From assembly GCA_963721805.1 (NCBI GenBank), contig CAVRJY010000001.1, positions 1,216,001 through 1,280,000 of the forward strand: 64,000 nt of DNA, written 5' to 3'. The DNA is from Nitrospirota bacterium. Its GTDB lineage: Bacteria; Nitrospirota; Thermodesulfovibrionia; Thermodesulfovibrionales; JdFR-86. The position numbers were made by a program, and so were the translations under genes. The notes under the pieces are model-generated. The model was not told where the DNA came from and made no database searches. It saw only the letters and a program-made list of their open reading frames with translations. Of the stretch, positions 1 through 64,000 are shown piece after piece; position 1 is the stretch's first letter; the number at the start of each line of letters is the position of its first letter.

Positions 1-218
1 ACCGCGACCGAGATCGATATCTTGCCCCCCGCAAGCACGCGCGCGAAGACGTCGCGGCCCTTCTGGTCGGTGCCCAGCAGGTGCTCGCCGCCCGGCGAGA
101 GCTTAAGCTCATCGAGGCTTACCGTTACCGGGTCGTAGCGGCTGATATAGGGCGAAAGCAGCGAGAGCGCGAGCATCGCGCATATCACGAAAAGCCCGAT
201 CTTTCCCCTGAGGTCCAT
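1..218 (-). CDS. ABC peptide/nickel transporter permease (DppC/OppC family), 5' part, truncated by window edge
   Basis: Hand translation from ATG at 218: MDLRGKIGLFVICAMLALSLLSPYISRYDP...HLLGTDQKGRDVFARV; HxLGTDxxGRD is the OppC N-terminal signature; lies directly downstream of the DppB-like gene. Confidence 0.85.
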   Translation of the reverse strand, partial: MDLRGKIGLFVICAMLALSLLSPYISRYDPVTVSLDELKLSPGGEHLLGTDQKGRDVFARVLAGGKISISVA

Positions 219-221
219 CGC

Positions 222-1154
222 TTATGAGCCGCCCCCGTCGAGCCTCACGCGCGGGTCCATGAAGTGATAAGCGATGTCCACGAGCAGGTTAATCAGCACG
301 AATACGACCGTGCCCAGTATGATCGTGCCCATCACGACCGGGTAGTCGCGCTTGATGATGCCCTCCATCGCGAAGCGGCCGATGCCGTCCCAGCCGAAGA
401 TCGTCTCGGTCAGGACCGCGCCGTTAAGATAGCTGCCGAAATCGAGCCCGATGAGCGTGACTATAGGGATGAGCGCGTTACGGAGCACGTGCACGATGTT
501 TATGCGCATCACGCCCAGGCCCTTGGCGCGCACGGCCTGCAAAAAGGGCATGTCGAGCACCTCGCATACCGTCGTGCGCGTGACGCGTGCGATGCTCGTA
601 AGCGCCGGGAGGGCGAGCGTCATCGCAGGCAATATGATATACCGGAACTCTCCGGTGCCTGAGGGCGGGAGCAGCCGCAGGGTGAAGCTGAATAGCAGCA
701 TGAGCATCAGCCCGGTCCAGAACACCGGGGTGCTGATGCCGAGCACCGAGAGCGTCGTAATCGCGCGGTCCAGCCGCGAGCCCCGGTGGTATGCCGCGGT
801 GAACCCCGCGGCTATGCCGGGTATGACCGCCATCAGCATCGCTGTAAACGCCAGGGCGAGCGTGTTGGGGAATTTGTCCAGGAGGTCCGCCGAGACGCTG
901 CGGTTGGTGTAATACGACCGTCCCATCTCGCCTTGGGCAAGCAGCGAGACATAGCCCGCGTAGCGCATCGCCACGTTGCGGTCCGCCCCGATGCTGGCGC
1001 GGATGCGCGCTATCGTCTCTGGAGAGGCGCGCTCCCCTACCATGCTCGTTGCGGGGTCGCCGGGCAGGGCGCTCGTGAGCGTGAACGTAAGGAGGGTTAT
1101 CCCCAGTAAAAGGGGGATCAGGAGGAGCAGTCTTTTGAAAATATACCTTGCCAT
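222..1154 (-). CDS. ABC peptide/nickel transporter permease (DppB/OppB family)
   Basis: MARYIFKRLL start, PGDP, RAKGL...HVLRNAL, ETIFGWDGIG, RDYPVV, DPRVR motifs. Confidence 0.93.
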   Translation of the reverse strand: MARYIFKRLLLLIPLLLGITLLTFTLTSALPGDPATSMVGERASPETIARIRASIGADRNVAMRYAGYVSLLAQGEMGRSYYTNRSVSADLLDKFPNTLALAFTAMLMAVIPGIAAGFTAAYHRGSRLDRAITTLSVLGISTPVFWTGLMLMLLFSFTLRLLPPSGTGEFRYIILPAMTLALPALTSIARVTRTTVCEVLDMPFLQAVRAKGLGVMRINIVHVLRNALIPIVTLIGLDFGSYLNGAVLTETIFGWDGIGRFAMEGIIKRDYPVVMGTIILGTVVFVLINLLVDIAYHFMDPRVRLDGGGS

Positions 1155-1247
1155 GGCGGGCTTTTTTTAGCAGTGTTATGATACCGCTTCGGGCGGGCCA
1201 AAGACAAACCTCGCGGCCTGTAACCATGTGGTATAATTCTGCTTGAT

Positions 1248-2300
1248 ATGCAGGAGAAAGTCCTTGTAGCAGGCAATATCGCGATAGCCGAGGCCGCCAT
1301 AGCGGCCGGGTGCAGGTTCTATGCCGGGTATCCGATCACGCCCCAAAACGAGATCCCGGAGTTCATGTCATCGAAGCTCCCGCTGGCCGGCGGCACGTTC
1401 ATCCAGGCCGAGAGCGAGCTTGCGGCCATAAACATGGTCTACGGCGCATCGGCCACGGGCGCGCGCGCGATGACGTCGTCCAGCAGCCCCGGCATCAGCC
1501 TCAAGCAGGAGGGGATATCCTTTCTGGCGACCGCGGAACTGCCCTCGGTGATCGTCAACATGCAGCGCGGGGGGCCGGGGCTCGGGAACATCGCCGGGAG
1601 CCAGGCCGACTACTTTCAGGCCGTAAAGGGCGGGGGCCACGGCGACTACCACATGCTCGTGCTGGCCCCGTTCAACGTGCAGGAGCTATGGGACCTGACG
1701 ATGCTCGCATTTGACAAGGCCGACCAGTACCGCACCCCTGTGATGATATTGGGCGACGGGATCATCGGCCAGATGATGGAGCCGATAGTCAAGACCCCGT
1801 ACGTCCGGCCCGCGCTGCCAGCGAAGGACTGGGCGCTCACCGGGGCGAAGGGCCGCAAGCCCAACCTGGTGAAGACCCTGCATCTCGGCGAGGGCGACCT
1901 GGAGGCCCACTGCTGGAAGCTTCAGGAGAAGTACAAGGCATGGGCCCGCGACGAGGTCAGGTTCGAGAGCTATCAGACCGGGGACGCGGAGCTCGTGATC
2001 GTCGCGTTCGGCATCGCGGCCCGCATCGCGCTTTCGGCCGTCGAGCGGCTGAGGGCCGAGGGCCGCAGGGTGGGGCTGCTCAGGCCGATAACGCTATATC
2101 CGTTCCCCACCGACGCGATCCGGGCGCTCGCCACTGCGGGCCGCTCGATACTGACCGTGGAGTTCAACGCCGGGCAGATGGTCGAGGACGTCAGGCTCGC
2201 GGTCGAGGGCCGCTGCCCGGTGCTCCTGTATGCGCGGCCCGGCGGGACGATAGTTAACCAGGACGAGGTCTACGAGAAGGTCGTCGAGGCCATGGGCTGA
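1248..2300 (+). CDS. vorB: 2-oxoacid:ferredoxin oxidoreductase alpha subunit (VorB-like)
   Basis: GNxAIAEAA, YAGYPITPQNE, QAESE, TSSSSPGISLKQE, QRGGPGLG motifs. Confidence 0.88.
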   Translation: MQEKVLVAGNIAIAEAAIAAGCRFYAGYPITPQNEIPEFMSSKLPLAGGTFIQAESELAAINMVYGASATGARAMTSSSSPGISLKQEGISFLATAELPSVIVNMQRGGPGLGNIAGSQADYFQAVKGGGHGDYHMLVLAPFNVQELWDLTMLAFDKADQYRTPVMILGDGIIGQMMEPIVKTPYVRPALPAKDWALTGAKGRKPNLVKTLHLGEGDLEAHCWKLQEKYKAWARDEVRFESYQTGDAELVIVAFGIAARIALSAVERLRAEGRRVGLLRPITLYPFPTDAIRALATAGRSILTVEFNAGQMVEDVRLAVEGRCPVLLYARPGGTIVNQDEVYEKVVEAMG

Positions 2301-2414
2301 GGGCCCCCCGAAGGGCCTTTTTCCTGCCTGCGCTTTTTGTTTTTGGCGGCAGGTTTATGCTAATATACTCATCTTATGAACAGCTTATGTATATCAAGGA
2401 GGTTTTAAAATCAG

Positions 2415-2765
2415 ATGCCGAGGGCAAAAGGTGGATTTAAGACACGCAGGCGCAGGAAGAAGGTCCTGGAAAGCACGAAGGGCTATTACGGGAGCAAGAG
2501 CCGCCTGTTTCGCATAGCGACGGAGGCTCAGGACAAGGCGCTCCAGTACGCATACAGGGACAGGAAGAACAAGAAGCGCGAGTTCCGCGCGCTGTGGATC
2601 ATCAGGATCAACGCCGCCTCCAGGGCGCTGGGCGTCACGTACGGGCGGCTGATGAATTCCCTCAAGAAGGCCGGGATCGGTCTGGACAGGAAGGCCCTCG
2701 CTCACATGGCCTACCACGATCCGGCCGCGTTTAAGTCCCTCATCGAGACCGCAAAGACCGCGTAG
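2415..2765 (+). CDS. rplT: 50S ribosomal protein L20
   Basis: MPRAKGG...KGYYG...[29 protein letters not shown] Shine-Dalgarno upstream. Confidence 0.97.
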
Positions 2766-3779
2766 ATGAAGGACCTCGCGGGGCTGAGGCAGGAGTTTCA
2801 GGCCGAGCTTGACGCCGCGTCCTCCGCAGATGACGTAGAACGCATCCGCATAAAGTATCTGGGCAAAAAAGGCACCTTAAGCGAGCTCCTCTCGGGGCTC
2901 GTTTCTTTTTCGCCCGAAGAGAAGAAGACCTTCGGCCGAGACCTCAACGACCTCAAGCGCCACGTCACCGAGGCCATAACCAGCCGCAAGGATTTGCTCA
3001 GGCTCTCAGAACTCGACCGCAAGCTCGCCTCCGATTCTCTGGACATCACGCTGCCGGGCAAGTACACCGAGATGGGCTCGCTGCACCCGATCAACCAGAC
3101 GATGGAGGAGATAGTCTCGATATTCACCTCGATGGGCTTCGGCGTGGCCGAGGGCCCTGAGGTCGAGACCGACTACCATAACTTCGAGGCCCTGAACATG
3201 CCCCGCTACCACCCGGCGCGCGACATGCAGGACACGTTTTATATAACCGAGGACTCGGTCCTCCGCACCCATACCTCGCCTGTGCAGATCAGGTCGATGC
3301 TCGGCAGAAAGCCTCCGCTTAGGATCATCGCGCCCGGTAGGGTCTATAGGTGTGACGCTGACGTCACGCACTCGCCGATGTTCCACCAGGTCGAGGGGCT
3401 CATGGTAGATACGGATATCAGCTTCAGTAACCTTAAAGCAATACTTGAGCTATTCATCCATAAGTGCTTTGGCCCAAAGATTCCTGTCCGCTTCAGGCCC
3501 GCGTTTTTCCCGTTCACGGAGCCCTCGGCCGAGCTCGACATGGGCTGCATATTCTGCTCTGGAAAAGGGTGCCGGGTCTGCAAGACCACGGGCTGGCTCG
3601 AGATCCTCGGCGCTGGCATGGTCAACCCCAACGTGTTTCGCATGGTCGGGTACGACCCGGACGTATATACCGGCTTCGCCTTCGGCATGGGGGTCGAGCG
3701 GATAACGATGCTCAGGCACTCGATCGACGATATCCGCCTGTTCTTCGAAAACGATTTACGGTTTTTGTCGCAGTTCTGA
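2766..3779 (+). CDS. pheS: phenylalanine--tRNA ligase alpha subunit
   Basis: HPARDMQDTF, LRTHTSPVQ, HSPMFHQVEG, FPFTEPS, GFAFGMGVER. Confidence 0.97.
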   Translation: MKDLAGLRQEFQAELDAASSADDVERIRIKYLGKKGTLSELLSGLVSFSPEEKKTFGRDLNDLKRHVTEAITSRKDLLRLSELDRKLASDSLDITLPGKYTEMGSLHPINQTMEEIVSIFTSMGFGVAEGPEVETDYHNFEALNMPRYHPARDMQDTFYITEDSVLRTHTSPVQIRSMLGRKPPLRIIAPGRVYRCDADVTHSPMFHQVEGLMVDTDISFSNLKAILELFIHKCFGPKIPVRFRPAFFPFTEPSAELDMGCIFCSGKGCRVCKTTGWLEILGAGMVNPNVFRMVGYDPDVYTGFAFGMGVERITMLRHSIDDIRLFFENDLRFLSQF

Positions 3780-3795
3780 TCCCTCCTGCAAAGCC

Positions 3796-3955
3796 GCGCT
3801 AAATACGCGTGATACGTTGTCACGGCTCGCCGCCTCGTCCTCAACGTACGATACAGTACGCCTCCGGGCGGTCTGCTCGCCGCTCCTAGTCTGACGCGAT
3901 TTATCGCGCTTTAAGTTTGCATTGCGTAATCGTGCGAGCGGTCAACGGCATTATT
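3796..3955 (+). repeat. 'End A' structured repeat, copy 1 (about 160 bp)
   Basis: Aligns by eye with the reverse complement of 37633-37793, e.g. shared GCGTGATACGTTGTCACGGCT, CCTCCGGGCGGTCTGCTCGCCG, CGTGCGAGCGGTCAACGGCATTATT. Confidence 0.9.
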
Positions 3956-3998
3956 CACCCCGGTATACTGTCCGCGCAATCCGGTGTCTTATCCAGTA

Positions 3999-4657
3999 AT
4001 GTGCGGACGGTTTGAACTCCACAGCCCGATAGATCGGATAATCAAGACCTTCGGTGTGAAGAATTCAGTTGTTGAGTTTGCGCCGCGCTATAACATCAAA
4101 ATATACTCATAGTTACCTCAGAGGGACACGTCAATCGTTTGCTGATCGCGAGGTGGGGTTTGATACCGGTATGGTCAAAGGACCCGCGCATAGGCAGCCG
4201 CATGATTAACGCAAGGGCCGAGACCCTGACAGAGAAACCGTCATTCAAGGGCCTGCTGAAGAAGCATCGCTGTATTGTAGTCGCGGACGGTTTCTTTGAA
4301 TGGAAGCACGAGGGCGTGCGGAAGATACCGATGTATATCACGCTTAAGGGGAGGCAGCCCTTCGGGTTTGCGGGGCTTTTCAGCTTGTGGAAAGATCCTG
4401 ACGGCGAGACGGTGCCGACCTGCACGATCATCACCGTAGCCGCCAATGTGGCTCTTCAGGTCGTGCATGACCGGATGCCCGCGATCCTGTCGAAAAAGGA
4501 TGAGGCGCGGTGGATTGATGCTGAGCAGGATTATTCCATAATCTTGCCCGAAGTGCTCAGGCCATACCCGCCGAAGGAAATTGTCTGTTATGAGGTTCGC
4601 CCGCCGGTTAACAGTACGTCGAATGATATCCCGGAAAACATCAAGAGGATTGCATAG
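3999..4657 (+). pseudogene. SOS response-associated peptidase (SRAP/YedK/HMCES family), frameshifted near 4097
   Basis: ATG 3999 reads MCGRF...PRYNI then stops at TAG 4110-4112; a second frame continues QNILIV...RWGLIP...INARAET...HDRMPAIL to 4657. Confidence 0.85.
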
Positions 4658-4710
4658 GCGTCCATATACCCTTACTTGCCGCGATAAACGATTCACGGGT
4701 TTGCCTGTGC

Positions 4711-5234
4711 ATTAACTATAGTTAATCGTAAGTTAATAGAAAACGCACGGCCCATCATTTTTCCTATCAACTCCGGTTTATATATAAACCGTAGTATATC
4801 GCTTTTTTCATTTCGTTATGCTTCAATACACAATGACTATGACAGGCTCATTTTTGATAGCGCTGAAAACGAGGGCGGAGGCCGATGGACAGCGCGAAAA
4901 ACGTATCCGAACATCCGAACACGGGAGAGGTCAAATTAGCGATGTTTTTCGGTACCTTGGACTGTTTTTTGTCTGTTCATTCGAACGCAATAAAAAACGC
5001 GCGCGCACGCGCGCGGAATGCCTATGTATGCCTAAGCGCGGACATCAGAACATGCCTTTGACCTTGTGGGGCGCGGGGGGCGTCCGTTCGTCCGTGCCCC
5101 CCGAAAGCGCGGCCAAATCGTCTTCAGACAAGGCAGGGCGAGAAGACCGCCCGATGGTGTACTGTGAGCGTACATAGAGGGCGAGTCTTCGATGCCCAAC
5201 GCAGTATCAAGCGATTTGGAGCGCTTTCAAGGAG
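4711..5234 (+). repeat. 'End B' composite repeat, copy 1 (about 520 bp)
   Basis: Colinear conserved blocks with the reverse complement of 35038-35618: two AT-rich palindromes, ATCCGAAC repeats, CG tract, terminal structured unit of about 125 bp. Confidence 0.88.
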
Positions 5235-5268
5235 CTCCCCTTAAGCAGTATGGGTTACGAAATGGGAT

Positions 5269-5326
5269 GTACATAGAGGGCGAGTCTTTGAAGCCCAACG
5301 CAGTATCACGCGATTTGGCGCGCTTT
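5269..5326 (+). repeat. 58-bp direct duplication of the distal half of the end-B terminal unit
   Basis: GTACATAGAGGGCGAGTCTT...GCGATTTGG.GCGCTTT at 5170-5227 and 5269-5326, with few mismatches. Confidence 0.85.
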
Positions 5327-5400
5327 GATAAATGTGTAGAGATAGCATTTTTCAGTCTCGCATCATTGACCATATGGTTGCTCAGGTGGTAAAATTGAAG

Positions 5401-6216
5401 ATGGCTAGATCCATGCTCATTTCACTATGTATGGTCTTGTTAGTTGCTCAGTCCGCCTGGGCCGACGTCTACAAATACGTCGACAGCTCCGGCACTGTCA
5501 CACTCACTGACGTCAAGACCCCGACCACCGAGCCCGGCCACGTGCTGGCGCGGATATACAGGGTCAGTACGGCGCCTTCCTACACCCCGCCGGACAAGTA
5601 TACCTATCCCGATTCTCATCTCAGGATCTCCCCGGCTCGCAGCGAGAGGTACCGTGACATGATCGACGACCACGCGAGCGAGCACGGGCTGGACCCCCGG
5701 CTGCTGGAGGCCGTCATCACCGCGGAGTCGAACTTCAACCAGACGGCTATATCGAACAAGGGCGCGCTGGGGCTGATGCAGCTCATGCCGGACACCGCTT
5801 CGCTGATGGGGGTGAGAAACCCCTTCAACGCCGACGAGAACATCTCGGGCGGAGCGCGGTACCTGCACGCGATGCTGGACCGCTTCGGCGGCAACCTGAC
5901 GCTCGCGCTCGCGGCCTATAACGCCGGGCCGCAGAACGTAGAGAAATACGGCACGGTCCCGCCGTTTGCCGAGACGCAGAACTATATCAGGCGGATCTAT
6001 TCGCTCTATAAGGGCGAGAAGCGCCTGAAGGGATACTCCTCGGAGGCGTCGTTCAAGCCGGCCACGATCGTGACCCAGTCGGCGGTCGTCTCGGCCTCGG
6101 TGACTCCGCCTCCGAAGGCCAAGAAGGAACCGATCTACAAGATGGTCCTCGCCGACGGCACGATACTCTATACAAATAACGCGTATGCCGGCAGGGCTGG
6201 AAACGCGGCGCGGTAA
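5401..6216 (+). CDS. lytic transglycosylase (SLT domain) with signal peptide and DUF4124-like N-terminal segment
   Basis: AESNF, GALGLMQLMP, LAAYNAG, ETQNYI motifs; ADVYKYVDSSG segment; start chosen at ATG 5401 behind TGGTAAAAT. Confidence 0.9.
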   Translation: MARSMLISLCMVLLVAQSAWADVYKYVDSSGTVTLTDVKTPTTEPGHVLARIYRVSTAPSYTPPDKYTYPDSHLRISPARSERYRDMIDDHASEHGLDPRLLEAVITAESNFNQTAISNKGALGLMQLMPDTASLMGVRNPFNADENISGGARYLHAMLDRFGGNLTLALAAYNAGPQNVEKYGTVPPFAETQNYIRRIYSLYKGEKRLKGYSSEASFKPATIVTQSAVVSASVTPPPKAKKEPIYKMVLADGTILYTNNAYAGRAGNAAR

Positions 6217-6234
6217 ACTGTTATAACATCCTCC

Positions 6235-7212
6235 ATGCTCAAAGAAATCCTGAGGTTCAAGTCCGAACGCCGCGCCCTGATCGTCGCCCATAACTACCAG
6301 CGCGACGAGGTGCAGGAGATCGCGGACTTCTGCGGCGACTCGCTCGAACTCTCGCGCATCGCGTCGACGGCCGAGTGCGAGGTGATCGTGTTTTGCGGCG
6401 TGGATTTCATGGCCGAGAGCGCATCGGTGCTATGCCCTGACAAGACCGTGTTGCTGCCCGAGATCGGGGCCACCTGCCCGATGGCGGACATGATCCGCAC
6501 GGACGAGCCCCGGCGCGTCTGGAAGGAGTTCCCGGGCTATAGCGTGCAGCCGATGCTCCGCTACCCGATCGAGTATACCCTCAGGCAGATCAAGGCCGAG
6601 CACCCCGGTGCGCCGGTGGTCACCTACGTCAACACGACCGCTGCGGTGAAGGCCGAAAGCGACGTCTGCTGCACCTCGGCCAACGTGATCGAGGTCGTAA
6701 ACTCGATGCCCGGCGAGAAGGTCATCTGCGTGCCGGACCGCAACCTCTCGGCATGGGCGCAGAGGAACACGACAAAGCAGATCATAAGCTGGGACGGGTT
6801 CTGCCACGTCCACGACCGCGTGACCGCCTCTGACATCGAGGCCGCGAGGCGCGAGCATCCCGGCGCGGTGCTGATGGCGCACCCCGAGTGCAGGCCCGAG
6901 GTGCTTGCCCTGGCCGACCACGTGACGAGCACCTCAGGGATGCTCAGGTTCGCGAAGCAGTCAGGTAGCCGCGAGTTCATCGTCGGCACAGAGATCGGCC
7001 TGATGTACAGGCTTAGGAAGGACAACCCTGATAAGGTCTTCCATGCGCTTCGCAAAGACATGATCTGCCCGAACATGAAGAAGACCACGCTGCGAAGCGT
7101 GCTTGCCGCTCTTCAGGAGATGAAGCACGTGGTCAAGGTCCCTGAGGACATACGCGTGCCCGCCAAGCGCGCGCTGGACCGGATGCTCGAGATCAGCGCG
7201 ATCAAGAAGTAA
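6235..7212 (+). CDS. nadA: quinolinate synthase A
   Basis: AHNYQ, GDSLELS, FCGVDFMAE, CPMA, YVNT, AHPEC, CPNMK. Confidence 0.96.
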   Translation: MLKEILRFKSERRALIVAHNYQRDEVQEIADFCGDSLELSRIASTAECEVIVFCGVDFMAESASVLCPDKTVLLPEIGATCPMADMIRTDEPRRVWKEFPGYSVQPMLRYPIEYTLRQIKAEHPGAPVVTYVNTTAAVKAESDVCCTSANVIEVVNSMPGEKVICVPDRNLSAWAQRNTTKQIISWDGFCHVHDRVTASDIEAARREHPGAVLMAHPECRPEVLALADHVTSTSGMLRFAKQSGSREFIVGTEIGLMYRLRKDNPDKVFHALRKDMICPNMKKTTLRSVLAALQEMKHVVKVPEDIRVPAKRALDRMLEISAIKK

Positions 7213-7271
7213 TCGAATGGGGCCAGCCGCGCCCCGCGTAAGCGGCCGCTTTCTATCTGGTAATATAATGA

Positions 7272-8288
7272 ATGTCCGCGACCGAGTATCTGTACCTTAA
7301 GTTTTCCTCGTACGCCGGGATGTTCGCGCTTCAGGCCGCGCTGCACTCGCTGGTCGCGATGGTGCTGGCCGAGAGCGCGATCATCGCATGGGAGATCGGG
7401 GACCCGGCCGTGCGCCAGCGCTTCAGGTTCCTCGTGATCCTCGTGCCGATAGCGTTCTTCCCGCTCTACCAGTTCGTCGATCCGCACCGCGGGGACGTGT
7501 ACTTCAGGTTTATGAGCCTGATGGACTCTAACCGCTGGTTTTTCCTCGAGCCGGTAAGCGGCATGCCGGTACTGCTCGCGGTGCTCGCGATATTCGCGCT
7601 CACCGCGGCCGTGTTCTTCCTGCAGGAGCTGATGCCGATAGCCATGCACCTGGTCGAGAAGGGCAGGGGCGGGGCGGATGGCGAACCCGGTGAGGTGGAC
7701 GAGGCCTCGGAGCGGAAGGTGCAGGAGGCGCTCGACGGCCTGCCGATAGGCATGGACACGGTCGACATATTCGAGGACGCGGAGCTGGTCATATTCTCGT
7801 CGACCGGTTTCGACCCGAAGGTGCACGTATCGACCGGACTTGCAGGGGCCTTTACGGCCGGGCAGCTGCGCGTCGCGATAGCGCACGAGATCGCCCATAT
7901 CCAGCGCAGCAGGAAGCCGTTTCTTATCGTCGCGTACCTGCTGAGGATGATCGCGTTTTATAACCCGGTATCGCTCGTGGTCTTCCGCAAGCTCGCGCAG
8001 GAGGAGGAGATGGTCTGCGACGACATCGCGGTGCAGATCACCGGCGACCGCGAGTCGCTCGCGGATGCGGTCAACCTGCTGCGGCCCGAGGATGACGAGC
8101 GGGCCCCGGATGACGAGGCGCGCGGCATCGGCCGGATGGTCTCGGCCGTTGAGCGCTACGGCCTCGACCTGATGCTCGCGCACAGGGCCGAGCGCATCGC
8201 CGAGCCCCGCGACGACGAGTCGCACTGGAGGCTCCCATACCTCGTCACGCTCGCGAGCATTGTCGGGGTCAACTACTTCGTGGTTTAA
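7272..8288 (+). CDS. membrane zinc metallopeptidase, M56 (BlaR1-like)/M48 family
   Basis: HEIAH motif, YNP...EEEMVCD, several hydrophobic helices. Confidence 0.75.
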   Translation: MSATEYLYLKFSSYAGMFALQAALHSLVAMVLAESAIIAWEIGDPAVRQRFRFLVILVPIAFFPLYQFVDPHRGDVYFRFMSLMDSNRWFFLEPVSGMPVLLAVLAIFALTAAVFFLQELMPIAMHLVEKGRGGADGEPGEVDEASERKVQEALDGLPIGMDTVDIFEDAELVIFSSTGFDPKVHVSTGLAGAFTAGQLRVAIAHEIAHIQRSRKPFLIVAYLLRMIAFYNPVSLVVFRKLAQEEEMVCDDIAVQITGDRESLADAVNLLRPEDDERAPDDEARGIGRMVSAVERYGLDLMLAHRAERIAEPRDDESHWRLPYLVTLASIVGVNYFVV

Positions 8289-8294
8289 TAGTCG

Positions 8295-8840
8295 ATGCCA
8301 CGCTCCGCGACAGCGAAGACTTTGATGGGATTATTGAAGTTCGCCCTGATGGCCGCGCTGACGGTCGCGGTGATCTCGCTCCTGAACCGCTTCGTGACCT
8401 CGGCCGCCACGGGGTTCGCGAGGAAGTACGACACGGTCGACGATGCGCGCCGCTCCATCGGTGCGCGCGAACTCCTCATCCCGTCATATTTCCCTGAGGG
8501 CATCTCGTGGCCCCCCTCGCTCATAATCGGCCAGCAGCGGCCGTTCCGCGCCGCGGTCATGGAGTTCAGCTCACCCTCCACGCACGATACGATCCTTGTG
8601 ATCGAGCAGTCCGAACTCGCGGCCAGGGACGACAAGCTCCTGCGCATCTCCCTCGATAATGTCGTCGAGGAGACGGCATACAACTTCAAGGGCAGAAGCT
8701 CGGTCCTGCAGGTCGGCTCATGCAGCGGCCACGCGCCGTGCAGCCGCATCACATGGCTTCAGGACGGCGAGCACCACACCGTGCTCCTGCTGTCATCCCC
8801 GTTTGAGCTCGTGAAGATCGCAGAGAGCATGGTCCGCTAA
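8295..8840 (+). CDS. hypothetical membrane-anchored protein
   Basis: 181-aa ORF 6 nt after the peptidase; N-terminal hydrophobic helix. Confidence 0.65.
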   Translation: MPRSATAKTLMGLLKFALMAALTVAVISLLNRFVTSAATGFARKYDTVDDARRSIGARELLIPSYFPEGISWPPSLIIGQQRPFRAAVMEFSSPSTHDTILVIEQSELAARDDKLLRISLDNVVEETAYNFKGRSSVLQVGSCSGHAPCSRITWLQDGEHHTVLLLSSPFELVKIAESMVR

Positions 8841-8909
8841 GCCGGATTTCTTCCCGTCTGATCCGTAAATCCCCCTCGCTGTCCCGCTAAGCACGCTTTC
8901 CCGCTCATC

Positions 8910-8976
8910 TAGGAACTTTTTCCTATGGAAATCGGACTGTATTCCTATTTTCATCCCCCTTAGGCGCTGATAGACT
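8910..8976 (+). promoter_or_regulatory. putative tandem regulator sites plus extended -10 for the cytochrome cluster
   Basis: TAGGAA-N4-TTCCTA (8910-8925), TCGGAC-N4-TTCCTA (8932-8947), TGaTAGACT (8968-8976). Confidence 0.5.
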
Positions 8977-9079
8977 TGAAGGCAAGAGAACGAAGGAGGA
9001 AAAGGAGATGGAGACAGGAACTCAGGAGATCGGATGCGGGTATCACGAGTCAGGCATCAATTTCAGAGGAGGCATCGAC

Positions 9080-9352
9080 ATGAGCGGATCGACGAGGAAG
9101 ACAGGACTGACGGTATTGGTGGCCACGCTGTTCATTGTGGGCGTGGCACTTTCGGTTGCGCTCCCGTATGGCGTCGGGACGATGGTATTTCTCTTCATGC
9201 TCGCGTTTTGCGGAGCGGTCTATGCGGTGGGCGTGGCATGCTTCGGCCTGTTGAGGGAACTCATGGGCAGGAGCGTCTCGTTTGGGTACTTGCCGGGCGA
9301 GGCCTACATGACCGGCAAGAAGTCCCGCAAGCAGGTCTGCCGGGGACGTTAA
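9080..9352 (+). CDS. small membrane protein, paralog 1
   Basis: GGAGG SD before ATG 9080 (alternative start 9008); ALSVALPYG shared with 9850 ORF. Confidence 0.7.
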   Translation: MSGSTRKTGLTVLVATLFIVGVALSVALPYGVGTMVFLFMLAFCGAVYAVGVACFGLLRELMGRSVSFGYLPGEAYMTGKKSRKQVCRGR

Positions 9353-9416
9353 GCAGGACAACGACGCCAAGCCCGAGGGGCAGTAAGGTTTTATAAAGGC
9401 GAAGGAAAGAAGGTCG

Positions 9417-9827
9417 ATGAAGATGATCGCATACAGGGCGGGCATAAAGGTCGGGCAGGGGTCGTACTGGAACCCGGACGACGGTGCCTATATCACGTTC
9501 GATGAACCGGGCCGCATGCTGCCCGGGGACGAGCGGACGACGTATATAAAGATGACGTCGCTGCGCTCGATGGTGATCGCGCCGCTGTTCGGGATGATGT
9601 ACGTATTGTTTCTGCCGCTGTTCGGTGTCGCCGCGTTCGTCGTCACCGCGGCGGCGAGGGCGCTGTGCGCGGCCGGTTCGATCACGTCGTCGGGCCTCCG
9701 CGTCTGCGGCGTACTGGCGAGCATCAGCACGCGCCTGAACTGGCGGCCCTCGCAGGCCTATCTCTCCGGCGTGCGCAAACACAGGCGCTCAGGCGGGTGC
9801 GGATGCCCCGGCCCGCGCGGACGCTAA
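9417..9827 (+). CDS. small membrane protein, paralog 2
   Basis: YRAGxKVGxGxYWNPD shared with 9850 ORF; hydrophobic core; WRPSQAYL tail. Confidence 0.72.
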   Translation: MKMIAYRAGIKVGQGSYWNPDDGAYITFDEPGRMLPGDERTTYIKMTSLRSMVIAPLFGMMYVLFLPLFGVAAFVVTAAARALCAAGSITSSGLRVCGVLASISTRLNWRPSQAYLSGVRKHRRSGGCGCPGPRGR

Positions 9828-9849
9828 CAAGGTAATAAGGAGAACCGCG

Positions 9850-10254
9850 ATGTTTCTATACAGGGCAGGCACTACAGTCGGGAAGGGGACCTACTGGAAC
9901 CCGGATACGAAGCTGAGGCAGGTAGTCGAGGACGAGTGTGAGCTGACCGGCAGCGGATGGTATTTGAGATTTCCGGAGAGCTGGCTGCTTCTGCCGGTGA
10001 TCCCGCTCGGGCTTGCGCTCTCGGTGGCGCTCCCATATGGCCTGGGCGTGATGCTGTTTCTGGCGATGGCTGCGATCTATACGCTGATGTTCGAGACCAT
10101 AAGCGCGGTCGAGGAGGTCTTCGGCGCGCCGCTCAGGGCGCTGGGACGGGAGCTCGTGACATGGCTCACGTTCGGGATGAGGCCAACGGTCGCCACGCTT
10201 GACGGCACCGGCAGGACCAGGCGCGGCGGCAAGAAGAACCGTACGGACAAGTAA
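9850..10254 (+). CDS. small membrane protein, paralog 3
   Basis: AAGGAG SD; YRAGTTVGKGTYWNPD and LALSVALPYG motifs. Confidence 0.72.
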   Translation: MFLYRAGTTVGKGTYWNPDTKLRQVVEDECELTGSGWYLRFPESWLLLPVIPLGLALSVALPYGLGVMLFLAMAAIYTLMFETISAVEEVFGAPLRALGRELVTWLTFGMRPTVATLDGTGRTRRGGKKNRTDK

Positions 10255-10272
10255 GGGAAAAAGGAGGATGCA

Positions 10273-10662
10273 ATGCACACGCTTTTTGACTTCATCAGCC
10301 ACGTTAACGGCATGCAGTATGTAATCGCGCTCTGCTCGGTGGCGGGCTTCGCCCTGTTCGTCGAGCTCCTGAGCCCCAGGCCGTTTCTGGGACTGATCAG
10401 CGCGATCGCCGAGGACATAAGGCATATCAAGGCCGAGGGCTCGGTCAAGATCTACGCCCTCGCCCGAAACGGCGCTGTGGCCCTCGGGTGCGCCGCGATG
10501 TACGCGGCCTCGCTGCCGATACTGTTCGCTAGCGGTATGCTGGCGAACCTCGGAGAGACGTTCGAGGCCGTCAACCCCACCGGCTGGAACCCCGTACGGG
10601 CATACTTCGTAAAGCGCAGGAAGACGACGAAGACCGACAACAAGGACGAGGCCGGAAAATGA
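10273..10662 (+). CDS. small membrane protein, paralog 4 (distant)
   Basis: AGGAGG SD; two hydrophobic segments; GWNPVRAYF tail. Confidence 0.7.
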   Translation: MHTLFDFISHVNGMQYVIALCSVAGFALFVELLSPRPFLGLISAIAEDIRHIKAEGSVKIYALARNGAVALGCAAMYAASLPILFASGMLANLGETFEAVNPTGWNPVRAYFVKRRKTTKTDNKDEAGK

Positions 10663-11126
10663 TCCCGGTCAGGCGTCTCGTATGCAGGACCGCGCTGCGC
10701 GTCCTCACAGCACTGCTCCTCGCGTGTTGCGCCGGCGCGGTCGCACTCGCTGATACGGGCAATATAACGATGCCCGGCACTATCAATATAAAGGCGCTCG
10801 AAGACCGCTTCGGCCCCGTGGCCTTTGACCACGAGAAGCACGTGACGATGGCCGGGGCGTGCGGCAAGTGCCACCACCTTCATAACGACAAGACAGTGGA
10901 CGCCTGCAGGACCTGCCATTCGCTCAAGGCCGAGGACTTCAGGGCCACGGCCACGCAGGGCTTTCTTCGGTGCGAGGGCTGCCACTCGGACGCCTCGGCC
11001 GAGTCGCCCGGCATGCCGGGGCTAAAGGTTGCGTTCCACAAGGTCTGCTTCTCGTGCCACGTTGGGATGGCCGGGCTCGGCTCGACCCCAAAGTCGTGCG
11101 AGCGCACCTGCCACTCACGCAGATGA
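10659..11126 (+). CDS. cytochrome c3-like (class III) multiheme cytochrome
   Basis: Signal peptide, PVAFDHEKH, four CxxCH plus one CxxxCH, LKVAFH. Confidence 0.9.
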   Translation: MIPVRRLVCRTALRVLTALLLACCAGAVALADTGNITMPGTINIKALEDRFGPVAFDHEKHVTMAGACGKCHHLHNDKTVDACRTCHSLKAEDFRATATQGFLRCEGCHSDASAESPGMPGLKVAFHKVCFSCHVGMAGLGSTPKSCERTCHSRR

Positions 11127-11146
11127 TTAGCGATAAGGAGGGTGAA

Positions 11147-12106
11147 ATGTCTATAACAAATGAGGCCGCAGAAGGCGGCGCCCGCCCCAGCGGCATATCG
11201 AGGCGCGGTTTCCTCTCGCTCTCTGCCTTCGCGGCGGTCACAGCTATAGCAGGCAGCGCGCTTGCCTCGCCCGGCAACTCGGTGCCTGAGTTCAGCGGCT
11301 GGCCCAAGAGCTATGGCATGCTCACGGACTTCACCGCATGCGTCGGCTGCCGCAGTTGCGAGGCCGCCTGCAACGCGGCCAACAAGATGCCGAAGCCTGA
11401 TAAGCCCTTCGACGATCCGGCTGTCTTCGAGCAGGACCGCTGGCCCACGGCCTCGGCCCTTACGGTGGTAAACCGCTACAAGGGTGCGGACCCATCAAGG
11501 CCGGTATACAGAAAGATACAGTGCAACCACTGCCTCGAGCCCGCGTGCGCCTCGGCCTGCCCGATCCACGCTTACACCAAGACGCCCGAGGGCGCGGTCC
11601 TCTACAACCCGGACCTCTGCTTCGGCTGCCGGTACTGTGTCGTGGCCTGCCCGTTTAACATGCCTGCCTACGACTACGGCAGCGCGCTTCAGCCCAGGAT
11701 CGTAAAGTGCATCATGTGCCACCCCAAGATCGCGAAGGGCGAGGCCCCCGCGTGCGCCGCGGCCTGCCCCGCAGGCGCGATCACGTTCGGCCGCAGGGAA
11801 GAACTTATAAAGGTAGCGCACGAGAGGATCAAGAAGGACCCCGGCCGGTACATAGATCACGTCTATGGCGAGCACGAGGCAGGCGGCACGTCGTGGGTAT
11901 ACCTCTCGGGGGTGCCGTTTGAGCAGCTAGGGTTCCCGGTCAACCTCCCGGACAAGCCGATGATAGAGCTGTCGAAGGACTACCTCTCGTCCGTGCCGGT
12001 GATATTCACTACCTTCCCGGCGATATTCGGGCTCGTTTATTACGCGATGCGTGGTAAGGATAATAAGGACGAAAACGGCAAAGACAAGGAGACCCGCCAT
12101 GAATGA
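11147..12106 (+). CDS. Tat-exported 4Fe-4S dicluster protein (HybA/HmcB/NrfC family)
   Basis: SRRGFL Tat motif; CVGCRSC, CNHCLEPAC, CFGCRYC, CIMC...CAAAC; C-terminal helix; AAGGAGG SD before ATG 11147. Confidence 0.92.
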   Translation: MSITNEAAEGGARPSGISRRGFLSLSAFAAVTAIAGSALASPGNSVPEFSGWPKSYGMLTDFTACVGCRSCEAACNAANKMPKPDKPFDDPAVFEQDRWPTASALTVVNRYKGADPSRPVYRKIQCNHCLEPACASACPIHAYTKTPEGAVLYNPDLCFGCRYCVVACPFNMPAYDYGSALQPRIVKCIMCHPKIAKGEAPACAAACPAGAITFGRREELIKVAHERIKKDPGRYIDHVYGEHEAGGTSWVYLSGVPFEQLGFPVNLPDKPMIELSKDYLSSVPVIFTTFPAIFGLVYYAMRGKDNKDENGKDKETRHE

Positions 12107-13343
12107 CGATGCCCGCGCGGCCGCGCGTCCGATAAGTTTCAGGGAGTGGTTCATGGACAAGCTGTTTATGGGCCTGAGCGCGCAGGACTACGCCCGCAGG
12201 ATAGCGACCCCCTTTAACATGGTCGCGGTCACGATACTCCTGGTGGCCACACCGGTGTTCTTCAGCCGTTACGTTTACGGCCTGGGCTCAGTGATGGACG
12301 CAACGAGCGAGTACCCCTGGGGCGTGCTCTTAAGCTGGGGGATCTTCGCCGGCGAGCCGATGTTCGCGTCCGGTTTCGTAGTGGCGGCGGCCTACTACCT
12401 CTTCGGTATGAAGTCCTTCAGGCCCCTGGTGCGGCTCGCGGTGCTCGGCGGGATGCTCGGCTATGCGTTTGCGGCCTCGTACCTCCTGATAGACCTGGGC
12501 AGGCCGTGGCGCTTGTACTATCCGATGGTCATCAACTTCGGGCCGTCCTCGGTCCTGTTCATCGTGGCCTGGCACGTATCGCTTTATGTCACGGTGCAGC
12601 TCCTGGAGTTCTCGCCGGCCATACTCGAATGGCTGGGCTCCAAGCGCATCCATAAGTGGGCCGTAAACGCCACGGTCGCGCTCATCATCGGCGGCGTCAT
12701 ACTCTCTACCGTGCACCAGTCTGCGCTCGGCGCGATGTACCTGATGACGCCTGGCAAACTCCACCCGCTATGGTATTCGCCGCGCCTGCCGCTGCTGTTT
12801 TTCAGCTCGGCGGTCTACGGCGCGATGTGCTTTGCGATGCTCCTTGCGTTCATCGCGGTGCGGTATTATCCTTCGCGCTGCGACAGGGCGTTTACGGACA
12901 GCATCCCGAAGCTCACGCTGAGCCTCGCCAAGGGCGCGGCGCTTGCGATGTACGTCTATTTCTCGCTCAAGGTGCTGGCGCTTGCCGAGGACAACCGGTG
13001 GGAGCTGCTCCTGACCCCCTTCGGCCACTGGTATCTCGTCGAGCTGCTGTGGTTCGTCGTGACGCCGATGGTGATGATGAGCGTCGCGGTCAAGCGCGAA
13101 AGCATAGGGCTGGCGCGCTTTTCGGCGCTGGCGGCGGCCCTCGGGATACTGCTTAACAGACTGAACGTGAACCTTATAGCGTATAATTGGGACAGGCCCG
13201 GCCACATGCACAACATCATCCCGGCCTGGACCGAGATCGTTATGATTATGGCGATGGTCACGCTGCACGTGATGGCCTTCAGGTGGATCATGAACAGGTT
13301 CCCGGTGACGAACGAGCTGCCGGAATACAGGGATTCGCATTAG
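12099..13343 (+). CDS. NrfD/HybB/HmcC-family membrane subunit
   Basis: DLGRPWR, STVHQSALG, KLHPLWYS, LNRLNV; many TM helices; AAGGAG SD before ATG 12099. Confidence 0.92.
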   Translation: MNDDARAAARPISFREWFMDKLFMGLSAQDYARRIATPFNMVAVTILLVATPVFFSRYVYGLGSVMDATSEYPWGVLLSWGIFAGEPMFASGFVVAAAYYLFGMKSFRPLVRLAVLGGMLGYAFAASYLLIDLGRPWRLYYPMVINFGPSSVLFIVAWHVSLYVTVQLLEFSPAILEWLGSKRIHKWAVNATVALIIGGVILSTVHQSALGAMYLMTPGKLHPLWYSPRLPLLFFSSAVYGAMCFAMLLAFIAVRYYPSRCDRAFTDSIPKLTLSLAKGAALAMYVYFSLKVLALAEDNRWELLLTPFGHWYLVELLWFVVTPMVMMSVAVKRESIGLARFSALAAALGILLNRLNVNLIAYNWDRPGHMHNIIPAWTEIVMIMAMVTLHVMAFRWIMNRFPVTNELPEYRDSH

Positions 13344-13353
13344 GAGGCCCGGG

Positions 13354-14820
13354 ATGCCCTCCCGCCTGAGCATGAGGATCGCGGCCGGATCGGCGGCAGC
13401 CTTCGCCGCGGTAATCGTCGCTGTTGCCCTGTTTGCCGCGACCTGCTTCGCCGAGGACGTCAGAGCCGGGGACGAGCGCGCGGCCTGCCTGAAGTGCCAC
13501 GCGCAGGGCGGCGGGATCAAGCGGTTTCCGGACGGGAAATCCATATCGACGTACGTCGACGGCGTGGAGCTCGAACAGTCCGTGCACGGCGCTCTGCCTT
13601 GCACCGCCTGCCACAAGGACTTCGCCTCGGGCCGCCACCCGGACCGCGCCTTCAGGAACAAGCCTCAGTACCTCATCCGCGAATCGCACGGCTGCCGGGG
13701 CTGCCACTCGGACGCCGCGCTCAGGCGCAAGCAGGTCCACGAGGAGCTGTTTGCGAAGGAAGACGCGGGCGACGCCATTGTATGCACCAACTGCCACGGA
13801 GCGCACGCGATACGGCGCGCCAGCCACGCCTCGGACAAGGGCGAGGACGAGCGCTGCATGGGTTGCCACGAGGGCGGCGGGGCATCTGAGTTCTTAAACG
13901 GCGAACAGCTGCCGGTCCATGTCGACCTCGCTGTGATCGGCAGCTCCGCGCACCACGGCCTGCGGTGCATGGACTGCCATTACTGGATCACGGGGGAGCG
14001 CCACCCGCGCCGGAACTTCCGCTCGCTGAGGGACTACCAGCTCGCCACGGCCGAGATCTGCCGCCGCTGCCACTTCGACAAGTACTCAGAGGTCAGCGAG
14101 AGCATCCACTACGACATGCTCAGAAGCGGGAACCTGAAGGCCCCCACCTGCATCGACTGCCACGGCGGGCACTCGGCCACCTCGCCTGCCAGGGACCGCA
14201 TGGCCGTCGTGCGCAAGTGCCGCGCCTGCCACGGCGGGATATACGAGACATACGCTGCGAGCGTCCACGGCAGCGCCCTGATACAGGAGGGCAACCGCGA
14301 CGTCCCGATCTGCACCGACTGCCACTCCTCGCACAGCATCAAGCGCGCCGACACGAACGCCTTCCACCAGGGGATCCCGGACACGTGCAGCGCCTGCCAC
14401 TCCAACCCGGCCATCATGTCCAAGTACGGGCTCTCGACCGACGTGGTCAGGACCTATCTTGCGGATTTCCACGGCGTGACGATGGAGTTCTACCGCAAGC
14501 AGGGCGGGATGTCGCAGTACCGCCCGGCGCAGAGCATGGCCGTGTGCACCGACTGCCACGGCACGCACGACATCATGCGCATGTCCGGCTCCGACACGAA
14601 GGAGATCAAGGCGCGGCTGCTCGAGCGCTGCCGCAACTGCCACCACGACGCCACCGAGCAGTTCCCCGACGCCTGGCTCTCGCACTACCGGCCGAGCTTG
14701 AAGGTAGCCCCGATGGTGTTCATAGTCGAGAAGTTCTACGGCCTGATGATGCCGCTGATGGTCGTCGGGCTGATACTCCAGATACTGCTTCACATATGGC
14801 GCTACCTGGTCAGCCGGTAA
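13354..14820 (+). CDS. multiheme cytochrome c with 13 CxxCH motifs and C-terminal membrane helix
   Basis: 13 CxxCH counted; repeated SVHG segments; signal peptide; C-terminal ILLHIWR helix. Confidence 0.92.
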   Translation: MPSRLSMRIAAGSAAAFAAVIVAVALFAATCFAEDVRAGDERAACLKCHAQGGGIKRFPDGKSISTYVDGVELEQSVHGALPCTACHKDFASGRHPDRAFRNKPQYLIRESHGCRGCHSDAALRRKQVHEELFAKEDAGDAIVCTNCHGAHAIRRASHASDKGEDERCMGCHEGGGASEFLNGEQLPVHVDLAVIGSSAHHGLRCMDCHYWITGERHPRRNFRSLRDYQLATAEICRRCHFDKYSEVSESIHYDMLRSGNLKAPTCIDCHGGHSATSPARDRMAVVRKCRACHGGIYETYAASVHGSALIQEGNRDVPICTDCHSSHSIKRADTNAFHQGIPDTCSACHSNPAIMSKYGLSTDVVRTYLADFHGVTMEFYRKQGGMSQYRPAQSMAVCTDCHGTHDIMRMSGSDTKEIKARLLERCRNCHHDATEQFPDAWLSHYRPSLKVAPMVFIVEKFYGLMMPLMVVGLILQILLHIWRYLVSR

Positions 14821-14830
14821 GGAGGACACC

Positions 14831-15520
14831 ATGAAACCCGCGATACACGCCGATCAAGAGGAAGTCCGGAGGTTCAGCAACTACCGGATTGCGGAGCACT
14901 TCAGCCTTCTGGCGCTGTTCGTCATCCTCGCCTCGACCGGCCTGGCCCAGAAGTTCCACGAACTCCCGCTCGCGCAGAGCTTCATGGTCTTCATGGGCGG
15001 CATCAGTACCATGCGCGCCGTGCACCACGCCGCCGGGGTTGGGCTGCTGGTCCTCCTTCTCGAACACGTGCTCACGGCCTGCGCCGGGATGTCGTTCTGG
15101 CGCTGGTCGCCCTCCATGCTCGTCACGTTCAAGGACTTCAGGGACACGCAGCAGAACGTCAGCTATTACCTAGGCATACAGCCTGAGCCCCCCAGGTTCG
15201 GCAGGTACAGCTACAAGGAGAAGTTCGTCTACTGGCTGATCCTGCTGGGCAGCCTGCAGCTGATCGTCTCGGGCCTCGTGCTCTGGTTTCCGGTGGCGGT
15301 CGCTAAGGTCCTGCCGGGGCAGTTCATCCCGGCCTCGAAGGTCGTACACTCAAACGACGCGATGACGATATTCCTGATGATTGCGATATGGCATATTTAC
15401 GATTCCATATTCAGCCCCGACGTGCTGCCGCTTGACAAGAGCATCTTTACCGGATATATTTCGGTTAAGAGGATGCGGGCCGAGCACCCGCACGAGGCTG
15501 CAGGCGAAAGACAGGACTGA
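14831..15520 (+). CDS. cytochrome b subunit (FdnI/Cbc-type)
   Basis: RIAEH, VHHAAG, RYSYKEKFVYW, VHSNDA, WHIYDS. Confidence 0.88.
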   Translation: MKPAIHADQEEVRRFSNYRIAEHFSLLALFVILASTGLAQKFHELPLAQSFMVFMGGISTMRAVHHAAGVGLLVLLLEHVLTACAGMSFWRWSPSMLVTFKDFRDTQQNVSYYLGIQPEPPRFGRYSYKEKFVYWLILLGSLQLIVSGLVLWFPVAVAKVLPGQFIPASKVVHSNDAMTIFLMIAIWHIYDSIFSPDVLPLDKSIFTGYISVKRMRAEHPHEAAGERQD

Positions 15521-15616
15521 CAGGGCGGATGCGCCCGGACCTGCATGCCCCGGCCTCCGGCCCTCGCGGTATTTTTTGCTATACTGTTCAATGACGCGAC
15601 CGGTGCGGGGGAGACC

Positions 15617-17473
15617 ATGCAGCGCAAGATAGTTCTCCTTATAATGAGCTGCGTGCTGGTTATCCTCCTGACCGTGGGCATCGTAAGCCACCTCCGAGTC
15701 CAGGAAAGCATCAACCATTACATGGACTCCCACCTCGACCTGGCGCAGATGATCAGCCGCAACCTCGACGCCGTGGTCGAGCAAAACATAGCGAGGCTCC
15801 AGGGGATCGCGCTCTCGGGCGACCTCAGCCCCGGAGGGCCGGGCCTGGAGGCCGAGCGCAGCGCTCTTAGGGAGGCGTACGCTTATTCGCTCTTCGACCA
15901 CGGCCTGTTCCTGATGGACCTCCAGGGCAACGTCGTGCTCACTTACCCCCCGCGCGACGAAGAGCAGCGCAACCTTTTGGCCATTCCGATCGTCGCCGAC
16001 GCGATTGCGAAAAATGAGGTCTCCGTCTCCGGCATGTACACCGAGGCCGATACCGGCCAGAGCCTCTTGTACGTCCTCGTCCCGGTTAAGGGCGCAGACG
16101 GCGAGGTCGGCGGGTTCGTGGGTGGCGAGATCAGCCCCGCAAACGGGATGCTCGCCTCGTTCATACGCACCGTCGCTTCTGACAAATACATGAGCCTGGA
16201 TCTGGTGGACAGCCGCGGCACCGTGATAGCGAGCAACCGCGGCGACCGCGTCATGCAGCACCTCGACTATAAAAACGTCATCACCAAGATGATACACGAG
16301 GGCCGGAACTTCGTCGGCATCTGCCATAACTGCCATTTCTCGACGACCGAGGGCAACAGCCGGCTGCGGGAGGAGGACGTCCTCGTGTTCGTCCCGCTTA
16401 AAAGCGCGCCGTGGGGCATATCGATCCGCCACCCGAGCGAGATAGTCTTCGGCCCGGCCCGCAGCCTCAGGAAGTCTTTCCTGCTGATAGGGGCGCTCAT
16501 TATCGGCGTCTCGGTGGTGCTGTCCGTGGGGCTCAGCCGGAGCATTGTCCGGCCGCTCAAGGAACTGACCGCGGCGTCAGAGCGCATAGCGGAGTGCAAC
16601 CTCGACGAGCCTGTCACGGTCAGGCGCTCCGACGAGATAGGGGTGCTCGCAAACAGCTTCGAGCTCATGCGCTGGAGGCTCAACGAGCTCCTGGGCAGGA
16701 TACAGACGCATAACCAGGAACTCGAGCACCGCGTGGCCGAGCGCACCTCGGAGCTCCAGCGCAGGAAGCTCCAGCTCTCGCGGCTCGTGCGCGAGGGCAT
16801 GCGCGCACAGGAGGACGAGCGCAGGCGCATTGCGCGCGAGCTCCACGACGAGACCAGCCAGACGCTGGCCGCCATGGGTATGTCGCTTGAGATCGCGACC
16901 GTCGCGCTTGCCGACGAGAAGCTCACCCCCGAGATGCTCGCCGGTTTGCAGGGCCGCGTCGGAGTGCTCGTCGACGGGATACACCGCATCATACAGGACC
17001 TGCGCCCGCCGGTGCTCGACGACCTCGGGCTCGAATCCGCGGTGCGGTGGCTGTTGAGGAAGAACCTCGACGAAAACGGCATAGAGTACACGTTCAGCTT
17101 CAGCGGGATCGAGGACCTGGAGATCGAAAAGAAGGAGGAGATGCGCATCTTCCGCATAATACAGGAGGCCCTCGCCAACATAGTGCGCCACTCGCGCGCG
17201 TCTCACGTATGCTTCAGCATGGCGGCCGACGAATTCACGCTCGACATAGACATCGTGGATAACGGCGTAGGCTTCGACGCCGAGGGCGCATTCGGCGGCT
17301 CGAGGGCCGACGAGGGGCTCAAGGGCTACGGCCTGCTCGGGATGCACGAGCGCGTCGAGCAGTTTTCAGGCGCGTTTTCGGTCACCTCGTTCCCGCTTGA
17401 GGAGACCGATATCGAGATCAGCCTCCCGATGGAGTTGATAGTGAAGAAAGGGAGCGGGACCGATATTGCATAA
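15617..17473 (+). CDS. membrane sensor histidine kinase (HAMP, HisKA_3, HATPase) with extracytoplasmic CxxCH
   Basis: ERRRIARELHDE, LRPPVLDDLGL, QEALANIVRH, DNGVGF; CHNCH between the two TM helices. Confidence 0.93.
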   Translation: MQRKIVLLIMSCVLVILLTVGIVSHLRVQESINHYMDSHLDLAQMISRNLDAVVEQNIARLQGIALSGDLSPGGPGLEAERSALREAYAYSLFDHGLFLMDLQGNVVLTYPPRDEEQRNLLAIPIVADAIAKNEVSVSGMYTEADTGQSLLYVLVPVKGADGEVGGFVGGEISPANGMLASFIRTVASDKYMSLDLVDSRGTVIASNRGDRVMQHLDYKNVITKMIHEGRNFVGICHNCHFSTTEGNSRLREEDVLVFVPLKSAPWGISIRHPSEIVFGPARSLRKSFLLIGALIIGVSVVLSVGLSRSIVRPLKELTAASERIAECNLDEPVTVRRSDEIGVLANSFELMRWRLNELLGRIQTHNQELEHRVAERTSELQRRKLQLSRLVREGMRAQEDERRRIARELHDETSQTLAAMGMSLEIATVALADEKLTPEMLAGLQGRVGVLVDGIHRIIQDLRPPVLDDLGLESAVRWLLRKNLDENGIEYTFSFSGIEDLEIEKKEEMRIFRIIQEALANIVRHSRASHVCFSMAADEFTLDIDIVDNGVGFDAEGAFGGSRADEGLKGYGLLGMHERVEQFSGAFSVTSFPLEETDIEISLPMELIVKKGSGTDIA

Positions 17474-18125
17474 GCCGATCAAGATACTGATTGTCGACGA
17501 CCACGCGCTCGTGCGCGAGGGCATCCGCGCTTTGGTCGCGATGCACGAGGGCATCGAAGTAGTCGGCGAGGCCGAAGACGGCCTGCAAGCCATCGAGATG
17601 ACCGGCGACCTCGACCCCGACGTGGTGCTTATGGATATTGCGATGCCCAGGTACGGCGGCCTCGAGGCCACGCTCGAGATCAGGAAGAAGCACAAGGACG
17701 CCAAGATACTGATCCTCAGCCAGTACGACGACCCCCAGTACCTCGACCGCTTCCTCAAGGCCGGCGTCTCGGGGTATATCCTGAAGAAGGCCCTCGGCTC
17801 CGAGCTCGTCTCGGCCATCCGCGCGGTCGCGGCCGGGGAATCATACCTCCACCCGAGCCTGACCGCCAACGTGATAGAGCGCTACCTCTCGAAGGGCTCG
17901 CCCAAAAAGCCGGCAGAGCCCGTGAGCCTGACCTCACGCGAGCAGCAGATATTGAAGCTGCTGGCCGAGGGCAACAGCCACAAGGAGATAGCCTCGATAC
18001 TCGATATCAGCGTCAAGACCGTCGTCGCCCACCAGTCGAACATCTCCGAGAAGCTCGACCTGCATACGCGCGCCGGGCTCATAAAATACGCCTTCCAGCA
18101 CGGCATAGTCAGGGCCGAATCGTGA
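17466..18125 (+). CDS. NarL/LuxR-family response regulator
   Basis: VDDH, LMDIAMP, GYILK, LTSREQQILKLLAEG...SVKTV; TTG start overlapping the kinase stop. Confidence 0.93.
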   Translation: MHKPIKILIVDDHALVREGIRALVAMHEGIEVVGEAEDGLQAIEMTGDLDPDVVLMDIAMPRYGGLEATLEIRKKHKDAKILILSQYDDPQYLDRFLKAGVSGYILKKALGSELVSAIRAVAAGESYLHPSLTANVIERYLSKGSPKKPAEPVSLTSREQQILKLLAEGNSHKEIASILDISVKTVVAHQSNISEKLDLHTRAGLIKYAFQHGIVRAES

Positions 18126-18172
18126 GAGGCAGGATGCGTGGGGGCAAGGGTGTGAGAACCTCTTGAAACGAA

Positions 18173-18200
18173 AAGGGTTTGCGATCTCTCGCAAACCCTT
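18173..18200. terminator. probable bidirectional intrinsic terminator
   Basis: AAGGGTTTGCGA-TCTC-TCGCAAACCCTT perfect 12-bp stem between the convergent response regulator and tRNA. Confidence 0.75.
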
Positions 18201-18209
18201 GGTATTAAG

Positions 18210-18283
18210 TGCCCCCTGCAAGGCTCGAACTTGCGACCCCAGGTTTAGGAAACCTGTGCTCTGTCCAACTGAGCTAAGAGGGC
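18210..18283 (-). tRNA. tRNA-Arg(CCT), CCA not encoded
   Basis: Reverse complement GCCCTCTTAGCTCAGTTGGACAGAGCACAGGTTTCCTAAACCTGGGGTCGCAAGTTCGAGCCTTGCAGGGGGCA folds as a cloverleaf with anticodon CCT. Confidence 0.95.
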
Positions 18284-18527
18284 TCAGCAGATACTCTAAC
18301 ATGACGGCGTGAGCCCAGTCAAAACACCGCGATTCCCTCCTCGCCGCGCACTGATAACGCGCTTCAGCCACCCTGAAAATAATATTTCAAGCGATTGAAA
18401 ATAGGCTATTAACATTTTCCTTGCTTTATGAGATAATTATTAAATATTATAGTGCGAAAGCGCACTTAGCTAAGTTTTATGGCTTATTTACGCGGAATTA
18501 TTCACATAACGAACATGGAGGGTCAGT

Positions 18528-19640
18528 ATGGAGGAAAAACCAGGCAGGCCGTTTGGCGAACTCTACGACTCATTGATCCAGCGCGGCGTGACGCGCCGGG
18601 ACTTCCTGACGTTCTGCAGCACGATGGCCGCGGCCCTGGCGCTGCCGGCCGGTTACGGCGCGACAATTGCCGAGGCGCTGGAGAAGGCAAAGAAGCCGAT
18701 CGTCGTCTGGCTCGAGATGCAGGCCTGCACCGGGGATACAGAGTCCCTGCTTCGGGCCACCAAGCCCGCGGTCGGAGAGCTGCTCCTTGACATCATCTCC
18801 CTGGACTACGCTGAGGTGATCATGGCCTCGGCCGGTTTCCAGGCCGAGAAGTGCCTCTCCGACGTGGTCAAGAACGAGAAGGGCAAGTACATCTGCATCA
18901 TCGAGGGCGCGATCCCGCTGGCCGAGGGCGGCATATACGGCACCATCGGCGGCAGGACAATGGTCGATATTGCTAGAGAGGTCAGCGGCAGCGCCCTGGC
19001 CACAATCGCTGTCGGCAACTGCGCCTGGGACGGAGGAATACCCGCGGCCCAGCCTAACCCCACCGGCGCGGTGGGGGTCAAGGACGCCGTGAGCGGCATA
19101 ACGCTGATCAACCTGCCCGGCTGCCCGATGAACGGAGAGAACCTTACGGCAGTAATCGTGCACTTCCTGACGTTCGGCACCCTGCCGGTCACCGATACCT
19201 TTGGCCGCCCGCGCTTCGCATACGGCAAGCGCGTCCATGACAACTGCGAGCGCCGCGCGCACTTCGACGCCGGGCAGTATGTCCGCAGGTGGGGCGACGA
19301 AGGCCACCGCCTCGGCTGGTGCCTCTACGAGATGGGGTGCAAGGGGCCGGACACCTTCCATAACTGCCCTATCGTCAGGTGGAACGGGGGCACAAGTTGG
19401 CCGGTGCAGTCCGGCCACGGCTGCATAGGCTGTGCTGCGCCTCACTTCTGGGATACGATGACTCCGTTCTACCGCAGGCTGCCCAAGGTGCCGGGCTTCG
19501 GCATCGAGACCACGGCCGACAAGATCGGCCTCGGCGTGGCTGCCGCGGCCGCCGCGGGCCTCGCAGCGCATGCCATAACCAGGGCGGTAAAGGGCGGTTA
19601 CAAGCCCGAGGAACATAAAAAAGAGGAGGATAAAAAATAA
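18528..19640 (+). CDS. group 1 membrane-bound [NiFe] hydrogenase small subunit
   Basis: TRRDFL Tat motif, [30 protein letters not shown]-terminal anchor helix. Confidence 0.95.
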
Positions 19641-21349
19641 TGCCGAAAATCGTAGTCGACCCGATCACGAGGATCGAGGGACATTTGAGGATCGAGGCGC
19701 AGGTCGATGGCGGTAAGATCGTCGACGCGTGGGCCTCGTCCACGGCATTCCGCGGGATAGAGATCATACTGAAGGGCAGAGACCCGCGCGACGCATGGGC
19801 CTTTACCCAGCGAATATGCGGGGTCTGAACGACCGTTCATGCCACCGCATCCGTGCGATGCGTCGAGAGCGCTTTAAACATAACGATCCCCGATAACGCG
19901 AGGGTCATACGCAATATCATCAGCGGCATGCAGCAGGTGCAGGACCACATCATACACTTCTATCACCTGCATGCCCTTGACTGGGTAGACGTCGTCTCCG
20001 CGCTCAAGGCCGACCCGGCCAAGACCTCCGCGCTCGCCCAGTCGATCTCCGACTGGCACAACTCCAGCGCCGCGTATTTCAAGGGAGTGGCGGCAAAGCT
20101 CACCGAGTTCGTCCAGCGCGGCCAGCTCGGCCCGTTCGCGAACGCATACTGGGGGCACAAGGCCTATAAGCTCCCGCCCGAGGCGAACCTGATGGCCGTG
20201 GCTCATTATCTCGAGGCCCTCGAAATTCAGAAAGACATCATCCGCCTGCACGCCACCCTGGGCGGCAAGAACCCCCACTTGCAGACGTACGTCGTTGGCG
20301 GCATGGCGTGCCCGATCGATCCCAACAGCCAAAACGCGATCAACGCCGCGAGTATCCAGTTCATGAAGGATCTTTCCGCGAGGGCCACCGCGTTCGTCGA
20401 GCAGGTATACATCCCTGACCTGCTGGCGGTGGCCTCGTTCTACAAGGACTGGGCCGCGATAGGCGAGGGCGTGGGCAACTACCTCTCAGCCGGCGACTTC
20501 CCCATGGACGGCCTGCCCAACAGCACGAACAACTGGCTTCCGGGCGGAGTGATCAAGGGCAAGAACCTCTCGAAGGTCGAGACCGTAGATCCCAAGAAGA
20601 TCGCAGAGCACGTCGCCCACTCGTGGTATACATACTCTGGCGGCGACGAGAAGGGCGTCCACCCGTATGACGGCGAGACGAGCCCGAAATATACCGGGCC
20701 CAAGCCGCCATATAAGGAACTCGACACTGCCGCCAAATACACCTGGTCCAAGGCCCCGCGTTACGACGACCTGCCGATGGAGGTCGGGCCGCTCTCGCGC
20801 ATGCTAGTGGCGTACGCACAGGGCCACAAAGAGGTGGTCGAGGTCGTGAACCTCGTCTTAGGAAAACTCGGAGTGGGACCGGCGGCGTTGTTCTCGACTC
20901 TGGGCCGCACCGGAGCCCGTGGAGTCGAGACGCTCGTGATAGCCCGTAAGCTGCCGTCGATGATCGACGAGCTCGCGGCGAACATCAAGAAGGGCGACCT
21001 CGCTATAGCTAACACGACTCTATGGGAGCCCTCGACCTGGCCGAGCGAGTGCAGGGGGTACGGTTTCCACGAGGCCCCGCGCGGCATGCTGAGCCATTGG
21101 ATCAACATCAAGGACCAGAAGATCGCGAACTACCAGTGCATAGTGCCCGGCACCTGGAACGTCTCTCCGCGCGACGCAAAGGGGCAGCGCGGCCCTTACG
21201 AGGCTGCCCTGATCGGCACGCCGATCGAGAACCTCGAGCAGCCGCTGGAGATCCTGCGCACGGTGCATTCGTTCGACCCATGCATGGCGTGCGCGGTGCA
21301 CGTGGTCGACGCCCAGAAAAACCCGGTCATCACAGTAAAGGTGAAGTAG
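19640..21349 (+). CDS. [NiFe] hydrogenase large subunit with in-frame TGA at codon 63 (probable selenocysteine), 569 aa if read through
   Basis: ORFs 19640-19828 and 19853-21349 are in one frame: DPITRIEGH...QRICGV*TTVH...[10 protein letters not shown]...APRG...DPCMACAVH. Confidence 0.9.
19846..19862 (+). promoter_or_regulatory. candidate bacterial SECIS hairpin
   Basis: CGCATC-CGTGC-GATGCG, 6-bp stem, G at loop position 2, loop begins 23 nt after the TGA. Confidence 0.55.
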
Positions 21350-21365
21350 GGAAGGAGGACAGACC

Positions 21366-22055
21366 GTGATTGATAAAGGAAATGGGGAGACCTGCTCCCT
21401 TGCGTCACGCATAGTGTATGTCTGGCAGGTCCCGGTCCGCCTCGTGCACTGGACGAACGTCCTGAGCATCCTGACGCTCTCGGTCACGGGCTTCTACATC
21501 GGGGCTCCGTTCATGCACGCCATCGACACGACTCAAAACATAATGGGCAACATCAGGTTCATCCACTTCACGGTCGCCTACATTTTCCTGGTGAGCGTGC
21601 TGTCGCGCATCGCGTGGTCGTTCATGGGCAACAAGTATGCGAGTTGGAGGACATGGTTCCCGTTTTCGCGGCCTCACCTCGGCGAGCTGTGGAACGCCCT
21701 TAAGTTCTATATCATGATAGGCGGCAAGAAGCCCACCGTGGTCGGCCACACGGGCGTTGCGCTCATCACGTATTTTTTCCTGCATGTGCTGTACGCGCTC
21801 ATGCTTCTTACAGGCTTCGCCTTTTACAGCATGGGCAGGCCCGAAAGTTTCGTGACGTTCCTGATGGGCAGGTGGGTGCTGAACTACGTGAGCCCGCAGG
21901 ACCTCCGGCTTTACCACCACATAACCATGTACGTGATCCTGACCTTCGCGGCCGTGCACGTTTACATCGCGTGGTGGTTCGACCTGATCGAGCGAAACGG
22001 GATAATGAGCAGCATGTTCAGCGGCAACAAGTTCCTGCACGAGGAAGAACGTTAA
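21366..22055 (+). CDS. Ni/Fe hydrogenase cytochrome b subunit (HyaC/HupC family)
   Basis: VYVWQVPVRLVHW, IRFIHF, LYHH, VHVY, SSMFSG. Confidence 0.93.
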   Translation: MIDKGNGETCSLASRIVYVWQVPVRLVHWTNVLSILTLSVTGFYIGAPFMHAIDTTQNIMGNIRFIHFTVAYIFLVSVLSRIAWSFMGNKYASWRTWFPFSRPHLGELWNALKFYIMIGGKKPTVVGHTGVALITYFFLHVLYALMLLTGFAFYSMGRPESFVTFLMGRWVLNYVSPQDLRLYHHITMYVILTFAAVHVYIAWWFDLIERNGIMSSMFSGNKFLHEEER

Positions 22056-22554
22056 ACTCTCGATCATAGGCATAGGCAATACCCTGCTCAGCGACGAGGG
22101 TGCGGGGGTGCACGCCGTAAGGGCGCTCGTGGAGAGGTACAGCTTCCCCGGAGGCGTCCGGCTGATCGACGGCGGCACGAAGGGGCTCGAACTGCTCTCT
22201 TACGTCGAGGGCGACCACCTGATGCTGCTTGACGCGGTGGACTTCGGCGCTGCCCCCGGCACGGTGCGCATGATCGAGGGCGACGGCATCCACGCGTTTA
22301 TGGACATGAAGTTCTCGGTCCACCAGATCGGGGTGCCGGACCTCCTGTTCGCCGCGATGCTGACGGACGCGCTTCCGAGGGACGTCTGTCTGGTTGGGAT
22401 ACAGCCTCAGTCGCTCGAGGCAGGGCTGGAGCTTACGGACGTGGTGCGTGGTAAAATGGAAGAACTCCTCGGCATGGCCGTGGAGCGGCTCCGCTCGTGG
22501 GGCGTAGAGGTTGCCATCAAGGAGGCGGCTGATGTGTCTTGCGATTCCCTCTAA
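22051..22554 (+). CDS. hydrogenase maturation protease (HyaD/HybD family); start codon uncertain
   Basis: Frame reads VKLSIIGIGNTLLSDEGAGVH...DGGT...DAV...SVHQ; no ATG/GTG/TTG upstream of the conserved N-terminus. Confidence 0.85.
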   Translation, partial: VKLSIIGIGNTLLSDEGAGVHAVRALVERYSFPGGVRLIDGGTKGLELLSYVEGDHLMLLDAVDFGAAPGTVRMIEGDGIHAFMDMKFSVHQIGVPDLLFAAMLTDALPRDVCLVGIQPQSLEAGLELTDVVRGKMEELLGMAVERLRSWGVEVAIKEAADVSCDSL

Positions 22555-22831
22555 AGTTATAGAACTTGACGATATGCTCGCTACCGTGGATCTGTACGGC
22601 GCGCGCACCTCGGTGAGCCTGATGCTGATGCCCGAGGAGGTCAGGGTGGGCGACTACGTGCTCGTCCATGCCGGGTTCGCCCTGCAGCGCCTCGATGAGG
22701 CCGCGGCGCTCGATTCGCTCGCGCTGCTTCGTGAGGTTCAGGAGTTCATCGAGGCCGAAGAGGCCGAGGCGCGCGCCTCGGGTTTATTGTGCGGCCCCGT
22801 CCACGAAGGGCCTAAACTGAACTATTTGTAG
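22532..22831 (+). CDS. hypC: hydrogenase assembly chaperone HypC/HupF
   Basis: MCLAIP start behind [19 protein letters not shown]. Confidence 0.93.
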
Positions 22832-23331
22832 CGGATCACCTCGAACCGTTCGACGCCGATTTTCTCGTCCTGCCTGATCCCGGCCTTGCGCATCGAGATC
22901 GATATCTGCTGCTGCGCGGTGTCAACCCCTTCGAGGTCTGGAAGCAGCAGCCCCCGTCTGCCCCCCGCCGTTACGATCACCCCGTAGCGCCTGGGGTCAA
23001 GCGCGGAGAGGTCGTCTACGGGCTCGGGCGCCGTGAGCACGTCGACCGAGTAGGTGATCTCGTCGAGTTCATCAGGGGTGACAGGAGTGAAGCGCGGGTC
23101 ACGCGTGGCCGCGCTGATCGCGTTTTCGACGGTCTCATGTGCGACCGAGGCCGTGCAGGGCTGTATGGTGCCGATGCAGCCCCTGAGTTCGCCGTGTTTT
23201 TTGAGCGATACGAAGACACCCGCCTGCCTTCCAGCGAGGTCGCCGAGCCCTTCTTCAGACGGCGTAATCTTCTTGTGCGAGCGGACGTATTCCTCGATGG
23301 TCTTCTTGGCCAGGCTTACGATAGGGTGCAT
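22822..23331 (-). CDS. AMMECR1-domain protein (AmmeMemoRadiSam protein A)
   Basis: GVFVSL, LRGCIGT, DPRF, GLLLPDL. Confidence 0.9.
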
Positions 23332-23366
23332 GGCATTTACCTCTTTCTCTTGGGCGGGAGGCGTTA

Positions 23367-24356
23367 TTATTTGCCGCGAATCAGGGCGTACTCAGAAAGT
23401 TCGAACAGGTTGTCTCTTTCCTTCGAGTGCGGGAAGACCGAGAGGGCGGCACGGGCTTCGTCGACGAGCTTGCGGGCGTGTTCGAATGCGGCTTCGAGCA
23501 CCCCATAGCGGCCGAAGAGCTCCTGGATCCGCGCCAGTCCGTTTTCGCCGACGCCGTCCGCGACGATCTTCGCGATCTCGGCCCGTTCGGCGGGGTTTGC
23601 GGCCTGCAGCAGCAGTATCAGGGGCAGGGTGATCTTCCCCTCGCCCAAATCAGTGCCCAGGCGCTTTCCGAACGCGGCCTCGTCGGCCATGTAATCGAGG
23701 ATGTCGTCTGCCATCTGAAAGGCCATGCCGGTCTTGAGCCCGAAGGCCGCCAGCGCCTCTTCCTTCGCGTCCGTGGCGCCCGCTACTATGGCCCCGAGCC
23801 TGCACGCGGCCGAGATCAGCACGCCGGTCTTGGCCGATATGATGGCCAGGTAGTCCTGCTCGGTTATCGCGGTGTCGCCGAGCTTCTGCAGCTGTATGAG
23901 TTCGCCCTGCGTCATCCCGGCGATGGCCGAGGCGAGGATATCGACGATCTTTGTGTTTTTGAAGGTGACGGCGTGGCGCAGGGCGGTGGAATACAGGTAA
24001 TCGCCTACGAGTATCACCGGCGCGTTGCCCCATATCGAGTTCGCGACCGGGCGGCCTCGCCTTAGCTCCGAGCCGTCCACGACGTCGTCGTGCAGGAGCG
24101 AGGCGGTGTGGATCGATTCGACCACCCCCGAGAGCACTATCTGTCCTTCGCCGCCGTCCCCTGAAATCGCTGCGGAGGACAGCAGGAACAGTGGCCTGAT
24201 GCGCTTTCCGCCGCTTTCATGTATATGCAGGCCTATGGCCTGTATAAGGACAGACTCGCTCTTGAACATCCCAAGGAGGTACTGATCCACCCTGCGGAGC
24301 TCCTCGCGGTGGGCCTCGAAGACCCTGCTTATGTCTGCGGTCTGGTTGCCCTGCAT
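23367..24356 (-). CDS. polyprenyl diphosphate synthase
   Basis: [31 protein letters not shown]. Confidence 0.93.
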
Positions 24357-24363
24357 TGCCCTG

Positions 24364-25422
24364 TTAGACCCTCAGTTTGTCGATCTCGGCCCCCGGCTCG
24401 GAGAGCATATGGAGGTCCGAGGGCTTAAAAGCGCCCTTCTCTGTAATTATAGCAGTTACGTAGCGCGCGGGTGTGACGTCAAACGCCATGTTCAGGGCCT
24501 TGGCCCCCTCGGGCGCGATGCGGTAATGGCCCATGATGTTCGTGACCTCGTCGGGGGAGCGCTCCTCGATCGGGATAAGATCGCCGCTAGGCATCGTGAA
24601 GTCTATGCTGCTCGTAGGGGCCGCGACATAAAACGGTATCCCGTGCTCCTTGCAGAGCACCGCCACGCTATAGGTGCCTATCTTGTTCGCGACGTCGCCG
24701 TTTCGTGCGGTGCGGTCCGTGCCCACGATCGCCAGGTCTATCATGCCGCGCTTCATCAGCGCCCCGGCCGAGTTGTCCGGGATCAGCGTGACGTCCACCC
24801 CGGCCTGCATCAGCTCCCATGTCGTGAGGCGAGCGCCCTGCAGCCACGGGCGTGTCTCGTCGGCGTAGACCGAAAATTTCCTGCCCATCTCGTGCGCCAC
24901 TAGCATAGGGGCCGTGGCCGTGCCGTAGCCGCCTGTCGCGAGGCTCCCGGCGTTACAGTGCGTCAGCACGCGGCTGCCTTCTTTGATGAACTTCTCGCCG
25001 AACCTGCCGATGGCCTTGTTGGTCTCGATGTCCTCGCTTAGCACGCGGTCGGCCTCCTCGAAGAGGAGCTCCTTAAGCTCGTCCACCGATACGTTCGGCC
25101 GCGAGGCCAGAAAGCTCCTTATGCGCTCGACCGCCCACTTGATGTTGACCGCGGTCGGCCGGGTGGCAAGCAGATCGGCGTATACGGGTTCGAGCCCCTC
25201 GCAGAAGCGGCGGAAGTCCGAGGTCTCGATGGCGTTTGCGCCGAGCGCAATGCCCATAGCGGCCGATATGCCGATGGCAGGCGCGCCCCTGACGTTCATC
25301 TCCTTTATGCACCGGGCCACCTGTCCGGGGCTGGTGCATTCAATGTACCTGACCTCGTTCGGCAGTACCGCCTGGTCGAGGATCATCACGCGTTGGCCTT
25401 CCCTGTATATTGTGCGTACCAT
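24364..25422 (-). CDS. mtnA: methylthioribose-1-phosphate isomerase
   Basis: VRGAPAIG, RPTAVN, THCNAGSLAT, ETRPWLQGARLT, ANKIGT. Confidence 0.95.
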   Translation of the reverse strand: MVRTIYREGQRVMILDQAVLPNEVRYIECTSPGQVARCIKEMNVRGAPAIGISAAMGIALGANAIETSDFRRFCEGLEPVYADLLATRPTAVNIKWAVERIRSFLASRPNVSVDELKELLFEEADRVLSEDIETNKAIGRFGEKFIKEGSRVLTHCNAGSLATGGYGTATAPMLVAHEMGRKFSVYADETRPWLQGARLTTWELMQAGVDVTLIPDNSAGALMKRGMIDLAIVGTDRTARNGDVANKIGTYSVAVLCKEHGIPFYVAAPTSSIDFTMPSGDLIPIEERSPDEVTNIMGHYRIAPEGAKALNMAFDVTPARYVTAIITEKGAFKPSDLHMLSEPGAEIDKLRV

Positions 25423-25432
25423 ATTCCCTCCC

Positions 25433-26668
25433 TTATCCGCCCGCGGGCATCACGGACGTGACGACCATGACGGCGGCAAGAATTATTATCACGAGTACCG
25501 TGGCCCAGGTGACGTAGTTATAAAACCTGTTATTGGTATAACTCCCCATTATGCGCTTGTTGTTGACGAGCATGACCGCAAAGACGAGAACGAAGGGCAG
25601 TATCAGGCCGTTGAGCGCGGCCGACGCGACCATCAGCGCCACGAGCGGGGCGCCGGGAATAAGAATGATCAGGCAGCTCACGGCGAGCAGCGCCGTGTAT
25701 ATCCACATGAACTGCGGGGCCTCGGCGAAGGACTTGTTCACGCCGCGCTCCCAGCCCATCGCCTCGCAGATGTAATATGCGGTCGCAAGCGGCACTATGA
25801 TCGCCCCGAGTATGGAGGCGTTTACGAGGCTGACCGCAAACAGGGTCGAGGCGTACGGGCCGGCAAGCGGTTTCAGGGCGAGCGCCGCCTCGCCGGCGTC
25901 AGTGACCCTGATGCCGTGCGGAAACAGCGTCGCCGCGCACGAGACGATGATGAAGAACGATACGATATCGGTGATGAAGCAGCCGGACACGACGTCTATG
26001 CGCGAGAGCTTGTAGTGGCTCTTCCTGATGCCCTTCTCGGCTATCGAGGACTGCAGGTAGAACTGCATCCAGGGCGTGATGGTCGTGCCTATGATCGCTA
26101 TGACGAGCATGACGTATTCAAAGTCATATTGTACGTGCGGGACAACCAGGTTCTTTGCAACGGCCGACCAGTCAGGATGCGAGAGGAAGCCCGAGATCAC
26201 GTATCCGAAATACAGCAGGCAGGCCCCGAGCAGGACGCGCTCGACGAATTTATAACTCCCCCGCGTGACGAGCAGCCAGACGAAGAAGCCCCCCAAGGGA
26301 ACGACTATATAGCGGCTTATGCCGAATATCTCCATGCTCGCGGCGAGTCCGGCGAAGTCCGCGACCGTGTTGCCGAGGTTCGCGATGAAGAGGCCGACCA
26401 TCATGTAAAACGTGGCCTTGACCCCGTAATTTTCGCGGATCAGGTCTGAGAGCCCCTTACCAGTGATAACGCCCATGCGCGCTATCATCTCCTGTATTAC
26501 GATCAGCGCGACCGTTGTAGGGATCAGCGTCCAGAGCAGCGTATAGCCGTATCTCGCCCCCGCCACCGAGTACGTGGTTATGCCGGGTGCGTCGTTGTCG
26601 ATGTTGGCGGTGATGATGCCCGGCCCCATGACCGACAGAAACAGCGCTATGCGCTTCCAGCGCTTCAT
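25433..26668 (-). CDS. NRAMP-family divalent cation transporter (NRMT-like)
   Basis: GPGIITANIDNDAPGITTYS, QEMIARMG, GTTITPW. Confidence 0.88.
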   Translation of the reverse strand: MKRWKRIALFLSVMGPGIITANIDNDAPGITTYSVAGARYGYTLLWTLIPTTVALIVIQEMIARMGVITGKGLSDLIRENYGVKATFYMMVGLFIANLGNTVADFAGLAASMEIFGISRYIVVPLGGFFVWLLVTRGSYKFVERVLLGACLLYFGYVISGFLSHPDWSAVAKNLVVPHVQYDFEYVMLVIAIIGTTITPWMQFYLQSSIAEKGIRKSHYKLSRIDVVSGCFITDIVSFFIIVSCAATLFPHGIRVTDAGEAALALKPLAGPYASTLFAVSLVNASILGAIIVPLATAYYICEAMGWERGVNKSFAEAPQFMWIYTALLAVSCLIILIPGAPLVALMVASAALNGLILPFVLVFAVMLVNNKRIMGSYTNNRFYNYVTWATVLVIIILAAVMVVTSVMPAGG

Positions 26669-26675
26669 GCGCCCC

Positions 26676-27938
26676 TCAGACGCTCCGCATGAGCTTGCGG
26701 GCCTTCTTGGGTATCAGGCGGTCGAGGATGTCGTCGACCGTCACGACCCCGACCATGCAGGTGTCGCAGTCCACGACCGGTAGCGCGACGAGGTTATACT
26801 TGGCGATCACGCCCGCCACCTCGTCCTCGTCCGTCTCGGGCCTGACGGACTTGATGTTAGTCTCCATGATGTCCCCGAGCGTCGCCTCCGGGCTGGCCAG
26901 CAGAATTTCCCTCAGGGATGTCACGCCGCGAAGCTTTTCGTCCTCGTCGATTACGTAGATGTAGTATATGTCGTGGATGTCCTCGGCGTCAGTCTTGAAC
27001 TTCAGGATCGCATCGGCCACGGTCATCTCAGGCGGGTAGGCCACGTAGACGTTCGTCATCAGGCCGCCGGCGGTGTCGGCGTCGTGGCCGAGGAGTTCCT
27101 GGATGTCCTCGGCCTCCTCCTGCTCGATATGGCCGAGGAGTTCCTGCGCCTTCTCGGCCGAGAGGCTCGACAGCAGGTCGGCGGCAGAGTCCGGCGGCAT
27201 CTCTTCGAGGATGTCGGCGGCGCGCGAGGCCTCGATGTCGCTGATGACAGACTGCTGGTCCTTGGGGTCGAGCTCCGAGATCGCGTCCGCGGCGGTCTCG
27301 ACGTCGAGGTTCCGGATCAGGTGCGCGCTCTCCTGGGGCGATATCTGGCTTATCATCTCGGCCAGGTCGGCAGGGTGCAGGTCAGCGACGATCTGCCTCG
27401 TGACCGTAAGCGAGATGTTCGTGAGCTTCGGCTGCAGGGGCTGGATGTAGTTCCAGCTTATCAGGCTTTGGGGCATCTCGCGGCGCAGCAGCCTGAGGAC
27501 CATCTCGCCCTGGCGTTCTATCCCCATGCGGCGCAGCAGTCCCCTGATGCCTACGTCCACGGCAACCAGCACGGCCGTGTCGAAATACCCCTCGATCTTG
27601 ATGTCGTTTACGCGCACGACGCGCGCCCCGTTTGCGTCCACGATCTGCTTGTCGAGTATGTCGCGCACCGCGAGCAGGTCATCTTCGGCGGGCTCATAGG
27701 TCTGCATGGTGTTGATGAAGTTCATGGAGGTCATCACCTTGCGGTTAAAGAGGTTCAGGTCTGACCACTGGAGCTTCACCATGCGCTTCTTGCTCTCCAG
27801 CAGGAGGGTGTCGATCTTGGGCAGCGGCTCGCCCTTGACGACCGTGATGTCCTTGAGCCTGCCGAGCTCCTCGCCCTTGGGATCCAGTACGGGTTTGCCT
27901 AGAATGTCGCTAAGAAACAGCTCTCCGAACAGCGCCAT
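26676..27938 (-). CDS. soluble MgtE-like protein (PRC-barrel-like, MgtE N-domain, CBS pair)
   Basis: LHPADLA, EEMPPDSAADLL, TAGGLM, YIYVID, YNLVALPVVD, GVVTVDD; no TM domain. Confidence 0.85.
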   Translation of the reverse strand: MALFGELFLSDILGKPVLDPKGEELGRLKDITVVKGEPLPKIDTLLLESKKRMVKLQWSDLNLFNRKVMTSMNFINTMQTYEPAEDDLLAVRDILDKQIVDANGARVVRVNDIKIEGYFDTAVLVAVDVGIRGLLRRMGIERQGEMVLRLLRREMPQSLISWNYIQPLQPKLTNISLTVTRQIVADLHPADLAEMISQISPQESAHLIRNLDVETAADAISELDPKDQQSVISDIEASRAADILEEMPPDSAADLLSSLSAEKAQELLGHIEQEEAEDIQELLGHDADTAGGLMTNVYVAYPPEMTVADAILKFKTDAEDIHDIYYIYVIDEDEKLRGVTSLREILLASPEATLGDIMETNIKSVRPETDEDEVAGVIAKYNLVALPVVDCDTCMVGVVTVDDILDRLIPKKARKLMRSV

Positions 27939-28058
27939 TGGATATCCCTCCCCGCGTTGGTTAATCAGATAGTATATATGAGGCTTAAGCGGTTAATAAA
28001 GCGGGAATCCCCGCGCGATCCGGGGCTGCGCGCGCCGCCATATGCGGTACAATGATAT

Positions 28059-28715
28059 ATGTCCAGGGCAGCCTCTATAGCCGCGGTCGTCGCGCTATGC
28101 GCGCTCTTCGCGCTGCAGCACAGCCTGCTCGTGACCGACCAGGCCAAGGCGCTTGCGCGCCGCGCGCTCGGCTGGGCGTTCGTGCGCGCGTATTACCGCC
28201 TCGGCTTCACGCTCGTCAGCCTCGCGTCGCTCGCCGCCTTCGCGTTCGCATTCATGATGGTCCCGGATGCGGTGCTATGGTCGCCACCGTTGTGGCTCGT
28301 GGCAATTATGCGCCTCGGGCAGCTGGGCGCTGCGATATTCGCGGTCAGGTCGTTTACGGCCGTGAGCCTCTGGGAGTTCATCGGCCTCAGGCAGGCCTGG
28401 AGCGTGCTGCGCGGCGGCAGGCCCGCGGGCGACGTCGAGGGGCTCGCGATGCGGGGGCTCGTCACCAGCGGCTCATACCGCTACGTCCGCCACCCGCTCT
28501 ACCTCGCCGGGATACTGGTATTCACGCTGAACCCCGAGTTCACCCTCAACCGCGTTACGCTCGCGGCCTGCGCGGATATCTACTTCATCGCGGGCGCGAT
28601 GATAGAGGAGAAACGGCTGCTCGCAAGGTTCGGAAACGAGTACAGGCGGTACATGGCCATTGTCCCGCGCTTCATCCCTTCGTTAAAAAGAGCGGAGCGC
28701 CCGAGCGCGCGATGA
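28059..28715 (+). CDS. isoprenylcysteine carboxylmethyltransferase-family membrane protein
   Basis: FALQHS, GSYRYVRHPLY, EEKRLLARFGNEY, VPRFIP. Confidence 0.8.
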   Translation: MSRAASIAAVVALCALFALQHSLLVTDQAKALARRALGWAFVRAYYRLGFTLVSLASLAAFAFAFMMVPDAVLWSPPLWLVAIMRLGQLGAAIFAVRSFTAVSLWEFIGLRQAWSVLRGGRPAGDVEGLAMRGLVTSGSYRYVRHPLYLAGILVFTLNPEFTLNRVTLAACADIYFIAGAMIEEKRLLARFGNEYRRYMAIVPRFIPSLKRAERPSAR

Positions 28716-29517
28716 GGCCCCGCGAGGCGGCCATCTCAAAGAGCGCCGAGACCGCCGCCTCGCCCTCCGGCCCGACGTCCACCGAGTAGTCGTTGACGTA
28801 TAGCGCTATATGGCGTTCTATCACATCATCCGATAATTCCTGCGAGTGCTGCTTTATGTAGGAGATAGATTCATCGGGATGAGCGCGCGCGTATAGGATG
28901 CTCTCGCGGATTAGCGCCTCGACCTGTCCTATAAGCGCAGCGCCTAACGATCGCTTCATCAGTATCCCGCCGAGCGGGATGGGGCGGCCGGTAGCGCTCT
29001 CCCACCACTGCCCGAGGTCCATAAGCTGAATGAGGCCGTAGTTGCGGTAGGTGAACCTGCCCTCGTGGATTACGAGACCGGCATCGAACTCGCCAGCCGC
29101 CACGGCGGGCATGATCCGGTCAAACTGCATGGGCGTTGCGTTACGGACAAGCTCCGGGTCAAAGAGAGACAGCAGCAGGTACGCGGTGGTCATCAGCCCC
29201 GGCACCGCGATGCGCCCGCCGCGCAGCTTCTCCAAACTCATGCCCTCGCGCGCCACGACGAGCGGCCCGCACCCGCGTCCGAGCGCCCCTCCCGAGCGCA
29301 GGAGGCAATAATTATCCATCAGGGACATGATCGCACCGTAGGAGACCTTCGTGATGTCCAGCTCGCCGCCCAGCGCCATGCGGTTGAGCGTCTCGACGTC
29401 CTCGTGCCTGACCTCGAAATCAAGGCCCGGCGCGGGGATTTTGCCATGCGTGAGGGCGTGAAAGATGAATGTATCGTTAGGACAGGGCGAATAGCCAAGC
29501 GTGAGCGTACGCATCAC
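28672..29517 (-). CDS. mqnD: 1,4-dihydroxy-6-naphthoate synthase (futalosine pathway)
   Basis: YSPCPNDTFIF, DVETLN, GALGRGCGP, IHEGRFTY, IPLGG, HIALYVN. Confidence 0.93.
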   Translation of the reverse strand: MMRTLTLGYSPCPNDTFIFHALTHGKIPAPGLDFEVRHEDVETLNRMALGGELDITKVSYGAIMSLMDNYCLLRSGGALGRGCGPLVVAREGMSLEKLRGGRIAVPGLMTTAYLLLSLFDPELVRNATPMQFDRIMPAVAAGEFDAGLVIHEGRFTYRNYGLIQLMDLGQWWESATGRPIPLGGILMKRSLGAALIGQVEALIRESILYARAHPDESISYIKQHSQELSDDVIERHIALYVNDYSVDVGPEGEAAVSALFEMAASRGLIARSGAPLFLTKG

Positions 29518-30176
29518 TCCAGCTGCGCCTTAAGCGCGCTTAGCTCCGCACGCAGCGTGGCCAGCTCTGACTTAAGCGCCGAGACCTCGGCCTCGAGCCG
29601 TTCCATGCGCTCGTCCTCCGCTCGCACGCGCAAAGTGGCGGGCTCATCCTTAAGCTCAGCCTGTTCCTCCGCGATCTCGGGCGCGCCGCATAGCAGGTGC
29701 GCATAGCGGCGCTCCTTCTGGCCGCTCTGGCGCGGGAGCTTCGTAACGAGCGGCTCGGGCCGGTTCATCAGGGCATCGAGCACGGTCTCGACCTCGACCG
29801 TGTTGCCGAATGCGAACATGCGCTCGGCGCGTCCTCTTAGCTCCCCGCTCGTCTGCGGACCCCGGAGCATGAGTTCGCATATCAGCGCGACCTCTGCCGG
29901 GCCTATCTCGAACTTGCGGCCGAAGTGGTGCTCGTACTTCGGCGTGCGGCTGTCTGCGCGCATGACCTTCTCGGTGAGTCCCGCCTGCCTCAGGCGGTCG
30001 AGGCCGCGCACGACCGTGCCCTCGTCGAAGCTGACGATGGGGTGGCGGTTGGACTTCTGGTTGCAGGCGTTGACGAGCGCGTTAAGCGTAAGCGGATAGT
30101 ACTCAGGCGTCGTGAGCTGTTTCTCTATCAGCGAGCCCAGTACGCGGGCCTCTATCGCATCGAGCAATGGTTCCAT
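29514..30176 (-). CDS. YceH/DUF480 family protein
   Basis: EARVLGSLIEK..TTPEYYPLTLNAL..ACNQKSNR, LRGPQT.GEL. Confidence 0.9.
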   Translation of the reverse strand: MEPLLDAIEARVLGSLIEKQLTTPEYYPLTLNALVNACNQKSNRHPIVSFDEGTVVRGLDRLRQAGLTEKVMRADSRTPKYEHHFGRKFEIGPAEVALICELMLRGPQTSGELRGRAERMFAFGNTVEVETVLDALMNRPEPLVTKLPRQSGQKERRYAHLLCGAPEIAEEQAELKDEPATLRVRAEDERMERLEAEVSALKSELATLRAELSALKAQLE

Positions 30177-30208
30177 ATATTTACATTACGCATCAGCGAG
30201 GGCAAAAT

Positions 30209-31471
30209 TCAATGGCCCGAGGCTCCGCGCCTGCCCGAGAGCGCGTATATCGCGGTCGTAGTGATAAGAGCGAGCGCGAGTATCCCGGCCGCCCCGACCA
30301 CGCTGTTAAGCAGCTTCGGCCGTGCTATCAGCGCAACGCCGAGGTATCCCATCATCAGGCCCGAAAGCAGCTTCAGGAGCCGCCCCTCGGTCTCGCTCAG
30401 CTTCCTCCCGCCGAGCGTCACTACGAACAGCGCCACGATCACCGCAAGCGGTATGACGTAGACCACGTTATAACACGCGAGGTAGAGGTAATACGTGCTC
30501 CAGGGAAGCTTGTGGAGCGTGAGCACCCGCGTGTAGACCATCGGGAACCCCGCTGTGCACAACAGCTCGTATGCGTTTGCGGCCGCCGCGAGCACGACCG
30601 TCCCGGCCAGCATCGAGGGCATGCTGGACGCCTTGATAAGCCCCCTCATGCGCTCAAAGAGCATCGGCTTTGCGGCCTCGGGGATCGAGAGCGAGACGCC
30701 CTGCTTGAACGCGAAGAAGTCCTTTACGTTTATCGCCCCGGCTACAACGGCGCCGCCGCCCGCGACCGTCGTGATGAGCGCGATATTGCCGACTATCACG
30801 AAGAAGTTCAGCCACGCGGCCATGAACAGGAAATAGACCAGTCCCGAGAAGAATACAAACGTGCCGCCCACGATCAGCATCCGCGTGCGGCTCCGCGCGT
30901 GCACGAGCAGGCTCAGCAGGAACATCAGGACGAAGAGCGCGCAGGGGTTGAAGCTGTCGAGCCCGCCGAGTATGAGCGTCAGCAGCGGCAGCGAGATCGC
31001 GGATGCGTCGAGGCTGCCGAGCAGCGGTATCGTGACCGTCGTGGGTGGTTTCTCCTCGACGGGTGCGGGGTTTGGCGGTCGGTCGTGGTTCGCCTGCACT
31101 ATGCCCTCGATCCCGCGTGCCGTGTCCTCGCTGAAGCCCATGAATACCTGGTTTCCGATCACCGTGACAGGCACCGAGACGGCCGTTATCCCGGCCTTCG
31201 CGGCGAACGCCTGAAACAGCCTCGCGTTTCCTTCGTTATGCCAGACCTCCAGGTCAGTCACCCTGAGCTCTGGATACCGCTCGATCAACCCCGCCAGGAA
31301 CCTCTGCTCCTCGGCACAGTGAGGGCAGCCCTCGCCCCGGAACAAGAGGATGCTGACCTCGCGCGTGGCTGGCTTCTCATCGCGCGGCTGCGCGGTCGCC
31401 GGAGAGGCGGGCACGATTGATATGAGCAGCATGATTATCAGGAGCATCTTGCGTGTCGTCATCTGATCCAT
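30209..31471 (-). CDS. thioredoxin/glutaredoxin-like CPHC domain fused to a DsbD/CcdA-like membrane domain
   Basis: GCPHC, SVP, DSFNPCA, ELLCTAGFP; start approximate. Confidence 0.8.
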   Translation of the reverse strand: MDQMTTRKMLLIIMLLISIVPASPATAQPRDEKPATREVSILLFRGEGCPHCAEEQRFLAGLIERYPELRVTDLEVWHNEGNARLFQAFAAKAGITAVSVPVTVIGNQVFMGFSEDTARGIEGIVQANHDRPPNPAPVEEKPPTTVTIPLLGSLDASAISLPLLTLILGGLDSFNPCALFVLMFLLSLLVHARSRTRMLIVGGTFVFFSGLVYFLFMAAWLNFFVIVGNIALITTVAGGGAVVAGAINVKDFFAFKQGVSLSIPEAAKPMLFERMRGLIKASSMPSMLAGTVVLAAAANAYELLCTAGFPMVYTRVLTLHKLPWSTYYLYLACYNVVYVIPLAVIVALFVVTLGGRKLSETEGRLLKLLSGLMMGYLGVALIARPKLLNSVVGAAGILALALITTTAIYALSGRRGASGH

Positions 31472-31586
31472 TATCTCACCAAGCGTGATCACCCGCAATC
31501 ATGCAAATATTGTCTTTTAGCGTATTGTCGTTTATACTGACTTCGGTCGTTGACCGAAATGCGGAATCGCAATAAGGGGAGGGGTC

Positions 31587-31787
31587 ATGCTAAAAAGGGT
31601 TGTGTTGGGATGTCTCGTGCTCGGTGGAGTATTCCTTGCCGGGTGCGCTCCGGTGAAGATCACAAAATGCAAGATCGAGTACAAGTACGAGAACGGGCAG
31701 AAGGTCATGGAGTATTCCGAGTGCATCGAGCAGGTGCCCGAGAAGATGCCGCCGATTCACCTCAAAAACGTGGAGCTGTATGAATGA
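31587..31787 (+). CDS. small lipoprotein
   Basis: GGAGG SD; lipobox LAGC. Confidence 0.65.
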   Translation: MLKRVVLGCLVLGGVFLAGCAPVKITKCKIEYKYENGQKVMEYSECIEQVPEKMPPIHLKNVELYE

Positions 31788-32185
31788 TCGGCTCCAAGGT
31801 GAATAGACCGGCGGGATATCTGGTCGGAGCTATGCTCGTTTTTTTTCTTGTCGCGGGCTGCTCATCCGCCGGAAGGCAATTCGATCCAGCACGGTTTTCA
31901 AGCTCCATTGAAAAGGGCAAATCAACAAAGAAGGATGTGATCGAGATATGCGGCCAGCCGCTCTCGACCCGGTTCGATTCCACCTCCGGGGTGGAGACCT
32001 GGCACTATGCCGCTGTCAACAAACATGTGACGGGCACGGGTGTGGTAACCAATCTCATCGGTATTGGCACTGAATGGCAATCCGATACGATGCTGCTTGA
32101 TGTCCAGTTCAAAGGCGACACGGTCGAGGAGTACCAGATGGAGACGTCAAGCAGGACGCAGATGCATCAATCCCTGGCGCGATAA
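31784..32185 (+). CDS. lipoprotein, BamE/SmpA-like
   Basis: VAGC lipobox; IEKGKSTKKDV...GQP...ETWHY; ATGA overlap with the previous gene. Confidence 0.7.
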   Translation: MIGSKVNRPAGYLVGAMLVFFLVAGCSSAGRQFDPARFSSSIEKGKSTKKDVIEICGQPLSTRFDSTSGVETWHYAAVNKHVTGTGVVTNLIGIGTEWQSDTMLLDVQFKGDTVEEYQMETSSRTQMHQSLAR

Positions 32186-32210
32186 ATCGTTAATAAGGCG
32201 TGAAGATAAG

Positions 32211-32240
32211 ATCGGGGGCCTTCGGGCCTCCGATTTCTTT
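32211..32240 (+). terminator. intrinsic terminator
   Basis: ATCGGGGGCC-TTCG-GGCCTCCGAT followed by TTCTTT. Confidence 0.75.
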
Positions 32241-32526
32241 GTAATGAATTAATGGCCAAGCACATGAGGGCATGCAACAGCCAGCTTGCCGTTCTGTGCC
32301 GCATCAGGCAAGCCCGCCGAGCGAACCGAAGTATTTATCGGGGAATGGATTACCCGCAATCAGATGTTTGAGGACATGGAAGCCCGAGTTGATTGTGGGT
32401 CGATAAATACTAGGGAAAGCGAGCGCTTTTTGGCGCAGCCGGAGCGGCGAGTTTTTATCCAACTTTTGGAAATGTTGGTCGGGTGTGGGAGCGCGCAGCT
32501 CCCACAATAAAATAAGCCAGATTAGT

Positions 32527-32766
32527 CTATTCCCGTGGAAGCCATCCTTTTTCATTTCGTTTTGGTATTGTGATCCCATTAGCTCTTAGATGAGCAGTGA
32601 CTTTGCCTTCATAATGAGGGGCCCAGCCGTCCCAATTGCTGTCATAGCAGCTTTTACATACTGTAAGGTTATAGGTTGAAATATGTTTTCCGTTATATGC
32701 ATGAGGACCGAACTGGAATTCACGACCGCATATCTGACAACGTACCGTATTAGGTGAGTTATCCAT
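32527..32766 (-). CDS. small hypothetical protein with two CxxC motifs, AT-rich
   Basis: CQIC...CKSC, NWDGWAP; GGAG upstream. Confidence 0.55.
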   Translation of the reverse strand: MDNSPNTVRCQICGREFQFGPHAYNGKHISTYNLTVCKSCYDSNWDGWAPHYEGKVTAHLRANGITIPKRNEKGWLPRE

Positions 32767-32840
32767 TGGATGTACTCCTATGATGAATAGTTACAGTTAA
32801 AGTTGGTTAACATACACTATATAACCTATTTTATTTGAAA

Positions 32841-32869
32841 ACCGGGGGGCGCAAGTCGCGCCCCCCGGT
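32841..32869 (-). terminator. groEL terminator
   Basis: ACCGGGGGGCGC...GCGCCCCCCGGT hairpin just after the groEL stop, T-run on the minus strand. Confidence 0.8.
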
Positions 32870-32888
32870 GAGTAATTTAGCCAAAATT

Positions 32889-34526
32889 TTAGTACATCCC
32901 GCCCATGCCGCCGCCACCCATCGGGGGCATCTGCATCTTGCCGCCTTCTTCCGGAATGTCGGAGATCATGACCGAGGTCGTGAGCATCAGCGAACTGACG
33001 GACGCCGCGTTCTGAAGTGCGCAGCGCGTGACCTTCGTCGGGTCGATGATCCCGGCCTTTATCATGTCCACGTACTCGTCCGCCTGGGCGTCGAAGCCGT
33101 AGTTCACGGTCTTGTTGGCCAGGACCTTCTCGAGCACAACGGAGCCCTCGAGCCCGGCGTTGTTGACGATCTGCCTGATCGGCTCGGTGATGGCCTCCTT
33201 GACGATGTTGACGCCAAGCTGCTCGTCGTGGTTGAGGCTCTTGACGCCGTCGAGCGACTTCATGCACCTAAGCAGCGCAACGCCGCCTCCGGGCACGATG
33301 CCTTCCTCGACCGCCGCGCGGGTTGCGTGCAGGGCGTCCTCGACGCGGGCCTTCTTCTCTTTCATCTCGGTCTCGGTCGCGGCGCCTACGTTGATGACCG
33401 CAACGCCTCCGACGAGCTTCGCGAGCCTCTCCTGGAGCTTCTCGCGGTCATAGTCCGAGGTGGTCTCGTCGATCTGGGTCTTGATCTGCTTGACGCGGCC
33501 CTGGATCTTGGCCGGCTCTCCCGCGCCCTCGACGATGGTGGTGTTCTCCTTGTCGATGTTGATCTTCTTGGCGCGGCCGAGGTCCTTGATCGTGATGCTC
33601 TCAAGCTTGATGCCGATGTCCTCGGTGATCATCTGGCCGCCGGTGAGGATCGCGATGTCCTCGAGCATGGCCTTCCTGCGGTCGCCGAAGCCGGGGGCCT
33701 TTACGGCCGCGACCTGCAGCGTGCCGCGCAGCTTATTGACCACCAAGGTGGCGAGGGCCTCGCCCTCGACGTCTTCGGATATGATCAGCAGCGGGCGGCC
33801 CATCTTAGCGATCTGTTCAAGGATCGGGAGGAGGTCCTTCATCGCGGAGATCTTCTTTTCGTTGATGAGGATGAAGGCGTCTTCGAGCACGCACTCCATG
33901 CGGTCGGGGTCCGTTACGAAGTAGGGTGAGAGGTATCCGCGGTCGAACTGCATGCCCTCGACTATGTCGAGCGAGGTGGCCATGCTCTTGGCCTCCTCGA
34001 CGGTGATGACGCCGTCCTTGCCGACCTTGTCCATCGCATCGGCGATCAGCTCGCCGATCGAGTGGTCGTTGTTGGCCGAGATCGTGCCTACCTGTGCGAT
34101 CTCCTTCTTGTCAGCGACGGACTTGCTCATCTTCTTGAGCTCCTCGACTATCACGACCACGGCCTTCTCGATGCCGCGCTTGAGGTCCATCGGGTTCGCG
34201 CCGGCGACTACGTTCTTCATGCCGGCCTTGTAGATTGCGTACGCGATGACAGTGGCGGTCGTGGTGCCGTCACCGGCCACGTCGGAGGTCTTCGAGGCGA
34301 CCTCGCGCACGAGCTGCGCGCCCATGTTCTCCCACGGGTCCTTGAGCTCGATCTCCTTGGCCACGGTCACGCCGTCCTTGGTTATCGTCGGCGCGCCGAA
34401 CTTCTTCTCTATGATAGCGTTGCGGCCCTTGGGGCCGAGTGTGGCCTTTACCGCGTCGCTGAGCTGCTTTACGCCCTGAAACATGGCCGAACGGGCGGCC
34501 TCGTCAAACAGAAGCTGTTTTGCCAT
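32889..34526 (-). CDS. groL: chaperonin GroEL
   Basis: [30 protein letters not shown] tail. Confidence 0.99.
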
Positions 34527-34544
34527 TTCTGTGGTATCTCCTTG

Positions 34545-34811
34545 TTAATTCTGGATTATGCCGAGGAGGTCTTCCTCTTTTACGATGAGGTGGTCTTTGT
34601 CGTCGATCTTGATCTTCGAGCCCGAGTACCTGTCAAACAGGACGATATCGCCGACCTTGACCTCTTTGACGTCCGAGCCGACGGCCTCGACCTTGCCCTG
34701 CTGCGGCTTTTCCTTGTTTGCGGTGTCCGGGACGTACAGTCCCCCTGCGGTCTTCTCCGGCTCTTCCGCGAAGCTGACCCACACCCTGTCTTTAAGCGGC
34801 TTGATTTTCAT
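34545..34811 (-). CDS. groS: co-chaperonin GroES
   Basis: [27 protein letters not shown]. Confidence 0.97.
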
Positions 34812-34847
34812 CAGTTGAGTCTCCTTTCGTTATGGTTCTGGGAGTTG

Positions 34848-34874
34848 TTAGCACTCCATCCAAGTGAGTGCTAA
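34848..34874. promoter_or_regulatory. CIRCE element (HrcA operator)
   Basis: Exact TTAGCACTC-N9-GAGTGCTAA upstream of groES. Confidence 0.95.
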
Positions 34875-35037
34875 GTGTACATCGTTTGGTTCCCCAGAGG
34901 CAAGCGGCGTGAAAATCCGATGGATAGCCGGAATTGTAGAATAGTCATAAATAACTCCTTAAAGCTCTCATTTATGGAGATTTGCGCCGAATTGCGCTGG
35001 ACATAATCCAGCTTACGTGAAAGCGCGATAGCTTTCA

Positions 35038-35618
35038 TGAAAGCGCTCCAAATCGCTTGATACGTCGTTGGGCATCGAAGACTCGCCCTCTATGTACGCC
35101 CAAGTACACCATCGGGGTGCCACGGGCACCTCTTTCCAAGGAGAGGGGCCAACTGGCCCCCTTGTCTGAAGCCGATTTGGGCGCGCTTTCGGGGGGCACT
35201 GCAACGGAAGCCCCCCGCGCCCCGAAGGTCAAAGGCATGATAAGAAAAAGCATGTCCGGATGCTCGCGCTTAGGTATAGTTACGCATTCCGCGCGCGCAC
35301 GCGCGCGTTTTTGCCGATTTTGTTCGGATGTTGGGCGTAAAAAAGGGGCTAACCATGCGGATAATATCATTTTCCTGATCGGGTCTTGTTCGGATGTTCG
35401 GATGTTTTTGGCCGAAAATAGGTCGATGTTCGAATCCCAATTGTGCTTGGTACTCCCGACCTCCGGGTTCATTGATTTTGTCTCTATATACATCATGCCA
35501 TATTGAAGCACAACGAAATGAAAAAAGCGATAACCTACGGTTTATATATAAACCAAAGGTTATAGGAAAAATTGATCCCCGTGCGTTTTCTACTAACTTC
35601 CGACTAACTATAGTTAGT
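35038..35618 (-). repeat. 'End B' composite repeat, copy 2 (inverted, about 580 bp)
   Basis: Reverse complement shares colinear blocks with 4711-5234. Confidence 0.88.
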
Positions 35619-35884
35619 GATAAGTCGATTGCATTCGTTAAGGTTTGTGGGAGTTTTTGATTGTTTCTGTATGTCTCTACATGATAATATATATACGTGT
35701 AAATTCTTTTATATTGGGGAGCGATCATGAACCATACAATAATGCTGCCTAGCAACTTTGGGACGAAAAAGTATGGTTTCTTTGATTTCAATGACTTACT
35801 CGCAATATTCGATTGGACAATTAAAAATGCGAATGTTGTGATAAGTTTCGAGGAAAATAATAGAGGGAACTTTCAGGCTTTAAC

Positions 35885-36480
35885 GAAAACCATGCCAGTA
35901 TGCCCCGTGGCTTGCCACGGGGATGAATGGCATCCCTGCCGGGGGGATGTAAGGGGGGCTGGAAGTCCCCCTTTCCCGCCGAGGCAATTGCGGGCTATCA
36001 TGAGGCATGGGGTTACGCAGGACGAGTCACGCTGTATATGACACCGGGTACCATCTGGTATGGTGTCCTAAGTATCGCAAGAGACTGTTCGCGCAAAGTT
36101 ACATGCGCGAGCGGTGCGCGGAACTTTTCAGGGAGATAGCTGAAGAGTATGAATATGAGATAGTGGAGATGGAAGTGGCGGAGGACCATGTGCATATATT
36201 TCTATCGTTCCCGCCACGGTACTCGATAGGGGTGGTGGTCAGAACCCTGAAAAGTATCAGCGCCCGTGAGCTGTTCAAGCAATACCCATCGCTGAGGCAA
36301 AGACTATGGAAGGGTGAGCTGTGGGAGGATGGGTACTTTGCGCGGACAGTCGGGGACAGCTTGACCTCGGAAATGATCCGCAAATACATACGCGGCCACA
36401 GAGCAGAGAAGCAATTGCCTGCGCAGCTGGACTTATAGCTGCGCCACGGATGCCCCGTGGCTTGCCACGGGGAGCTTCAC
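35885..36480 (+). mobile_element. IS200/IS605-family insertion sequence, tnpA only, 596 bp
   Basis: Identical subterminal hairpins ATGCCCCGTGGCTTGCCACGGGGA at 35900-35923 and 36450-36473; ends in TTCAC; no target duplication. Confidence 0.9.
36007..36438 (+). CDS. tnpA: IS200/IS605 Y1 (HUH) transposase
   Basis: YHLVWCPKYR, DHVH, LKSISAR, LWEDGYF, IRKYI. Confidence 0.95.
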   Translation: MGLRRTSHAVYDTGYHLVWCPKYRKRLFAQSYMRERCAELFREIAEEYEYEIVEMEVAEDHVHIFLSFPPRYSIGVVVRTLKSISARELFKQYPSLRQRLWKGELWEDGYFARTVGDSLTSEMIRKYIRGHRAEKQLPAQLDL

Positions 36481-37632
36481 TTTATTAATACTTTACATAT
36501 GGTATTTAAGGATTAATAATTGCAAAATTACAATTAAATTTAGGAAGGGAAGTTCACTAGTTAGACGTCTTGGGGCAACGGGGTCCTGGGAGAAAATGAG
36601 GGCAGAGTCGTGGCAAGATGTATTGGAAAATACTATTGAGAATTTTCCTGACAGTATGTATAAACCTTTGATTGCAGTTAGGAATAAACTTGATTTCGAA
36701 AAGACGTTAGAAAAATTGCAATCTTATACTTCAGGGTTTAATATTGAATATGAAAAAACTCTTAGGCACATTATAGCAGAGTTGCTATACAATACTATGG
36801 AACATGGTAAGGCTATAAATCTAAGCCTAAACATACCATCCTTAATCCAATTTACATGGTATCAGAGAGTTAATGAACTTCATTTTATAATTGCCGACCT
36901 AGGTGTTGGCATTAAGAGACATCTTGAACAAGCATATCTTCCGTTCCATGACGATAAAAGTGCTATTTTGGAATCTTTAAGGCCGAATGTATCTGGCACC
37001 TTTGGCATATTAGACCCATATAAAAGTAAAGACAATGCTGGTTATGGATTATTTCTTTCGAGTAATATAATAAGAAGATTAAATGCCGACATGAATATTG
37101 TTTCCGGTAATGGTCATGTGCATATTTCACCGAAGGATACTACAGCTCATCAATTGGATTATTATTGGCCTGGTACATTTGTTCTGGTTAATATAAGTTT
37201 AAGCAATAACGAAGCGATTAGTTTGCAAAAGCTATTATCAGAGTTTAGACAGTCAGCTGAACTCGAATTAAGTGATGCTGAGCTAACAGAGTCTGATAAG
37301 TATCACTACTTGAGTGTTTTCAATTTTTTCGGCAAATATGCTGAAGATAAAGAGTCAGCTATAAAATACCGCGATAATTATATTACTCCTTCACTTAATC
37401 AGGGAAAATCATTACATATTGACTTCAGTAATGTTCTTGCTGCTCCACATAGTTTTTTGAGTGCATTACTGGCGACTCCTATTCATAATCTTGGAATGTC
37501 TGCATACAAAAAAATTAAAATAACGAATGCTCCCCCAGATATCCGTGAAACAATTGATTACATTCTAAACGAAAATACTTAATGGCAACATGGGCCGGGG
37601 GCTTCTCAACTCCCCGAAAGCACGAGAACACC

Positions 37633-37793
37633 AATAATGCCGTTGACCGCTCGCACGCTTAGGTAATGGAAACTTAAGGTGCGATAAATTGCGTCAGACT
37701 AGGAACGGCGAGCAGACCGCCCGGAGGTGTATCGTGATATACATTGAGGACGAGGCTGCAAGCCGTGACAACGTATCACGCAACTTTAGCGCG
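37633..37793 (-). repeat. 'End A' structured repeat, copy 2 (inverted)
   Basis: Reverse complement aligns with 3796-3955; begins about 8 nt after the nuoN stop. Confidence 0.9.
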
Positions 37794-37801
37794 CCTTGGA
37801 G

Positions 37802-39223
37802 CTATCCCCCGAAACCCGTTACAGCCGCCTTCGCCAGGTCGAATAACCTGCTTGGAAGTATGCCGATCAAGAGCACTCCGGCGGTCGCTAGGCCGATGGC
37901 TACCGAAAGCCCTGATGAGGGGGCGAGTTCCACGGTCTCCTTGGGTTCGTTCATGTACATGAGCATCACTATGCGGAGGTAGAAGAAGGCCGAGATCGCG
38001 CTGAAGACGACCGCCACCAGAACCAACGGGGTATACCCGGCGTTTACGGCGGCCATGAAGATATAGAACTTGCCCATGAACCCGGCAGTTGGCGGTATTC
38101 CGGTTAATGAAAACATGAATATCAGCATCAGCGCTGCCGAGACCGGGTGGGTCTTGGACAGGCCCTGGAAGTCGTAGATGCTCTCGCCCTTGACCCCATC
38201 GCGTCCAAGCAGGATCACCAGCGCGAACGCCCCTATGTTCATAAACGCATAGGCCATCATGTAAAACAGCACCGCGCTCATACCCTCGGCGGTCGCGGCC
38301 ACGACGCCCACGAGGGCGTACCCGGCGTGCGCTATAGAGGAGTACGCGAGCATGCGCTTGATGTTCGTCTGCGAGAGCGCGATCACGTTTCCCACCGCCA
38401 TCGTGGCTATGCACAGCGGGACGAGTATCGCGGCCCACTCGACCTTCATCGAGGCAAACGCGATCATCAGCACCCGGCCCATGACCGCGAAACCGGCGGC
38501 CTTCGGCCCCACGGACATGAAAGCGGTGATCGAGGTGGGCGCGCCTTCGTATACGTCAGGGGCCCACATATGAAACGGCACCGCTGCCACCTTGAAGCAG
38601 AACGCCGAGACGAGCATCCCGAGCCCCAGCAGCAGCATCGGGCTTTCGGCCCCGCGATGGAAGGCGAGGTACGTGGCTATGCCCCTGATGTCAGTCGTAC
38701 CGGTATAGCCGTAGCTTAGCGATATCCCGTAGAGAAGTATCGCGGAGGCGAACGCGCCAAGGAGGAAGTATTTGAGCGCGGCCTCATTCGAACGCTTCTG
38801 CCAGCGGATGAACCCCGCGAGCACGTATGTCGAGAGGGCCATGAGTTCGAGCCCCAGATAGAGCACTATCAGGTCCCCTGCCGAGGCCATGACCATCATC
38901 CCGAGCGTCGAAAACAGCAGGAGGCTGTAGTATTCGCCGAAGTTGGACTTCACGATCTCTATAAACCGCACCGATATCATCGTGCTCAGTATCAGGCTTA
39001 CGAGGAACGTGACCTTGAAGAATATCGCGTAGCCGTCGTTTACGACCATCCCGTTAAACGCGGTGCCCATCGAGCCCTGGAGCGAGAACATCACCGCCGC
39101 TGCCGCGATCACCCCGGCTGCCGCGATTATGTCCTTGCGGTGGACGAAGAGCTCCATCATCAGCAGCGCGCAGGCCGCGCAGGCCATGATAATCTCGGGG
39201 ACGACCGCCGTCAGGTCTGGCAT
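37802..39223 (-). CDS. nuoN: NADH-quinone oxidoreductase subunit N
   Basis: LGLELMAL, EAALKYF, FKVAAVPFHMWAPDVYEGAPT, KRMLAYSSIAHAGY. Confidence 0.95.
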   Translation of the reverse strand: MPDLTAVVPEIIMACAACALLMMELFVHRKDIIAAAGVIAAAAVMFSLQGSMGTAFNGMVVNDGYAIFFKVTFLVSLILSTMISVRFIEIVKSNFGEYYSLLLFSTLGMMVMASAGDLIVLYLGLELMALSTYVLAGFIRWQKRSNEAALKYFLLGAFASAILLYGISLSYGYTGTTDIRGIATYLAFHRGAESPMLLLGLGMLVSAFCFKVAAVPFHMWAPDVYEGAPTSITAFMSVGPKAAGFAVMGRVLMIAFASMKVEWAAILVPLCIATMAVGNVIALSQTNIKRMLAYSSIAHAGYALVGVVAATAEGMSAVLFYMMAYAFMNIGAFALVILLGRDGVKGESIYDFQGLSKTHPVSAALMLIFMFSLTGIPPTAGFMGKFYIFMAAVNAGYTPLVLVAVVFSAISAFFYLRIVMLMYMNEPKETVELAPSSGLSVAIGLATAGVLLIGILPSRLFDLAKAAVTGFGG

Positions 39224-39316
39224 GGTTATAATGCTCCTTTATAGCTATATATGAAAGCTTTGTAAGTATAACTTGACAGGGGGGCAAAAGCAAGAGAAAA
39301 GCGGCCAGCCGCTCTC

Positions 39317-40051
39317 TTATAGCGAGTTGATCCTGTGGGCGAGGCAGCCCGCGCCGAAACCGTTGTCAATATTGACGACCGCTATGCCGGGCACGCATGA
39401 GTTCAGCATCGCAAACAGCGCGGTCAGCCCGCCCAAGCTCGTGCCATATCCGACCGAGGTCGGCACCGCTACAATGGGGCAGGCCGCGATCCCGCCGACC
39501 ACCGAGGGCAGGGCGCCCTCCATCCCGGCGACTACCACGATCACCCGCGCGCTCGCTAGCTCGCCGCGCTGGTCAAGCAGCCTGTGGATGCCTGCCACGC
39601 CCACGTCGTACAGCGTGGCCGCCTCGCTTCCCAGAAATTGCGCCGTAAGCGCGGCCTCTTCGGCCACCGGGATGTCCGAGGTCCCTGCGGTGAGCACGAG
39701 CACCTTGCCCTTGCGCTCCTTCGCTCCACCGGCAACGATCAGGCCGCTTGAGGGGTGGAACTTCGCGCCGCGGATGCGGAGCTTCTTTCGGATGGCGTCC
39801 GTGGCGCGCGTGATCAGGAGGCTTCCGCTTTTATCGTATATCGCGCGTCCGATCTTTACGACGTCCTCGGGCTTCTTGCCTGCTGCGAAGACGACCTCCG
39901 GTATGCCCTGCCTGATATGGCGGTGGTGGTCGATCCGCGCGCACTCGATGTCTTCATATGGCAGGTCGCGGAGCTTTCCTATCGCGGCCTCGACCGGGAG
40001 CCTGCCGCTTTGCACGTCGGCCAGCAGCGCGGCCAGCCGCCTGCTATCCAT
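39317..40051 (-). CDS. larB: nickel pincer cofactor biosynthesis protein LarB (AIR carboxylase family)
   Basis: AGTSDIPVAEEA, DVGVAGIHRL, AGMEGAL, PTSVGYG, VNIDNGFGA. Confidence 0.9.
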   Translation of the reverse strand: MDSRRLAALLADVQSGRLPVEAAIGKLRDLPYEDIECARIDHHRHIRQGIPEVVFAAGKKPEDVVKIGRAIYDKSGSLLITRATDAIRKKLRIRGAKFHPSSGLIVAGGAKERKGKVLVLTAGTSDIPVAEEAALTAQFLGSEAATLYDVGVAGIHRLLDQRGELASARVIVVVAGMEGALPSVVGGIAACPIVAVPTSVGYGTSLGGLTALFAMLNSCVPGIAVVNIDNGFGAGCLAHRINSL

Positions 40052-41039
40052 AGAACTCGTTCTTGAGCGAGCGGGCCATGAGCGACTCTACCGCCTCGCG
40101 CACGTCGAGCCCGCCGTAGATGATCCCGTAGACCTGCTCGATGATCGGCATCTCGACGTTAAGCGAGGCCGCGATCTCGTGCGCGGCCTTCGCGGTCGGC
40201 ACGCCCTCCGCAACGCTCCGGGTCGAGGCCTTGATCTCTTCGATCTTCATCCCCTGACCGAGCTTCATGCCGGTGGTGAAATTGCGCGAGGTCTGAGAGC
40301 TGCAAGTAAGCACCAGGTCCCCGATACCGCTCAGGCCCGAGAACGTCCGTTCCTTGGCGCCCATCACCAACCCGAGCCGCGTCATCTCGGCCAGGCCCCG
40401 CGTGATCAGCGCCGCGCGCGCGTCCTGCCCGAGCTTGAGCCCTTCGGTGATACCGGCAGCTATCGCTATCACGTTCTTGATCGCGCCGCCCAGCTCCGCG
40501 CCGATCAGGTCGCCGTGCGTGTAGACGCGGAAGTACTTCGTGTTGAATATCTCCTGAAGGATGAGCCCCGCGTCATACGTCTCGGTCGCGAGCGATACCG
40601 CGGTCGGCAGCCTGTCGATTACCTCGCTTGCGAAGCTCGGGCCGGAAAGCACGGCCGGAGAGCAGGGCGTGACCTCGCGGACGATCTGAGAGACGGTCAT
40701 ATGCGTGCCGATCTCGATGCCCTTCGATGCGGTGACGATGACCGTCTCGGTCGAGAGGTATGGGGCTGCCGCTTTCAGCACAGAGCGCGTATACTGCGCC
40801 GGGACTACGTTTACGATATAGCGCGCCTTTGAGACGACAGAGTCGAGGTCGGTCGACGCCTTGAGCGTGCGCGGCAGCTCGTGGCCGGGAAGGAATACGC
40901 TGTTCGTGCCCTTCGTCTGGATCTCGTCTACGACCTCTTTTTCGTTCGCCCAGAGCTTGACGTCATAGCCCTTCTCGGCGAGCATGGCCGCGAGCGTAGT
41001 GCCCCATGCGCCGCCCCCGAGCACCGCGATATAGTTCAT
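40044..41039 (-). CDS. gpsA: NAD(P)H-dependent glycerol-3-phosphate dehydrogenase
   Basis: [36 protein letters not shown]. Confidence 0.95.
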
Positions 41040-42727
41040 CCCTTTGGCCCTCCTTCGGACTTCTGCTGCAGCTTCGCCCAGGTGTCCTTGAGCGTGATCG
41101 TGCGGTTAAAGACCGGATGTCCTGCCTTGGATTCCACGCTGTCCGGGCAGAAGTACCCGAGCCGCATGAACTGGTAGACCGTGCCCGGTTTCGCATCACC
41201 AAGCGAGGGCTCGAGCTTGCAGCCCCTTAGAGTCTGGATAGAGTTTGGGTTTACGAAGCTCAGGAAATCCGCGTCCTTGTCATCGTCCGGGTTCTCCTTC
41301 GTGAACAGCCCCTCGAACAGCCTCACCTCGGCGTCTACCGCGTGCGCTACAGAGGCCCAGTGCAGCGTGCCCTTGACCTTGCGCTCCGCGTTCGCCATCC
41401 CGCTTCGGCTTTCGGGATCATACGTGCAGCGAAGCTCCTTAATCGTGCCGTCGGAGTTCTTGATAACCTCTTCGCACTTGATGATGTAGGCGTGCTTGAG
41501 CCTCACCTCCCGGCCGGGCGCCAAGCGGAAGAACTTCTTCGACGGCTCTTCCATGAAGTCGTCCTGCTCGATATAAACCTCTCGCGAAAACTCTATCGTC
41601 CTCGTCCCGGCCGAGGGGTCCTCGGGGTTGTTTTCGGCCACAAGCTCCTCGATCTGTCCCTCCGGATAGTTCGTTATCACGAGCTTGATCGGCCTTAGCA
41701 CCGCCATCACGCGCGGTGCGCTCTTGTTGAGGTCTTCCCTCAGGTGGTGCTCCAGTAGCGCGATGTCTATGGTGCTGTTGGCCTTGGCCACGCCTATGCG
41801 GTCGCAAAACGCGCGTATGGCCGAAGCAGTATACCCGCGCCTCCGCACGCCTGAGAGCGTCGGCATCCGGGGATCGTCCCATCCGCTGACGACGCCTTCC
41901 TTAACCAGCCTCGTGAGCTTGCGCTTGCTCAGCACGGTGTAGCTAAGATTCAGGCGCGCGAACTCGACCTGCTGCGGGTGGTATATCCCTAGCGCGTCGA
42001 TGAACCAGTCATACAGCGGGCGGTGGTCCTCGAACTCTATCGTGCAGATCGAATGCGTGATGCCCTCGATGGAATCGCAGAGCCCGTGGGCCCAGTCGTA
42101 CATGGGATAGATGCACCATGCGTCGCCGGTGCGGTGGTGCGTGGCGCGCATGATGCGGTACATCACCGGGTCGCGCAGGTTGATGTTGCCCGAGGCCATG
42201 TCGATCTTGGCCCGCAATGTTCGCGAGCCGTCCGGGAACTCCCCGGCACGCATGCGGGTGAAGAGGTCGAGGTTCTCATCGACCGTGCGGTTGCGGTATG
42301 GGCTGTCCTTGCCTGGCTCGGTGAGCGTGCCGCGATAAAGGCGCGTCTCCTCGGCCGTCAGGTCATCGACATACGCGAGGCCCTTATTAACAAGGATGAG
42401 CGCGTGCTGGTATATCTGCTCGAAGTAGTCCGAGGCGTAGTACATCCCGTTCCAATTGAACCCCATCCAGCGCACGTCGGCCTGGATCGAGTCGACGAAC
42501 TCCTGCTCTTCCTTGGACGGGTTGGTGTCGTCGAACCTAAGGTTGCACTTGCCGCCGTACTGCCCGGCGAGGCCGAAGTTCAGACAGATCGACTTGGCAT
42601 GTCCGAGGTGCAGGTAGCCGTTGGGCTCCGGCGGAAAGCGCGTGTGCACCCGGCGGCCGAACTTGCCGGTCTCGTTGTCGCGGTCGATTAGCTCGGTGAT
42701 GAAGTGCGAGGGCCTCTCGGTCTCCAT
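41036..42727 (-). CDS. glnS: glutamine--tRNA ligase
   Basis: [37 protein letters not shown]. Confidence 0.95.
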
Positions 42728-42729
42728 GC

Positions 42730-44145
42730 CTATTCCCCGGCCATTTCGATGGCGCGGCGGATGCGCCTGAGCGTCTTTTCGCGCCCGACTATCTCAAGGA
42801 CGACGAATATGCCGGGGCTCATCGTCCCGCCGGTTACGGCGACGCGGATCGGCTGGGCTACGGCACCCAATTTCACGCACATCGTCTCTACGAGGCTGTG
42901 CACCGCGTGCTCGAGCGCCGGGGCAGTAAACTCGCCAAGCGGCTCTATCACAGAGAGGACCTCTTTCAGATACCCCGCGGAAGTTGGCGTCAGGTGCTTT
43001 TCCTTTGCCTTGGGGTCTATCTCGACCTCGTCGGAGATGTAGTATTTAAGCGCCGTCGCAAGCTCAAGCATCGTCTTTGCGCGCTCTGTAAGCGTAGAGA
43101 CCGCACGCTCCGCCCATGCCGTATTGATAACGGTGTCTTCAGCGATAGTGCCCTGCGCGACCAGAAAAGGCCTGACGAGTTCATAGAGCCGGGAAGGGGG
43201 CAGGGTTTTCATGTACTCCGCGTTAAGCCACATGAGCTTCTCGGGGTTGAATACGGACGCGGACTTCCCTATGTGCTCGAGCGAGAAGAACTCGACGAGT
43301 TCCTCCGGGCTGAATACCTCCTGGTCTCCGTGCGACCATCCGAGCCTTACGAGGTAATTCACGAGAGCCTCGGGAATAAAACCCCCATCGCGGTACGCGA
43401 GCACCGATGTAGCGCCGTGGCGCTTCGAGAGGCGCGTCTTGTCCGATCCGAGTATCATCGGCAGGTGCGCGAAACGCGGCACCTCGTACCCGAGCGCGCG
43501 GTATATGTGCACCTGCTTGGGCGTGTTGTTGAGGTGGTCGTCGCCGCGTATGACGTCCGTGATCCGCATCTCGTAGTCGTCGACCACGACGCAGAAATTA
43601 TATGTCGGGGTCCCGTCGCTGCGCACGATGATGAGGTCGTCTAGCTGCGAGTTTTCGAATATCACAGGGCCGCGTATGAGGTCCGACACCACGGTGTCGC
43701 CCTCCATCGGCATCTTAAACCGGATGGAGTAGGGCTTGCCCTCGATGGGCTCCCTGATCGAGCGGCAGCGCCTGTCGTAGCTCGGCGTCTGGCCGCGCTT
43801 GATCGCCTCCTCGCGCCGGACCTCGAGCTCCTCGGGGGTGCAGTAGCAGCGGTACGCCTTGCCGTGCTTGAGGAACTCCTCGGCGTGGTGGCGGTAGATC
43901 TCGAAGCGGTCGGTCTGGCGGTAGGGGCCCTCGTCCCAGTCGAGCCCTAGCCAGCGCATGCCCTCTATGATCGAGGCTATGTACTCGTCGGTCGAGCGGT
44001 CGCGGTCGGTGTCCTCGATGCGCAGCACGAATTTCCCGCCCGAGTGGCGGGCGTAAAGCCAGTTAAAAAGCGCTGTGCGCGCCCCTCCGATGTGCAGGTG
44101 CCCGGTCGGGCTGGGCGCAAAGCGCACCCGTATGTCTCTATTCAA
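42730..44145 (-). CDS. gltX: glutamate--tRNA ligase
   Basis: [35 protein letters not shown] start behind GAGGAGG. Confidence 0.96.
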
Positions 44146-44223
44146 AATGCCGCCTCCTCGCAGACTCGCTTAACCATGAAATATAACAGATCGCGGCGTG
44201 TTTGTGCCAAAAGCCGCCTGGCG

Positions 44224-44793
44224 TCAGACGAGCTTTTTGCCTATCGAGAACGCCTTGCCGAGTGACGGCCCCACGCCGTGATAACTCGACGTCCCGGTGC
44301 AATAGATGACCGGCTGGATTTTTTCGATATCCGGCCTGCCCTCGGCATCCAGCATCGAGTCATCGGCCCTGACGTCCATTATCTCGCCGATGAACTGCGT
44401 ATGGAGGCCGAGCTCGTGCACCTCCGCCACCCTGCACTCGATCACGACAGGGAACTCCTCGACGTACGGGGCATCGACGAGCCCGGCCCTCACGGGCGTG
44501 AGCCCGGTCTTGCCGAATTTATCTGAGTCGCGGCCCGATGCCATCCCGAAGTAGTCGGCCTCAGCCGCGTGCGTTGCGGAGGGGATGCTGACCGTAAAGG
44601 CGCGGCGCGCCATTATGTTGCCGTGGGTGTGCGTGGCGGCCCTCAGTGAGATCGCGACCATCGGCGGCTTCGAGCAGCATATGCCGCCCCATGCGATCGT
44701 CGCGGCGTTGGGTTTGCCGTCTTTGTCGTACGAGCCTATGACCCATACCGGGGCCGGGAATGCGAGCGTCTTTGCGCCAAGGGATTTTTTCAT
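44224..44793 (-). CDS. flavin reductase/flavoredoxin family protein
   Basis: Start MKKSLGAK behind AAGGAGG; SGRDSDKF, APYVEEFP, HTQFIGEI. Confidence 0.88.
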   Translation of the reverse strand: MKKSLGAKTLAFPAPVWVIGSYDKDGKPNAATIAWGGICCSKPPMVAISLRAATHTHGNIMARRAFTVSIPSATHAAEADYFGMASGRDSDKFGKTGLTPVRAGLVDAPYVEEFPVVIECRVAEVHELGLHTQFIGEIMDVRADDSMLDAEGRPDIEKIQPVIYCTGTSSYHGVGPSLGKAFSIGKKLV

Positions 44794-44865
44794 GGAAGCC
44801 TCCTTTTGATCATTATACCAGTGTATTGACAAACGCAGCGACGGGTTCTTACACTCTATATCGTC

Positions 44866-45639
44866 ATGATCGATGTTATGGGCAATGGATACGATACCCC
44901 GCCGGTGCGCTTGGGCCTCATCTCGCGCCTCCTGCCCTCGTGCGTATTCCACGTGCACAACGTCCTGATCGTCCGGAAGGCCGGGGCTAAGGCCAAGCGC
45001 GGGGAATACGGCGACGCTGACTGGGCCGGATCGAGCCAGGATATCATGCGCTCGCTCGAGGCAGTCGGGGTCCGGATTCATATAGAGGGGGTCGAGAACT
45101 TCGCCAAGCTCAAGGGGCCGTGCGTGATAATCGGAAACCACATGAGCACGCTTGAGACCTTCACCCTGCCGGGCATGATAAGGCCGAAGATACCTGTCAC
45201 GTTCGTCGTCAAGGAAAGCCTGATCAACTATCCCGTATTCGGGCCGGTGATGCGCAGCCGCAACCCTATACTCGTCGGCCGCACGAACCCGCGCGAGGAC
45301 CTGCGCGCTGTGCTCGAAGGCGGAGAGCAGAGGCTCCGCGCCGGGATATCGATAATCATCTTCCCCCAGACCACGCGAGCGCTCACGTTCGATCCGGCGC
45401 AGTTCAACTCAATCGGGGTGAAGCTCGCGAAGCGGGCAGGGGTGCAGGTGCTCCCTCTGGCGCTCAAGACCGACGCATGGGCCAACGGGAGGTTCGTCAA
45501 GGAGTTCGGAAAGATTAATCCGGCAATCCCGGTACGCTTCCGGTTCGGCGAGCCGATGTTCGTCAAAGACCGGGGCAATGAGGAACATCAGGCCATCATA
45601 GATTTTATCGAGAGCAGCCTTAAGGAATGGAGCAGGTAG
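44866..45639 (+). CDS. lysophospholipid acyltransferase (PlsC family)
   Basis: NHMSTLE, FVVKESL, IFPQTTR. Confidence 0.85.
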   Translation: MIDVMGNGYDTPPVRLGLISRLLPSCVFHVHNVLIVRKAGAKAKRGEYGDADWAGSSQDIMRSLEAVGVRIHIEGVENFAKLKGPCVIIGNHMSTLETFTLPGMIRPKIPVTFVVKESLINYPVFGPVMRSRNPILVGRTNPREDLRAVLEGGEQRLRAGISIIIFPQTTRALTFDPAQFNSIGVKLAKRAGVQVLPLALKTDAWANGRFVKEFGKINPAIPVRFRFGEPMFVKDRGNEEHQAIIDFIESSLKEWSR

Positions 45640-45640
45640 C

Positions 45641-47026
45641 CTAGATTCGAGCCTGTTTAAGCTCTAGTATCAGGTACTTGCGCGTCTCTGGCGTGACCCT
45701 GAACCTCTCGTCACTTCTGAGGCCCACGACCCATATGATCTCGCCGCCGGATACGACCACCGGCACCGCGTCGCGCTCGTCGCGCGCGACCTTGTCGTCC
45801 ACGAACAGATCCTGGAGCTTCTTGCGCTTCCCGAACCCCTTGGGATAGATGTGGTCGCCCTCGGCGCGCGGCCTGACGGTTAGCGGGAACGCCACCTGCC
45901 CGGCGTCGAAGACCATGCGGAAGGAGTCCTCGGTCTCGTCCTCCGGCGCGGTATCGGTGAGCTCGGAGGTCAGCATCAGCGAGACCTCCTTAAGCGGCAG
46001 CTCCTCACCCGGAGCCGCTAGCGTGTACGTGCCGAGGCGGATAGGGTCTTCGGAGGTTATCAGCACCGTGGAGTATTTCTTGATCGCGCGTATGTCGTGG
46101 GGGAGGTAGACGCGGTCGCCGGCCTTGCCCCCTAGCACGAGCCTTATGACCTCCTCGATATGCACGTACCCGAGCGCCCGCAGGCCCTCGGTCTCCGCTA
46201 CGGCGCGCCTAAGCACCCGGCGCACCACGACGCGGTCGAGCGTCTCCATCGGGCTTGAGAACAGCTCTATCGAGCGCTTGGACTTGCGGGTGACGAGCCG
46301 CATCATCGTCTTGTTGACGACGTACTCGAGGTACCTGTCCTCGTCGCGCAGGATCTCGGCCGTATGGCCCATCGTAGGGACGATGTTGGGGTTGAGTTCT
46401 TTGAGCATCGGCATCAGGTGCGATCTCAGCCGGTTTCGGAGATAATCCTCCCCGAGGTTCGAGGAATCGACCATGTAGGCCGCGCCCTCGGCCTCGAGCA
46501 TCGCGATTATCTCGCGCTTTTCCACCTCGAGCATCGGCCTGATGATCGGGCCGCGCACGGGCGGTATCCCGCCGAGGCCCTTAAGCCCGCTGCCCCGTAT
46601 GATATGCATGATGAAGGTCTCGGCCTGGTCGTCGAGCGTATGCCCAAGCGCGATGCGGTGCGCCCCGATCTCTCTGGCGTGCTCCTCGAATATCGCGTAT
46701 CTGAGGTCGCGCGCGGCCTCCTGCTTGTTGAGCCCCATGTTCTCTACAGCGCCCAGCACGTCGGCGTGCCTGACCGTGAACCCGATCCCGAGCCCCTCGC
46801 AGAGGTCCTCGCAGAACTTGATCTCATCCGGGATTTCCTTGGGCCTGAGCCCGTGGTCGACGTATATCGCATCGAGCGCGATGCCGAGTTCCGCAGCGAG
46901 CGTAACCAGCGCCATGCACAGGCAGGTCGAGTCCGGCCCGGCCGACAGGCCGACGAGCACGCGCTCCCCGCCCTGGAGCATCGAGTGTTTTTTGATCGTC
47001 GCGCGGACTTTGGCTATGAGGTCCAT
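45641..47026 (-). CDS. tilS: tRNA(Ile)-lysidine synthetase
   Basis: SAGPDS, DHGLR, ARDLRY, GHTLDDQAET, IIRPML, RNRLR. Confidence 0.95.
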   Translation of the reverse strand: MDLIAKVRATIKKHSMLQGGERVLVGLSAGPDSTCLCMALVTLAAELGIALDAIYVDHGLRPKEIPDEIKFCEDLCEGLGIGFTVRHADVLGAVENMGLNKQEAARDLRYAIFEEHAREIGAHRIALGHTLDDQAETFIMHIIRGSGLKGLGGIPPVRGPIIRPMLEVEKREIIAMLEAEGAAYMVDSSNLGEDYLRNRLRSHLMPMLKELNPNIVPTMGHTAEILRDEDRYLEYVVNKTMMRLVTRKSKRSIELFSSPMETLDRVVVRRVLRRAVAETEGLRALGYVHIEEVIRLVLGGKAGDRVYLPHDIRAIKKYSTVLITSEDPIRLGTYTLAAPGEELPLKEVSLMLTSELTDTAPEDETEDSFRMVFDAGQVAFPLTVRPRAEGDHIYPKGFGKRKKLQDLFVDDKVARDERDAVPVVVSGGEIIWVVGLRSDERFRVTPETRKYLILELKQARI

Positions 47027-47084
47027 ATGGAGTGATTATCGCACATTTCGAACCGCCACGCAGCCCCGGCGGAGTTCAGCGAGG

Positions 47085-47891
47085 CTAGAGCCTGACAGGC
47101 ACGCCACGTTTTTGGAGGTATTCCTTGCACTGCCTGACCGTGTATTCCCTGTAGTGGAATATCGAGGCCGCGAGCGCGGCGTCGGCCTTGCCGGTGGTCA
47201 GACCGTCATAGATATGCTCGAGGTTGCCGACGCCACCCGAGGCAATCACCGGGATGCTCACTGCCTCTGAGACCGCGCGCGTGAGCTCCAGGTCAAAGCC
47301 GTTCTTCGTCCCGTCCCTATCCATGCTCGTAAGCAGTATCTCGCCCGCGCCCATCTGCTCCATGTACTTCGCCCACTTCACCGCGTCGATGCCCTTGGGC
47401 TTGCGGCCGCCGTGGGTGAATACCTCGAACGTCTCGGGCGGGAAGGGGGTTTCCTTCGCCCACTCTGGCGGCTCTCCGGGCGCTCCGGTGCGGCGCTTGG
47501 CGTCTATGGCCACGACTATGCACTGGCTCCCGAACCGCTCGGCGGCCTTCCTGATGAAGCCCGGGTTGTGCACGGCGGTCGTGTTGATCGCGACCTTGTC
47601 GCAGCCGGCGTTAAGCAGGTTTCTTATGTCGTCGATCTCGCGGATGCCGCCGCCTACGGTAAGCGGCATGAATATCTCGTTCGCTGTTTGGCGGACGACG
47701 TCGAGGATGATACCGCGCTTTTCGTGCGAGGCGGTGATGTCCAGAAACACCAGCTCGTCCGCGCCCTGTTCGTCATAGTAGCGTGCGTTCTCGACCGGGT
47801 CTCCGGCGTCTTGGATATTGACGAAATTAACGCCCTTGACCACGCGTCCGTCTCGGACGTCTAGGCAGGGGATTATGCGTTTTGCGAGCAT
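47085..47891 (-). CDS. hisF: imidazole glycerol phosphate synthase cyclase subunit
   Basis: [36 protein letters not shown]. Confidence 0.96.
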
Positions 47892-48616
47892 TAGCCGCAC
47901 TCCGTGGCGGTGCGTATGGCCTCGATGATGTCGAGCGTCCCTGCGTAGAGCGCCTTACCGGTGATCACGCCCCAGAGGCCGCCTATCTCGCAGAGGTTTA
48001 CGATGTCCTCGACCTTCGAGACCCCGCCGGAGGCTATTACCGGGATCGAGACCGACTCGACCATCTTGCGCATGGCCTCCAGGTTCGGCCCGGTGAGCAT
48101 ACCGTCGCGCGCGATGTCCGTGTAGATGATCCCGGCCGCCCCGGCCTGCTGCATTGCCTTGGCGAAGGTGACCGCCTCATGGTCCGTCACCTCGACCCAG
48201 CCCTTGACCGCCACCTTGCCGTCCTTGGCGTCGATGCCGACGAGCACGCGTCCGGGATGCTTGGCGCACGCCTCGCGCACGAGTTCGGGCTTCTCGGCGG
48301 CCACGGTGCCCAGTATCACGCGGTTGATCCCAAGTGCGATCAGCATGTCTATGCGGCTCAGGTCGCGTATGCCGCCGCCGAGTTCAAGCTCGCAGCTCAC
48401 GGCCGAGCGGATCGAGCGTATGGCCTCGATGTTTTTCTGTTCGCCTGTAAACGCTCCGTCGAGGTCCACTATATGGATGAGCTTCGCGCCTGATGATTCC
48501 CACCGTCTCGCGGTCGCGGCCGGGTCGTCTGAGTATACCGTGGCGTCCTCGGCGCGGCCCTGGAGCAGCCGCACGCACTTGCCCCCTTTGAGGTCTATTG
48601 CAGGTATCACCTTCAT
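47891..48616 (-). CDS. hisA: ProFAR isomerase
   Basis: [36 protein letters not shown]. Confidence 0.96.
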
Positions 48617-48682
48617 AAAGATAATATAACAGATGCCGGGGCGGTTTCGCCTCCAGTCTAATATGGTTTATAAGGAGGCCTG

Positions 48683-49402
48683 ATGAAGGTCAGCCGCAAT
48701 ATCATAGAGATCGACGAGGCGCTCTGTAACGGCTGCGGCGAGTGCGTCAGCGCGTGCGCGGAATCCGCTTTAAAGCTCGTGGACGGCAAGGCGAGGCTTG
48801 TCGGAGAGATCTACTGCGACGGCCTCGGCGCGTGTCTGGGCCACTGCCCTGCCGGGGCGCTTAAGGTCATCAAGCGCGAGGCCGACGAGTTCGAGGAGGA
48901 GGAGGTCGAGGCGATGCTGCTCTCCCAGGGCAAGAGCCTTTATTCACCGCCCGCATGCCCCTCGACCAAGCTCCAGATGCACTCGGCGCCAACGCCCTGT
49001 CAGGCCGCGAACGTCCCGGCCTCGTTCTCCGGCGGCGGCTCGGCGCTCACGCACTGGCCGGTGCAGATCAAGCTCGTACCTCCGACCGCGCCGTTTCTGA
49101 AGGGCGCTGAGCTCCTGATCGCCGCCGACTGCGTGCCTGTTGCATATCCCGGGTTCCATCCCGATCTGCTGAAGGGCAGGGCGGTCATGCTCGGCTGCCC
49201 CAAGTTCGACAACGCAAACGAGTACTACGAGCGGTTCAGGGAGCTGTTCAAGGTCTCTGGAGTTACGGGCGTGACCGTGGCCGTGATGGAGGTCCCGTGC
49301 TGCCAGGCGCTTCAGATGGTAGTGAAAAAGGCCCTCAAAGACAGCGGCACGGACATCCCGCTTGAGGTCGTGACCGTCAGCACCAGGGGCGAGATATTGT
49401 GA
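48683..49402 (+). CDS. 4Fe-4S ferredoxin-domain protein
   Basis: CNGCGECVSAC, CDGLGACLGHCP, WPVQIKL, GCPKFD, MEVPCC. Confidence 0.85.
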   Translation: MKVSRNIIEIDEALCNGCGECVSACAESALKLVDGKARLVGEIYCDGLGACLGHCPAGALKVIKREADEFEEEEVEAMLLSQGKSLYSPPACPSTKLQMHSAPTPCQAANVPASFSGGGSALTHWPVQIKLVPPTAPFLKGAELLIAADCVPVAYPGFHPDLLKGRAVMLGCPKFDNANEYYERFRELFKVSGVTGVTVAVMEVPCCQALQMVVKKALKDSGTDIPLEVVTVSTRGEIL

Positions 49403-50137
49403 ACCGCATCAAGGTTATCCTGACGCTGGTGCTTCTGATCGCTGCCGTGCTCAGCGCTCCGGCGCTCGCGTCCGAAGACCCGAAGCGCGGCCCGGAGCTC
49501 CTGCAGTACGACCTGTTGTGGGCCGGGGTCAAGGCCGGCACCGCTACGCTGGGGATCGAGAACTCCGCCAATGGCTCGATGATATTGCGCTCGACCGCGA
49601 AATCCGAGGACTGGGTGAGCGTGTTTTTTCCGGTCCAGGACCTGGTCGAGACGATGCTCGCGCCGAGCGGGTATCCGGCCCACTACACGATGAGGATCAA
49701 CGAGGGCCGCACGCACAAGGACCGCGAGTATATCTTCTCGGACAATAACTGCCAAGGTCAGGTACGTCGATAACCGGCTTAAGAAAAATAAGTCCTATGA
49801 AAGCGAAAGCCCGGCCTACGACCCGCTCTCGGCGTTCGACCACGTCAGGTGGGGCTTGCTGCCCGAGACGGGATCGGTACACGTCAGGATGTTCGACGAC
49901 AAGAAGTTCACTGACGTCGAGGTGACGATACTGGGCAAAGAGAAGATAACCGTACCGGCAGGGACGTTCGATACGGTCAAGATCCAGCCCAAGCTTAAGA
50001 CCTCCGGCATATTTTCAAGCCGCGGGGCGATCTACGTCTGGCTGACCGACGACAGGCGCAGGCTGCCGGTGAGGCTGCTGACGAAAGTGCTGGTCGGGAC
50101 GATCTCGGCCGACCTCACCTCTTTTTCTCAGCAATAA
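49399..50137 (+). pseudogene. DUF3108-like exported protein, frameshifted near 49745-49750
   Basis: Signal peptide and W.GVKAG in frame 1; YDPLSAF, EKITVPAGTF, VWLTDD..RLPV continue in the +1 frame from 49751. Confidence 0.75.
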
Positions 50138-50185
50138 CGGATCGTTCGAAATTCTCGCTGCGCTCGTATTCCAAACGGGGCTGCG

Positions 50186-51325
50186 CTAGCGGGCCTTAGC
50201 GTTCTTCTCCCTTATCACGCTCTCATAGAGCGCCACGGTCTCGCGGATATGCCGCTCGAACGTGAACTCCTCGGCCTTCCTCCGCGCGGCCGCTGACATC
50301 CGGGTGCATGTCGCCTGGTCCATCAGCCGCTCGATGCCGCGGGCTATCAGCCCCGTATCCTCAGGCACCGGCACGACGAAGCCGTCCTCGCCCTCTGTTA
50401 TGACCTCGGCCGCACCGCTAAGCGCGGTCGTTATCACCGGCAGGCCGCTTGCCAAAGCCTCAAGGTGTACATTACCGAATGGCTCATAAACCGTCGGAAA
50501 CACAAAGAAATCAGCAGCGGCATAATAGGCGTGATTATCGGGCTGCGGGCCGCAGAATATCACGCGCTTATTACCGTACCTATCATCGAACTTAATCGGT
50601 TTTCCCCTGCCCACGATCATCACGGTCAGTGGGCCTTTCACCTGATCGAGGGCGCGAAGCAGAAATCGCACCCCCTTGCGCTCGAAGCCCGATCCGACGA
50701 ACAGCGCGACCGTCTCGCCCTGGCCCACGCCGTGGCGCAAGCGTATCTCGGCGCGGTAAAGCTCCCGGTTGCGGGGGTGGAAGCGCTCCAGGTCGACTCC
50801 GTTATAGAGCACCACGATATCATCCGGGCTCACGCTGTAGTTGTCGAGGATGTTGCGCCTCACGAGGTCCGAGATAGCGATGATCCTGCGGAAGTACCCT
50901 CCGTTTAGTATCCTGCGCTCCAAGGCGAGCACGAGCCAGTGGTAGGGGTTCAGGACGATGTTGAGCTTGCCCAGCAGCCCGATCCGCCTCCAGCGCTGCC
51001 TGAGCCACTCTATATGGCAGCCGTCCCCTGCGCGGTATATGTCTTGGCAGAACGTCTTGTCATGGCTCTGTATGATGTCGTAGCCAGCGCCCTTTAACTG
51101 GAAATAGCTGGATATTGCGAAGCTCAGATCGCGCAGGAAGGAATTAAACTTTATGGTGGGCACGCGGTGAAACGTGATGTTCGGGTGCTGCTCCCCGGCC
51201 TCCCAGAGCGCGGCATAGAGGTGCACCTCGTGGCCGCTCTGGGCTAAGTGCATGACGAGGCTCTGCAAGAACCGCTCGGCCCCGCCGTGGAACGTGTATT
51301 TCTTTCTCAGGAGAGCGATCTTCAT
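50186..51325 (-). CDS. GT4 glycosyltransferase (WaaG/RfaG-like)
   Basis: GGAER, YRAGDGCH, GSGFERKG, YEPFGNVHLEA. Confidence 0.9.
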   Translation of the reverse strand: MKIALLRKKYTFHGGAERFLQSLVMHLAQSGHEVHLYAALWEAGEQHPNITFHRVPTIKFNSFLRDLSFAISSYFQLKGAGYDIIQSHDKTFCQDIYRAGDGCHIEWLRQRWRRIGLLGKLNIVLNPYHWLVLALERRILNGGYFRRIIAISDLVRRNILDNYSVSPDDIVVLYNGVDLERFHPRNRELYRAEIRLRHGVGQGETVALFVGSGFERKGVRFLLRALDQVKGPLTVMIVGRGKPIKFDDRYGNKRVIFCGPQPDNHAYYAAADFFVFPTVYEPFGNVHLEALASGLPVITTALSGAAEVITEGEDGFVVPVPEDTGLIARGIERLMDQATCTRMSAAARRKAEEFTFERHIRETVALYESVIREKNAKAR

Positions 51326-51478
51326 CCAACGGACAAGATAACCCGATACGGGCCGAAAACACAAGCCAGGGGTCAGGAACCTATCTCAAAACCACTCCCA
51401 GCCGAAAGAGGCTGCGTGCAAGAAACGACTCAGGCGGGACAGGGGGTGAAACCCCCAGGGAAGGGGCGCCCGTGGCGC

Positions 51479-53350
51479 CTACCTGTAGAATTCCGACATC
51501 TGCCTGCTGCCCTCGATGAGCATCTCTCGTTTGAGTTTGAGGACCTCGCTTGCGTTCGCGACGGGTTTGTAGTCCGCGTGGGAGCGGACCTCGAGCGAGC
51601 CCATGTTATAGGTCTCGGTCGAAAACGTGATGACGTCGTCGGGGTCTATGAGCGAGAGCTTGTTCCACCCGGCTACGGGGATGTACGTGCGCGCGGCGCT
51701 CTCATCGAGCAGCGAGACGCCCTGCGTGTAGTCGGAGCGGGGTGAGTTGCAGCCGATGGCGTCCATCAGGGTCGGGACGAGGTCCATGTGCGCCGTCACG
51801 CGCGTGACCTTGCGCGGCCCTATGCCCGGGTAATGCAGGACGGCGGTGGTGTGGGTCTGGTAGTCGTCGAAGGCCGAGGTGTGGCCGAGGAACCCCCGCT
51901 CATAGAACTCCTCGCCGTGGTCCCCGGTGATCATGACTATCGTGTGGTCCATCAGGCCCTTTTTCCGGAGCGCCTCTAGGATCATGTTGATCAGGTAGTC
52001 CTCGTAGAGGGCGGCGTTCTTGAAGCGGTTTCGAAGCTGGTCGATCTTGTCGCGGTCGGTGTCGCTGAAATAGTTGATCTCGCCCTGGAGCGCGGGGCGG
52101 AAGTGCTCGAACTCCTTGGGGTAGTCGTAGCTCTCGTGCGTGGAGTTATAGAACATGAACAGGAAGAACGGGTCGCGCAGCTTGCCGCTGTTTATGTACG
52201 AGACGATCTTGTCGGTCTGTATGCGGTCGTGGATGTCCGAGGTCCCGGCCGGCAGCGAGTCCTCGATCTTGTCCAGCACGTGCGAAAACGCGGTGGAGCG
52301 GAACTCCGGGAACTTAAGCGGCGTGCTGGAGAGCACCGCGAAGTCGTACCCCCGGTCCTTGAGCGAGTCGATCAGCACGGGCGGGATGCGGTGCGCGAGG
52401 AAGGTGTCCCAGTAGGAGCCCTCGAGGCCGTACATCAGCGAGAATATCCCGAAGCGCGTGTCGTTGCCCCCGCTGTAGTGGTTCATGAGGCGGATGTTGC
52501 CGTCCGCGAACCGGCTCAGGTTCGGCATGTTTTCGTCAGTCAGGAGGTCGAACCTCAGGCACTCCACCGCGATGACCACGATGTTGTATCGCTTGTCCTT
52601 GGACTGGTCGAACGTGGGCTGCGCTTTTGGGTACAGCACCGGCGCGCCCGCGGATTTGCCCTTTATCTTCATCCCTCCGGAGGCCTTATACCCAAACAGC
52701 CTGGACGCCGCGCGCCGTACGATAAGGGGCTGGTAGAGCGGGTAGAGCCTCGCGTTTTTCGTGATCATGGTATCGTTTGCGAGGTCGCCGTAAGCGTCGA
52801 GGCCCTTGTCGGCCAAAAACAGCGCGATTCCCGCGACGAGCACGATGGCTGCGGCCTTCCTGAAGCGTGCGTCGTCCGGGGCCGCAAACCTCCGGGCGAG
52901 GAGCTGCCCGCCCGCCATAGCGGCTGCGATCAGCGCGATGATGCCCAATAGCGTCGAGATCGTCTCTCGGCCGATCACGACCGAGTCCGCGAGGCCCCCG
53001 GTCATGATGAGGTTCAGGACCATAGAGTTGAGGTGGTAGTGGTATATCGTGTAGACGCGGGTATCCACGACCAGCAGCGTCTGGAGCGTCAGAAACAGCA
53101 TGCCCCCGAGCGCGGCCAGTATCCTCCTTGAGCGTACGGCGAACCCGGCGAGATATACCGCGAGACCTATCAGGAGGTTAAGCGAAAAGTAATGCGCCAC
53201 GAACGGCAGCAGGTCCTTCAGGGCCGAGAACGAGCCGTCCAGCTCGATCCCCTTCGTCAGCAGGGGCGCGGATATGACCATCGATATCGCGGCGTTGACC
53301 GCGATGGCGGGGAGGCAGTCTCCGAGGAAACTCAGCGAGCGGCGTTTCAT
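51479..53350 (-). CDS. membrane sulfatase-superfamily protein (YejM/PbgA-like)
   Basis: N-terminal TM helices, PLYQPL, HYSGGNDTRFGIFSL.YG, TGDHGEEF, HMDLVPT. Confidence 0.82.
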   Translation of the reverse strand: MKRRSLSFLGDCLPAIAVNAAISMVISAPLLTKGIELDGSFSALKDLLPFVAHYFSLNLLIGLAVYLAGFAVRSRRILAALGGMLFLTLQTLLVVDTRVYTIYHYHLNSMVLNLIMTGGLADSVVIGRETISTLLGIIALIAAAMAGGQLLARRFAAPDDARFRKAAAIVLVAGIALFLADKGLDAYGDLANDTMITKNARLYPLYQPLIVRRAASRLFGYKASGGMKIKGKSAGAPVLYPKAQPTFDQSKDKRYNIVVIAVECLRFDLLTDENMPNLSRFADGNIRLMNHYSGGNDTRFGIFSLMYGLEGSYWDTFLAHRIPPVLIDSLKDRGYDFAVLSSTPLKFPEFRSTAFSHVLDKIEDSLPAGTSDIHDRIQTDKIVSYINSGKLRDPFFLFMFYNSTHESYDYPKEFEHFRPALQGEINYFSDTDRDKIDQLRNRFKNAALYEDYLINMILEALRKKGLMDHTIVMITGDHGEEFYERGFLGHTSAFDDYQTHTTAVLHYPGIGPRKVTRVTAHMDLVPTLMDAIGCNSPRSDYTQGVSLLDESAARTYIPVAGWNKLSLIDPDDVITFSTETYNMGSLEVRSHADYKPVANASEVLKLKREMLIEGSRQMSEFYR

Positions 53351-54264
53351 GTGCGTTGTCCTTCCATGGCATGGTGCGGCGGGATGGTGCTATCAGGCGG
53401 GTAGCCGTAGGCCTGATCCAGGGTGCGAGTGGCCTCGTCAAGGTATCGCAGGTCGTCGGCGCTGAAGTGTTTGACGTACCCTCTGACCTTGCCCTCGCGT
53501 ACCTTGTACGAGTTGTTGTCCGAGACATCGGCCGGCGTGAGCATCGTGCTGTTGAAATCTCCGCGCTGCTCCATGCGCCTCATGTTCTCGAACTCCGAGA
53601 AGCGTACGGCCTGTGCCGCCGCGGCTGCGTCGACGGCCCCGGGGGCCTCGACGAATTCGAGCAAACGCGTGAGTTCCGCGAGCGTATCGGCGCGCAGGGC
53701 CTCGTAGCTCAGCCACAGGCAGCGCGGGTGGTTTCCGAAGCGCTTGCGCCAGAGGTTCAGGGTCTTGACGACCGAGCCGATGCCATAGCGCCGGTCGCGT
53801 ATGAAACTGCCGATTGAGCTATCGCACCTGTTTTTGACCGACCGCCTGGTCATCTGGAAATACAGCGAGACGACCGTGTCGCGGGGGTCGCGGTACAGTA
53901 CCAGGAGCTTTTTGCCGAAGACCACCCTGTCGGGTATGAGCATCTTGCCCCGCAGGCGTTCCCAGAACGTGGCCTCGCTGTGGTGAAGCCAGAGTTCGTG
54001 GTCGTAAACGATGCCGGGGACGAGTTCGCTTGATTTGCGCAGGTCGTCGATAGCAAACGGGATATCGTATTTAAGCGAAAAATATTTGTTCAGGAGCACC
54101 CTGAGCCATGTACGCCCGCTCTTGCCGACCGAAAAAACCAGAATGTCCGCCCCATACTGTTTGCGCCTCTTGGGGTTCATCTTGCGCAACCGCATCCCAT
54201 ATAATAGCATTTCGGTTTTGATCGATGCTCCTGCGTCCAAGCGCAACAAGAGTCGCCGGCTCAA
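53347..54264 (-). CDS. sulfotransferase-domain protein; start uncertain
   Basis: KSGRTW (5'-PSB-like), RDPRDTVVS (3'-PB-like), YEAL, KVREGKVRG. Confidence 0.82.
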   Translation of the reverse strand: MSRRLLLRLDAGASIKTEMLLYGMRLRKMNPKRRKQYGADILVFSVGKSGRTWLRVLLNKYFSLKYDIPFAIDDLRKSSELVPGIVYDHELWLHHSEATFWERLRGKMLIPDRVVFGKKLLVLYRDPRDTVVSLYFQMTRRSVKNRCDSSIGSFIRDRRYGIGSVVKTLNLWRKRFGNHPRCLWLSYEALRADTLAELTRLLEFVEAPGAVDAAAAAQAVRFSEFENMRRMEQRGDFNSTMLTPADVSDNNSYKVREGKVRGYVKHFSADDLRYLDEATRTLDQAYGYPPDSTIPPHHAMEGQRT

Positions 54265-54384
54265 TCACTGCGGCCGGGTTCTTCCGTGACCGCTCCGGCA
54301 TACAGAGGGTTTGGCGTGGAGGTTATGTCACTGTTGTTTCGTCATCAGGGCTCCGGCCGGAAAACAAGCCGGAGCGCCGCGTGT

Positions 54385-55362
54385 TCAGGGCCGTGCGCTT
54401 CGGGACTGGTGCCACTTCCACGCCGAGGCCACCATCGTGCGCAGGTCGCTGTGGCGGGGCCTCCAGCGCAACGTGCGCTCGATCTTTTTGGGGCTGCCGA
54501 TCAGTATCGCCGGGTCTCCGGGGCGGCGGCCCGACTCGATGACCGGGATCTTGCGGCCCGTGACCCCGGAGGCCGCGCTTATCACCTCGCGCACCGAGTG
54601 TCCGCTCCCGCTTCCGAGGTTGAAGGCCTCGCTCGGACCTCCGTCCATCAGATAGTCCAGTGCAAGCACGTGGGCGTCGGCGATGTCGCTGACGTGTATG
54701 AAATCCCTGATGCAGGTACCGTCCCTGGTGGGGTAGTCCGTGCCGTACACGCTCACGTTCGGCCTGCGGCCCGTCGCGGCGTCGAGCACGAGCGGGATGA
54801 GGTGGGTCTCGGGTGAGTGCCTTTCGCCTATCCCCGACTCCGCATCCGCGCCAGCCGCGTTGAAATACCTCAGCGCTGCGTATCGCAATCCGTATGCGCG
54901 CGCGTAGTCGGCCAGGACCTTTTCGATCATCAGTTTGGTCCAGCCGTAAGGGTTAACCGGGTTAAGCGGATGCTCCTCGGTGATGGGCGTATTTTCGGGT
55001 GTCCCGTATACCGCGCACGAAGAAGAGAAGATAAAGCGCTTTACATCGAACTCCAGCATGACGTTAAGCAGGTTTAGCGTGTTGACGACGTTATTCGCAT
55101 AATAGGCGCGCGGGTCCGTGACCGAATCCCCGACGTTGATATAAGAGGCGAAGTGCATTACCGCGTCAAACGCGTGCGTGGAAAAAAGGTCCCTCAGGCG
55201 ATCGACGGAGGCGAGGTCGGCCTCGAAAAACTCGCCCCAGCGTACGAACTCCCTGTGTCCGTGCACGAGGTTGTCGAATACGACCGTTTTATGGCCCAGC
55301 CGGGCGAGTTCCTTGTTCGCGTGGCTGCCTATGTAGCCGGCCCCGCCTACGACCAATATCAT
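54385..55362 (-). CDS. galE: UDP-glucose 4-epimerase
   Basis: GGAGYIGSH, FSSSCAVYG, YGWTK, LRYFNAAG, RDFIHV. Confidence 0.95.
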   Translation of the reverse strand: MILVVGGAGYIGSHANKELARLGHKTVVFDNLVHGHREFVRWGEFFEADLASVDRLRDLFSTHAFDAVMHFASYINVGDSVTDPRAYYANNVVNTLNLLNVMLEFDVKRFIFSSSCAVYGTPENTPITEEHPLNPVNPYGWTKLMIEKVLADYARAYGLRYAALRYFNAAGADAESGIGERHSPETHLIPLVLDAATGRRPNVSVYGTDYPTRDGTCIRDFIHVSDIADAHVLALDYLMDGGPSEAFNLGSGSGHSVREVISAASGVTGRKIPVIESGRRPGDPAILIGSPKKIERTLRWRPRHSDLRTMVASAWKWHQSRSARP

Positions 55363-55369
55363 CTTTGCC

Positions 55370-56569
55370 TTATCGCGCGAGGCTGCGGCCGTTCAGTATT
55401 GATGCATAAAGCTCCATTTGCTGCGCCACGGTGTTCTTGATGCCGAACCGGTCTATCACCCGCTGGCGTGCGGCCCTGCCCAGGGCTTGCGCGAGGGCGG
55501 GGTCGTCAAGCAGCCGCACGATGGCCGAGGCCAGCGCCTGCGAGTCCTTGACCGGGACCAGGAGCGCGTCTGTGCCGTCGGTCAGGATCTCCTGAAAGGG
55601 CCCGATCGAGGTCGCTACCACCGGCCTGGACGCGACCATCGCCTCTATCAGGGCGTTGCCGAACCCCTCCCAGAGCGAGGGCATGGCGTATATGTCCATT
55701 GCGGCCAGGACGTCCGGGATGTCCTTGCGGAGCCCGGCGAAGATCATCCGCGACGCAACCCCCATTTTTTGCGCATAGTCCTTGAGGACCCCGTGGAGTT
55801 TGCCGTCCCCTATCAGCAGCACCATCGCCTTGGGGTGAGAATCCTTTATCAGCGACAACGCCTCGATCAAAAAACGATGGCCCTTTTGGTCTTCGTTCCT
55901 CCCGATGGCGCCGATGACCTGCACGTCTTCAGGTATGCCGAGAGAACGTCTCGTGCGCGTGCGGTCTCCGGCCGGTATCGAATCTATATCAAAGCCGTTA
56001 TAGATGACGTTGATCTTATCGGCGGGGATGCGGTCGTAGAGCACCATGTCGGCCTTCACCGCCTCGGAGACGGCGACGAGCGCGTTCGTGCGGAGCGCCA
56101 GAAGCCGCCTGATGATCCGGCGCTTCGGCTTCAGCTCGAGCCCTTTGTACTGATTATGCTCGGAGGATACGACGCACTTGGCGTTAGTCAATATGGCCGC
56201 ATACCTTCCGTAAAGGTTCGGGAAATATCCGTGCGTACGCACGATATCGATCTTGCGTTGCCTGATTATCCGCACGAGGCCAAGCAGTACCTTCAAGTTC
56301 GGAATTATGCTCCTGCGCTGGCTGGGCATGCGCATCTCGATGACCTCGACCCCCGAGGCCTCGATATCGGGCTTAATCTGGCCCTGCCCCATGAGAGAGC
56401 AGACGGTAGGCGTGATCGCGGAGCGGTCGTAGTTCCTGATCACGGTCATCATCTGTTTCGGAACGCCGTAGACTGTCAGCGTGTTTACTACGTGCAGTAT
56501 GCGGTACGGTCTCGCCGGTATAATATCGTTTATCCCCCCGTTTCGGCCCCTATGAGCAATAACACGCAC
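55370..56569 (-). CDS. GT4 glycosyltransferase
   Basis: QKGH, PSLWEGFGNALIEAM. Confidence 0.9.
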   Translation of the reverse strand: MRVIAHRGRNGGINDIIPARPYRILHVVNTLTVYGVPKQMMTVIRNYDRSAITPTVCSLMGQGQIKPDIEASGVEVIEMRMPSQRRSIIPNLKVLLGLVRIIRQRKIDIVRTHGYFPNLYGRYAAILTNAKCVVSSEHNQYKGLELKPKRRIIRRLLALRTNALVAVSEAVKADMVLYDRIPADKINVIYNGFDIDSIPAGDRTRTRRSLGIPEDVQVIGAIGRNEDQKGHRFLIEALSLIKDSHPKAMVLLIGDGKLHGVLKDYAQKMGVASRMIFAGLRKDIPDVLAAMDIYAMPSLWEGFGNALIEAMVASRPVVATSIGPFQEILTDGTDALLVPVKDSQALASAIVRLLDDPALAQALGRAARQRVIDRFGIKNTVAQQMELYASILNGRSLAR

Positions 56570-57705
56570 TAATATAGCAGCTTTGGCGAGAGCAGATCAA
56601 TATAAAGCGATTGCCAGCGGCCGGTCGTGGCCTCGATCCCGAAGTGTTCTATGACATGCCCTCTGGCTGCCTCGCCCATCCGCCGCGCCTGACGCACGTC
56701 GGCCGCCACCTCGACAACGGCGCTTGCAAGCGCAGCGGGGTCGCGCGGTGGGACTATACGGCCGTGTTCGGGGTCGCGGAGCGCCTCGGGTATGCCGCCC
56801 ACGTTGGTCGCTACCACCGGGAGCCCCATGCTCATCGCTTCCAGCATCGCGTTTGGGAGGCCTTCCTCGATCGAGGGCATCACGAAGACGTCGGATGCCG
56901 CGAGCAGGTCAGGCACGTCGGTGCGCTGCCCCGTCAGCAGCACGCTTGCGCCGAGGCCGCGCTCCCTTATCATCCGCTCCAGGATCTCGCGGTACGAGCC
57001 GTCGCCCACGATCACGAGCCGGGTGTCGCGGCCGCTCAACCCCGCGCGTATCGCGCCGAAAGCCTCGATGAGATATTCGTATCCTTTGTTCTCGGCGAGC
57101 CTGCCTATCGAGACCAGCAGCAGCGAGTCTTTCGGTACCGCGAGCCCGGCCCGGACGTCCGCATGCGGGGCGGAGGGGTCGAACCTCGCGAGGTCCACGC
57201 CGTTTCGAATGACGCGCGTGCGTTTGAGCGGCAGGCGGTCGTAGCGCACCAAGTCCGTGCGGATCGCCTCCGATACGCCGACATAGACGTCCGTGCGCGA
57301 AAACAGCAGCCTGTTGGTGAGCCTTCTAAGCAGCCGCAGCTCCTTTTCGTGGTATGAGTTATGCTCCGAGCATATGACCACCGGCACGCCCGCGCGCCAT
57401 GCGGCCAGGCGGCCGTAGAAACCGGCCCGGTACTTGTGGGTGCGGAGCACCTGGATATTCTTCTTTTTCATCAGCGCCGCGAGTTCGGAGATGATCGAGG
57501 GGCTGAAGCGGCTGTAGCGCTCATGGCCGAGCGCGACGAAGTCATATCCCAGCCGCTCGAACTCCTCGCCGACTTCGAGCTTGGGCCCGAGACAGCAGAA
57601 AGTCGGGTTGATGACCGAGCGGTCGTAGTGCTTAAACAGGTTCAGGATCTGGAGCTGTATGCCTCCGAGCTTAGAGTTCTGGTATACGTGCAGGACGTTG
57701 ATCAT
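56569..57705 (-). CDS. GT4 glycosyltransferase
   Basis: GRLAENKG, PSIEEGLPNAMLEAM. Confidence 0.9.
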   Translation of the reverse strand: MINVLHVYQNSKLGGIQLQILNLFKHYDRSVINPTFCCLGPKLEVGEEFERLGYDFVALGHERYSRFSPSIISELAALMKKKNIQVLRTHKYRAGFYGRLAAWRAGVPVVICSEHNSYHEKELRLLRRLTNRLLFSRTDVYVGVSEAIRTDLVRYDRLPLKRTRVIRNGVDLARFDPSAPHADVRAGLAVPKDSLLLVSIGRLAENKGYEYLIEAFGAIRAGLSGRDTRLVIVGDGSYREILERMIRERGLGASVLLTGQRTDVPDLLAASDVFVMPSIEEGLPNAMLEAMSMGLPVVATNVGGIPEALRDPEHGRIVPPRDPAALASAVVEVAADVRQARRMGEAARGHVIEHFGIEATTGRWQSLYIDLLSPKLLY

Positions 57706-58823
57706 GGCAGCTGGCCCTGAAGTATCGAGGTATAGAGCCCCACATACCGCTCAACGGTCGCCCTGATGCTGTATTGGACCTCGGCCTTCAGGGCCGCGGC
57801 ATCGCCAAGGCGGCGGCTGAGCGCGACATCGTCCAGCAGCGCCGAGATCGCATCGCCCAGGGCGCGTGCGTCGGAGGGCGGCACGATCAGTGCGTCCGCG
57901 CCGTCCACCAGCACGTCTGCAAATGACGGGATCGCGCTTGCGACAATCGGCCTGCCCGAGGCCATCGCCTCGATGAGGGCGTTGCTCATGCCCTCCCAAA
58001 GCGAGGGCATCGCGTATATGTCCATCGCGGCCAGCATGTCCGGCACGTCTCTTCGCATGCCGGCGAATACCACCCTCTCGGCGATCCCGAAATCCCTTGC
58101 GATGTCCTCAAGCTCTCCTTGCAGCTCCCCGTCCCCTACGAGCAGCACGATAGCCTTGGGGTGCGTATCCTTCATGCCCCCGAGGGCCTCGACCAGATAC
58201 CTGTGGCCCTTCTGGCCTACGAGCCTCCCGACCGCGCCGATGACCTGGGCATCGCTGGAAATACCCAGCGAGCGCCTTGCGCGCGTGCGGTCGCCGCGCG
58301 CTATCGCAGCCGTATCCACGCCATTTGGGATCACCGCGATCTTCGCTGGTGCGATACGGTCGTATCTCGCGATATCGGCCTTCACCGCCTCGGAGACAGC
58401 GACGAGCCCATCGGTGCGGCGGGCCAGATAGTGGTTTATGAGCCTGCGGTGCAATTTCCGGTCCTGGGTGTACTGGTTATGCACCGAGGCCACGACGCAT
58501 GGCACATGCGCCCCGGCGAGCCTGCCGTAAAGGTTCGCGTGGTACTGGTGCGTGCGCAGGATGTCTATCCCGCGTTCCTTGATGATGCGCTTAAGCTCGC
58601 TGACCATCCGCCAGCTGAACTGGTGGCCCAGCAGCCCGAGCGCCATTACCTCCACGCCCTCGGCCTCGATCTCGCGCCCTATCTGGCCCTTGTCCGCGAG
58701 CGATACGACTGCGGGCGAGATGACCGCGCGGTCGTAATTGCGTATGACGTTTAGAAGCTGCTGCTCCACGCCGCCGACCGGAAGGCGGCTCATGACGTGC
58801 AGGATGCGGTATGGCGGCTTCAT
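57702..58823 (-). CDS. GT4 glycosyltransferase
   Basis: GGVE, GRLVGQKG, PSLWEGMSNALIEAM. Confidence 0.9.
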   Translation of the reverse strand: MKPPYRILHVMSRLPVGGVEQQLLNVIRNYDRAVISPAVVSLADKGQIGREIEAEGVEVMALGLLGHQFSWRMVSELKRIIKERGIDILRTHQYHANLYGRLAGAHVPCVVASVHNQYTQDRKLHRRLINHYLARRTDGLVAVSEAVKADIARYDRIAPAKIAVIPNGVDTAAIARGDRTRARRSLGISSDAQVIGAVGRLVGQKGHRYLVEALGGMKDTHPKAIVLLVGDGELQGELEDIARDFGIAERVVFAGMRRDVPDMLAAMDIYAMPSLWEGMSNALIEAMASGRPIVASAIPSFADVLVDGADALIVPPSDARALGDAISALLDDVALSRRLGDAAALKAEVQYSIRATVERYVGLYTSILQGQLP

Positions 58824-59980
58824 CCCAGGTTTATGCCCTTGGCCGCAAGGACCTCGTGGTACAGGTCAGTGTATTTGCCCGCCGTGCCTGCTATCGTAAA
58901 ATCCCTCCCGGCCAGGTCGATAGACGCCTTCGACATGTGTTTGGCCAGAGCTTTGTCACTAGCGATGCGCCCGATTGCGTCGGCGATGGGCCGGGGCTCG
59001 CAAGGAGGCACTATGATGGCGGCGCCCGAGTTGCCGGCGATCTCGCGCACGGTCGGAATGTCTGAGGCGACAACCGGCTTTCCGGCGGCCATGCCCTCGA
59101 TGAGTGCGTTTCCGAACCCCTCCCACAGGGATGGGAATACGAATATGTCAGAGGCCGCGATTATTGCGGGCACGTCCCGCCTGACCCCGGCGAAGATGAC
59201 GTTATCCACTATGCCCAGGGTCCTCGCCTTTTCCTTGAGCGCGGCGTCCAGGGGCCCGTCGCCGACGACGAGCAGCATCACCGACGGGAACCGGTCCTTA
59301 AGCATGGCCACCGCGTCCAGAAGATACGTCTGGCCTTTTTGCTCGACGAGCCTTCCCACGGAACACAAGACCGGATGGCGGCCTGCGAGACCGAACTCAG
59401 AGGCGATGGCGGCAGTTGCGCGCCCGGCGAACCGCAAGGTCTCTATGCCGTTGTGGATCACAACCGTGCGTTTGGAGTTGAGTCCGTCGTAAGCGAGCAC
59501 GTCGCGCCTTACCGCCTCGGAGACCGTGACCACACGGTCCGTCAGCCTGCCGAGCATGAAGTTCAGCGCGCGCCGGTTGGGCTTGAGTTCCTGTTGATAG
59601 CCGCTTTGCGGCGACTTGTAAATATTGTGCACCGAGGCTATGATGCACGGGGTGCGGGCAAGTATCGCCGCGATGCGCCCGTGCAGGCTGGCGCGGTATT
59701 CGTGCGTGCGGACGACGTCCGGGTGCAGCTCCCTGATATGCCGCCTGAGGGACAACACCAGCGGCAGCGAAAATCCGCGCGTGAACACGTGGTCGAGTGA
59801 TGTCACATCAATCCCCATGCCGCGTATTTCATCTGAGATGGAGGTCTCGGCCCCCAGGCAGATCACGGCGGGGGTTACGCGCGCGCGGTTGTAACTCAGG
59901 AGCAGCGCGATCAGCTGGTTCGCGACTCCGCCGCTGACAGAAAGTTTGGGGACTATATGGAGGGCTGAGATGGGGATCAT
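58820..59980 (-). CDS. GT4 glycosyltransferase
   Basis: GRLVEQKG, PSLWEGFGNALIEGM. Confidence 0.9.
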   Translation of the reverse strand: MIPISALHIVPKLSVSGGVANQLIALLLSYNRARVTPAVICLGAETSISDEIRGMGIDVTSLDHVFTRGFSLPLVLSLRRHIRELHPDVVRTHEYRASLHGRIAAILARTPCIIASVHNIYKSPQSGYQQELKPNRRALNFMLGRLTDRVVTVSEAVRRDVLAYDGLNSKRTVVIHNGIETLRFAGRATAAIASEFGLAGRHPVLCSVGRLVEQKGQTYLLDAVAMLKDRFPSVMLLVVGDGPLDAALKEKARTLGIVDNVIFAGVRRDVPAIIAASDIFVFPSLWEGFGNALIEGMAAGKPVVASDIPTVREIAGNSGAAIIVPPCEPRPIADAIGRIASDKALAKHMSKASIDLAGRDFTIAGTAGKYTDLYHEVLAAKGINLG

Positions 59981-61071
59981 CGCCTGGTTATCTCTTCGTA
60001 GATCTTGATTATGCGTTTGGCGTTGCGCACGACGTCGAACTCGCGTTCGGCCTTGAGGCGGCCGTTTCGGCCCATGCTGGCGCGCAGCGCAGGGTTGTCG
60101 AGGAGGCGAGTTATCGCCTCTTGAAGGGCGGCAGGGCTTGATGGCTCAACGAGCAGTCCGTTATGGCCGTGCTCGACGACCTCGGGGTTGCCCCCCACGT
60201 TGGTCGCGACCGCTGGCTTTGCAGCCGCGAGCGCCTCGATGAGCGCCCGGCTGCAGCGCTCTTCGAGCGAGGGCAGGGCCACAATGTCGATCCCCCGGAG
60301 CGCGGGGCGGACGTCGTCGAGCGGCCCGGTGAGATGGACGTTTGAGCCGAGCGAGAGCTCGAGGATCGAGCTTTCTACGGTTTCGAGGTAGCCTTCCTCC
60401 GGCGTGTGGCCGCCGACCAGGACGAGCCTGGCATCGGGGTGGGGGCCGAGTATGCCGGGCATCGCGCGGACGAGGTGCTCAACGCCCTTCCGCTCGGTGA
60501 TCTGCCCGACGTATCCCACGACCGGCGCGCCCTCAGGTATCTCGAACCTCTTATGAAGGTAATCGCTCGGCGCGGGGCTGAACGCATCGAGGTCCACGCC
60601 GTTATGGACGGTCTCGGCGTTTGCCGGCGGGTGGCCGTCAAAGAGCCCATTCATAGTGCAGAGGTCGACGAAGACGATACGAGTGGCGAGTTTCCTGAGC
60701 CACGGCCTGAGCCTGCGGCTTCGGGAGATAAACGGATTTTCGCGTATGAACCATACGACCGGCCTGCCGGTCGCGGTCGCGGCTATCGCCGCGTATTTGC
60801 TAAACGGGGTTAACGTGTTTAGGTGCACGAGGTCTATGCGCTCGCGCCGGATGATCTCTGTGAATGTCTTTATGTACCCAAGCCCGAGCGGGCCCTTGTC
60901 GGTGACGACGTAGGAGGGTATGTCCCTGGCCGCGATGCGCTCTATCAGCGGGCCGCTCTCGCGTGTCGCGAATACCGCCGAGTAACCCTCCGGCAGGCGT
61001 TCGATGAGGTTAAGACAGCTTATCGGCGCGCCTGTAAGCGACGCCGAATGGCTTACGAAGAGTATGCGCAT
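59977..61071 (-). CDS. GT4 glycosyltransferase
   Basis: MRILFVSH, GQITERKG, PSLEERCSRALIEA. Confidence 0.88.
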   Translation of the reverse strand: MRILFVSHSASLTGAPISCLNLIERLPEGYSAVFATRESGPLIERIAARDIPSYVVTDKGPLGLGYIKTFTEIIRRERIDLVHLNTLTPFSKYAAIAATATGRPVVWFIRENPFISRSRRLRPWLRKLATRIVFVDLCTMNGLFDGHPPANAETVHNGVDLDAFSPAPSDYLHKRFEIPEGAPVVGYVGQITERKGVEHLVRAMPGILGPHPDARLVLVGGHTPEEGYLETVESSILELSLGSNVHLTGPLDDVRPALRGIDIVALPSLEERCSRALIEALAAAKPAVATNVGGNPEVVEHGHNGLLVEPSSPAALQEAITRLLDNPALRASMGRNGRLKAEREFDVVRNAKRIIKIYEEITRR

Positions 61072-61073
61072 CT

Positions 61074-62081
61074 CTATGCTGCCCCGATGCAAGCCAAAAG
61101 CTCGCGGGACCGGTTGTCATACGTGTGGTCGCTCAGCACGCGCGCCTGCGCCGCAAGCGCGATCTTCGCCCGCTCCTCGGGCCGGCCGGAGTAATACCGG
61201 ATCAGGTCGACCAGTTCGTCAAAAGTGCGGAAGCAGACGATCTCAGCCCCAATCTTCATCATCGGCTCGATGTCCGGCTTGTAGTCCGCAAGCTGAAACC
61301 CCGCGCAGGCCGCAACGTCGAACGTCCTGCTGTTCGTCCCCCGTATGTCGTTAAACGGGTGGTGTACGTTCAGCGAGATCGAGCTTGCGGATATGGCCTT
61401 TGCCTTGGCAATGCCCCTGATGTCGCGGCCGCGCCAGAGCCCGGCCACGGCTGCGTTTGCGGACTTCCCCCAGCCCCTGCCCCAGAGCGCGGGCGAGAAC
61501 TCCAGGAGACCCTCTATCAGCCTGTGCCTGTAGGGGTACATCGAGCCTATGAGTGCCAGGCCCGCGCCGAACTCCTCGCGGTCGGCAGGCGAAAGTTCCA
61601 TCGGCCTGTGGACCTCGTGGTTGGTGCACTGCGGCAGGTAACGGACGTTGCGAAGCCCGGCCTTCTGCAGCGTCTCGACCACATAGGTGTCCTTGACGAA
61701 GAAGTGGTGGCAGGGCTCTATCGCGTCGAAATTGCCCATCAGGATCGGGTTGTCCGTAAATACGTTTACGATCACGGTGGGGGTGCTGAGGCGTATCTCG
61801 CGCAGGGTTTCAGGGGTGATCGTGTCGCCCTTGACGATAAGCATCAGGTCCGGGCGGGTGGTTTTAACGTGGCTGAGCAGGGCGCCGTTCATGTATTGGA
61901 GCCAGTATTTCCTCAGGCGCTTGTCTTTTTCGATGAACGCGAGGCGGCCCTTCCTCTTGTACGCGAAGGTGTCGACGCCATGCCCGAGCTTTTTCAGGGC
62001 AAGCCCGAAGGCCCACCCCTTGTCGTCCATGTGGCGGTCATCCCTCTGATTCTGCTCAGTGCCGACGATTAGAATATTCAT
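61074..62081 (-). CDS. CgeB/YkvP-like glycosyltransferase
   Basis: IGSMYPYR, ISLNVH, NSRTFDVAAC, HTYDNR. Confidence 0.82.
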   Translation of the reverse strand: MNILIVGTEQNQRDDRHMDDKGWAFGLALKKLGHGVDTFAYKRKGRLAFIEKDKRLRKYWLQYMNGALLSHVKTTRPDLMLIVKGDTITPETLREIRLSTPTVIVNVFTDNPILMGNFDAIEPCHHFFVKDTYVVETLQKAGLRNVRYLPQCTNHEVHRPMELSPADREEFGAGLALIGSMYPYRHRLIEGLLEFSPALWGRGWGKSANAAVAGLWRGRDIRGIAKAKAISASSISLNVHHPFNDIRGTNSRTFDVAACAGFQLADYKPDIEPMMKIGAEIVCFRTFDELVDLIRYYSGRPEERAKIALAAQARVLSDHTYDNRSRELLACIGAA

Positions 62082-62218
62082 GGTGGTCCGTGAATATATA
62101 GTTTATAATAAAGGCGTGACGTATGTCATTAACCGCCATAAGTCCTGCATTGATTTTTAAGGCTTTATGGTAAAATAGTAACCTTGTAATCTCAAACGCA
62201 AGGAGAGGCGCGAGGCAT

Positions 62219-63958
62219 ATGAAACTTACCGGTGCAGAGATTCTGATCGAGGGCCTCAAACGCGAGGGCGTAAAGTACGTCTTCGGATACCCCGGAGGCG
62301 TGGTCCTCAACATCTTCGACCTGCTGTATGACGTAAAGGAGCTAAGCCTGATCCTTACGCGCCACGAGCAGGGCGCGGTGCACATGGCCGACGGCTACGC
62401 CCGCGCACTCGGCAAGCCCGGCGTGGCGCTCGTCACCTCGGGGCCGGGCGCGACGAACACCGTCACCGGCCTGGCGACCGCGTACATGGACTCGATCCCG
62501 ATGGTCGTCTTCACCGGACAGGTCCCTACGATGCTGATCGGCAATGACGCGTTTCAGGAGGCCGACATCGTCGGCATCACGCGGCCGTGCACGAAGTACA
62601 ACTTCCTCGTGAAGGACGTCGCGGACCTCGCGCGTACGATCAAGGAGGCTTTCTATATCGCATCGTCCGGCAGGCCCGGCCCTGTGCTGATCGACCTGCC
62701 TAAGGACGTCACGGTCGAGCGCGCGAATTTCGTGTGGCCGGACAAGCTCGACATCCGCAGCTACAAACCCACCTACGAGGGCAACAAGTGGATGATCCAG
62801 AAGGCCGCCGGGGTGATCAACAAGTCCACGAAGCCGGTCATCATAGCCGGGGGAGGCGTTATCTCATCGGGCGGCTCGAAGGAACTCCTTGAGTTCGCGC
62901 AGAACACGAGCATCCCGGTGGCCACGACGCTGATGGGCCTCGGCGCATTTCCGGGCTCGCATAAACTTTCATTAGGCATGCCGGGCATGCACGGCACCTA
63001 TTACGCCAACAAGGCCATACAGGAGGCCGACCTCCTGATCGCAATAGGCATGCGGTTTGACGACCGCGTGACCGGCAAGACGAGCGCCTTCGCCCCGCAC
63101 GCCAAGATCATCCACGTCGACATAGACCCGACCTCGATACGCAAGAACATACGCGTCGACGTCCCGGTCGTGGGCGACGTCAAGAAGGTCCTCCAGACGC
63201 TCAACAAGCTCCTGCGCGAAGAGGGCAAGGGGCAGTGGGCCGCCGTGCGCAAGGACTGGCTCTTCCAGATAGACGTATGGAAGAAGGAGCACCCGCTGCA
63301 CTACACGTTCTCGGAGGACATCATAAAGCCGCAGTACGTGGTCGAGAAGATATACGAGCTCACCAAGGGCGACGCGATCATCACGACCGAGGTCGGCCAA
63401 AACCAGATGTGGGCCGCGCAGTTCTATAAATACGACAGGCCGCGCACGTTCCTGAGCTCGGGCGGCCTCGGCACGATGGGCTACGGCTTCCCGGCCGCGA
63501 TAGGCGCGCAGTTCGCGCACCCCGACAAGCTCGTCATAGACATCGCCGGGGACGGCAGCATACAGATGAACATACAGGAGCTCGCGACCTCGGTGATCAA
63601 CAAGCTGCCGGTCAAGGTCGCGATCCTCAACAACCGCTTCCTCGGCATGGTGCGCCAGTGGCAGGAGCTGTTCTTCAACGAGCGCTACTCGCACACGGAC
63701 CTCAACGTCACGCCGGACTTCGTGAAGCTCGCCGAGGCATACGGCGCGATCGGGCTGCGGGCTACGAAGCCCTCCGAGGTCGAGCCGGTGCTCAAGGAGG
63801 CGTTCAAGACCAAGAAGACCGTGATGATGGACTTCGTGACCGACTGGCGCGAGAACGTCTACCCGATGGTCCCGGCCGGCGCGCCGATCGACCAGATGCT
63901 CCTTGGCGATCCGCCGAAGCCCGTGGCTGAAAAGAAACGCTTAAGGGCGGTGAAATAA
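62219..63958 (+). CDS. ilvB: acetolactate synthase large subunit, biosynthetic
   Basis: [35 protein letters not shown]...[10 protein letters not shown]. Confidence 0.96.
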
Positions 63959-63959
63959 G

Positions 63960-64000
63960 ATGAGGCATACAATCACGCTTCAGGTCGAAAACAAGTTCGG
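63960..64000 (+). CDS. ilvN: acetolactate synthase small subunit, truncated by window edge
   Basis: MRHTITLQVENKF directly after ilvB. Confidence 0.75.
   Translation, partial: MRHTITLQVENKF

Follow-up and report, generated by a model that had tools for sequence, protein, structure and literature searches.

In integrons, the attC sites are structured imperfect palindromes of ~60-140 nt at gene ends, and the cassette cargo is small, promoter-poor, low in GC and rich in toxin-antitoxin genes. Hairpin repeats of 100-150 nt, such as ERIC/IRU and Correia, lie in transcribed intergenic regions; we know of no family of this type that brackets islets of foreign genes with fixed polarity. For dif modules, it is proposed that transfer depends on an enzyme of the host and on fusion followed by resolution, because the inverted sites preclude simple excision (PMC13141974). 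REPINs are described as REP doublets that form hairpins and go together with RAYT transposases (PMC3116915).

A sequence-only reading of the window studied here, a stretch of 64,000 nucleotides from a Nitrospirota bacterium, had described two inverted copies of a cassette with a variable cargo gene between an end A and an end B, and had interpreted them as a capture element mobilised in trans. The repeats are present at the places described. The two look-alike cassettes belong to a set of about 50 small islands in the genome that carry foreign genes for defence and toxin-antitoxin systems, and every such island is bracketed by two inverted copies of a single abundant hairpin-forming repeat. 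Of the earlier interpretation, the recurrent architecture and the non-chance pairing stand; A and B are not distinct ends, and mobilisation as a unit gains no support.

The anatomy, polarity and statistics of this cassette family are direct observations. The repeat, hereafter the arm, is a discrete unit of 165-180 nt. It comprises a sharp tail (AAAGCGC...), the 130-nt core, an extension that varies between arms and, at the head, a conserved terminus, GGTCAACGGCAT, after which TGATTAGAG often follows. Tails are oriented toward the core genome, usually no more than 30 nt away from where a converging host gene stops, and heads toward the cargo or each other. The core, or T-core, is a ~130-nt hairpin repeat with 240 matches in the 2.78-Mb genome, 226 of them with a tail, and both A and B belong to abundant families. 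Copies 1 and 2, numbered K30 and K31 in our cassette list, are composed as follows.

2766..3779, + strand: pheS, a host gene ending 4-8 nt ahead of the arm A1 repeat (Pfam tRNA-synt_2d, E 4.8e-104)
3783..3955, - strand: arm A1, end A of copy 1, inverted repeat (nhmmer T-core match C1:1219791-1219915), with tail at 3783-3794, T-core hairpin at 3791-3915 and an A-type head extension with the head motif GGTCAACGGCAT at 3940-3951
3999..4657, + strand: cargo 1, an SRAP (SOS-response-associated peptidase) gene (Pfam SRAP, E 6.9e-57)
4711..5041, + strand: non-coding module X of copy 1 (34 B-left copies genome-wide, 28 aligned)
5042..5234, + strand: arm B1 (nhmmer match C1:1221097-1221229), with head motif ATGCCTTTGACC at 5042-5053, then a G+C hairpin extension, T-core at 5097-5229 and tail to 5234
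5269..5332, + strand: an extra T-core 3' half (model positions 65-132), a direct repeat of 93% (nhmmer partial match), immediately upstream of the start of the SLT gene

35038..35238, - strand: arm B2, inverted repeats (nhmmer match C1:1251038-1251195), with tail at 35038, T-core at 35038-35195 and head motif GGTCAAAGGCAT at 35227-35238
35239..35619, - strand: module X of copy 2 (inverted repeats, alignment)
35727..35895, + strand: small AT-rich ORF of cargo 2, beginning only (ORF list, sequence)
35896..36476, + strand: IS200-type insertion sequence (TnpA 36007-36438; Pfam Y1_Tnp, E 6.7e-42)
36596..37582, + strand: cargo 2, a GHKL ATPase / DUF4325 (STAS-like) protein (Pfam DUF4325, E 2e-5; HATPase_c, E 1.1e-4)
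37633..37798, + strand: arm A2, inverted repeat (nhmmer match C1:1253674-1253798), with head motif ATGCCGTTGACC at 37636-37647, T-core at 37674-37798 and a tail separated by 4 nt from the stop codon of nuoN
37802..39223, - strand: nuoN, a host gene abutting the tail of arm A2 (Pfam Proton_antipo_M, E 1.2e-84)

Several details of the earlier description hold. The cargo is lower in GC (0.53 in copy 1, 0.41 in copy 2) than the flanks (0.59 and 0.58), the cargo genes point in opposite directions relative to A and B, and A begins next to a core gene, with a gap of 4-8 nt to the pheS or nuoN stop codon. The imperfect outer termini of copy 1, CTCCTGCAAAGC (3783-3794) and GCTTTCAAGGAG (5223-5234), are as given. 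The SRAP gene is frameshifted near 4095-4112, as judged from direct reading, which places its start at 3999 (N-terminal MCGRF frame, closed by a TAG at 4110), and from the Pfam domain match (4139-4657), which begins only at profile position 58, covering positions 58-213. In copy 2, the small AT-rich ORF, for which a Pfam search found no family, is broken by the IS200-type element. This element of 581 nt, edged by CCCCGTGGC...GCCACGGGG hairpins and represented genome-wide by six copies with 100% identity, is a secondary insertion. The GHKL/DUF4325 domain pair also occurs in atlas clusters from several phyla (score 0.97), and a PADLOC search with this protein returned no match.

End A of copy 1 aligns with that of copy 2 over 165 nt (3791-3955 against 37633-37797, 87% complementary), and end B in separate blocks: 4710-4828 against 35501-35619 (86%), 4993-5059 against 35246-35312 (84%), 5094-5133 against 35160-35199 (95%) and 5165-5229 against 35038-35102 (95%). 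The outer ~125 nt of A and B are one repeat in inverted orientation, with 73.7% identity over 137 nt between arms A1 and B1, and the cassette thus has long terminal inverted repeats. End B is an arm joined to module X, a non-coding segment of ~400 nt that separates the cargo from one head in roughly half of the loaded cassettes. In copy 1, module X starts sharply at a TTAACTATAGTTAA palindrome, continues with ATCCGAACA repeats and contains, on the - strand, one terminator-like hairpin at 5015-4998 and another at 4923-4902; in copy 2, the terminator scan placed such a hairpin at 35290-35307 on the + strand, which is the arm-to-cargo direction. Two terminator-like hairpins reading from arm to cargo are a feature of the module in general. 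A and B are not two different ends, as had been proposed, but subtypes of a single repeat that pair roughly at random: among 58 pairs, 27 are other/other, 27 mixed and 4 A/A.

The T-core folds as a long hairpin of 35 pairs, with 87.4% of the cells paired and 19 pairs changed on both sides; none of 500 shuffles attained these values, and slid controls were 27-49% paired. The hairpin is preserved through compensatory changes. The head terminus is present in 164 of 202 full arms and is common to A- and B-type arms despite their differing extensions. Exact occurrences of its 12-mer number 104 in the genome, 94 of them adjoining a T-core, against 0.7 expected by chance.

The pairing of arms is far from chance. 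The layout of end, variable cargo and end recurs in 58 tails-out pairs within 5 kb; 50 of these fall within 3 kb, where ~12 are expected and none of 500 randomisations gave more than 26, compared with seven tails-in pairs. The possibility that A and B are abundant independent MITEs paired by chance, named earlier as a refutation, thus applies in its first half, their abundance, but not in its second. Where an A-type arm lies within 6 kb upstream of a module X (14 of 34 modules), the orientation is the same every time (14 one way, none the other), so that A and B do co-occur in a single relative orientation. Over 600 nt, GC falls below 0.52 on the head side of 77/112 paired and 21/88 unpaired arms, and on the tail side of 3/112 and 3/88 (genome background 8.2%), a polarity that is partly trivial if the arms belong to the 3' ends of host genes, since the sequence past the head is then intergenic. 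Within a pair, the heads are either 0.5-4 kb apart, separated by foreign low-GC DNA, or nearly touching; seven such empty doublets have only 55-138 nt between their cores.

No two cassettes have the same cargo, which has a low GC content and many toxin-antitoxin genes, defence-like genes (Pfam) and insertion sequences; PADLOC defence models were matched by 12 of 52 cargo proteins. Among 51 loaded cassettes no cargo is duplicated, the shared sequences being IS copies, X modules and one 201-nt match of 80%. Since B-type arms are 93-97% alike while the cargo is always different and the subtypes pair roughly at random, the arms have spread independently of the cargo.

We tentatively favour, at somewhat less than an even chance, the reading that head-to-head arm doublets are sites at which foreign genes are captured and exchanged at the head motif by a putative host enzyme. 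The capture step, the acting enzyme and any present-day activity are inferred. Foreign genes would enter and leave at the junction between two heads, driven by an enzyme encoded by the host that works in trans on either the folded arm or the head motif. The route may resemble that proposed for dif modules with inverted sites, with fusion to other DNA at one arm and resolution at the other, and the arms and module X may also insulate neighbouring host genes from the cargo. No conserved sequence was found on the cargo side of the head junctions, and hence no recognisable att-like partner site. The cassettes contain no dedicated recombinase apart from secondary IS insertions, so that the earlier statement to this effect holds except for the IS200-type transposase in copy 2. 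None of the seven tyrosine recombinases of the genome adjoins an arm, and no IS110-type gene was found in a genome that is 94% complete, so that failure to find an enzyme gene does not prove that the organism lacks it.

Doubtful, yet a serious contender, is the explanation that there is no dedicated mechanism: REP/ERIC-like hairpin repeats would spread alone to the 3' ends of genes, and foreign DNA would accumulate between them because such sites are transcriptionally insulated and harmless, with the arms serving as portable homology for ordinary RecA recombination, from which gene exchange and rearrangements would result. In 116/225 arms a converging ORF of 100 aa or more has its stop codon -5 to +30 nt from the tail, against 13-20/225 at random places and 6/201 on the head side, and intrinsic-terminator-like hairpins lie beyond many heads. 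All three IS families cluster at arms, as in a tolerated dumping ground (IS200 copies 6/6 within 1,042 nt, rve-type copies 10/10 within 600 nt, IS30-like copies 5/7 inside a T-core). Both cassettes stand at synteny breaks, as judged against nearest genomes that belong to other genera, among which no orthologous site, empty or filled, was found, and 135 kb separate pheS from pheT. Diverged relatives of the hairpin occur patchily in some related genera, with equal GC on head and tail side (0.60) and no tails-out pair in 40 loci; as they carry no cargo, the hairpin as such is not generally tied to cargo. However, both tails abut converging stop codons in only 12 of 58 pairs (one tail in 35), which leaves the second, inverted arm unexplained by two independent 3'-end elements. 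Furthermore, if ~8% of genes are armed (a rough estimate, uncomputed), few double-armed gaps should arise by chance, not 50, and a specific junction is suggested by the conservation of the head terminus and by its recurrence between the modules of cassette K27.

It is unlikely, in our judgement, that the cassettes are non-autonomous transposons, similar to mobile insertion cassettes (MICs), in which arm, cargo and arm move as a unit by a transposase supplied in trans and the empty doublets, 315-406 nt in total, are the MITE form. The sharp outer ends and inverted termini of ~125 nt fit this explanation, as do the homologous repeats of related genera, which are MITE-like, symmetric and bounded by terminal inverted repeats of their own, and the abundance and similarity of the arms, which imply recent spread. 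Yet target duplications are absent from the two copies, as had been noted, and from the arms generally, whose longest flanking direct repeats equal a mismatched-flank control in all but 2 of 164 arms. Together with the lack of any cargo occurring twice, this speaks against mobilisation of the loaded cassette. Likewise, ~110 arms are unpaired, the subtypes pair at random, the arm termini are unlike the ends of the genome's three IS families, and the surroundings of the arms yielded no further transposase family.

A variant of a known site-specific system, with the hairpin as an attC or in the manner of Xer/dif modules, is very improbable. An attC-sized hairpin directly 3' of stop codons, toxin-antitoxin pairs and small unknown genes typical of chromosomal-integron and dif-module cargo, and the small direct array of K27, in which ~50-nt fragments with the head motif part toxin-antitoxin modules, would suit it, as would the inverted sites around every module, which dif modules share (PMC13141974). 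Against it, the best integron-integrase match scores 68.8 bits, below the NCBIfam cut-off of 265, the sites lie scattered in inverted orientation rather than direct and arrayed, the hairpin adjoins host rather than cargo genes, and 67.8 kb of arm sequence contain no motif like the XerD-arm consensus, while an ordinary dif candidate lies at C1:1448127. Misassembly across a repeat of ~240 copies is hardly credible even though the sole public run found has the organism at a depth of ~2-4, as the same layout recurs at 58 loci with differing cargo and consistent polarity, the contig is 1.55 Mb long, and one contig of that run, possibly the source sample and hence weak support, crosses the cargo/X junction (4669-4905) without difference.

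Compared with known systems, the arms are similar to ERIC/IRU and Correia repeats in size, terminal inverted repeats, long hairpin, position after genes and patchy distribution. Integron cassettes, including integrase-less attC clusters, share the gene-end palindrome and the low-GC, toxin-antitoxin-rich cargo. The mismatch with integron attC and pdif seen in the sequence-only reading is borne out: no IntI is present over the cut-off, the sites are inverted and dispersed with K27 as one small exception, and the cargo meets the head extension instead of the hairpin; for pdif, the XerD-arm-like motif is missing. MICs and IS-derived MITEs also enclose passenger genes, but no transposase, between terminal inverted repeats, and have short cargo-less forms (partly after PMC5444012), but here no parent IS has ends that match, target duplications are lacking and no loaded cassette recurs. 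Like the arms, REPINs are abundant, extragenic and non-autonomous, with over-represented inverted doublets and a hairpin predicted in single-stranded DNA or RNA (PMC3116915). The cassettes nevertheless do not qualify as REPIN/RAYT: a single arm is already a 130-nt hairpin and the doublets enclose kilobases of cargo; the genome has no RAYT, its only Y1 transposase being the six-copy IS200 with unrelated ends. The dif modules are likewise discrete accessory modules, often toxin-antitoxin pairs, with two inverse sites each and no recombinase inside (PMC13141974). Their sites are 28-bp XerC/XerD sites and the modules are packed on plasmids, whereas the cassettes described here are bounded by structured arms of 165-180 nt without a XerD-arm-like motif, are dispersed on the chromosome and usually adjoin a host stop codon at one end.

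The two cassettes of the window, copy 1 (K30) and the inverted copy 2 (K31), had been described in a sequence-only reading as an 'end A', a variable cargo gene and an 'end B'. Each is bounded by a pair of arms, discrete repeat units with a tail that faces the host genome and a head that faces the cargo, and contains a non-coding module of about 400 nt, X, between the cargo and one head:

Features of the two cassettes (window positions)
2766-3779, pheS, host gene on the arm A1 side of copy 1
3783-3955, arm A1 of copy 1
3999-4657, frameshifted SRAP gene, cargo of copy 1
4711-5041, module X of copy 1
5042-5234, arm B1 of copy 1
5269-5332, extra half repeat after arm B1, followed by an SLT-domain gene and nadA
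groEL and groES, minus strand, host genes on the arm B2 side of copy 2
35038-35238, arm B2 of copy 2
35239-35619, module X of copy 2
AT-rich small ORF, cargo of copy 2, cut by a 581-nt IS200-type element at 35896-36476
36596-37582, GHKL/DUF4325 gene, cargo of copy 2
37633-37798, arm A2 of copy 2
37802-39223, minus strand, nuoN, host gene on the arm A2 side of copy 2

The repeats, gene names, termini and GC values of the earlier reading all agreed with our sequence, repeat, Pfam and GC checks. A and B are not two separate ends, however: their outer 125 nt are one sequence in inverted orientation, 'end A' is an A-type arm, and 'end B' is a B-type arm plus module X. The cassettes had also been said to hold no recombinase; copy 2 does hold a transposase gene, but this gene is part of a secondary IS insertion. 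Overlooked was a frameshift that splits the SRAP gene where the sequence is A-rich, near 4095-4112; the gene is either a pseudogene or the site of a homopolymer sequencing error. The GHKL/DUF4325 protein is a member of a widespread family and matched no PADLOC model. With Rfam 15, no covariance model matched 3600-5500 at E up to 1, and the sole match in 34800-37900 was a chance-level sRNA (E 0.75) at the IS200 end. Elsewhere in the window, four tandem diverged repeats of about 1.1-1.2 kb at 55778-60600 (segments 60-84% identical) are probably a row of paralogous genes, and repeated TGCACCGACTGCCAC-type segments at 13783-14580 resemble coding sequence for CXXCH haem-binding motifs, as in a multihaem cytochrome gene.

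The arms share a hairpin repeat, the T-core (133 nt). An iterated nhmmer profile found it 240 times in the genome, where it takes up 1.06% of the 2.78 Mb. Since the automatic RNAalifold consensus recovered few pairs (19 on 49 sequences, 4 on about 200 copies), we used the fold of one copy and counted its pairs. The core folds into a single long hairpin, whose 35 pairs are 87.4% paired in 49 diverse copies, with both sides changed in 19 pairs; none of 500 column shuffles equalled the observed values, and sliding the partners gave 27-49% pairing. On the strand read from head to tail, G-U pairs outnumber A-C pairs (392 versus 166 in 196 distinct copies). Each core has a sharply bounded tail (AAAGCGC...), and the variable extension at its other end terminates in the head motif GGTCAACGGCAT in 164 of 202 full copies, which makes the arm a discrete unit of 165-180 nt. 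This 12-mer is common to A-type and B-type arms despite their unlike extensions; it occurs 104 times in the genome, 94 times adjoining a core, versus 0.7 expected. Extra 3' halves of the T-core (hairpin apex to tail) lie 35-40 nt past full arms, once three in a row (window 5269-5332; on genome contigs C4:189266-189329, C5:86998-87065, C4:172686-172751 and C1:456395-456627). Many heads are followed by a further short repeat of tandem small G+C hairpins, each ending in CGAATAG and REP/BIME-like in look (unpaired-arm heads at C1:52790, C1:339252, C1:495185 and C4:110308, for example).

Arms pair in one arrangement well beyond chance, which speaks against the alternative of independent MITEs that happen to lie close together. 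Among neighbouring cores within 3 kb, 50 pairs are tails-out, 7 are tails-in, and 12 and 18 fall in the two tandem arrangements. Cores placed at random gave about 12 pairs per arrangement and never more than 26 in 500 trials. With the limit widened to 5 kb, tails-out pairs number 58 (K00-K57) and include the window's two copies; seven are 'empty', with heads nearly touching and cores 55-138 nt apart. The A...B cassette recurs: an A-type extension lies upstream within 6 kb at 14 of 34 X modules, in one orientation throughout, and the arm opposite an X module is A-type in 12 of 22 cases. By our count, about 25 of the 34 X modules have an inverted core of any type within 4 kb, and the partners in a pair are drawn from the subtypes roughly at random (27 other/other, 27 mixed and 4 A/A among 58 pairs). 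Given this mixing and the tails-out excess, A...B is one common form of a broader arm - cargo - arm pattern.

The two sides of an arm differ consistently. GC falls below 0.52 in the 600 nt past the head in 77 of 112 paired and 21 of 88 unpaired arms, compared with 3 of 112 and 3 of 88 past the tail and a genome background of 8.2%. The earlier remark that end A starts close to the stop codons of pheS and nuoN generalises across the family: in 116 of 225 arms, the distance from the stop codon of a converging ORF (at least 100 aa) to the tail is -5 to +30 nt, versus 13-20 of 225 in five random sets and 6 of 201 on the head side. Of the 58 pairs, 12 meet a stop codon of this kind with both tails, 35 with one and 11 with neither; in X-bearing cassettes, the host gene is abutted by the arm away from X in 14 of 22 and by the X-side arm in 6 of 22.

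Module X starts sharply on the cargo side, in 28 aligned copies, with a TTAACTATAGTTAA palindrome and then a third GTTAAT; its other motifs are a second palindrome (GGTTTATATATAAACC), the repeated ATCCGAACA and a T run preceded by a hairpin of the form CGCGCGCG...CGCGCGCG. A terminator scan found both the CGCGCGCG hairpin and the ATCCGAACA-repeat hairpin to be terminator-like; both read from arm to cargo in copy 1, as does the CGCGCGCG hairpin in copy 2. Other arms' heads are followed by a second X-like variant or by plain intrinsic-terminator-like hairpins, and the longest ORF runs from X towards A in 9 of 13 A...X cassettes (our count). X may be an insulator that might also carry a promoter facing the cargo. 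That the palindrome at its start is a dif-like site was an idea formed by eye, unsupported by a XerD-arm motif scan.

The earlier description of the cargo as unrelated extends to all 58 interiors, which have in common only X modules, IS copies and one 201-nt match at 80%. The cassettes amount to 4.0% of the genome. Our Pfam survey, covering 150 ORFs in 51 cassettes, identified toxin-antitoxin genes (MNT/HepT in three cassettes, Gp49/HTH in two, MazE and MazF-like genes, ParE/Phd, HicA, DUF4258/DUF2283 and DUF2442/DUF4160) and defence-like genes (a methylase-Mrr fusion, a KAP NTPase, Abi_C, a HEPN protein, a PLD-like protein, a protein kinase and an HNH nuclease); PADLOC models match 12 of 52 cargo proteins. 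A few genes look ordinary (a PAS histidine kinase, a radical-SAM gene and a split lnt) and may lie in chance pairs, not true cassettes. The cassette K27 (L065, C1:1055443-1059822; 4.1 kb) is an array of a MazF-like module, an MNT/HepT pair and a Phd/ParE pair, set apart by three direct copies of a fragment of about 50 nt with the head motif. Such internal head fragments also occur in K06 and K51, and the K27 array gives the strongest hint of a junction role, used repeatedly, for the head terminus. Two of the K27 modules have a gene 3' end in common.

Insertion sequences concentrate at the cassettes despite this small share of the genome. No copy of the IS200-type element (six in all) is farther than 1,042 nt from a core, and for the ten copies of a 1.2-kb rve-type IS the limit is 600 nt; a 1.07-kb IS30-like element has five of its seven insertions inside T-core hairpins (C2:367096-368169, C2:397044-398117, C1:387240-388313, C1:649350-650423 and C1:759663-760736). 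The IS200-type copies (581 nt; window 35896-36476, C1:42218-42798, C1:366484-367064, C1:1452044-1452624, C4:138460-139040 and C4:146425-147005) are 100% identical and active-looking; two of them directly adjoin module X at its position 22/23, which points to a favoured target at that spot.

BLAST of an arm found no match in 40 relatives. A covariance model detected diverged hairpin repeats in nine of them (17, 25, 5 and 5 matches in four, weak ones in five). At 40 fetched loci these are symmetric solo units with a GC of 0.60 on both the head and the tail side and with no tails-out pairs, and the head motif is absent from the sequences inspected; among the genomes searched, the link with cargo thus appears to be derived in this lineage. 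A 24-mer from the B-type tail, searched for exactly, had no match among genome or metagenome contigs, in collections that may omit this genome and near ones; 12 single degenerate-pattern matches in genome contigs were set aside as chance, because nhmmer matched the pattern alone. At both window cassettes the gene order departs from that of related genera, and synteny is too eroded at the family level to reveal an orthologous empty site: SLT-NadA is kept in relatives with pheS absent upstream, and groES-groEL is kept in 14 relatives with nuoN absent upstream. The relatives' neighbours do not fit a simple inversion between the two copies as the source of both breaks. pheS and pheT are usually adjacent; here pheT (C1:1083125-1085167) lies 135 kb from pheS (window 2766-3779), on the opposite strand.

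The reading we favour, at somewhat less than an even chance, is that head-to-head doublets are capture or exchange sites, at which some host enzyme would act on the head junction. Passive accumulation of DNA, combined with homologous recombination between the hairpin repeats, is a serious though rather unlikely alternative; the gathering of insertion sequences near arms fits it, and the conserved head terminus with its reuse in K27 points instead to a specific junction. Transposition of the whole unit, for which the inverted arms might be the ends, is unlikely. As the sequence-only reading had noted for the two copies, there is no target duplication: the longest direct flank repeats of 164 arms are distributed as in mismatched flanks, with two exceptions (16 nt and 11 nt), and the flanks past the two tails of a pair are alike in the inverted, not the direct, sense. 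None of the 58 interiors is a loaded element present in several copies at different sites, and the ends of all three IS families present, sought as an autonomous partner, are unlike the arm termini. The Pfam Y1_Tnp matches, examined for a RAYT, are just the six identical IS200 TnpA copies, whose element ends are unrelated to the arms, and no IS110-type gene was found in the genome. A SINE-like retro-element, suggested by an A-rich flank after the tail and by 3'-end fragments, was dropped for want of target duplications. A variant of integron or Xer systems is very improbable: the genome, 94% complete, encodes no integron integrase above the cut-off (NCBIfam TIGR02249; best 68.8 bits versus 265), and its seven tyrosine recombinases all lie away from arms. 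An assembly artefact is hardly credible. Among public runs, none of RNA was listed with the organism, and the one DNA run that has it, at low depth and in contigs only, showed no joints bearing on excision or circles.

Extending the capture reading, we tentatively propose, as a rather doubtful possibility, a new kind of chromosomal gene-capture system. A hairpin repeat that normally follows host genes would have gained the head terminus GGTCAACGGCAT..., at which a host enzyme would carry out crossover or joining. In this way, doublets with facing heads would turn into scattered docking points; about fifty mini-islands of defence and toxin-antitoxin genes would have gathered at them, with a small array built up now and then, and module X would be a built-in insulator and expression unit. 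If capture at the head junction is active, the small (2.8-Mb) chromosome of an uncultured lineage offers many single insulated slots that take up about 4% of the DNA and contain its genes for toxin-antitoxin pairs and defence-like functions along with most of its insertion sequences, and there is a concrete sequence to test, the head motif, together with a short list of host recombinases. If the islets merely accumulate, a structured repeat still marks and insulates 'safe' sites, and such repeats lead a reader to mistake them for composite mobile elements.

The cassettes do not show the defining features of integrons, dif modules, REPINs or IS-derived cassettes that we tested, and the earlier judgement that they fit neither integron attC nor pdif sites stands. 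Integron attC sites form direct tandem arrays and are expected after each cassette ORF, whereas here the arms are inverted around cargo at 58 dispersed loci and the hairpin tail abuts host genes, not cargo genes; only K27 has an integron-like direct array, a short one of head fragments. A XerD-arm-like consensus motif had no match in 67.8 kb of arm sequence. In the same scan, a canonical-looking chromosomal dif candidate lies at C1:1448127 on the minus strand, with TTATGTTAAAT as its XerD arm. IS-derived MITEs and mobile insertion cassettes differ in having matching IS ends, a target-site duplication (flank repeats here outran those of controls in only 2 of 164 arms) and repeated loaded elements. 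No system like these cassettes appears in the results of a limited literature search. If the head junction is an active capture site, acquired genes are organised here in a way unlike integrons, dif modules and transposons. The closest repeat biology is that of REPINs (PMC3116915), with which the arms share over-represented inverted doublets and hairpin formation; they differ in that the genome lacks a RAYT, which in REPIN systems is single-copy and usually flanked by the repeats. The closest architecture in print is the dif module, in which single modules lie between inversely oriented sites and are thought, according to PMC13141974, to move via cointegrate formation and resolution; the tails-out excess places inverse sites around a single module in the same way, a likeness of architecture only.

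Follow-up and report, generated by a model that had tools for sequence, protein, structure and literature searches.

A Group 1 [NiFe] hydrogenase large subunit of a Nitrospirota bacterium with a predicted selenocysteine at the N-terminal, bridging ligand position

Introduction

In current reviews, the selenium of hydrogenases sits at a single terminal Ni ligand, and the hosts are sulfate reducers and methanogens; the available text of a 2026 selenoproteome review (PMC13188914) gives only UxxC forms. N-terminal CXXU, UXXC, and UXXU variants are described in Group 4 [NiFe] hydrogenases by Takano et al. (Front Microbiol 2026, PMC13582414), in the accessible part of which the selenocysteine (Sec) of an N-terminal CXXU motif is predicted to bridge Ni and Fe. 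Group 4 is also the one group with a systematic account of the CXXU type. According to the same part, Sec in Groups 1 and 3 is C-terminal with three exceptions, and the N-terminal CXXU of two sequences from Group 1 is traced to Baltazar et al. (Eur J Inorg Chem 2011:948). The available text of Evans 2021 (PMC8020662) cites this review for 'purported examples' with the bridging Cys (named C579) substituted. A UxxU form in Group 1, or a clade-wide distribution of such forms, finds no mention in the accessible portions of the literature.

Here, we analyze a hydrogenase operon on a stretch of 64,000 nucleotides, in the following called the window, from the genome of a Nitrospirota bacterium (GCA_963721805.1). 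The original prediction, made from the letters of the window, was that a UGA in the N-terminal L1 motif of the large subunit encodes Sec. The features referred to throughout are given in window coordinates.

18528..19640, + strand: hydrogenase small subunit (370 aa); PF14720 2.7e-34, PF01058 5.7e-26; alignment to 1h2a_S and 8pou_S
19640..21349, + strand: [NiFe] hydrogenase large subunit; 569 residues with TGA 19826 as Sec; PF00374; best solved relative 3myr_B
19817..19819, + strand: first L1 ligand codon, TGC (Cys60); TGA in 55 of 177 typed relatives, including 8 of 8 typed loci of the window's own family
19826..19828, + strand: second L1 ligand codon, in-frame TGA (residue 63), proposed Sec; matches residue 68 of the D. 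gigas enzyme
19844..19863, + strand: proposed SECIS; 6-bp stem 19846-19851/19857-19862, loop CGUGC 19852-19856 (G19853, U19854)
21275..21301, + strand: C-terminal ligand motif DPCMACAVH (residues 546-554); both ligands Cys (TGY), no Sec
21302..21349, + strand: 15-residue C-terminal extension and stop TAG (21347-21349); presumably cut off behind His554 by the protease
21366..22055, + strand: cytochrome b membrane subunit (229 aa); PF01292 8.4e-25
22108..22554, + strand: hydrogenase maturation endopeptidase of HycI/HyaD type (148 aa); PF01750 1.1e-27
22511..22831, + strand: HypC/HupF-type maturation chaperone (106 aa), last gene of the operon; PF01455 1.1e-25

Results and Discussion

The Large-Subunit Gene

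Under translation table 11, the locus is divided into two ORFs, 19640..19828 (62 aa) and 19853..21349 (498 aa, GTG start). As originally predicted, these constitute one frame split only by the TGA at 19826-19828. With this TGA read as U, 19640-21349 encodes 569 residues with one internal TGA (U63), and PF00374 matches the read-through protein over its entire length (profile positions 1-508 of 508, E 8e-238). The ATG shares one base with the TAA of the small-subunit gene, and GAGGAGG is located upstream. Codon positions put the TGA exactly at the second Cys of RxCGxC, such that the L1 motif reads RICGVUTTVH, with U replacing the second Cys of RxCGxCxxxH; the DPCxxCxxH motif follows in the same polypeptide and, again as predicted, is all Cys (DPCMAC).

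The claim that this position corresponds to the bridging Cys of L1 agrees with an ungapped alignment to the Desulfovibrio gigas enzyme, in which U63 falls on residue 68, which we take to be the Ni-Fe bridging Cys of the structure of Volbeda (1995). Alignments of the large subunit to mature solved chains stop at query residue 554, and the C-terminal tail is presumed to be cleaved after His554 by the protease.

The gene had also been expected to be called split by standard pipelines, and the public protein collection indeed stores it as a 498-residue piece from GTG 19853. Two closer relatives from the database (87% and 84% identical) are likewise kept as 498-aa pieces starting with MRCVES. Since gene callers store such fragments, surveys of H2 metabolism in Nitrospirota would undercount or misclassify these genes.

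Operon and Hydrogenase Group

A membrane-bound, cytochrome b-linked enzyme with a C-terminal extension and its own protease had been proposed, in good agreement with the Tat small subunit, cytochrome b, HycI-type protease, and HypC found in the operon; downstream of the HypC/HupF-type gene, convergent genes follow. The small subunit carries the Tat motif TRRDFL and a C-terminal membrane-anchor region, and its proximal-cluster motif C67-T-G-D70 has Asp where the second Cys is expected. The closest solved chain to the large subunit is 3myr_B (1.1e-209), presumably of Isp type; no Isp genes lie between the two subunit genes of the window operon.

Sequence, solved relatives, and operon are those of Group 1, not Group 4. 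Group 1a [NiFeSe] enzymes are marked by a Sec in place of the first Cys in the C-terminal DPxxxC; the window's gene lacks this mark and has Cys there. In group 1f small subunits, a proximal-cluster Cys is replaced by Asp or Asn, as stated in the available text of Mohammadi 2017 (PMC5364354), and the CTGD of the window has this feature. Judged from the small subunit, the enzyme probably belongs to HydDB subgroup 1f.

Selenocysteine Machinery of the Genome

The original prediction presupposed a Sec machinery in the genome, and all of its components were found: selA (1.7e-146), selB (wing domain 2.5e-20, 628-aa frame), selD (1.9e-106), and one tRNA-SeC(tca) of 97 nt. The selD gene contains one in-frame TGA and is itself Sec-containing. 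The genome furthermore encodes an FdhA-like protein with UGA in the motif CARVUHAP, while its MvhD/FlpD genes are without TGA. ARAGORN identified 48 tRNAs in this genome (94% complete), among them only one of SelC type and one ordinary 76-nt tRNA-Cys(gca). TGA is not reassigned here; it is the commonest stop codon and closes 387 of 963 long frames.

The Downstream Hairpin

The hairpin described in the original prediction was recovered in every detail: 6 bp at 19846-19862, G at loop position 2, and 23 nt from the UGA to the loop. An additional pair, A19844-U19863, is possible beyond a one-base bulge. In the available text of two papers (PMC13582414, PMC1088965), a bacterial SECIS is described as a hairpin that closely follows the UGA on its 3' side and has a G among the first two nucleotides of its apical loop, as is the case here. 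By energy alone, its stability is unexceptional (z -0.69; 47 of 200 shuffles fold equally well); its support comes from comparison. An Rfam scan of 19600-20000 with E up to 1 gave no match, and a search of the whole genome for in-frame TGAs with a GU-loop hairpin behind them returned 914 candidates and was non-discriminating.

Of 77 distinct Sec-type sequences, 76 have GTG as the Val codon of the loop; among CxxC genes, this holds for 1 of the 22 from the same order and for 15 of the 73 others. An apical-loop hairpin at this column is also predicted for Cys-type genes (13/22 of the same order, 58/73 of the others); in the aligned sequences, the GU in the loop is the feature that separates Sec-type from Cys-type genes. 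In the helix as named, 84.6% of cells pair, compared to 29-52% with the partner slid. The loop CGUGC recurs unchanged in the SECIS predicted for selD in this genome.

The covariation of the hairpin, proposed as a check on the original prediction, gave a divided result. A hairpin with G in its apical loop is conserved in the Sec-type genes, and compensatory swaps are present in the window's own lineage. In comparison with the sister locus L189, three adjacent pairs have changed on both sides (A-U to G-C, G-C to C-G, and C-G to A-U), at the price of Ser to Ala and Ala to Cys in the protein, and the 87% and 84% identical database relatives share both the Cys from this arm swap and the upstream break. 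The alignment-wide score, however, is no better than that of shuffles (0.098 versus 0.103, reached by 343 of 500), with double changes in only 3 pairs. RNAalifold with all 76 Sec-type sequences yields a consensus of only 3 pairs, and the lower stem occurs in two coexisting registers (AGC-type and GCC-type). Within this alignment, much of the support for the hairpin is conservation among related genomes, not independent covariation.

Distribution of the TGA among Relatives

Typing of 177 homologous loci gave 95 CxxC, 55 UxxU, 27 CxxU, and 0 UxxC, where UxxU denotes TGA at both N-terminal ligand codons. The second L1 codon is consequently TGA in 82 and TGY in 95 of the 177, and all typed loci with a C-terminus have Cys-Cys in the motif there. 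Among the relatives, all 29 of the loci L013-L041 read RIUGVUTTVH. The tabulation of TGA versus TGY foreseen in the original prediction therefore finds the TGA shared, and on these counts it is not a recent mutation. The gene is no lone case but belongs to a large family, most members of which have two Sec (UxxU).

A survey of the order revealed a match in 188 of 317 genomes; among the 150 matches listed, 96 have two TGA, 19 have one, and 35 have none. A pattern search for the L1 TGA in Nitrospirota hit 76 of 401 sampled genomes, with 0 control matches; Sec forms are common in this phylum. CxxC homologues at 59-74% identity occur in Geobacterales, Gemmatimonadota, Chloroflexota, and Acidobacteriota. 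A strict DNA pattern was found in at least 1 of 401 genomes of a Chloroflexota sample, a lower bound because the pattern misses variants with other residues. With a pattern specific to the SECIS variant of the window (whose closest relatives are P0003 and P0004), a metagenome scan yielded 0 stretches.

Origin of the Single Selenocysteine

In a tree of 111 rows, obtained by quick search and with SH-aLRT as its only support measure, the window's gene falls into a starred clade of 6 rows, 5 of which are UxxU. The surrounding clade of 42 rows consists of 40 UxxU, 1 CxxC, and the window's gene as its only CxxU. The CxxU state as such is recurrent: its 27 loci fall into three or more separate parts of the tree. 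The window gene is at least 22% diverged from every species-level relative. Because the clade around this gene is UxxU, the single Sec is most simply derived from the UxxU state by reversion of the first Sec to Cys. An ancestor with U-x-x-U would have returned to Cys at the first position, the terminal Ni ligand (TGA to TGC), while the bridging Sec and its SECIS would have been retained in the window's lineage.

We see an even chance for a broader reading, by which the Group 1 uptake enzymes of Nitrospirota form a natural allelic series of CxxC, CxxU, and UxxU versions with at least 65% identity, sometimes as paralogues in one genome. Selenium would bridge Ni and Fe in CxxU and would additionally bind Ni terminally in UxxU, and the window's lineage would have kept its bridging Sec under selection: with the terminal Sec given up and the bridging Sec kept, the bridging position would be marked as the selected one. 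One SECIS would recode both UGAs in UxxU. In these members, the UGAs lie nine bases apart, with the loop G following the second L1 codon at 28 nt and the first at 37 nt. The corresponding distance is 23 for the fdhA-like gene and 37 for selD in the window's genome, which indicates that such a range of spacings is in natural use in this genome. For the first UGA of UxxU members, a SECIS of its own right behind the first L1 codon, in which the second UGA would be paired, was weighed and set aside, because it is inconsistently predicted and its 5' arm would sit inside the ribosome during decoding of the first UGA.

Alternative Explanations

A nonsense change of TGC or TGT to TGA at a Cys codon would leave a pseudogene with a 62-residue product only. 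The frame is indeed broken under table 11, and public gene calls keep only the 498-residue fragment; however, TGA occupies the same codon in 82 of the 177 typed loci, in many families of the phylum, the rest of the frame is undamaged, as are the accessory genes and every ligand motif, and compensatory changes have preserved the hairpin in the window's own lineage, so that we give this explanation hardly any credence. An error of assembly or base calling is similarly very improbable. It could have turned a true TGC or TGT at 19826 into TGA or, conversely, have hidden a TGA at 19817 and with it an ordinary UxxU member. Both TGC 19817 and TGA 19826 rest on a single assembly of the window's genome, because the only public DNA run with part of the stretch (about a tenth of sampled words) has contigs covering only parts of 20257-21400 and neither codon. 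No RNA run is listed for the stretch. As a further point in favour of an error, the window's gene is alone as CxxU in its 42-row clade. Against an error at 19826, every close relative has TGA at the second position. As to 19817, CxxU is a recurrent natural state, and the divergence of at least 22% together with the window's own changes in the SECIS arms makes a lineage-specific change from TGA to TGC unremarkable.

More serious, though still improbable, is a decoding of the UGA as Cys or another standard residue, either by a Cys-charged, SelC-like tRNA of tRNA-ReC type or by near-cognate read-through. The product would then be an all-Cys enzyme, with UGA and hairpin acting in translational control only. 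In the accessible part of Takano 2026 (PMC13582414), it is stated that genomes with tRNA-ReC-like tRNAs may read one or both N-terminal UGAs as Cys, with an enrichment of these tRNAs among genomes of UXXU type. In the window's genome, the 48 tRNAs with their one SelC-type and one ordinary Cys species, the complete selA/selB/selD set, and the identity of the hairpin loop with that of the predicted selD SECIS all argue against it.

The locus is very probably a functional selenoprotein gene whose product is the large subunit of a periplasmic [NiFe] hydrogenase of Group 1, linked to cytochrome b and serving H2 uptake, and from these comparisons we infer selenium in the protein. The UGA at 19826-19828 would be decoded as Sec by SelB and Sec-tRNA(Sec), recruited by the hairpin at 19846-19862. 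With Cys60, Sec63, Cys548, and Cys551 as predicted ligands, a selenolate instead of a thiolate would form the Ni-Fe bridge. The NiFe(CN)2CO cofactor would be inserted into the precursor with the help of HypC, the operon protease would cut after His554, and the enzyme would be exported together with the Tat-signal small subunit. Electrons would pass through three FeS clusters to cytochrome b and on to quinone.

If true, the picture of hydrogenase selenium as a terminal ligand would be altered by a selenolate that bridges the metals of a widespread uptake enzyme, and selenium as a bridge in CxxU, with an additional terminal one in UxxU, would constitute a type of [NiFeSe] chemistry for which no natural enzyme has been characterised. 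The role of Sec at the N-terminal ligands has so far been probed only with engineered variants of low activity; closely related natural versions with Cys, one Sec, and two Sec offer a handle on its role at each ligand position.

Comparison with Known Systems

In overall sequence and operon layout, the window's hydrogenase resembles Group 1 uptake enzymes with Cys ligands (Allochromatium vinosum 3MYR and the group 1f enzymes of Geobacter, Roseiflexus, and Frankia); these differ by having Cys at both L1 positions. The canonical [NiFeSe] enzymes of group 1a (Desulfomicrobium baculatum 1CC1, Desulfovibrio vulgaris 2WPN) are periplasmic Group 1 enzymes with a UGA-encoded Sec as Ni ligand, as proposed here. 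Their Sec, however, is the first Cys position of the C-terminal motif and a terminal Ni ligand, where the window has Cys, and they are far in sequence (1e-88 to 1e-101 over partial lengths, versus 1e-209 for 3myr_B).

The Group 4 enzymes with N-terminal Sec share with the window's family, so far as the available text of Takano 2026 describes them, the occurrence of both CXXU and UXXU forms, a following SECIS-like hairpin whose loop has G as its first or second nucleotide, the co-occurrence of selABCD, and a single downstream SECIS proposed for both UGAs. Group 4 enzymes are energy-converting and multisubunit; the window's enzyme, in contrast, is a periplasmic uptake hydrogenase of Group 1 that has a C-terminal extension and comes with a Tat small subunit, a cytochrome b, and a protease.

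In the engineered E. coli Hyd-1 variants C79U and C76U (Evans, PNAS 2021, PMC8020662, available text), Sec occupies the corresponding N-terminal ligand positions, likewise in a membrane-bound enzyme of Group 1. These are artificial single substitutions introduced via EF-Tu and UAG, while the window's is natural. C79U retains 13% and C76U 3% of the native H2-oxidation rate, and both are nearly inactive at 10% O2. With only 13% activity in C79U, a benefit of Sec at the bridging site is not obvious; a natural enzyme that evolved around its Sec may behave unlike the engineered variants.

The two sequences of Baltazar et al., compared here through the available text of the citing papers, agree with the window in motif type, hydrogenase group, and a Sec predicted as Ni-Fe bridge, and the placement is therefore not wholly unreported. 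As far as this literature goes, the N-terminal CxxU of Group 1 is barely described, with two sequences in print, to which the window gene adds a further one.

Reading frame and operon context

Under table 11, the large-subunit gene of the [NiFe] hydrogenase is broken into two ORFs of the same frame, 19640-19828 (62 aa) and 19853-21349 (498 aa, GTG start). When TGA is read as selenocysteine (Sec, U), 19640-21349 forms a single frame of 569 residues with one TGA, residue 63, at the second Cys position of the N-terminal ligand motif L1 (RxCGxC). The read-through protein matches PF00374 across the whole profile (E 8e-238). Its ATG is preceded by GAGGAGG and shares one base with the TAA of the upstream gene. 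The re-derived coordinates, together with the operon neighbours, are as follows.

18528-19640, + strand, hydrogenase small subunit carrying TRRDFL and, at its C-terminus, an anchor region (PF14720, PF01058)
19817-19819, + strand, TGC, Cys60, first L1 ligand
19826-19828, + strand, in-frame TGA, residue 63
21275-21301, + strand, DPCMACAVH, C-terminal ligand motif
21347-21349, + strand, stop codon TAG, reached after a 15-residue tail behind DPCMACAVH
21366-22055, + strand, cytochrome b
22108-22554, + strand, HycI-type protease
22511-22831, + strand, HypC

The original prediction of one frame interrupted solely by this TGA, an all-Cys C-terminal motif, a link to cytochrome b and a protease gene of its own is correct as an observation. 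It had also expected standard pipelines to call the gene split or a pseudogene. Gene callers do truncate it, and the public protein collection stores it as a 498-aa fragment. Two relatives that stand nearer to it, with 87% and 84% identity, are likewise deposited as 498-aa fragments starting MRCVES; besides the Cys of MRCVES they would, by implication, share a stop just upstream. The remaining 118 of 121 public proteins examined are full-length and of type CxxC, where types denote the two L1 ligands.

Downstream of HypC lie unrelated genes in convergent orientation. A tRNA-Arg and a two-component pair, made up of a histidine kinase and a regulator of the LuxR type, precede the operon. Adjoining this two-component system, upstream and on the same strand as the operon, is a four-gene module (10970-15520) that looks like a quinone-linked redox complex. 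It encodes a 4Fe-4S dicluster protein, a membrane protein of the NrfD type, a multihaem cytochrome c with c7/c3 domains and a second protein of the cytochrome b561 type.

Distribution of TGA among relatives

A first search with the read-through protein (E 1e-100 or better) gave a match in 52 of 61 related genomes. All 29 translated loci L013-L041 read RIUGVUTTVH, with TGA at both L1 ligand codons, and all 29 retain DPC[ML]AC at the C-terminus. Extended to the whole order with a threshold of 1e-150, the search was positive in 188 of 317 genomes; by hand count, the 150 matches listed comprise 96 with two TGA, 19 with one (window included) and 35 without. With 69 additional stretches included, all loci were typed, apart from two lacking the N-terminus and with duplicate proteins in three pairs (L067/L169, L068/L125, L069/L132). 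The 177 typed loci are distributed over CxxC (95), UxxU (55) and CxxU (27), with UxxC absent, so that the second L1 codon is TGA in the 55 UxxU and 27 CxxU loci.

A set of 80 named records, whose retrieval favoured Cys forms owing to a search word ending in ...RIC, consists of 73 CxxC, 3 CxxU, 2 UxxU and 2 untypable entries. All five Sec forms are titled Nitrospirota, Dissulfurispiraceae or Thermodesulfovibrio; among the CxxC records, Gemmatimonadota, Geobacterales/Desulfuromonadales, Chloroflexota, Acidobacteriota and further groups are represented. Three entries of the set are identical to loci from the window's own order.

The strict DNA pattern (TGA/TGC/TGT)-GGN-GTN-TGA-ACN-ACN-GTN-CAY was present in 76 of 401 genomes sampled phylum-wide, including other orders and classes, and its reversed control gave 0 matches. 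By our own count, the first codon is TGA in 53 matches and TGY in 24. In Chloroflexota, 1 of 401 sampled genomes carries the pattern, in CxxU form (L197, G615:C444:890-913, minus strand); N-terminal Sec thus extends beyond Nitrospirota.

Within the window's order, genomes G085, G086, G081, G091, G095, G069, and G048 each combine a Sec-type gene, either CxxU or UxxU, with a CxxC paralogue, examples of pairs within one genome being L124 with L146 and L131 with L151. Other pairs of Sec and Cys isoenzymes are known to be switched in a selenium-dependent manner, and such a constellation could permit it here as well.

Phylogenetic place of the gene

A tree of 111 rows was computed with IQ-TREE (quick search, LG+G4, SH-aLRT support, U masked) from the window's protein, the 29 loci L013-L041, L067, L068, L069, L072, 67 of L122-L189 and 10 outgroups. 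Rows had to reach 520 aa, and the remaining 66 named records were not included. The sister of the window's gene is L189 (support 95), and both nested clades around it, of 4 rows (support 100) and 6 rows (95), otherwise contain only UxxU. The surrounding 42-row clade is composed of 40 UxxU members, one CxxC member (L140) and the window, and within the window's own family 8 of 8 typed loci are UxxU. The simplest reading of this topology would be a change of the first ligand codon from TGA to TGC on the window's own branch. Its single Sec represents the minority state within a large two-Sec family, from which it probably arose.

Across the tree, at least 8 changes of L1 state are needed. The position of L140 suggests that complete reversion to Cys also occurs; L140 (genome G113) and the database proteins P0005-P0011 are full-length CxxC genes with 71-74% identity. 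CxxU appears in at least three separate groups, one of which is a distant paralogue group (L180-L184, 50-52% identical). These five Group 1 large subunits, from G027, G023, G016, G034, and G011, are all CxxU, with the CxxC locus L185 as sister. Downstream of their UGA they have another and longer hairpin, which in 3 of 5 is an 8-bp stem with the loop GCUU. Their Sec looks like an independent or old acquisition.

Selenocysteine machinery

The window's genome (2.78 Mb, 9 contigs, 94% complete) was checked for the Sec machinery and contains selA (1.7e-146), a 628-aa frame for selB in which the SECIS-binding wing domain is recognised (2.5e-20), selD above the curated cut-off, and a single 97-nt tRNA-SeC(tca) whose extra arm is long; no second SelC-like tRNA was found by ARAGORN among its 48 tRNAs. 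There is no global reassignment of TGA, which ends 387 of 963 stop-to-stop frames of at least 400 codons and is the commonest of the three stops. Further selenoprotein genes are selD itself (G000:C1:1484911), with one in-frame TGA in the context SCSGUAAKY, and an fdhA-like gene (G000:C2:373379, minus strand) with UGA in CARVUHAP.

The candidate SECIS hairpin

The hairpin proposed as SECIS (19846-19862) folds as predicted, with 6 bp and the loop CGUGC. In energy it does not stand out (z -0.69), and equally good folds arise from 47 of 200 shuffles. For comparison, a 69-nt stretch was codon-aligned over 76 distinct Sec-type sequences (A1). Positions T34, C35, G37, T38, and G41 are invariant. In the named helix (columns 28-35 with 41-47), 84.6% of cells pair, versus 29-52% with the partner slid, and 3 pairs show changes on both sides. 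RNAalifold recovers only the top three pairs, and the lower stem occurs in two registers, AGC...GCU and GCC...GCG, each with a bulged C. The original prediction had proposed hairpin covariation as a check. Between the window and its sister L189, three adjacent stem pairs changed on both sides (AGC...GCU to GCA...UGC). The pairing was preserved, for which the protein took on the replacements Ser to Ala and Ala to Cys. The alignment-wide covariation score of the helix (0.098) does not exceed that of shuffles (0.103; reached by 343 of 500).

The contrast between Sec-type and Cys-type genes is a stronger argument for a SECIS than conservation or covariation in A1. GTG encodes the Val in the loop in 52 of 53 UxxU and 24 of 24 CxxU distinct sequences, as opposed to 1 of 22 CxxC genes from the same order and 15 of the 73 remaining CxxC genes. 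Folding predictions place this column in the apical loop of a hairpin for 53 of 53 UxxU and 19 of 24 CxxU sequences; the five members of the distant paralogue group adopt another hairpin. Because such a hairpin is predicted for Cys-type genes too (13 of 22 same-order, 58 of 73 other), the discriminating feature is GU in the loop, as it is for Group 4 in the available portions of Takano 2026 (PMC13582414).

Spacing between UGA and loop (U of UGA counted as 1)
Hydrogenase, from UGA 19826: loop CGUGC, loop G at 28
Hydrogenase, from first L1 codon 19817: loop CGUGC, loop G at 37
Predicted selD SECIS, window's genome: loop CGUGC, identical to the hydrogenase, loop G at 37
FdhA-like gene, window's genome: 7-bp stem, loop GGUCU at 22-26, loop G at 22-23

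The spacing of the FdhA-like gene matches E. coli fdhF (G23, U24). Judged from these spacings, the organism's SelB appears to serve loops approximately 23 to 37 nt from the UGA, and it is therefore plausible, though unproven, that a single hairpin serves both UGAs in the UxxU relatives. At codons 6-7 after the first ligand (A1 columns 16-21), ACG GTT is near-invariant in UxxU genes such as L013-L041, with third-position entropies of 0.4 and 0.6 bits; in CxxU genes these codons are free to vary (1.3 and 1.7 bits). The pattern may reflect an additional constraint on the RNA where two UGAs are decoded; a search for a pairing partner gave none that was convincing. One SECIS for both UGAs has been proposed for Group 4 (Takano 2026, PMC13582414, in its available portions).

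Comparison with known hydrogenases

The window's gene is a real, conserved candidate selenoprotein gene with putative Sec at the bridging L1 position, in support of the original prediction. Its N-terminal 107 residues align ungapped with the enzyme of D. gigas, query 3-107 matching residues 8-112 of the chain. C60 corresponds to residue 65, and U63 to residue 68; in the D. gigas structure, Cys68 and Cys533 bridge Ni and Fe. The closest solved chains are the membrane-bound enzyme of A. vinosum (3myr_B, 1.1e-209), Salmonella Hyd-5 and E. coli Hyd-1, whereas canonical [NiFeSe] enzymes match far more weakly than 3myr_B. Unlike the C-T-G-C of standard enzymes at the proximal FeS cluster, the small subunit reads C67-T-G-D70 (18726-18737), Asp replacing the second Cys of CxxC. 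Asp or Asn occurs there in relatives of all three L1 types (CTGD, CAGN, CAGD, CCGN). This substitution has no link to Sec use and is reported as a trait of group 1f in the consulted part of Mohammadi 2017 (PMC5364354).

In the accessible text of Takano 2026 (PMC13582414), the Sec of CXXU is predicted to bridge Ni and Fe, the first position binding Ni only. N-terminal CXXU, UXXC, and UXXU are described there only for Group 4, UXXC and UXXU being called previously unrecognised; Groups 1 and 3 have C-terminal Sec except for CXXU in two Group 1 sequences and one Group 3 sequence noted by Baltazar 2011. Evans 2021 (PMC8020662), in the part available, refers to 'purported examples' in which a bridging Cys is substituted, and gives activities of 13% (C79U) and 3% (C76U) for engineered Hyd-1. 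The corresponding part of a 2026 selenoproteome review (PMC13188914) includes only UxxC hydrogenases, placed in sulfate reducers and methanogens. Within the full-text literature, supplements apart, no description of N-terminal Sec in Nitrospirota Group 1 enzymes was found in the portions covered. Since CxxU in Group 1 has already been mentioned in print, the window's gene represents a barely described kind rather than a wholly new one, and the whole family with its series of CxxC, CxxU, and UxxU is more novel than this single gene.
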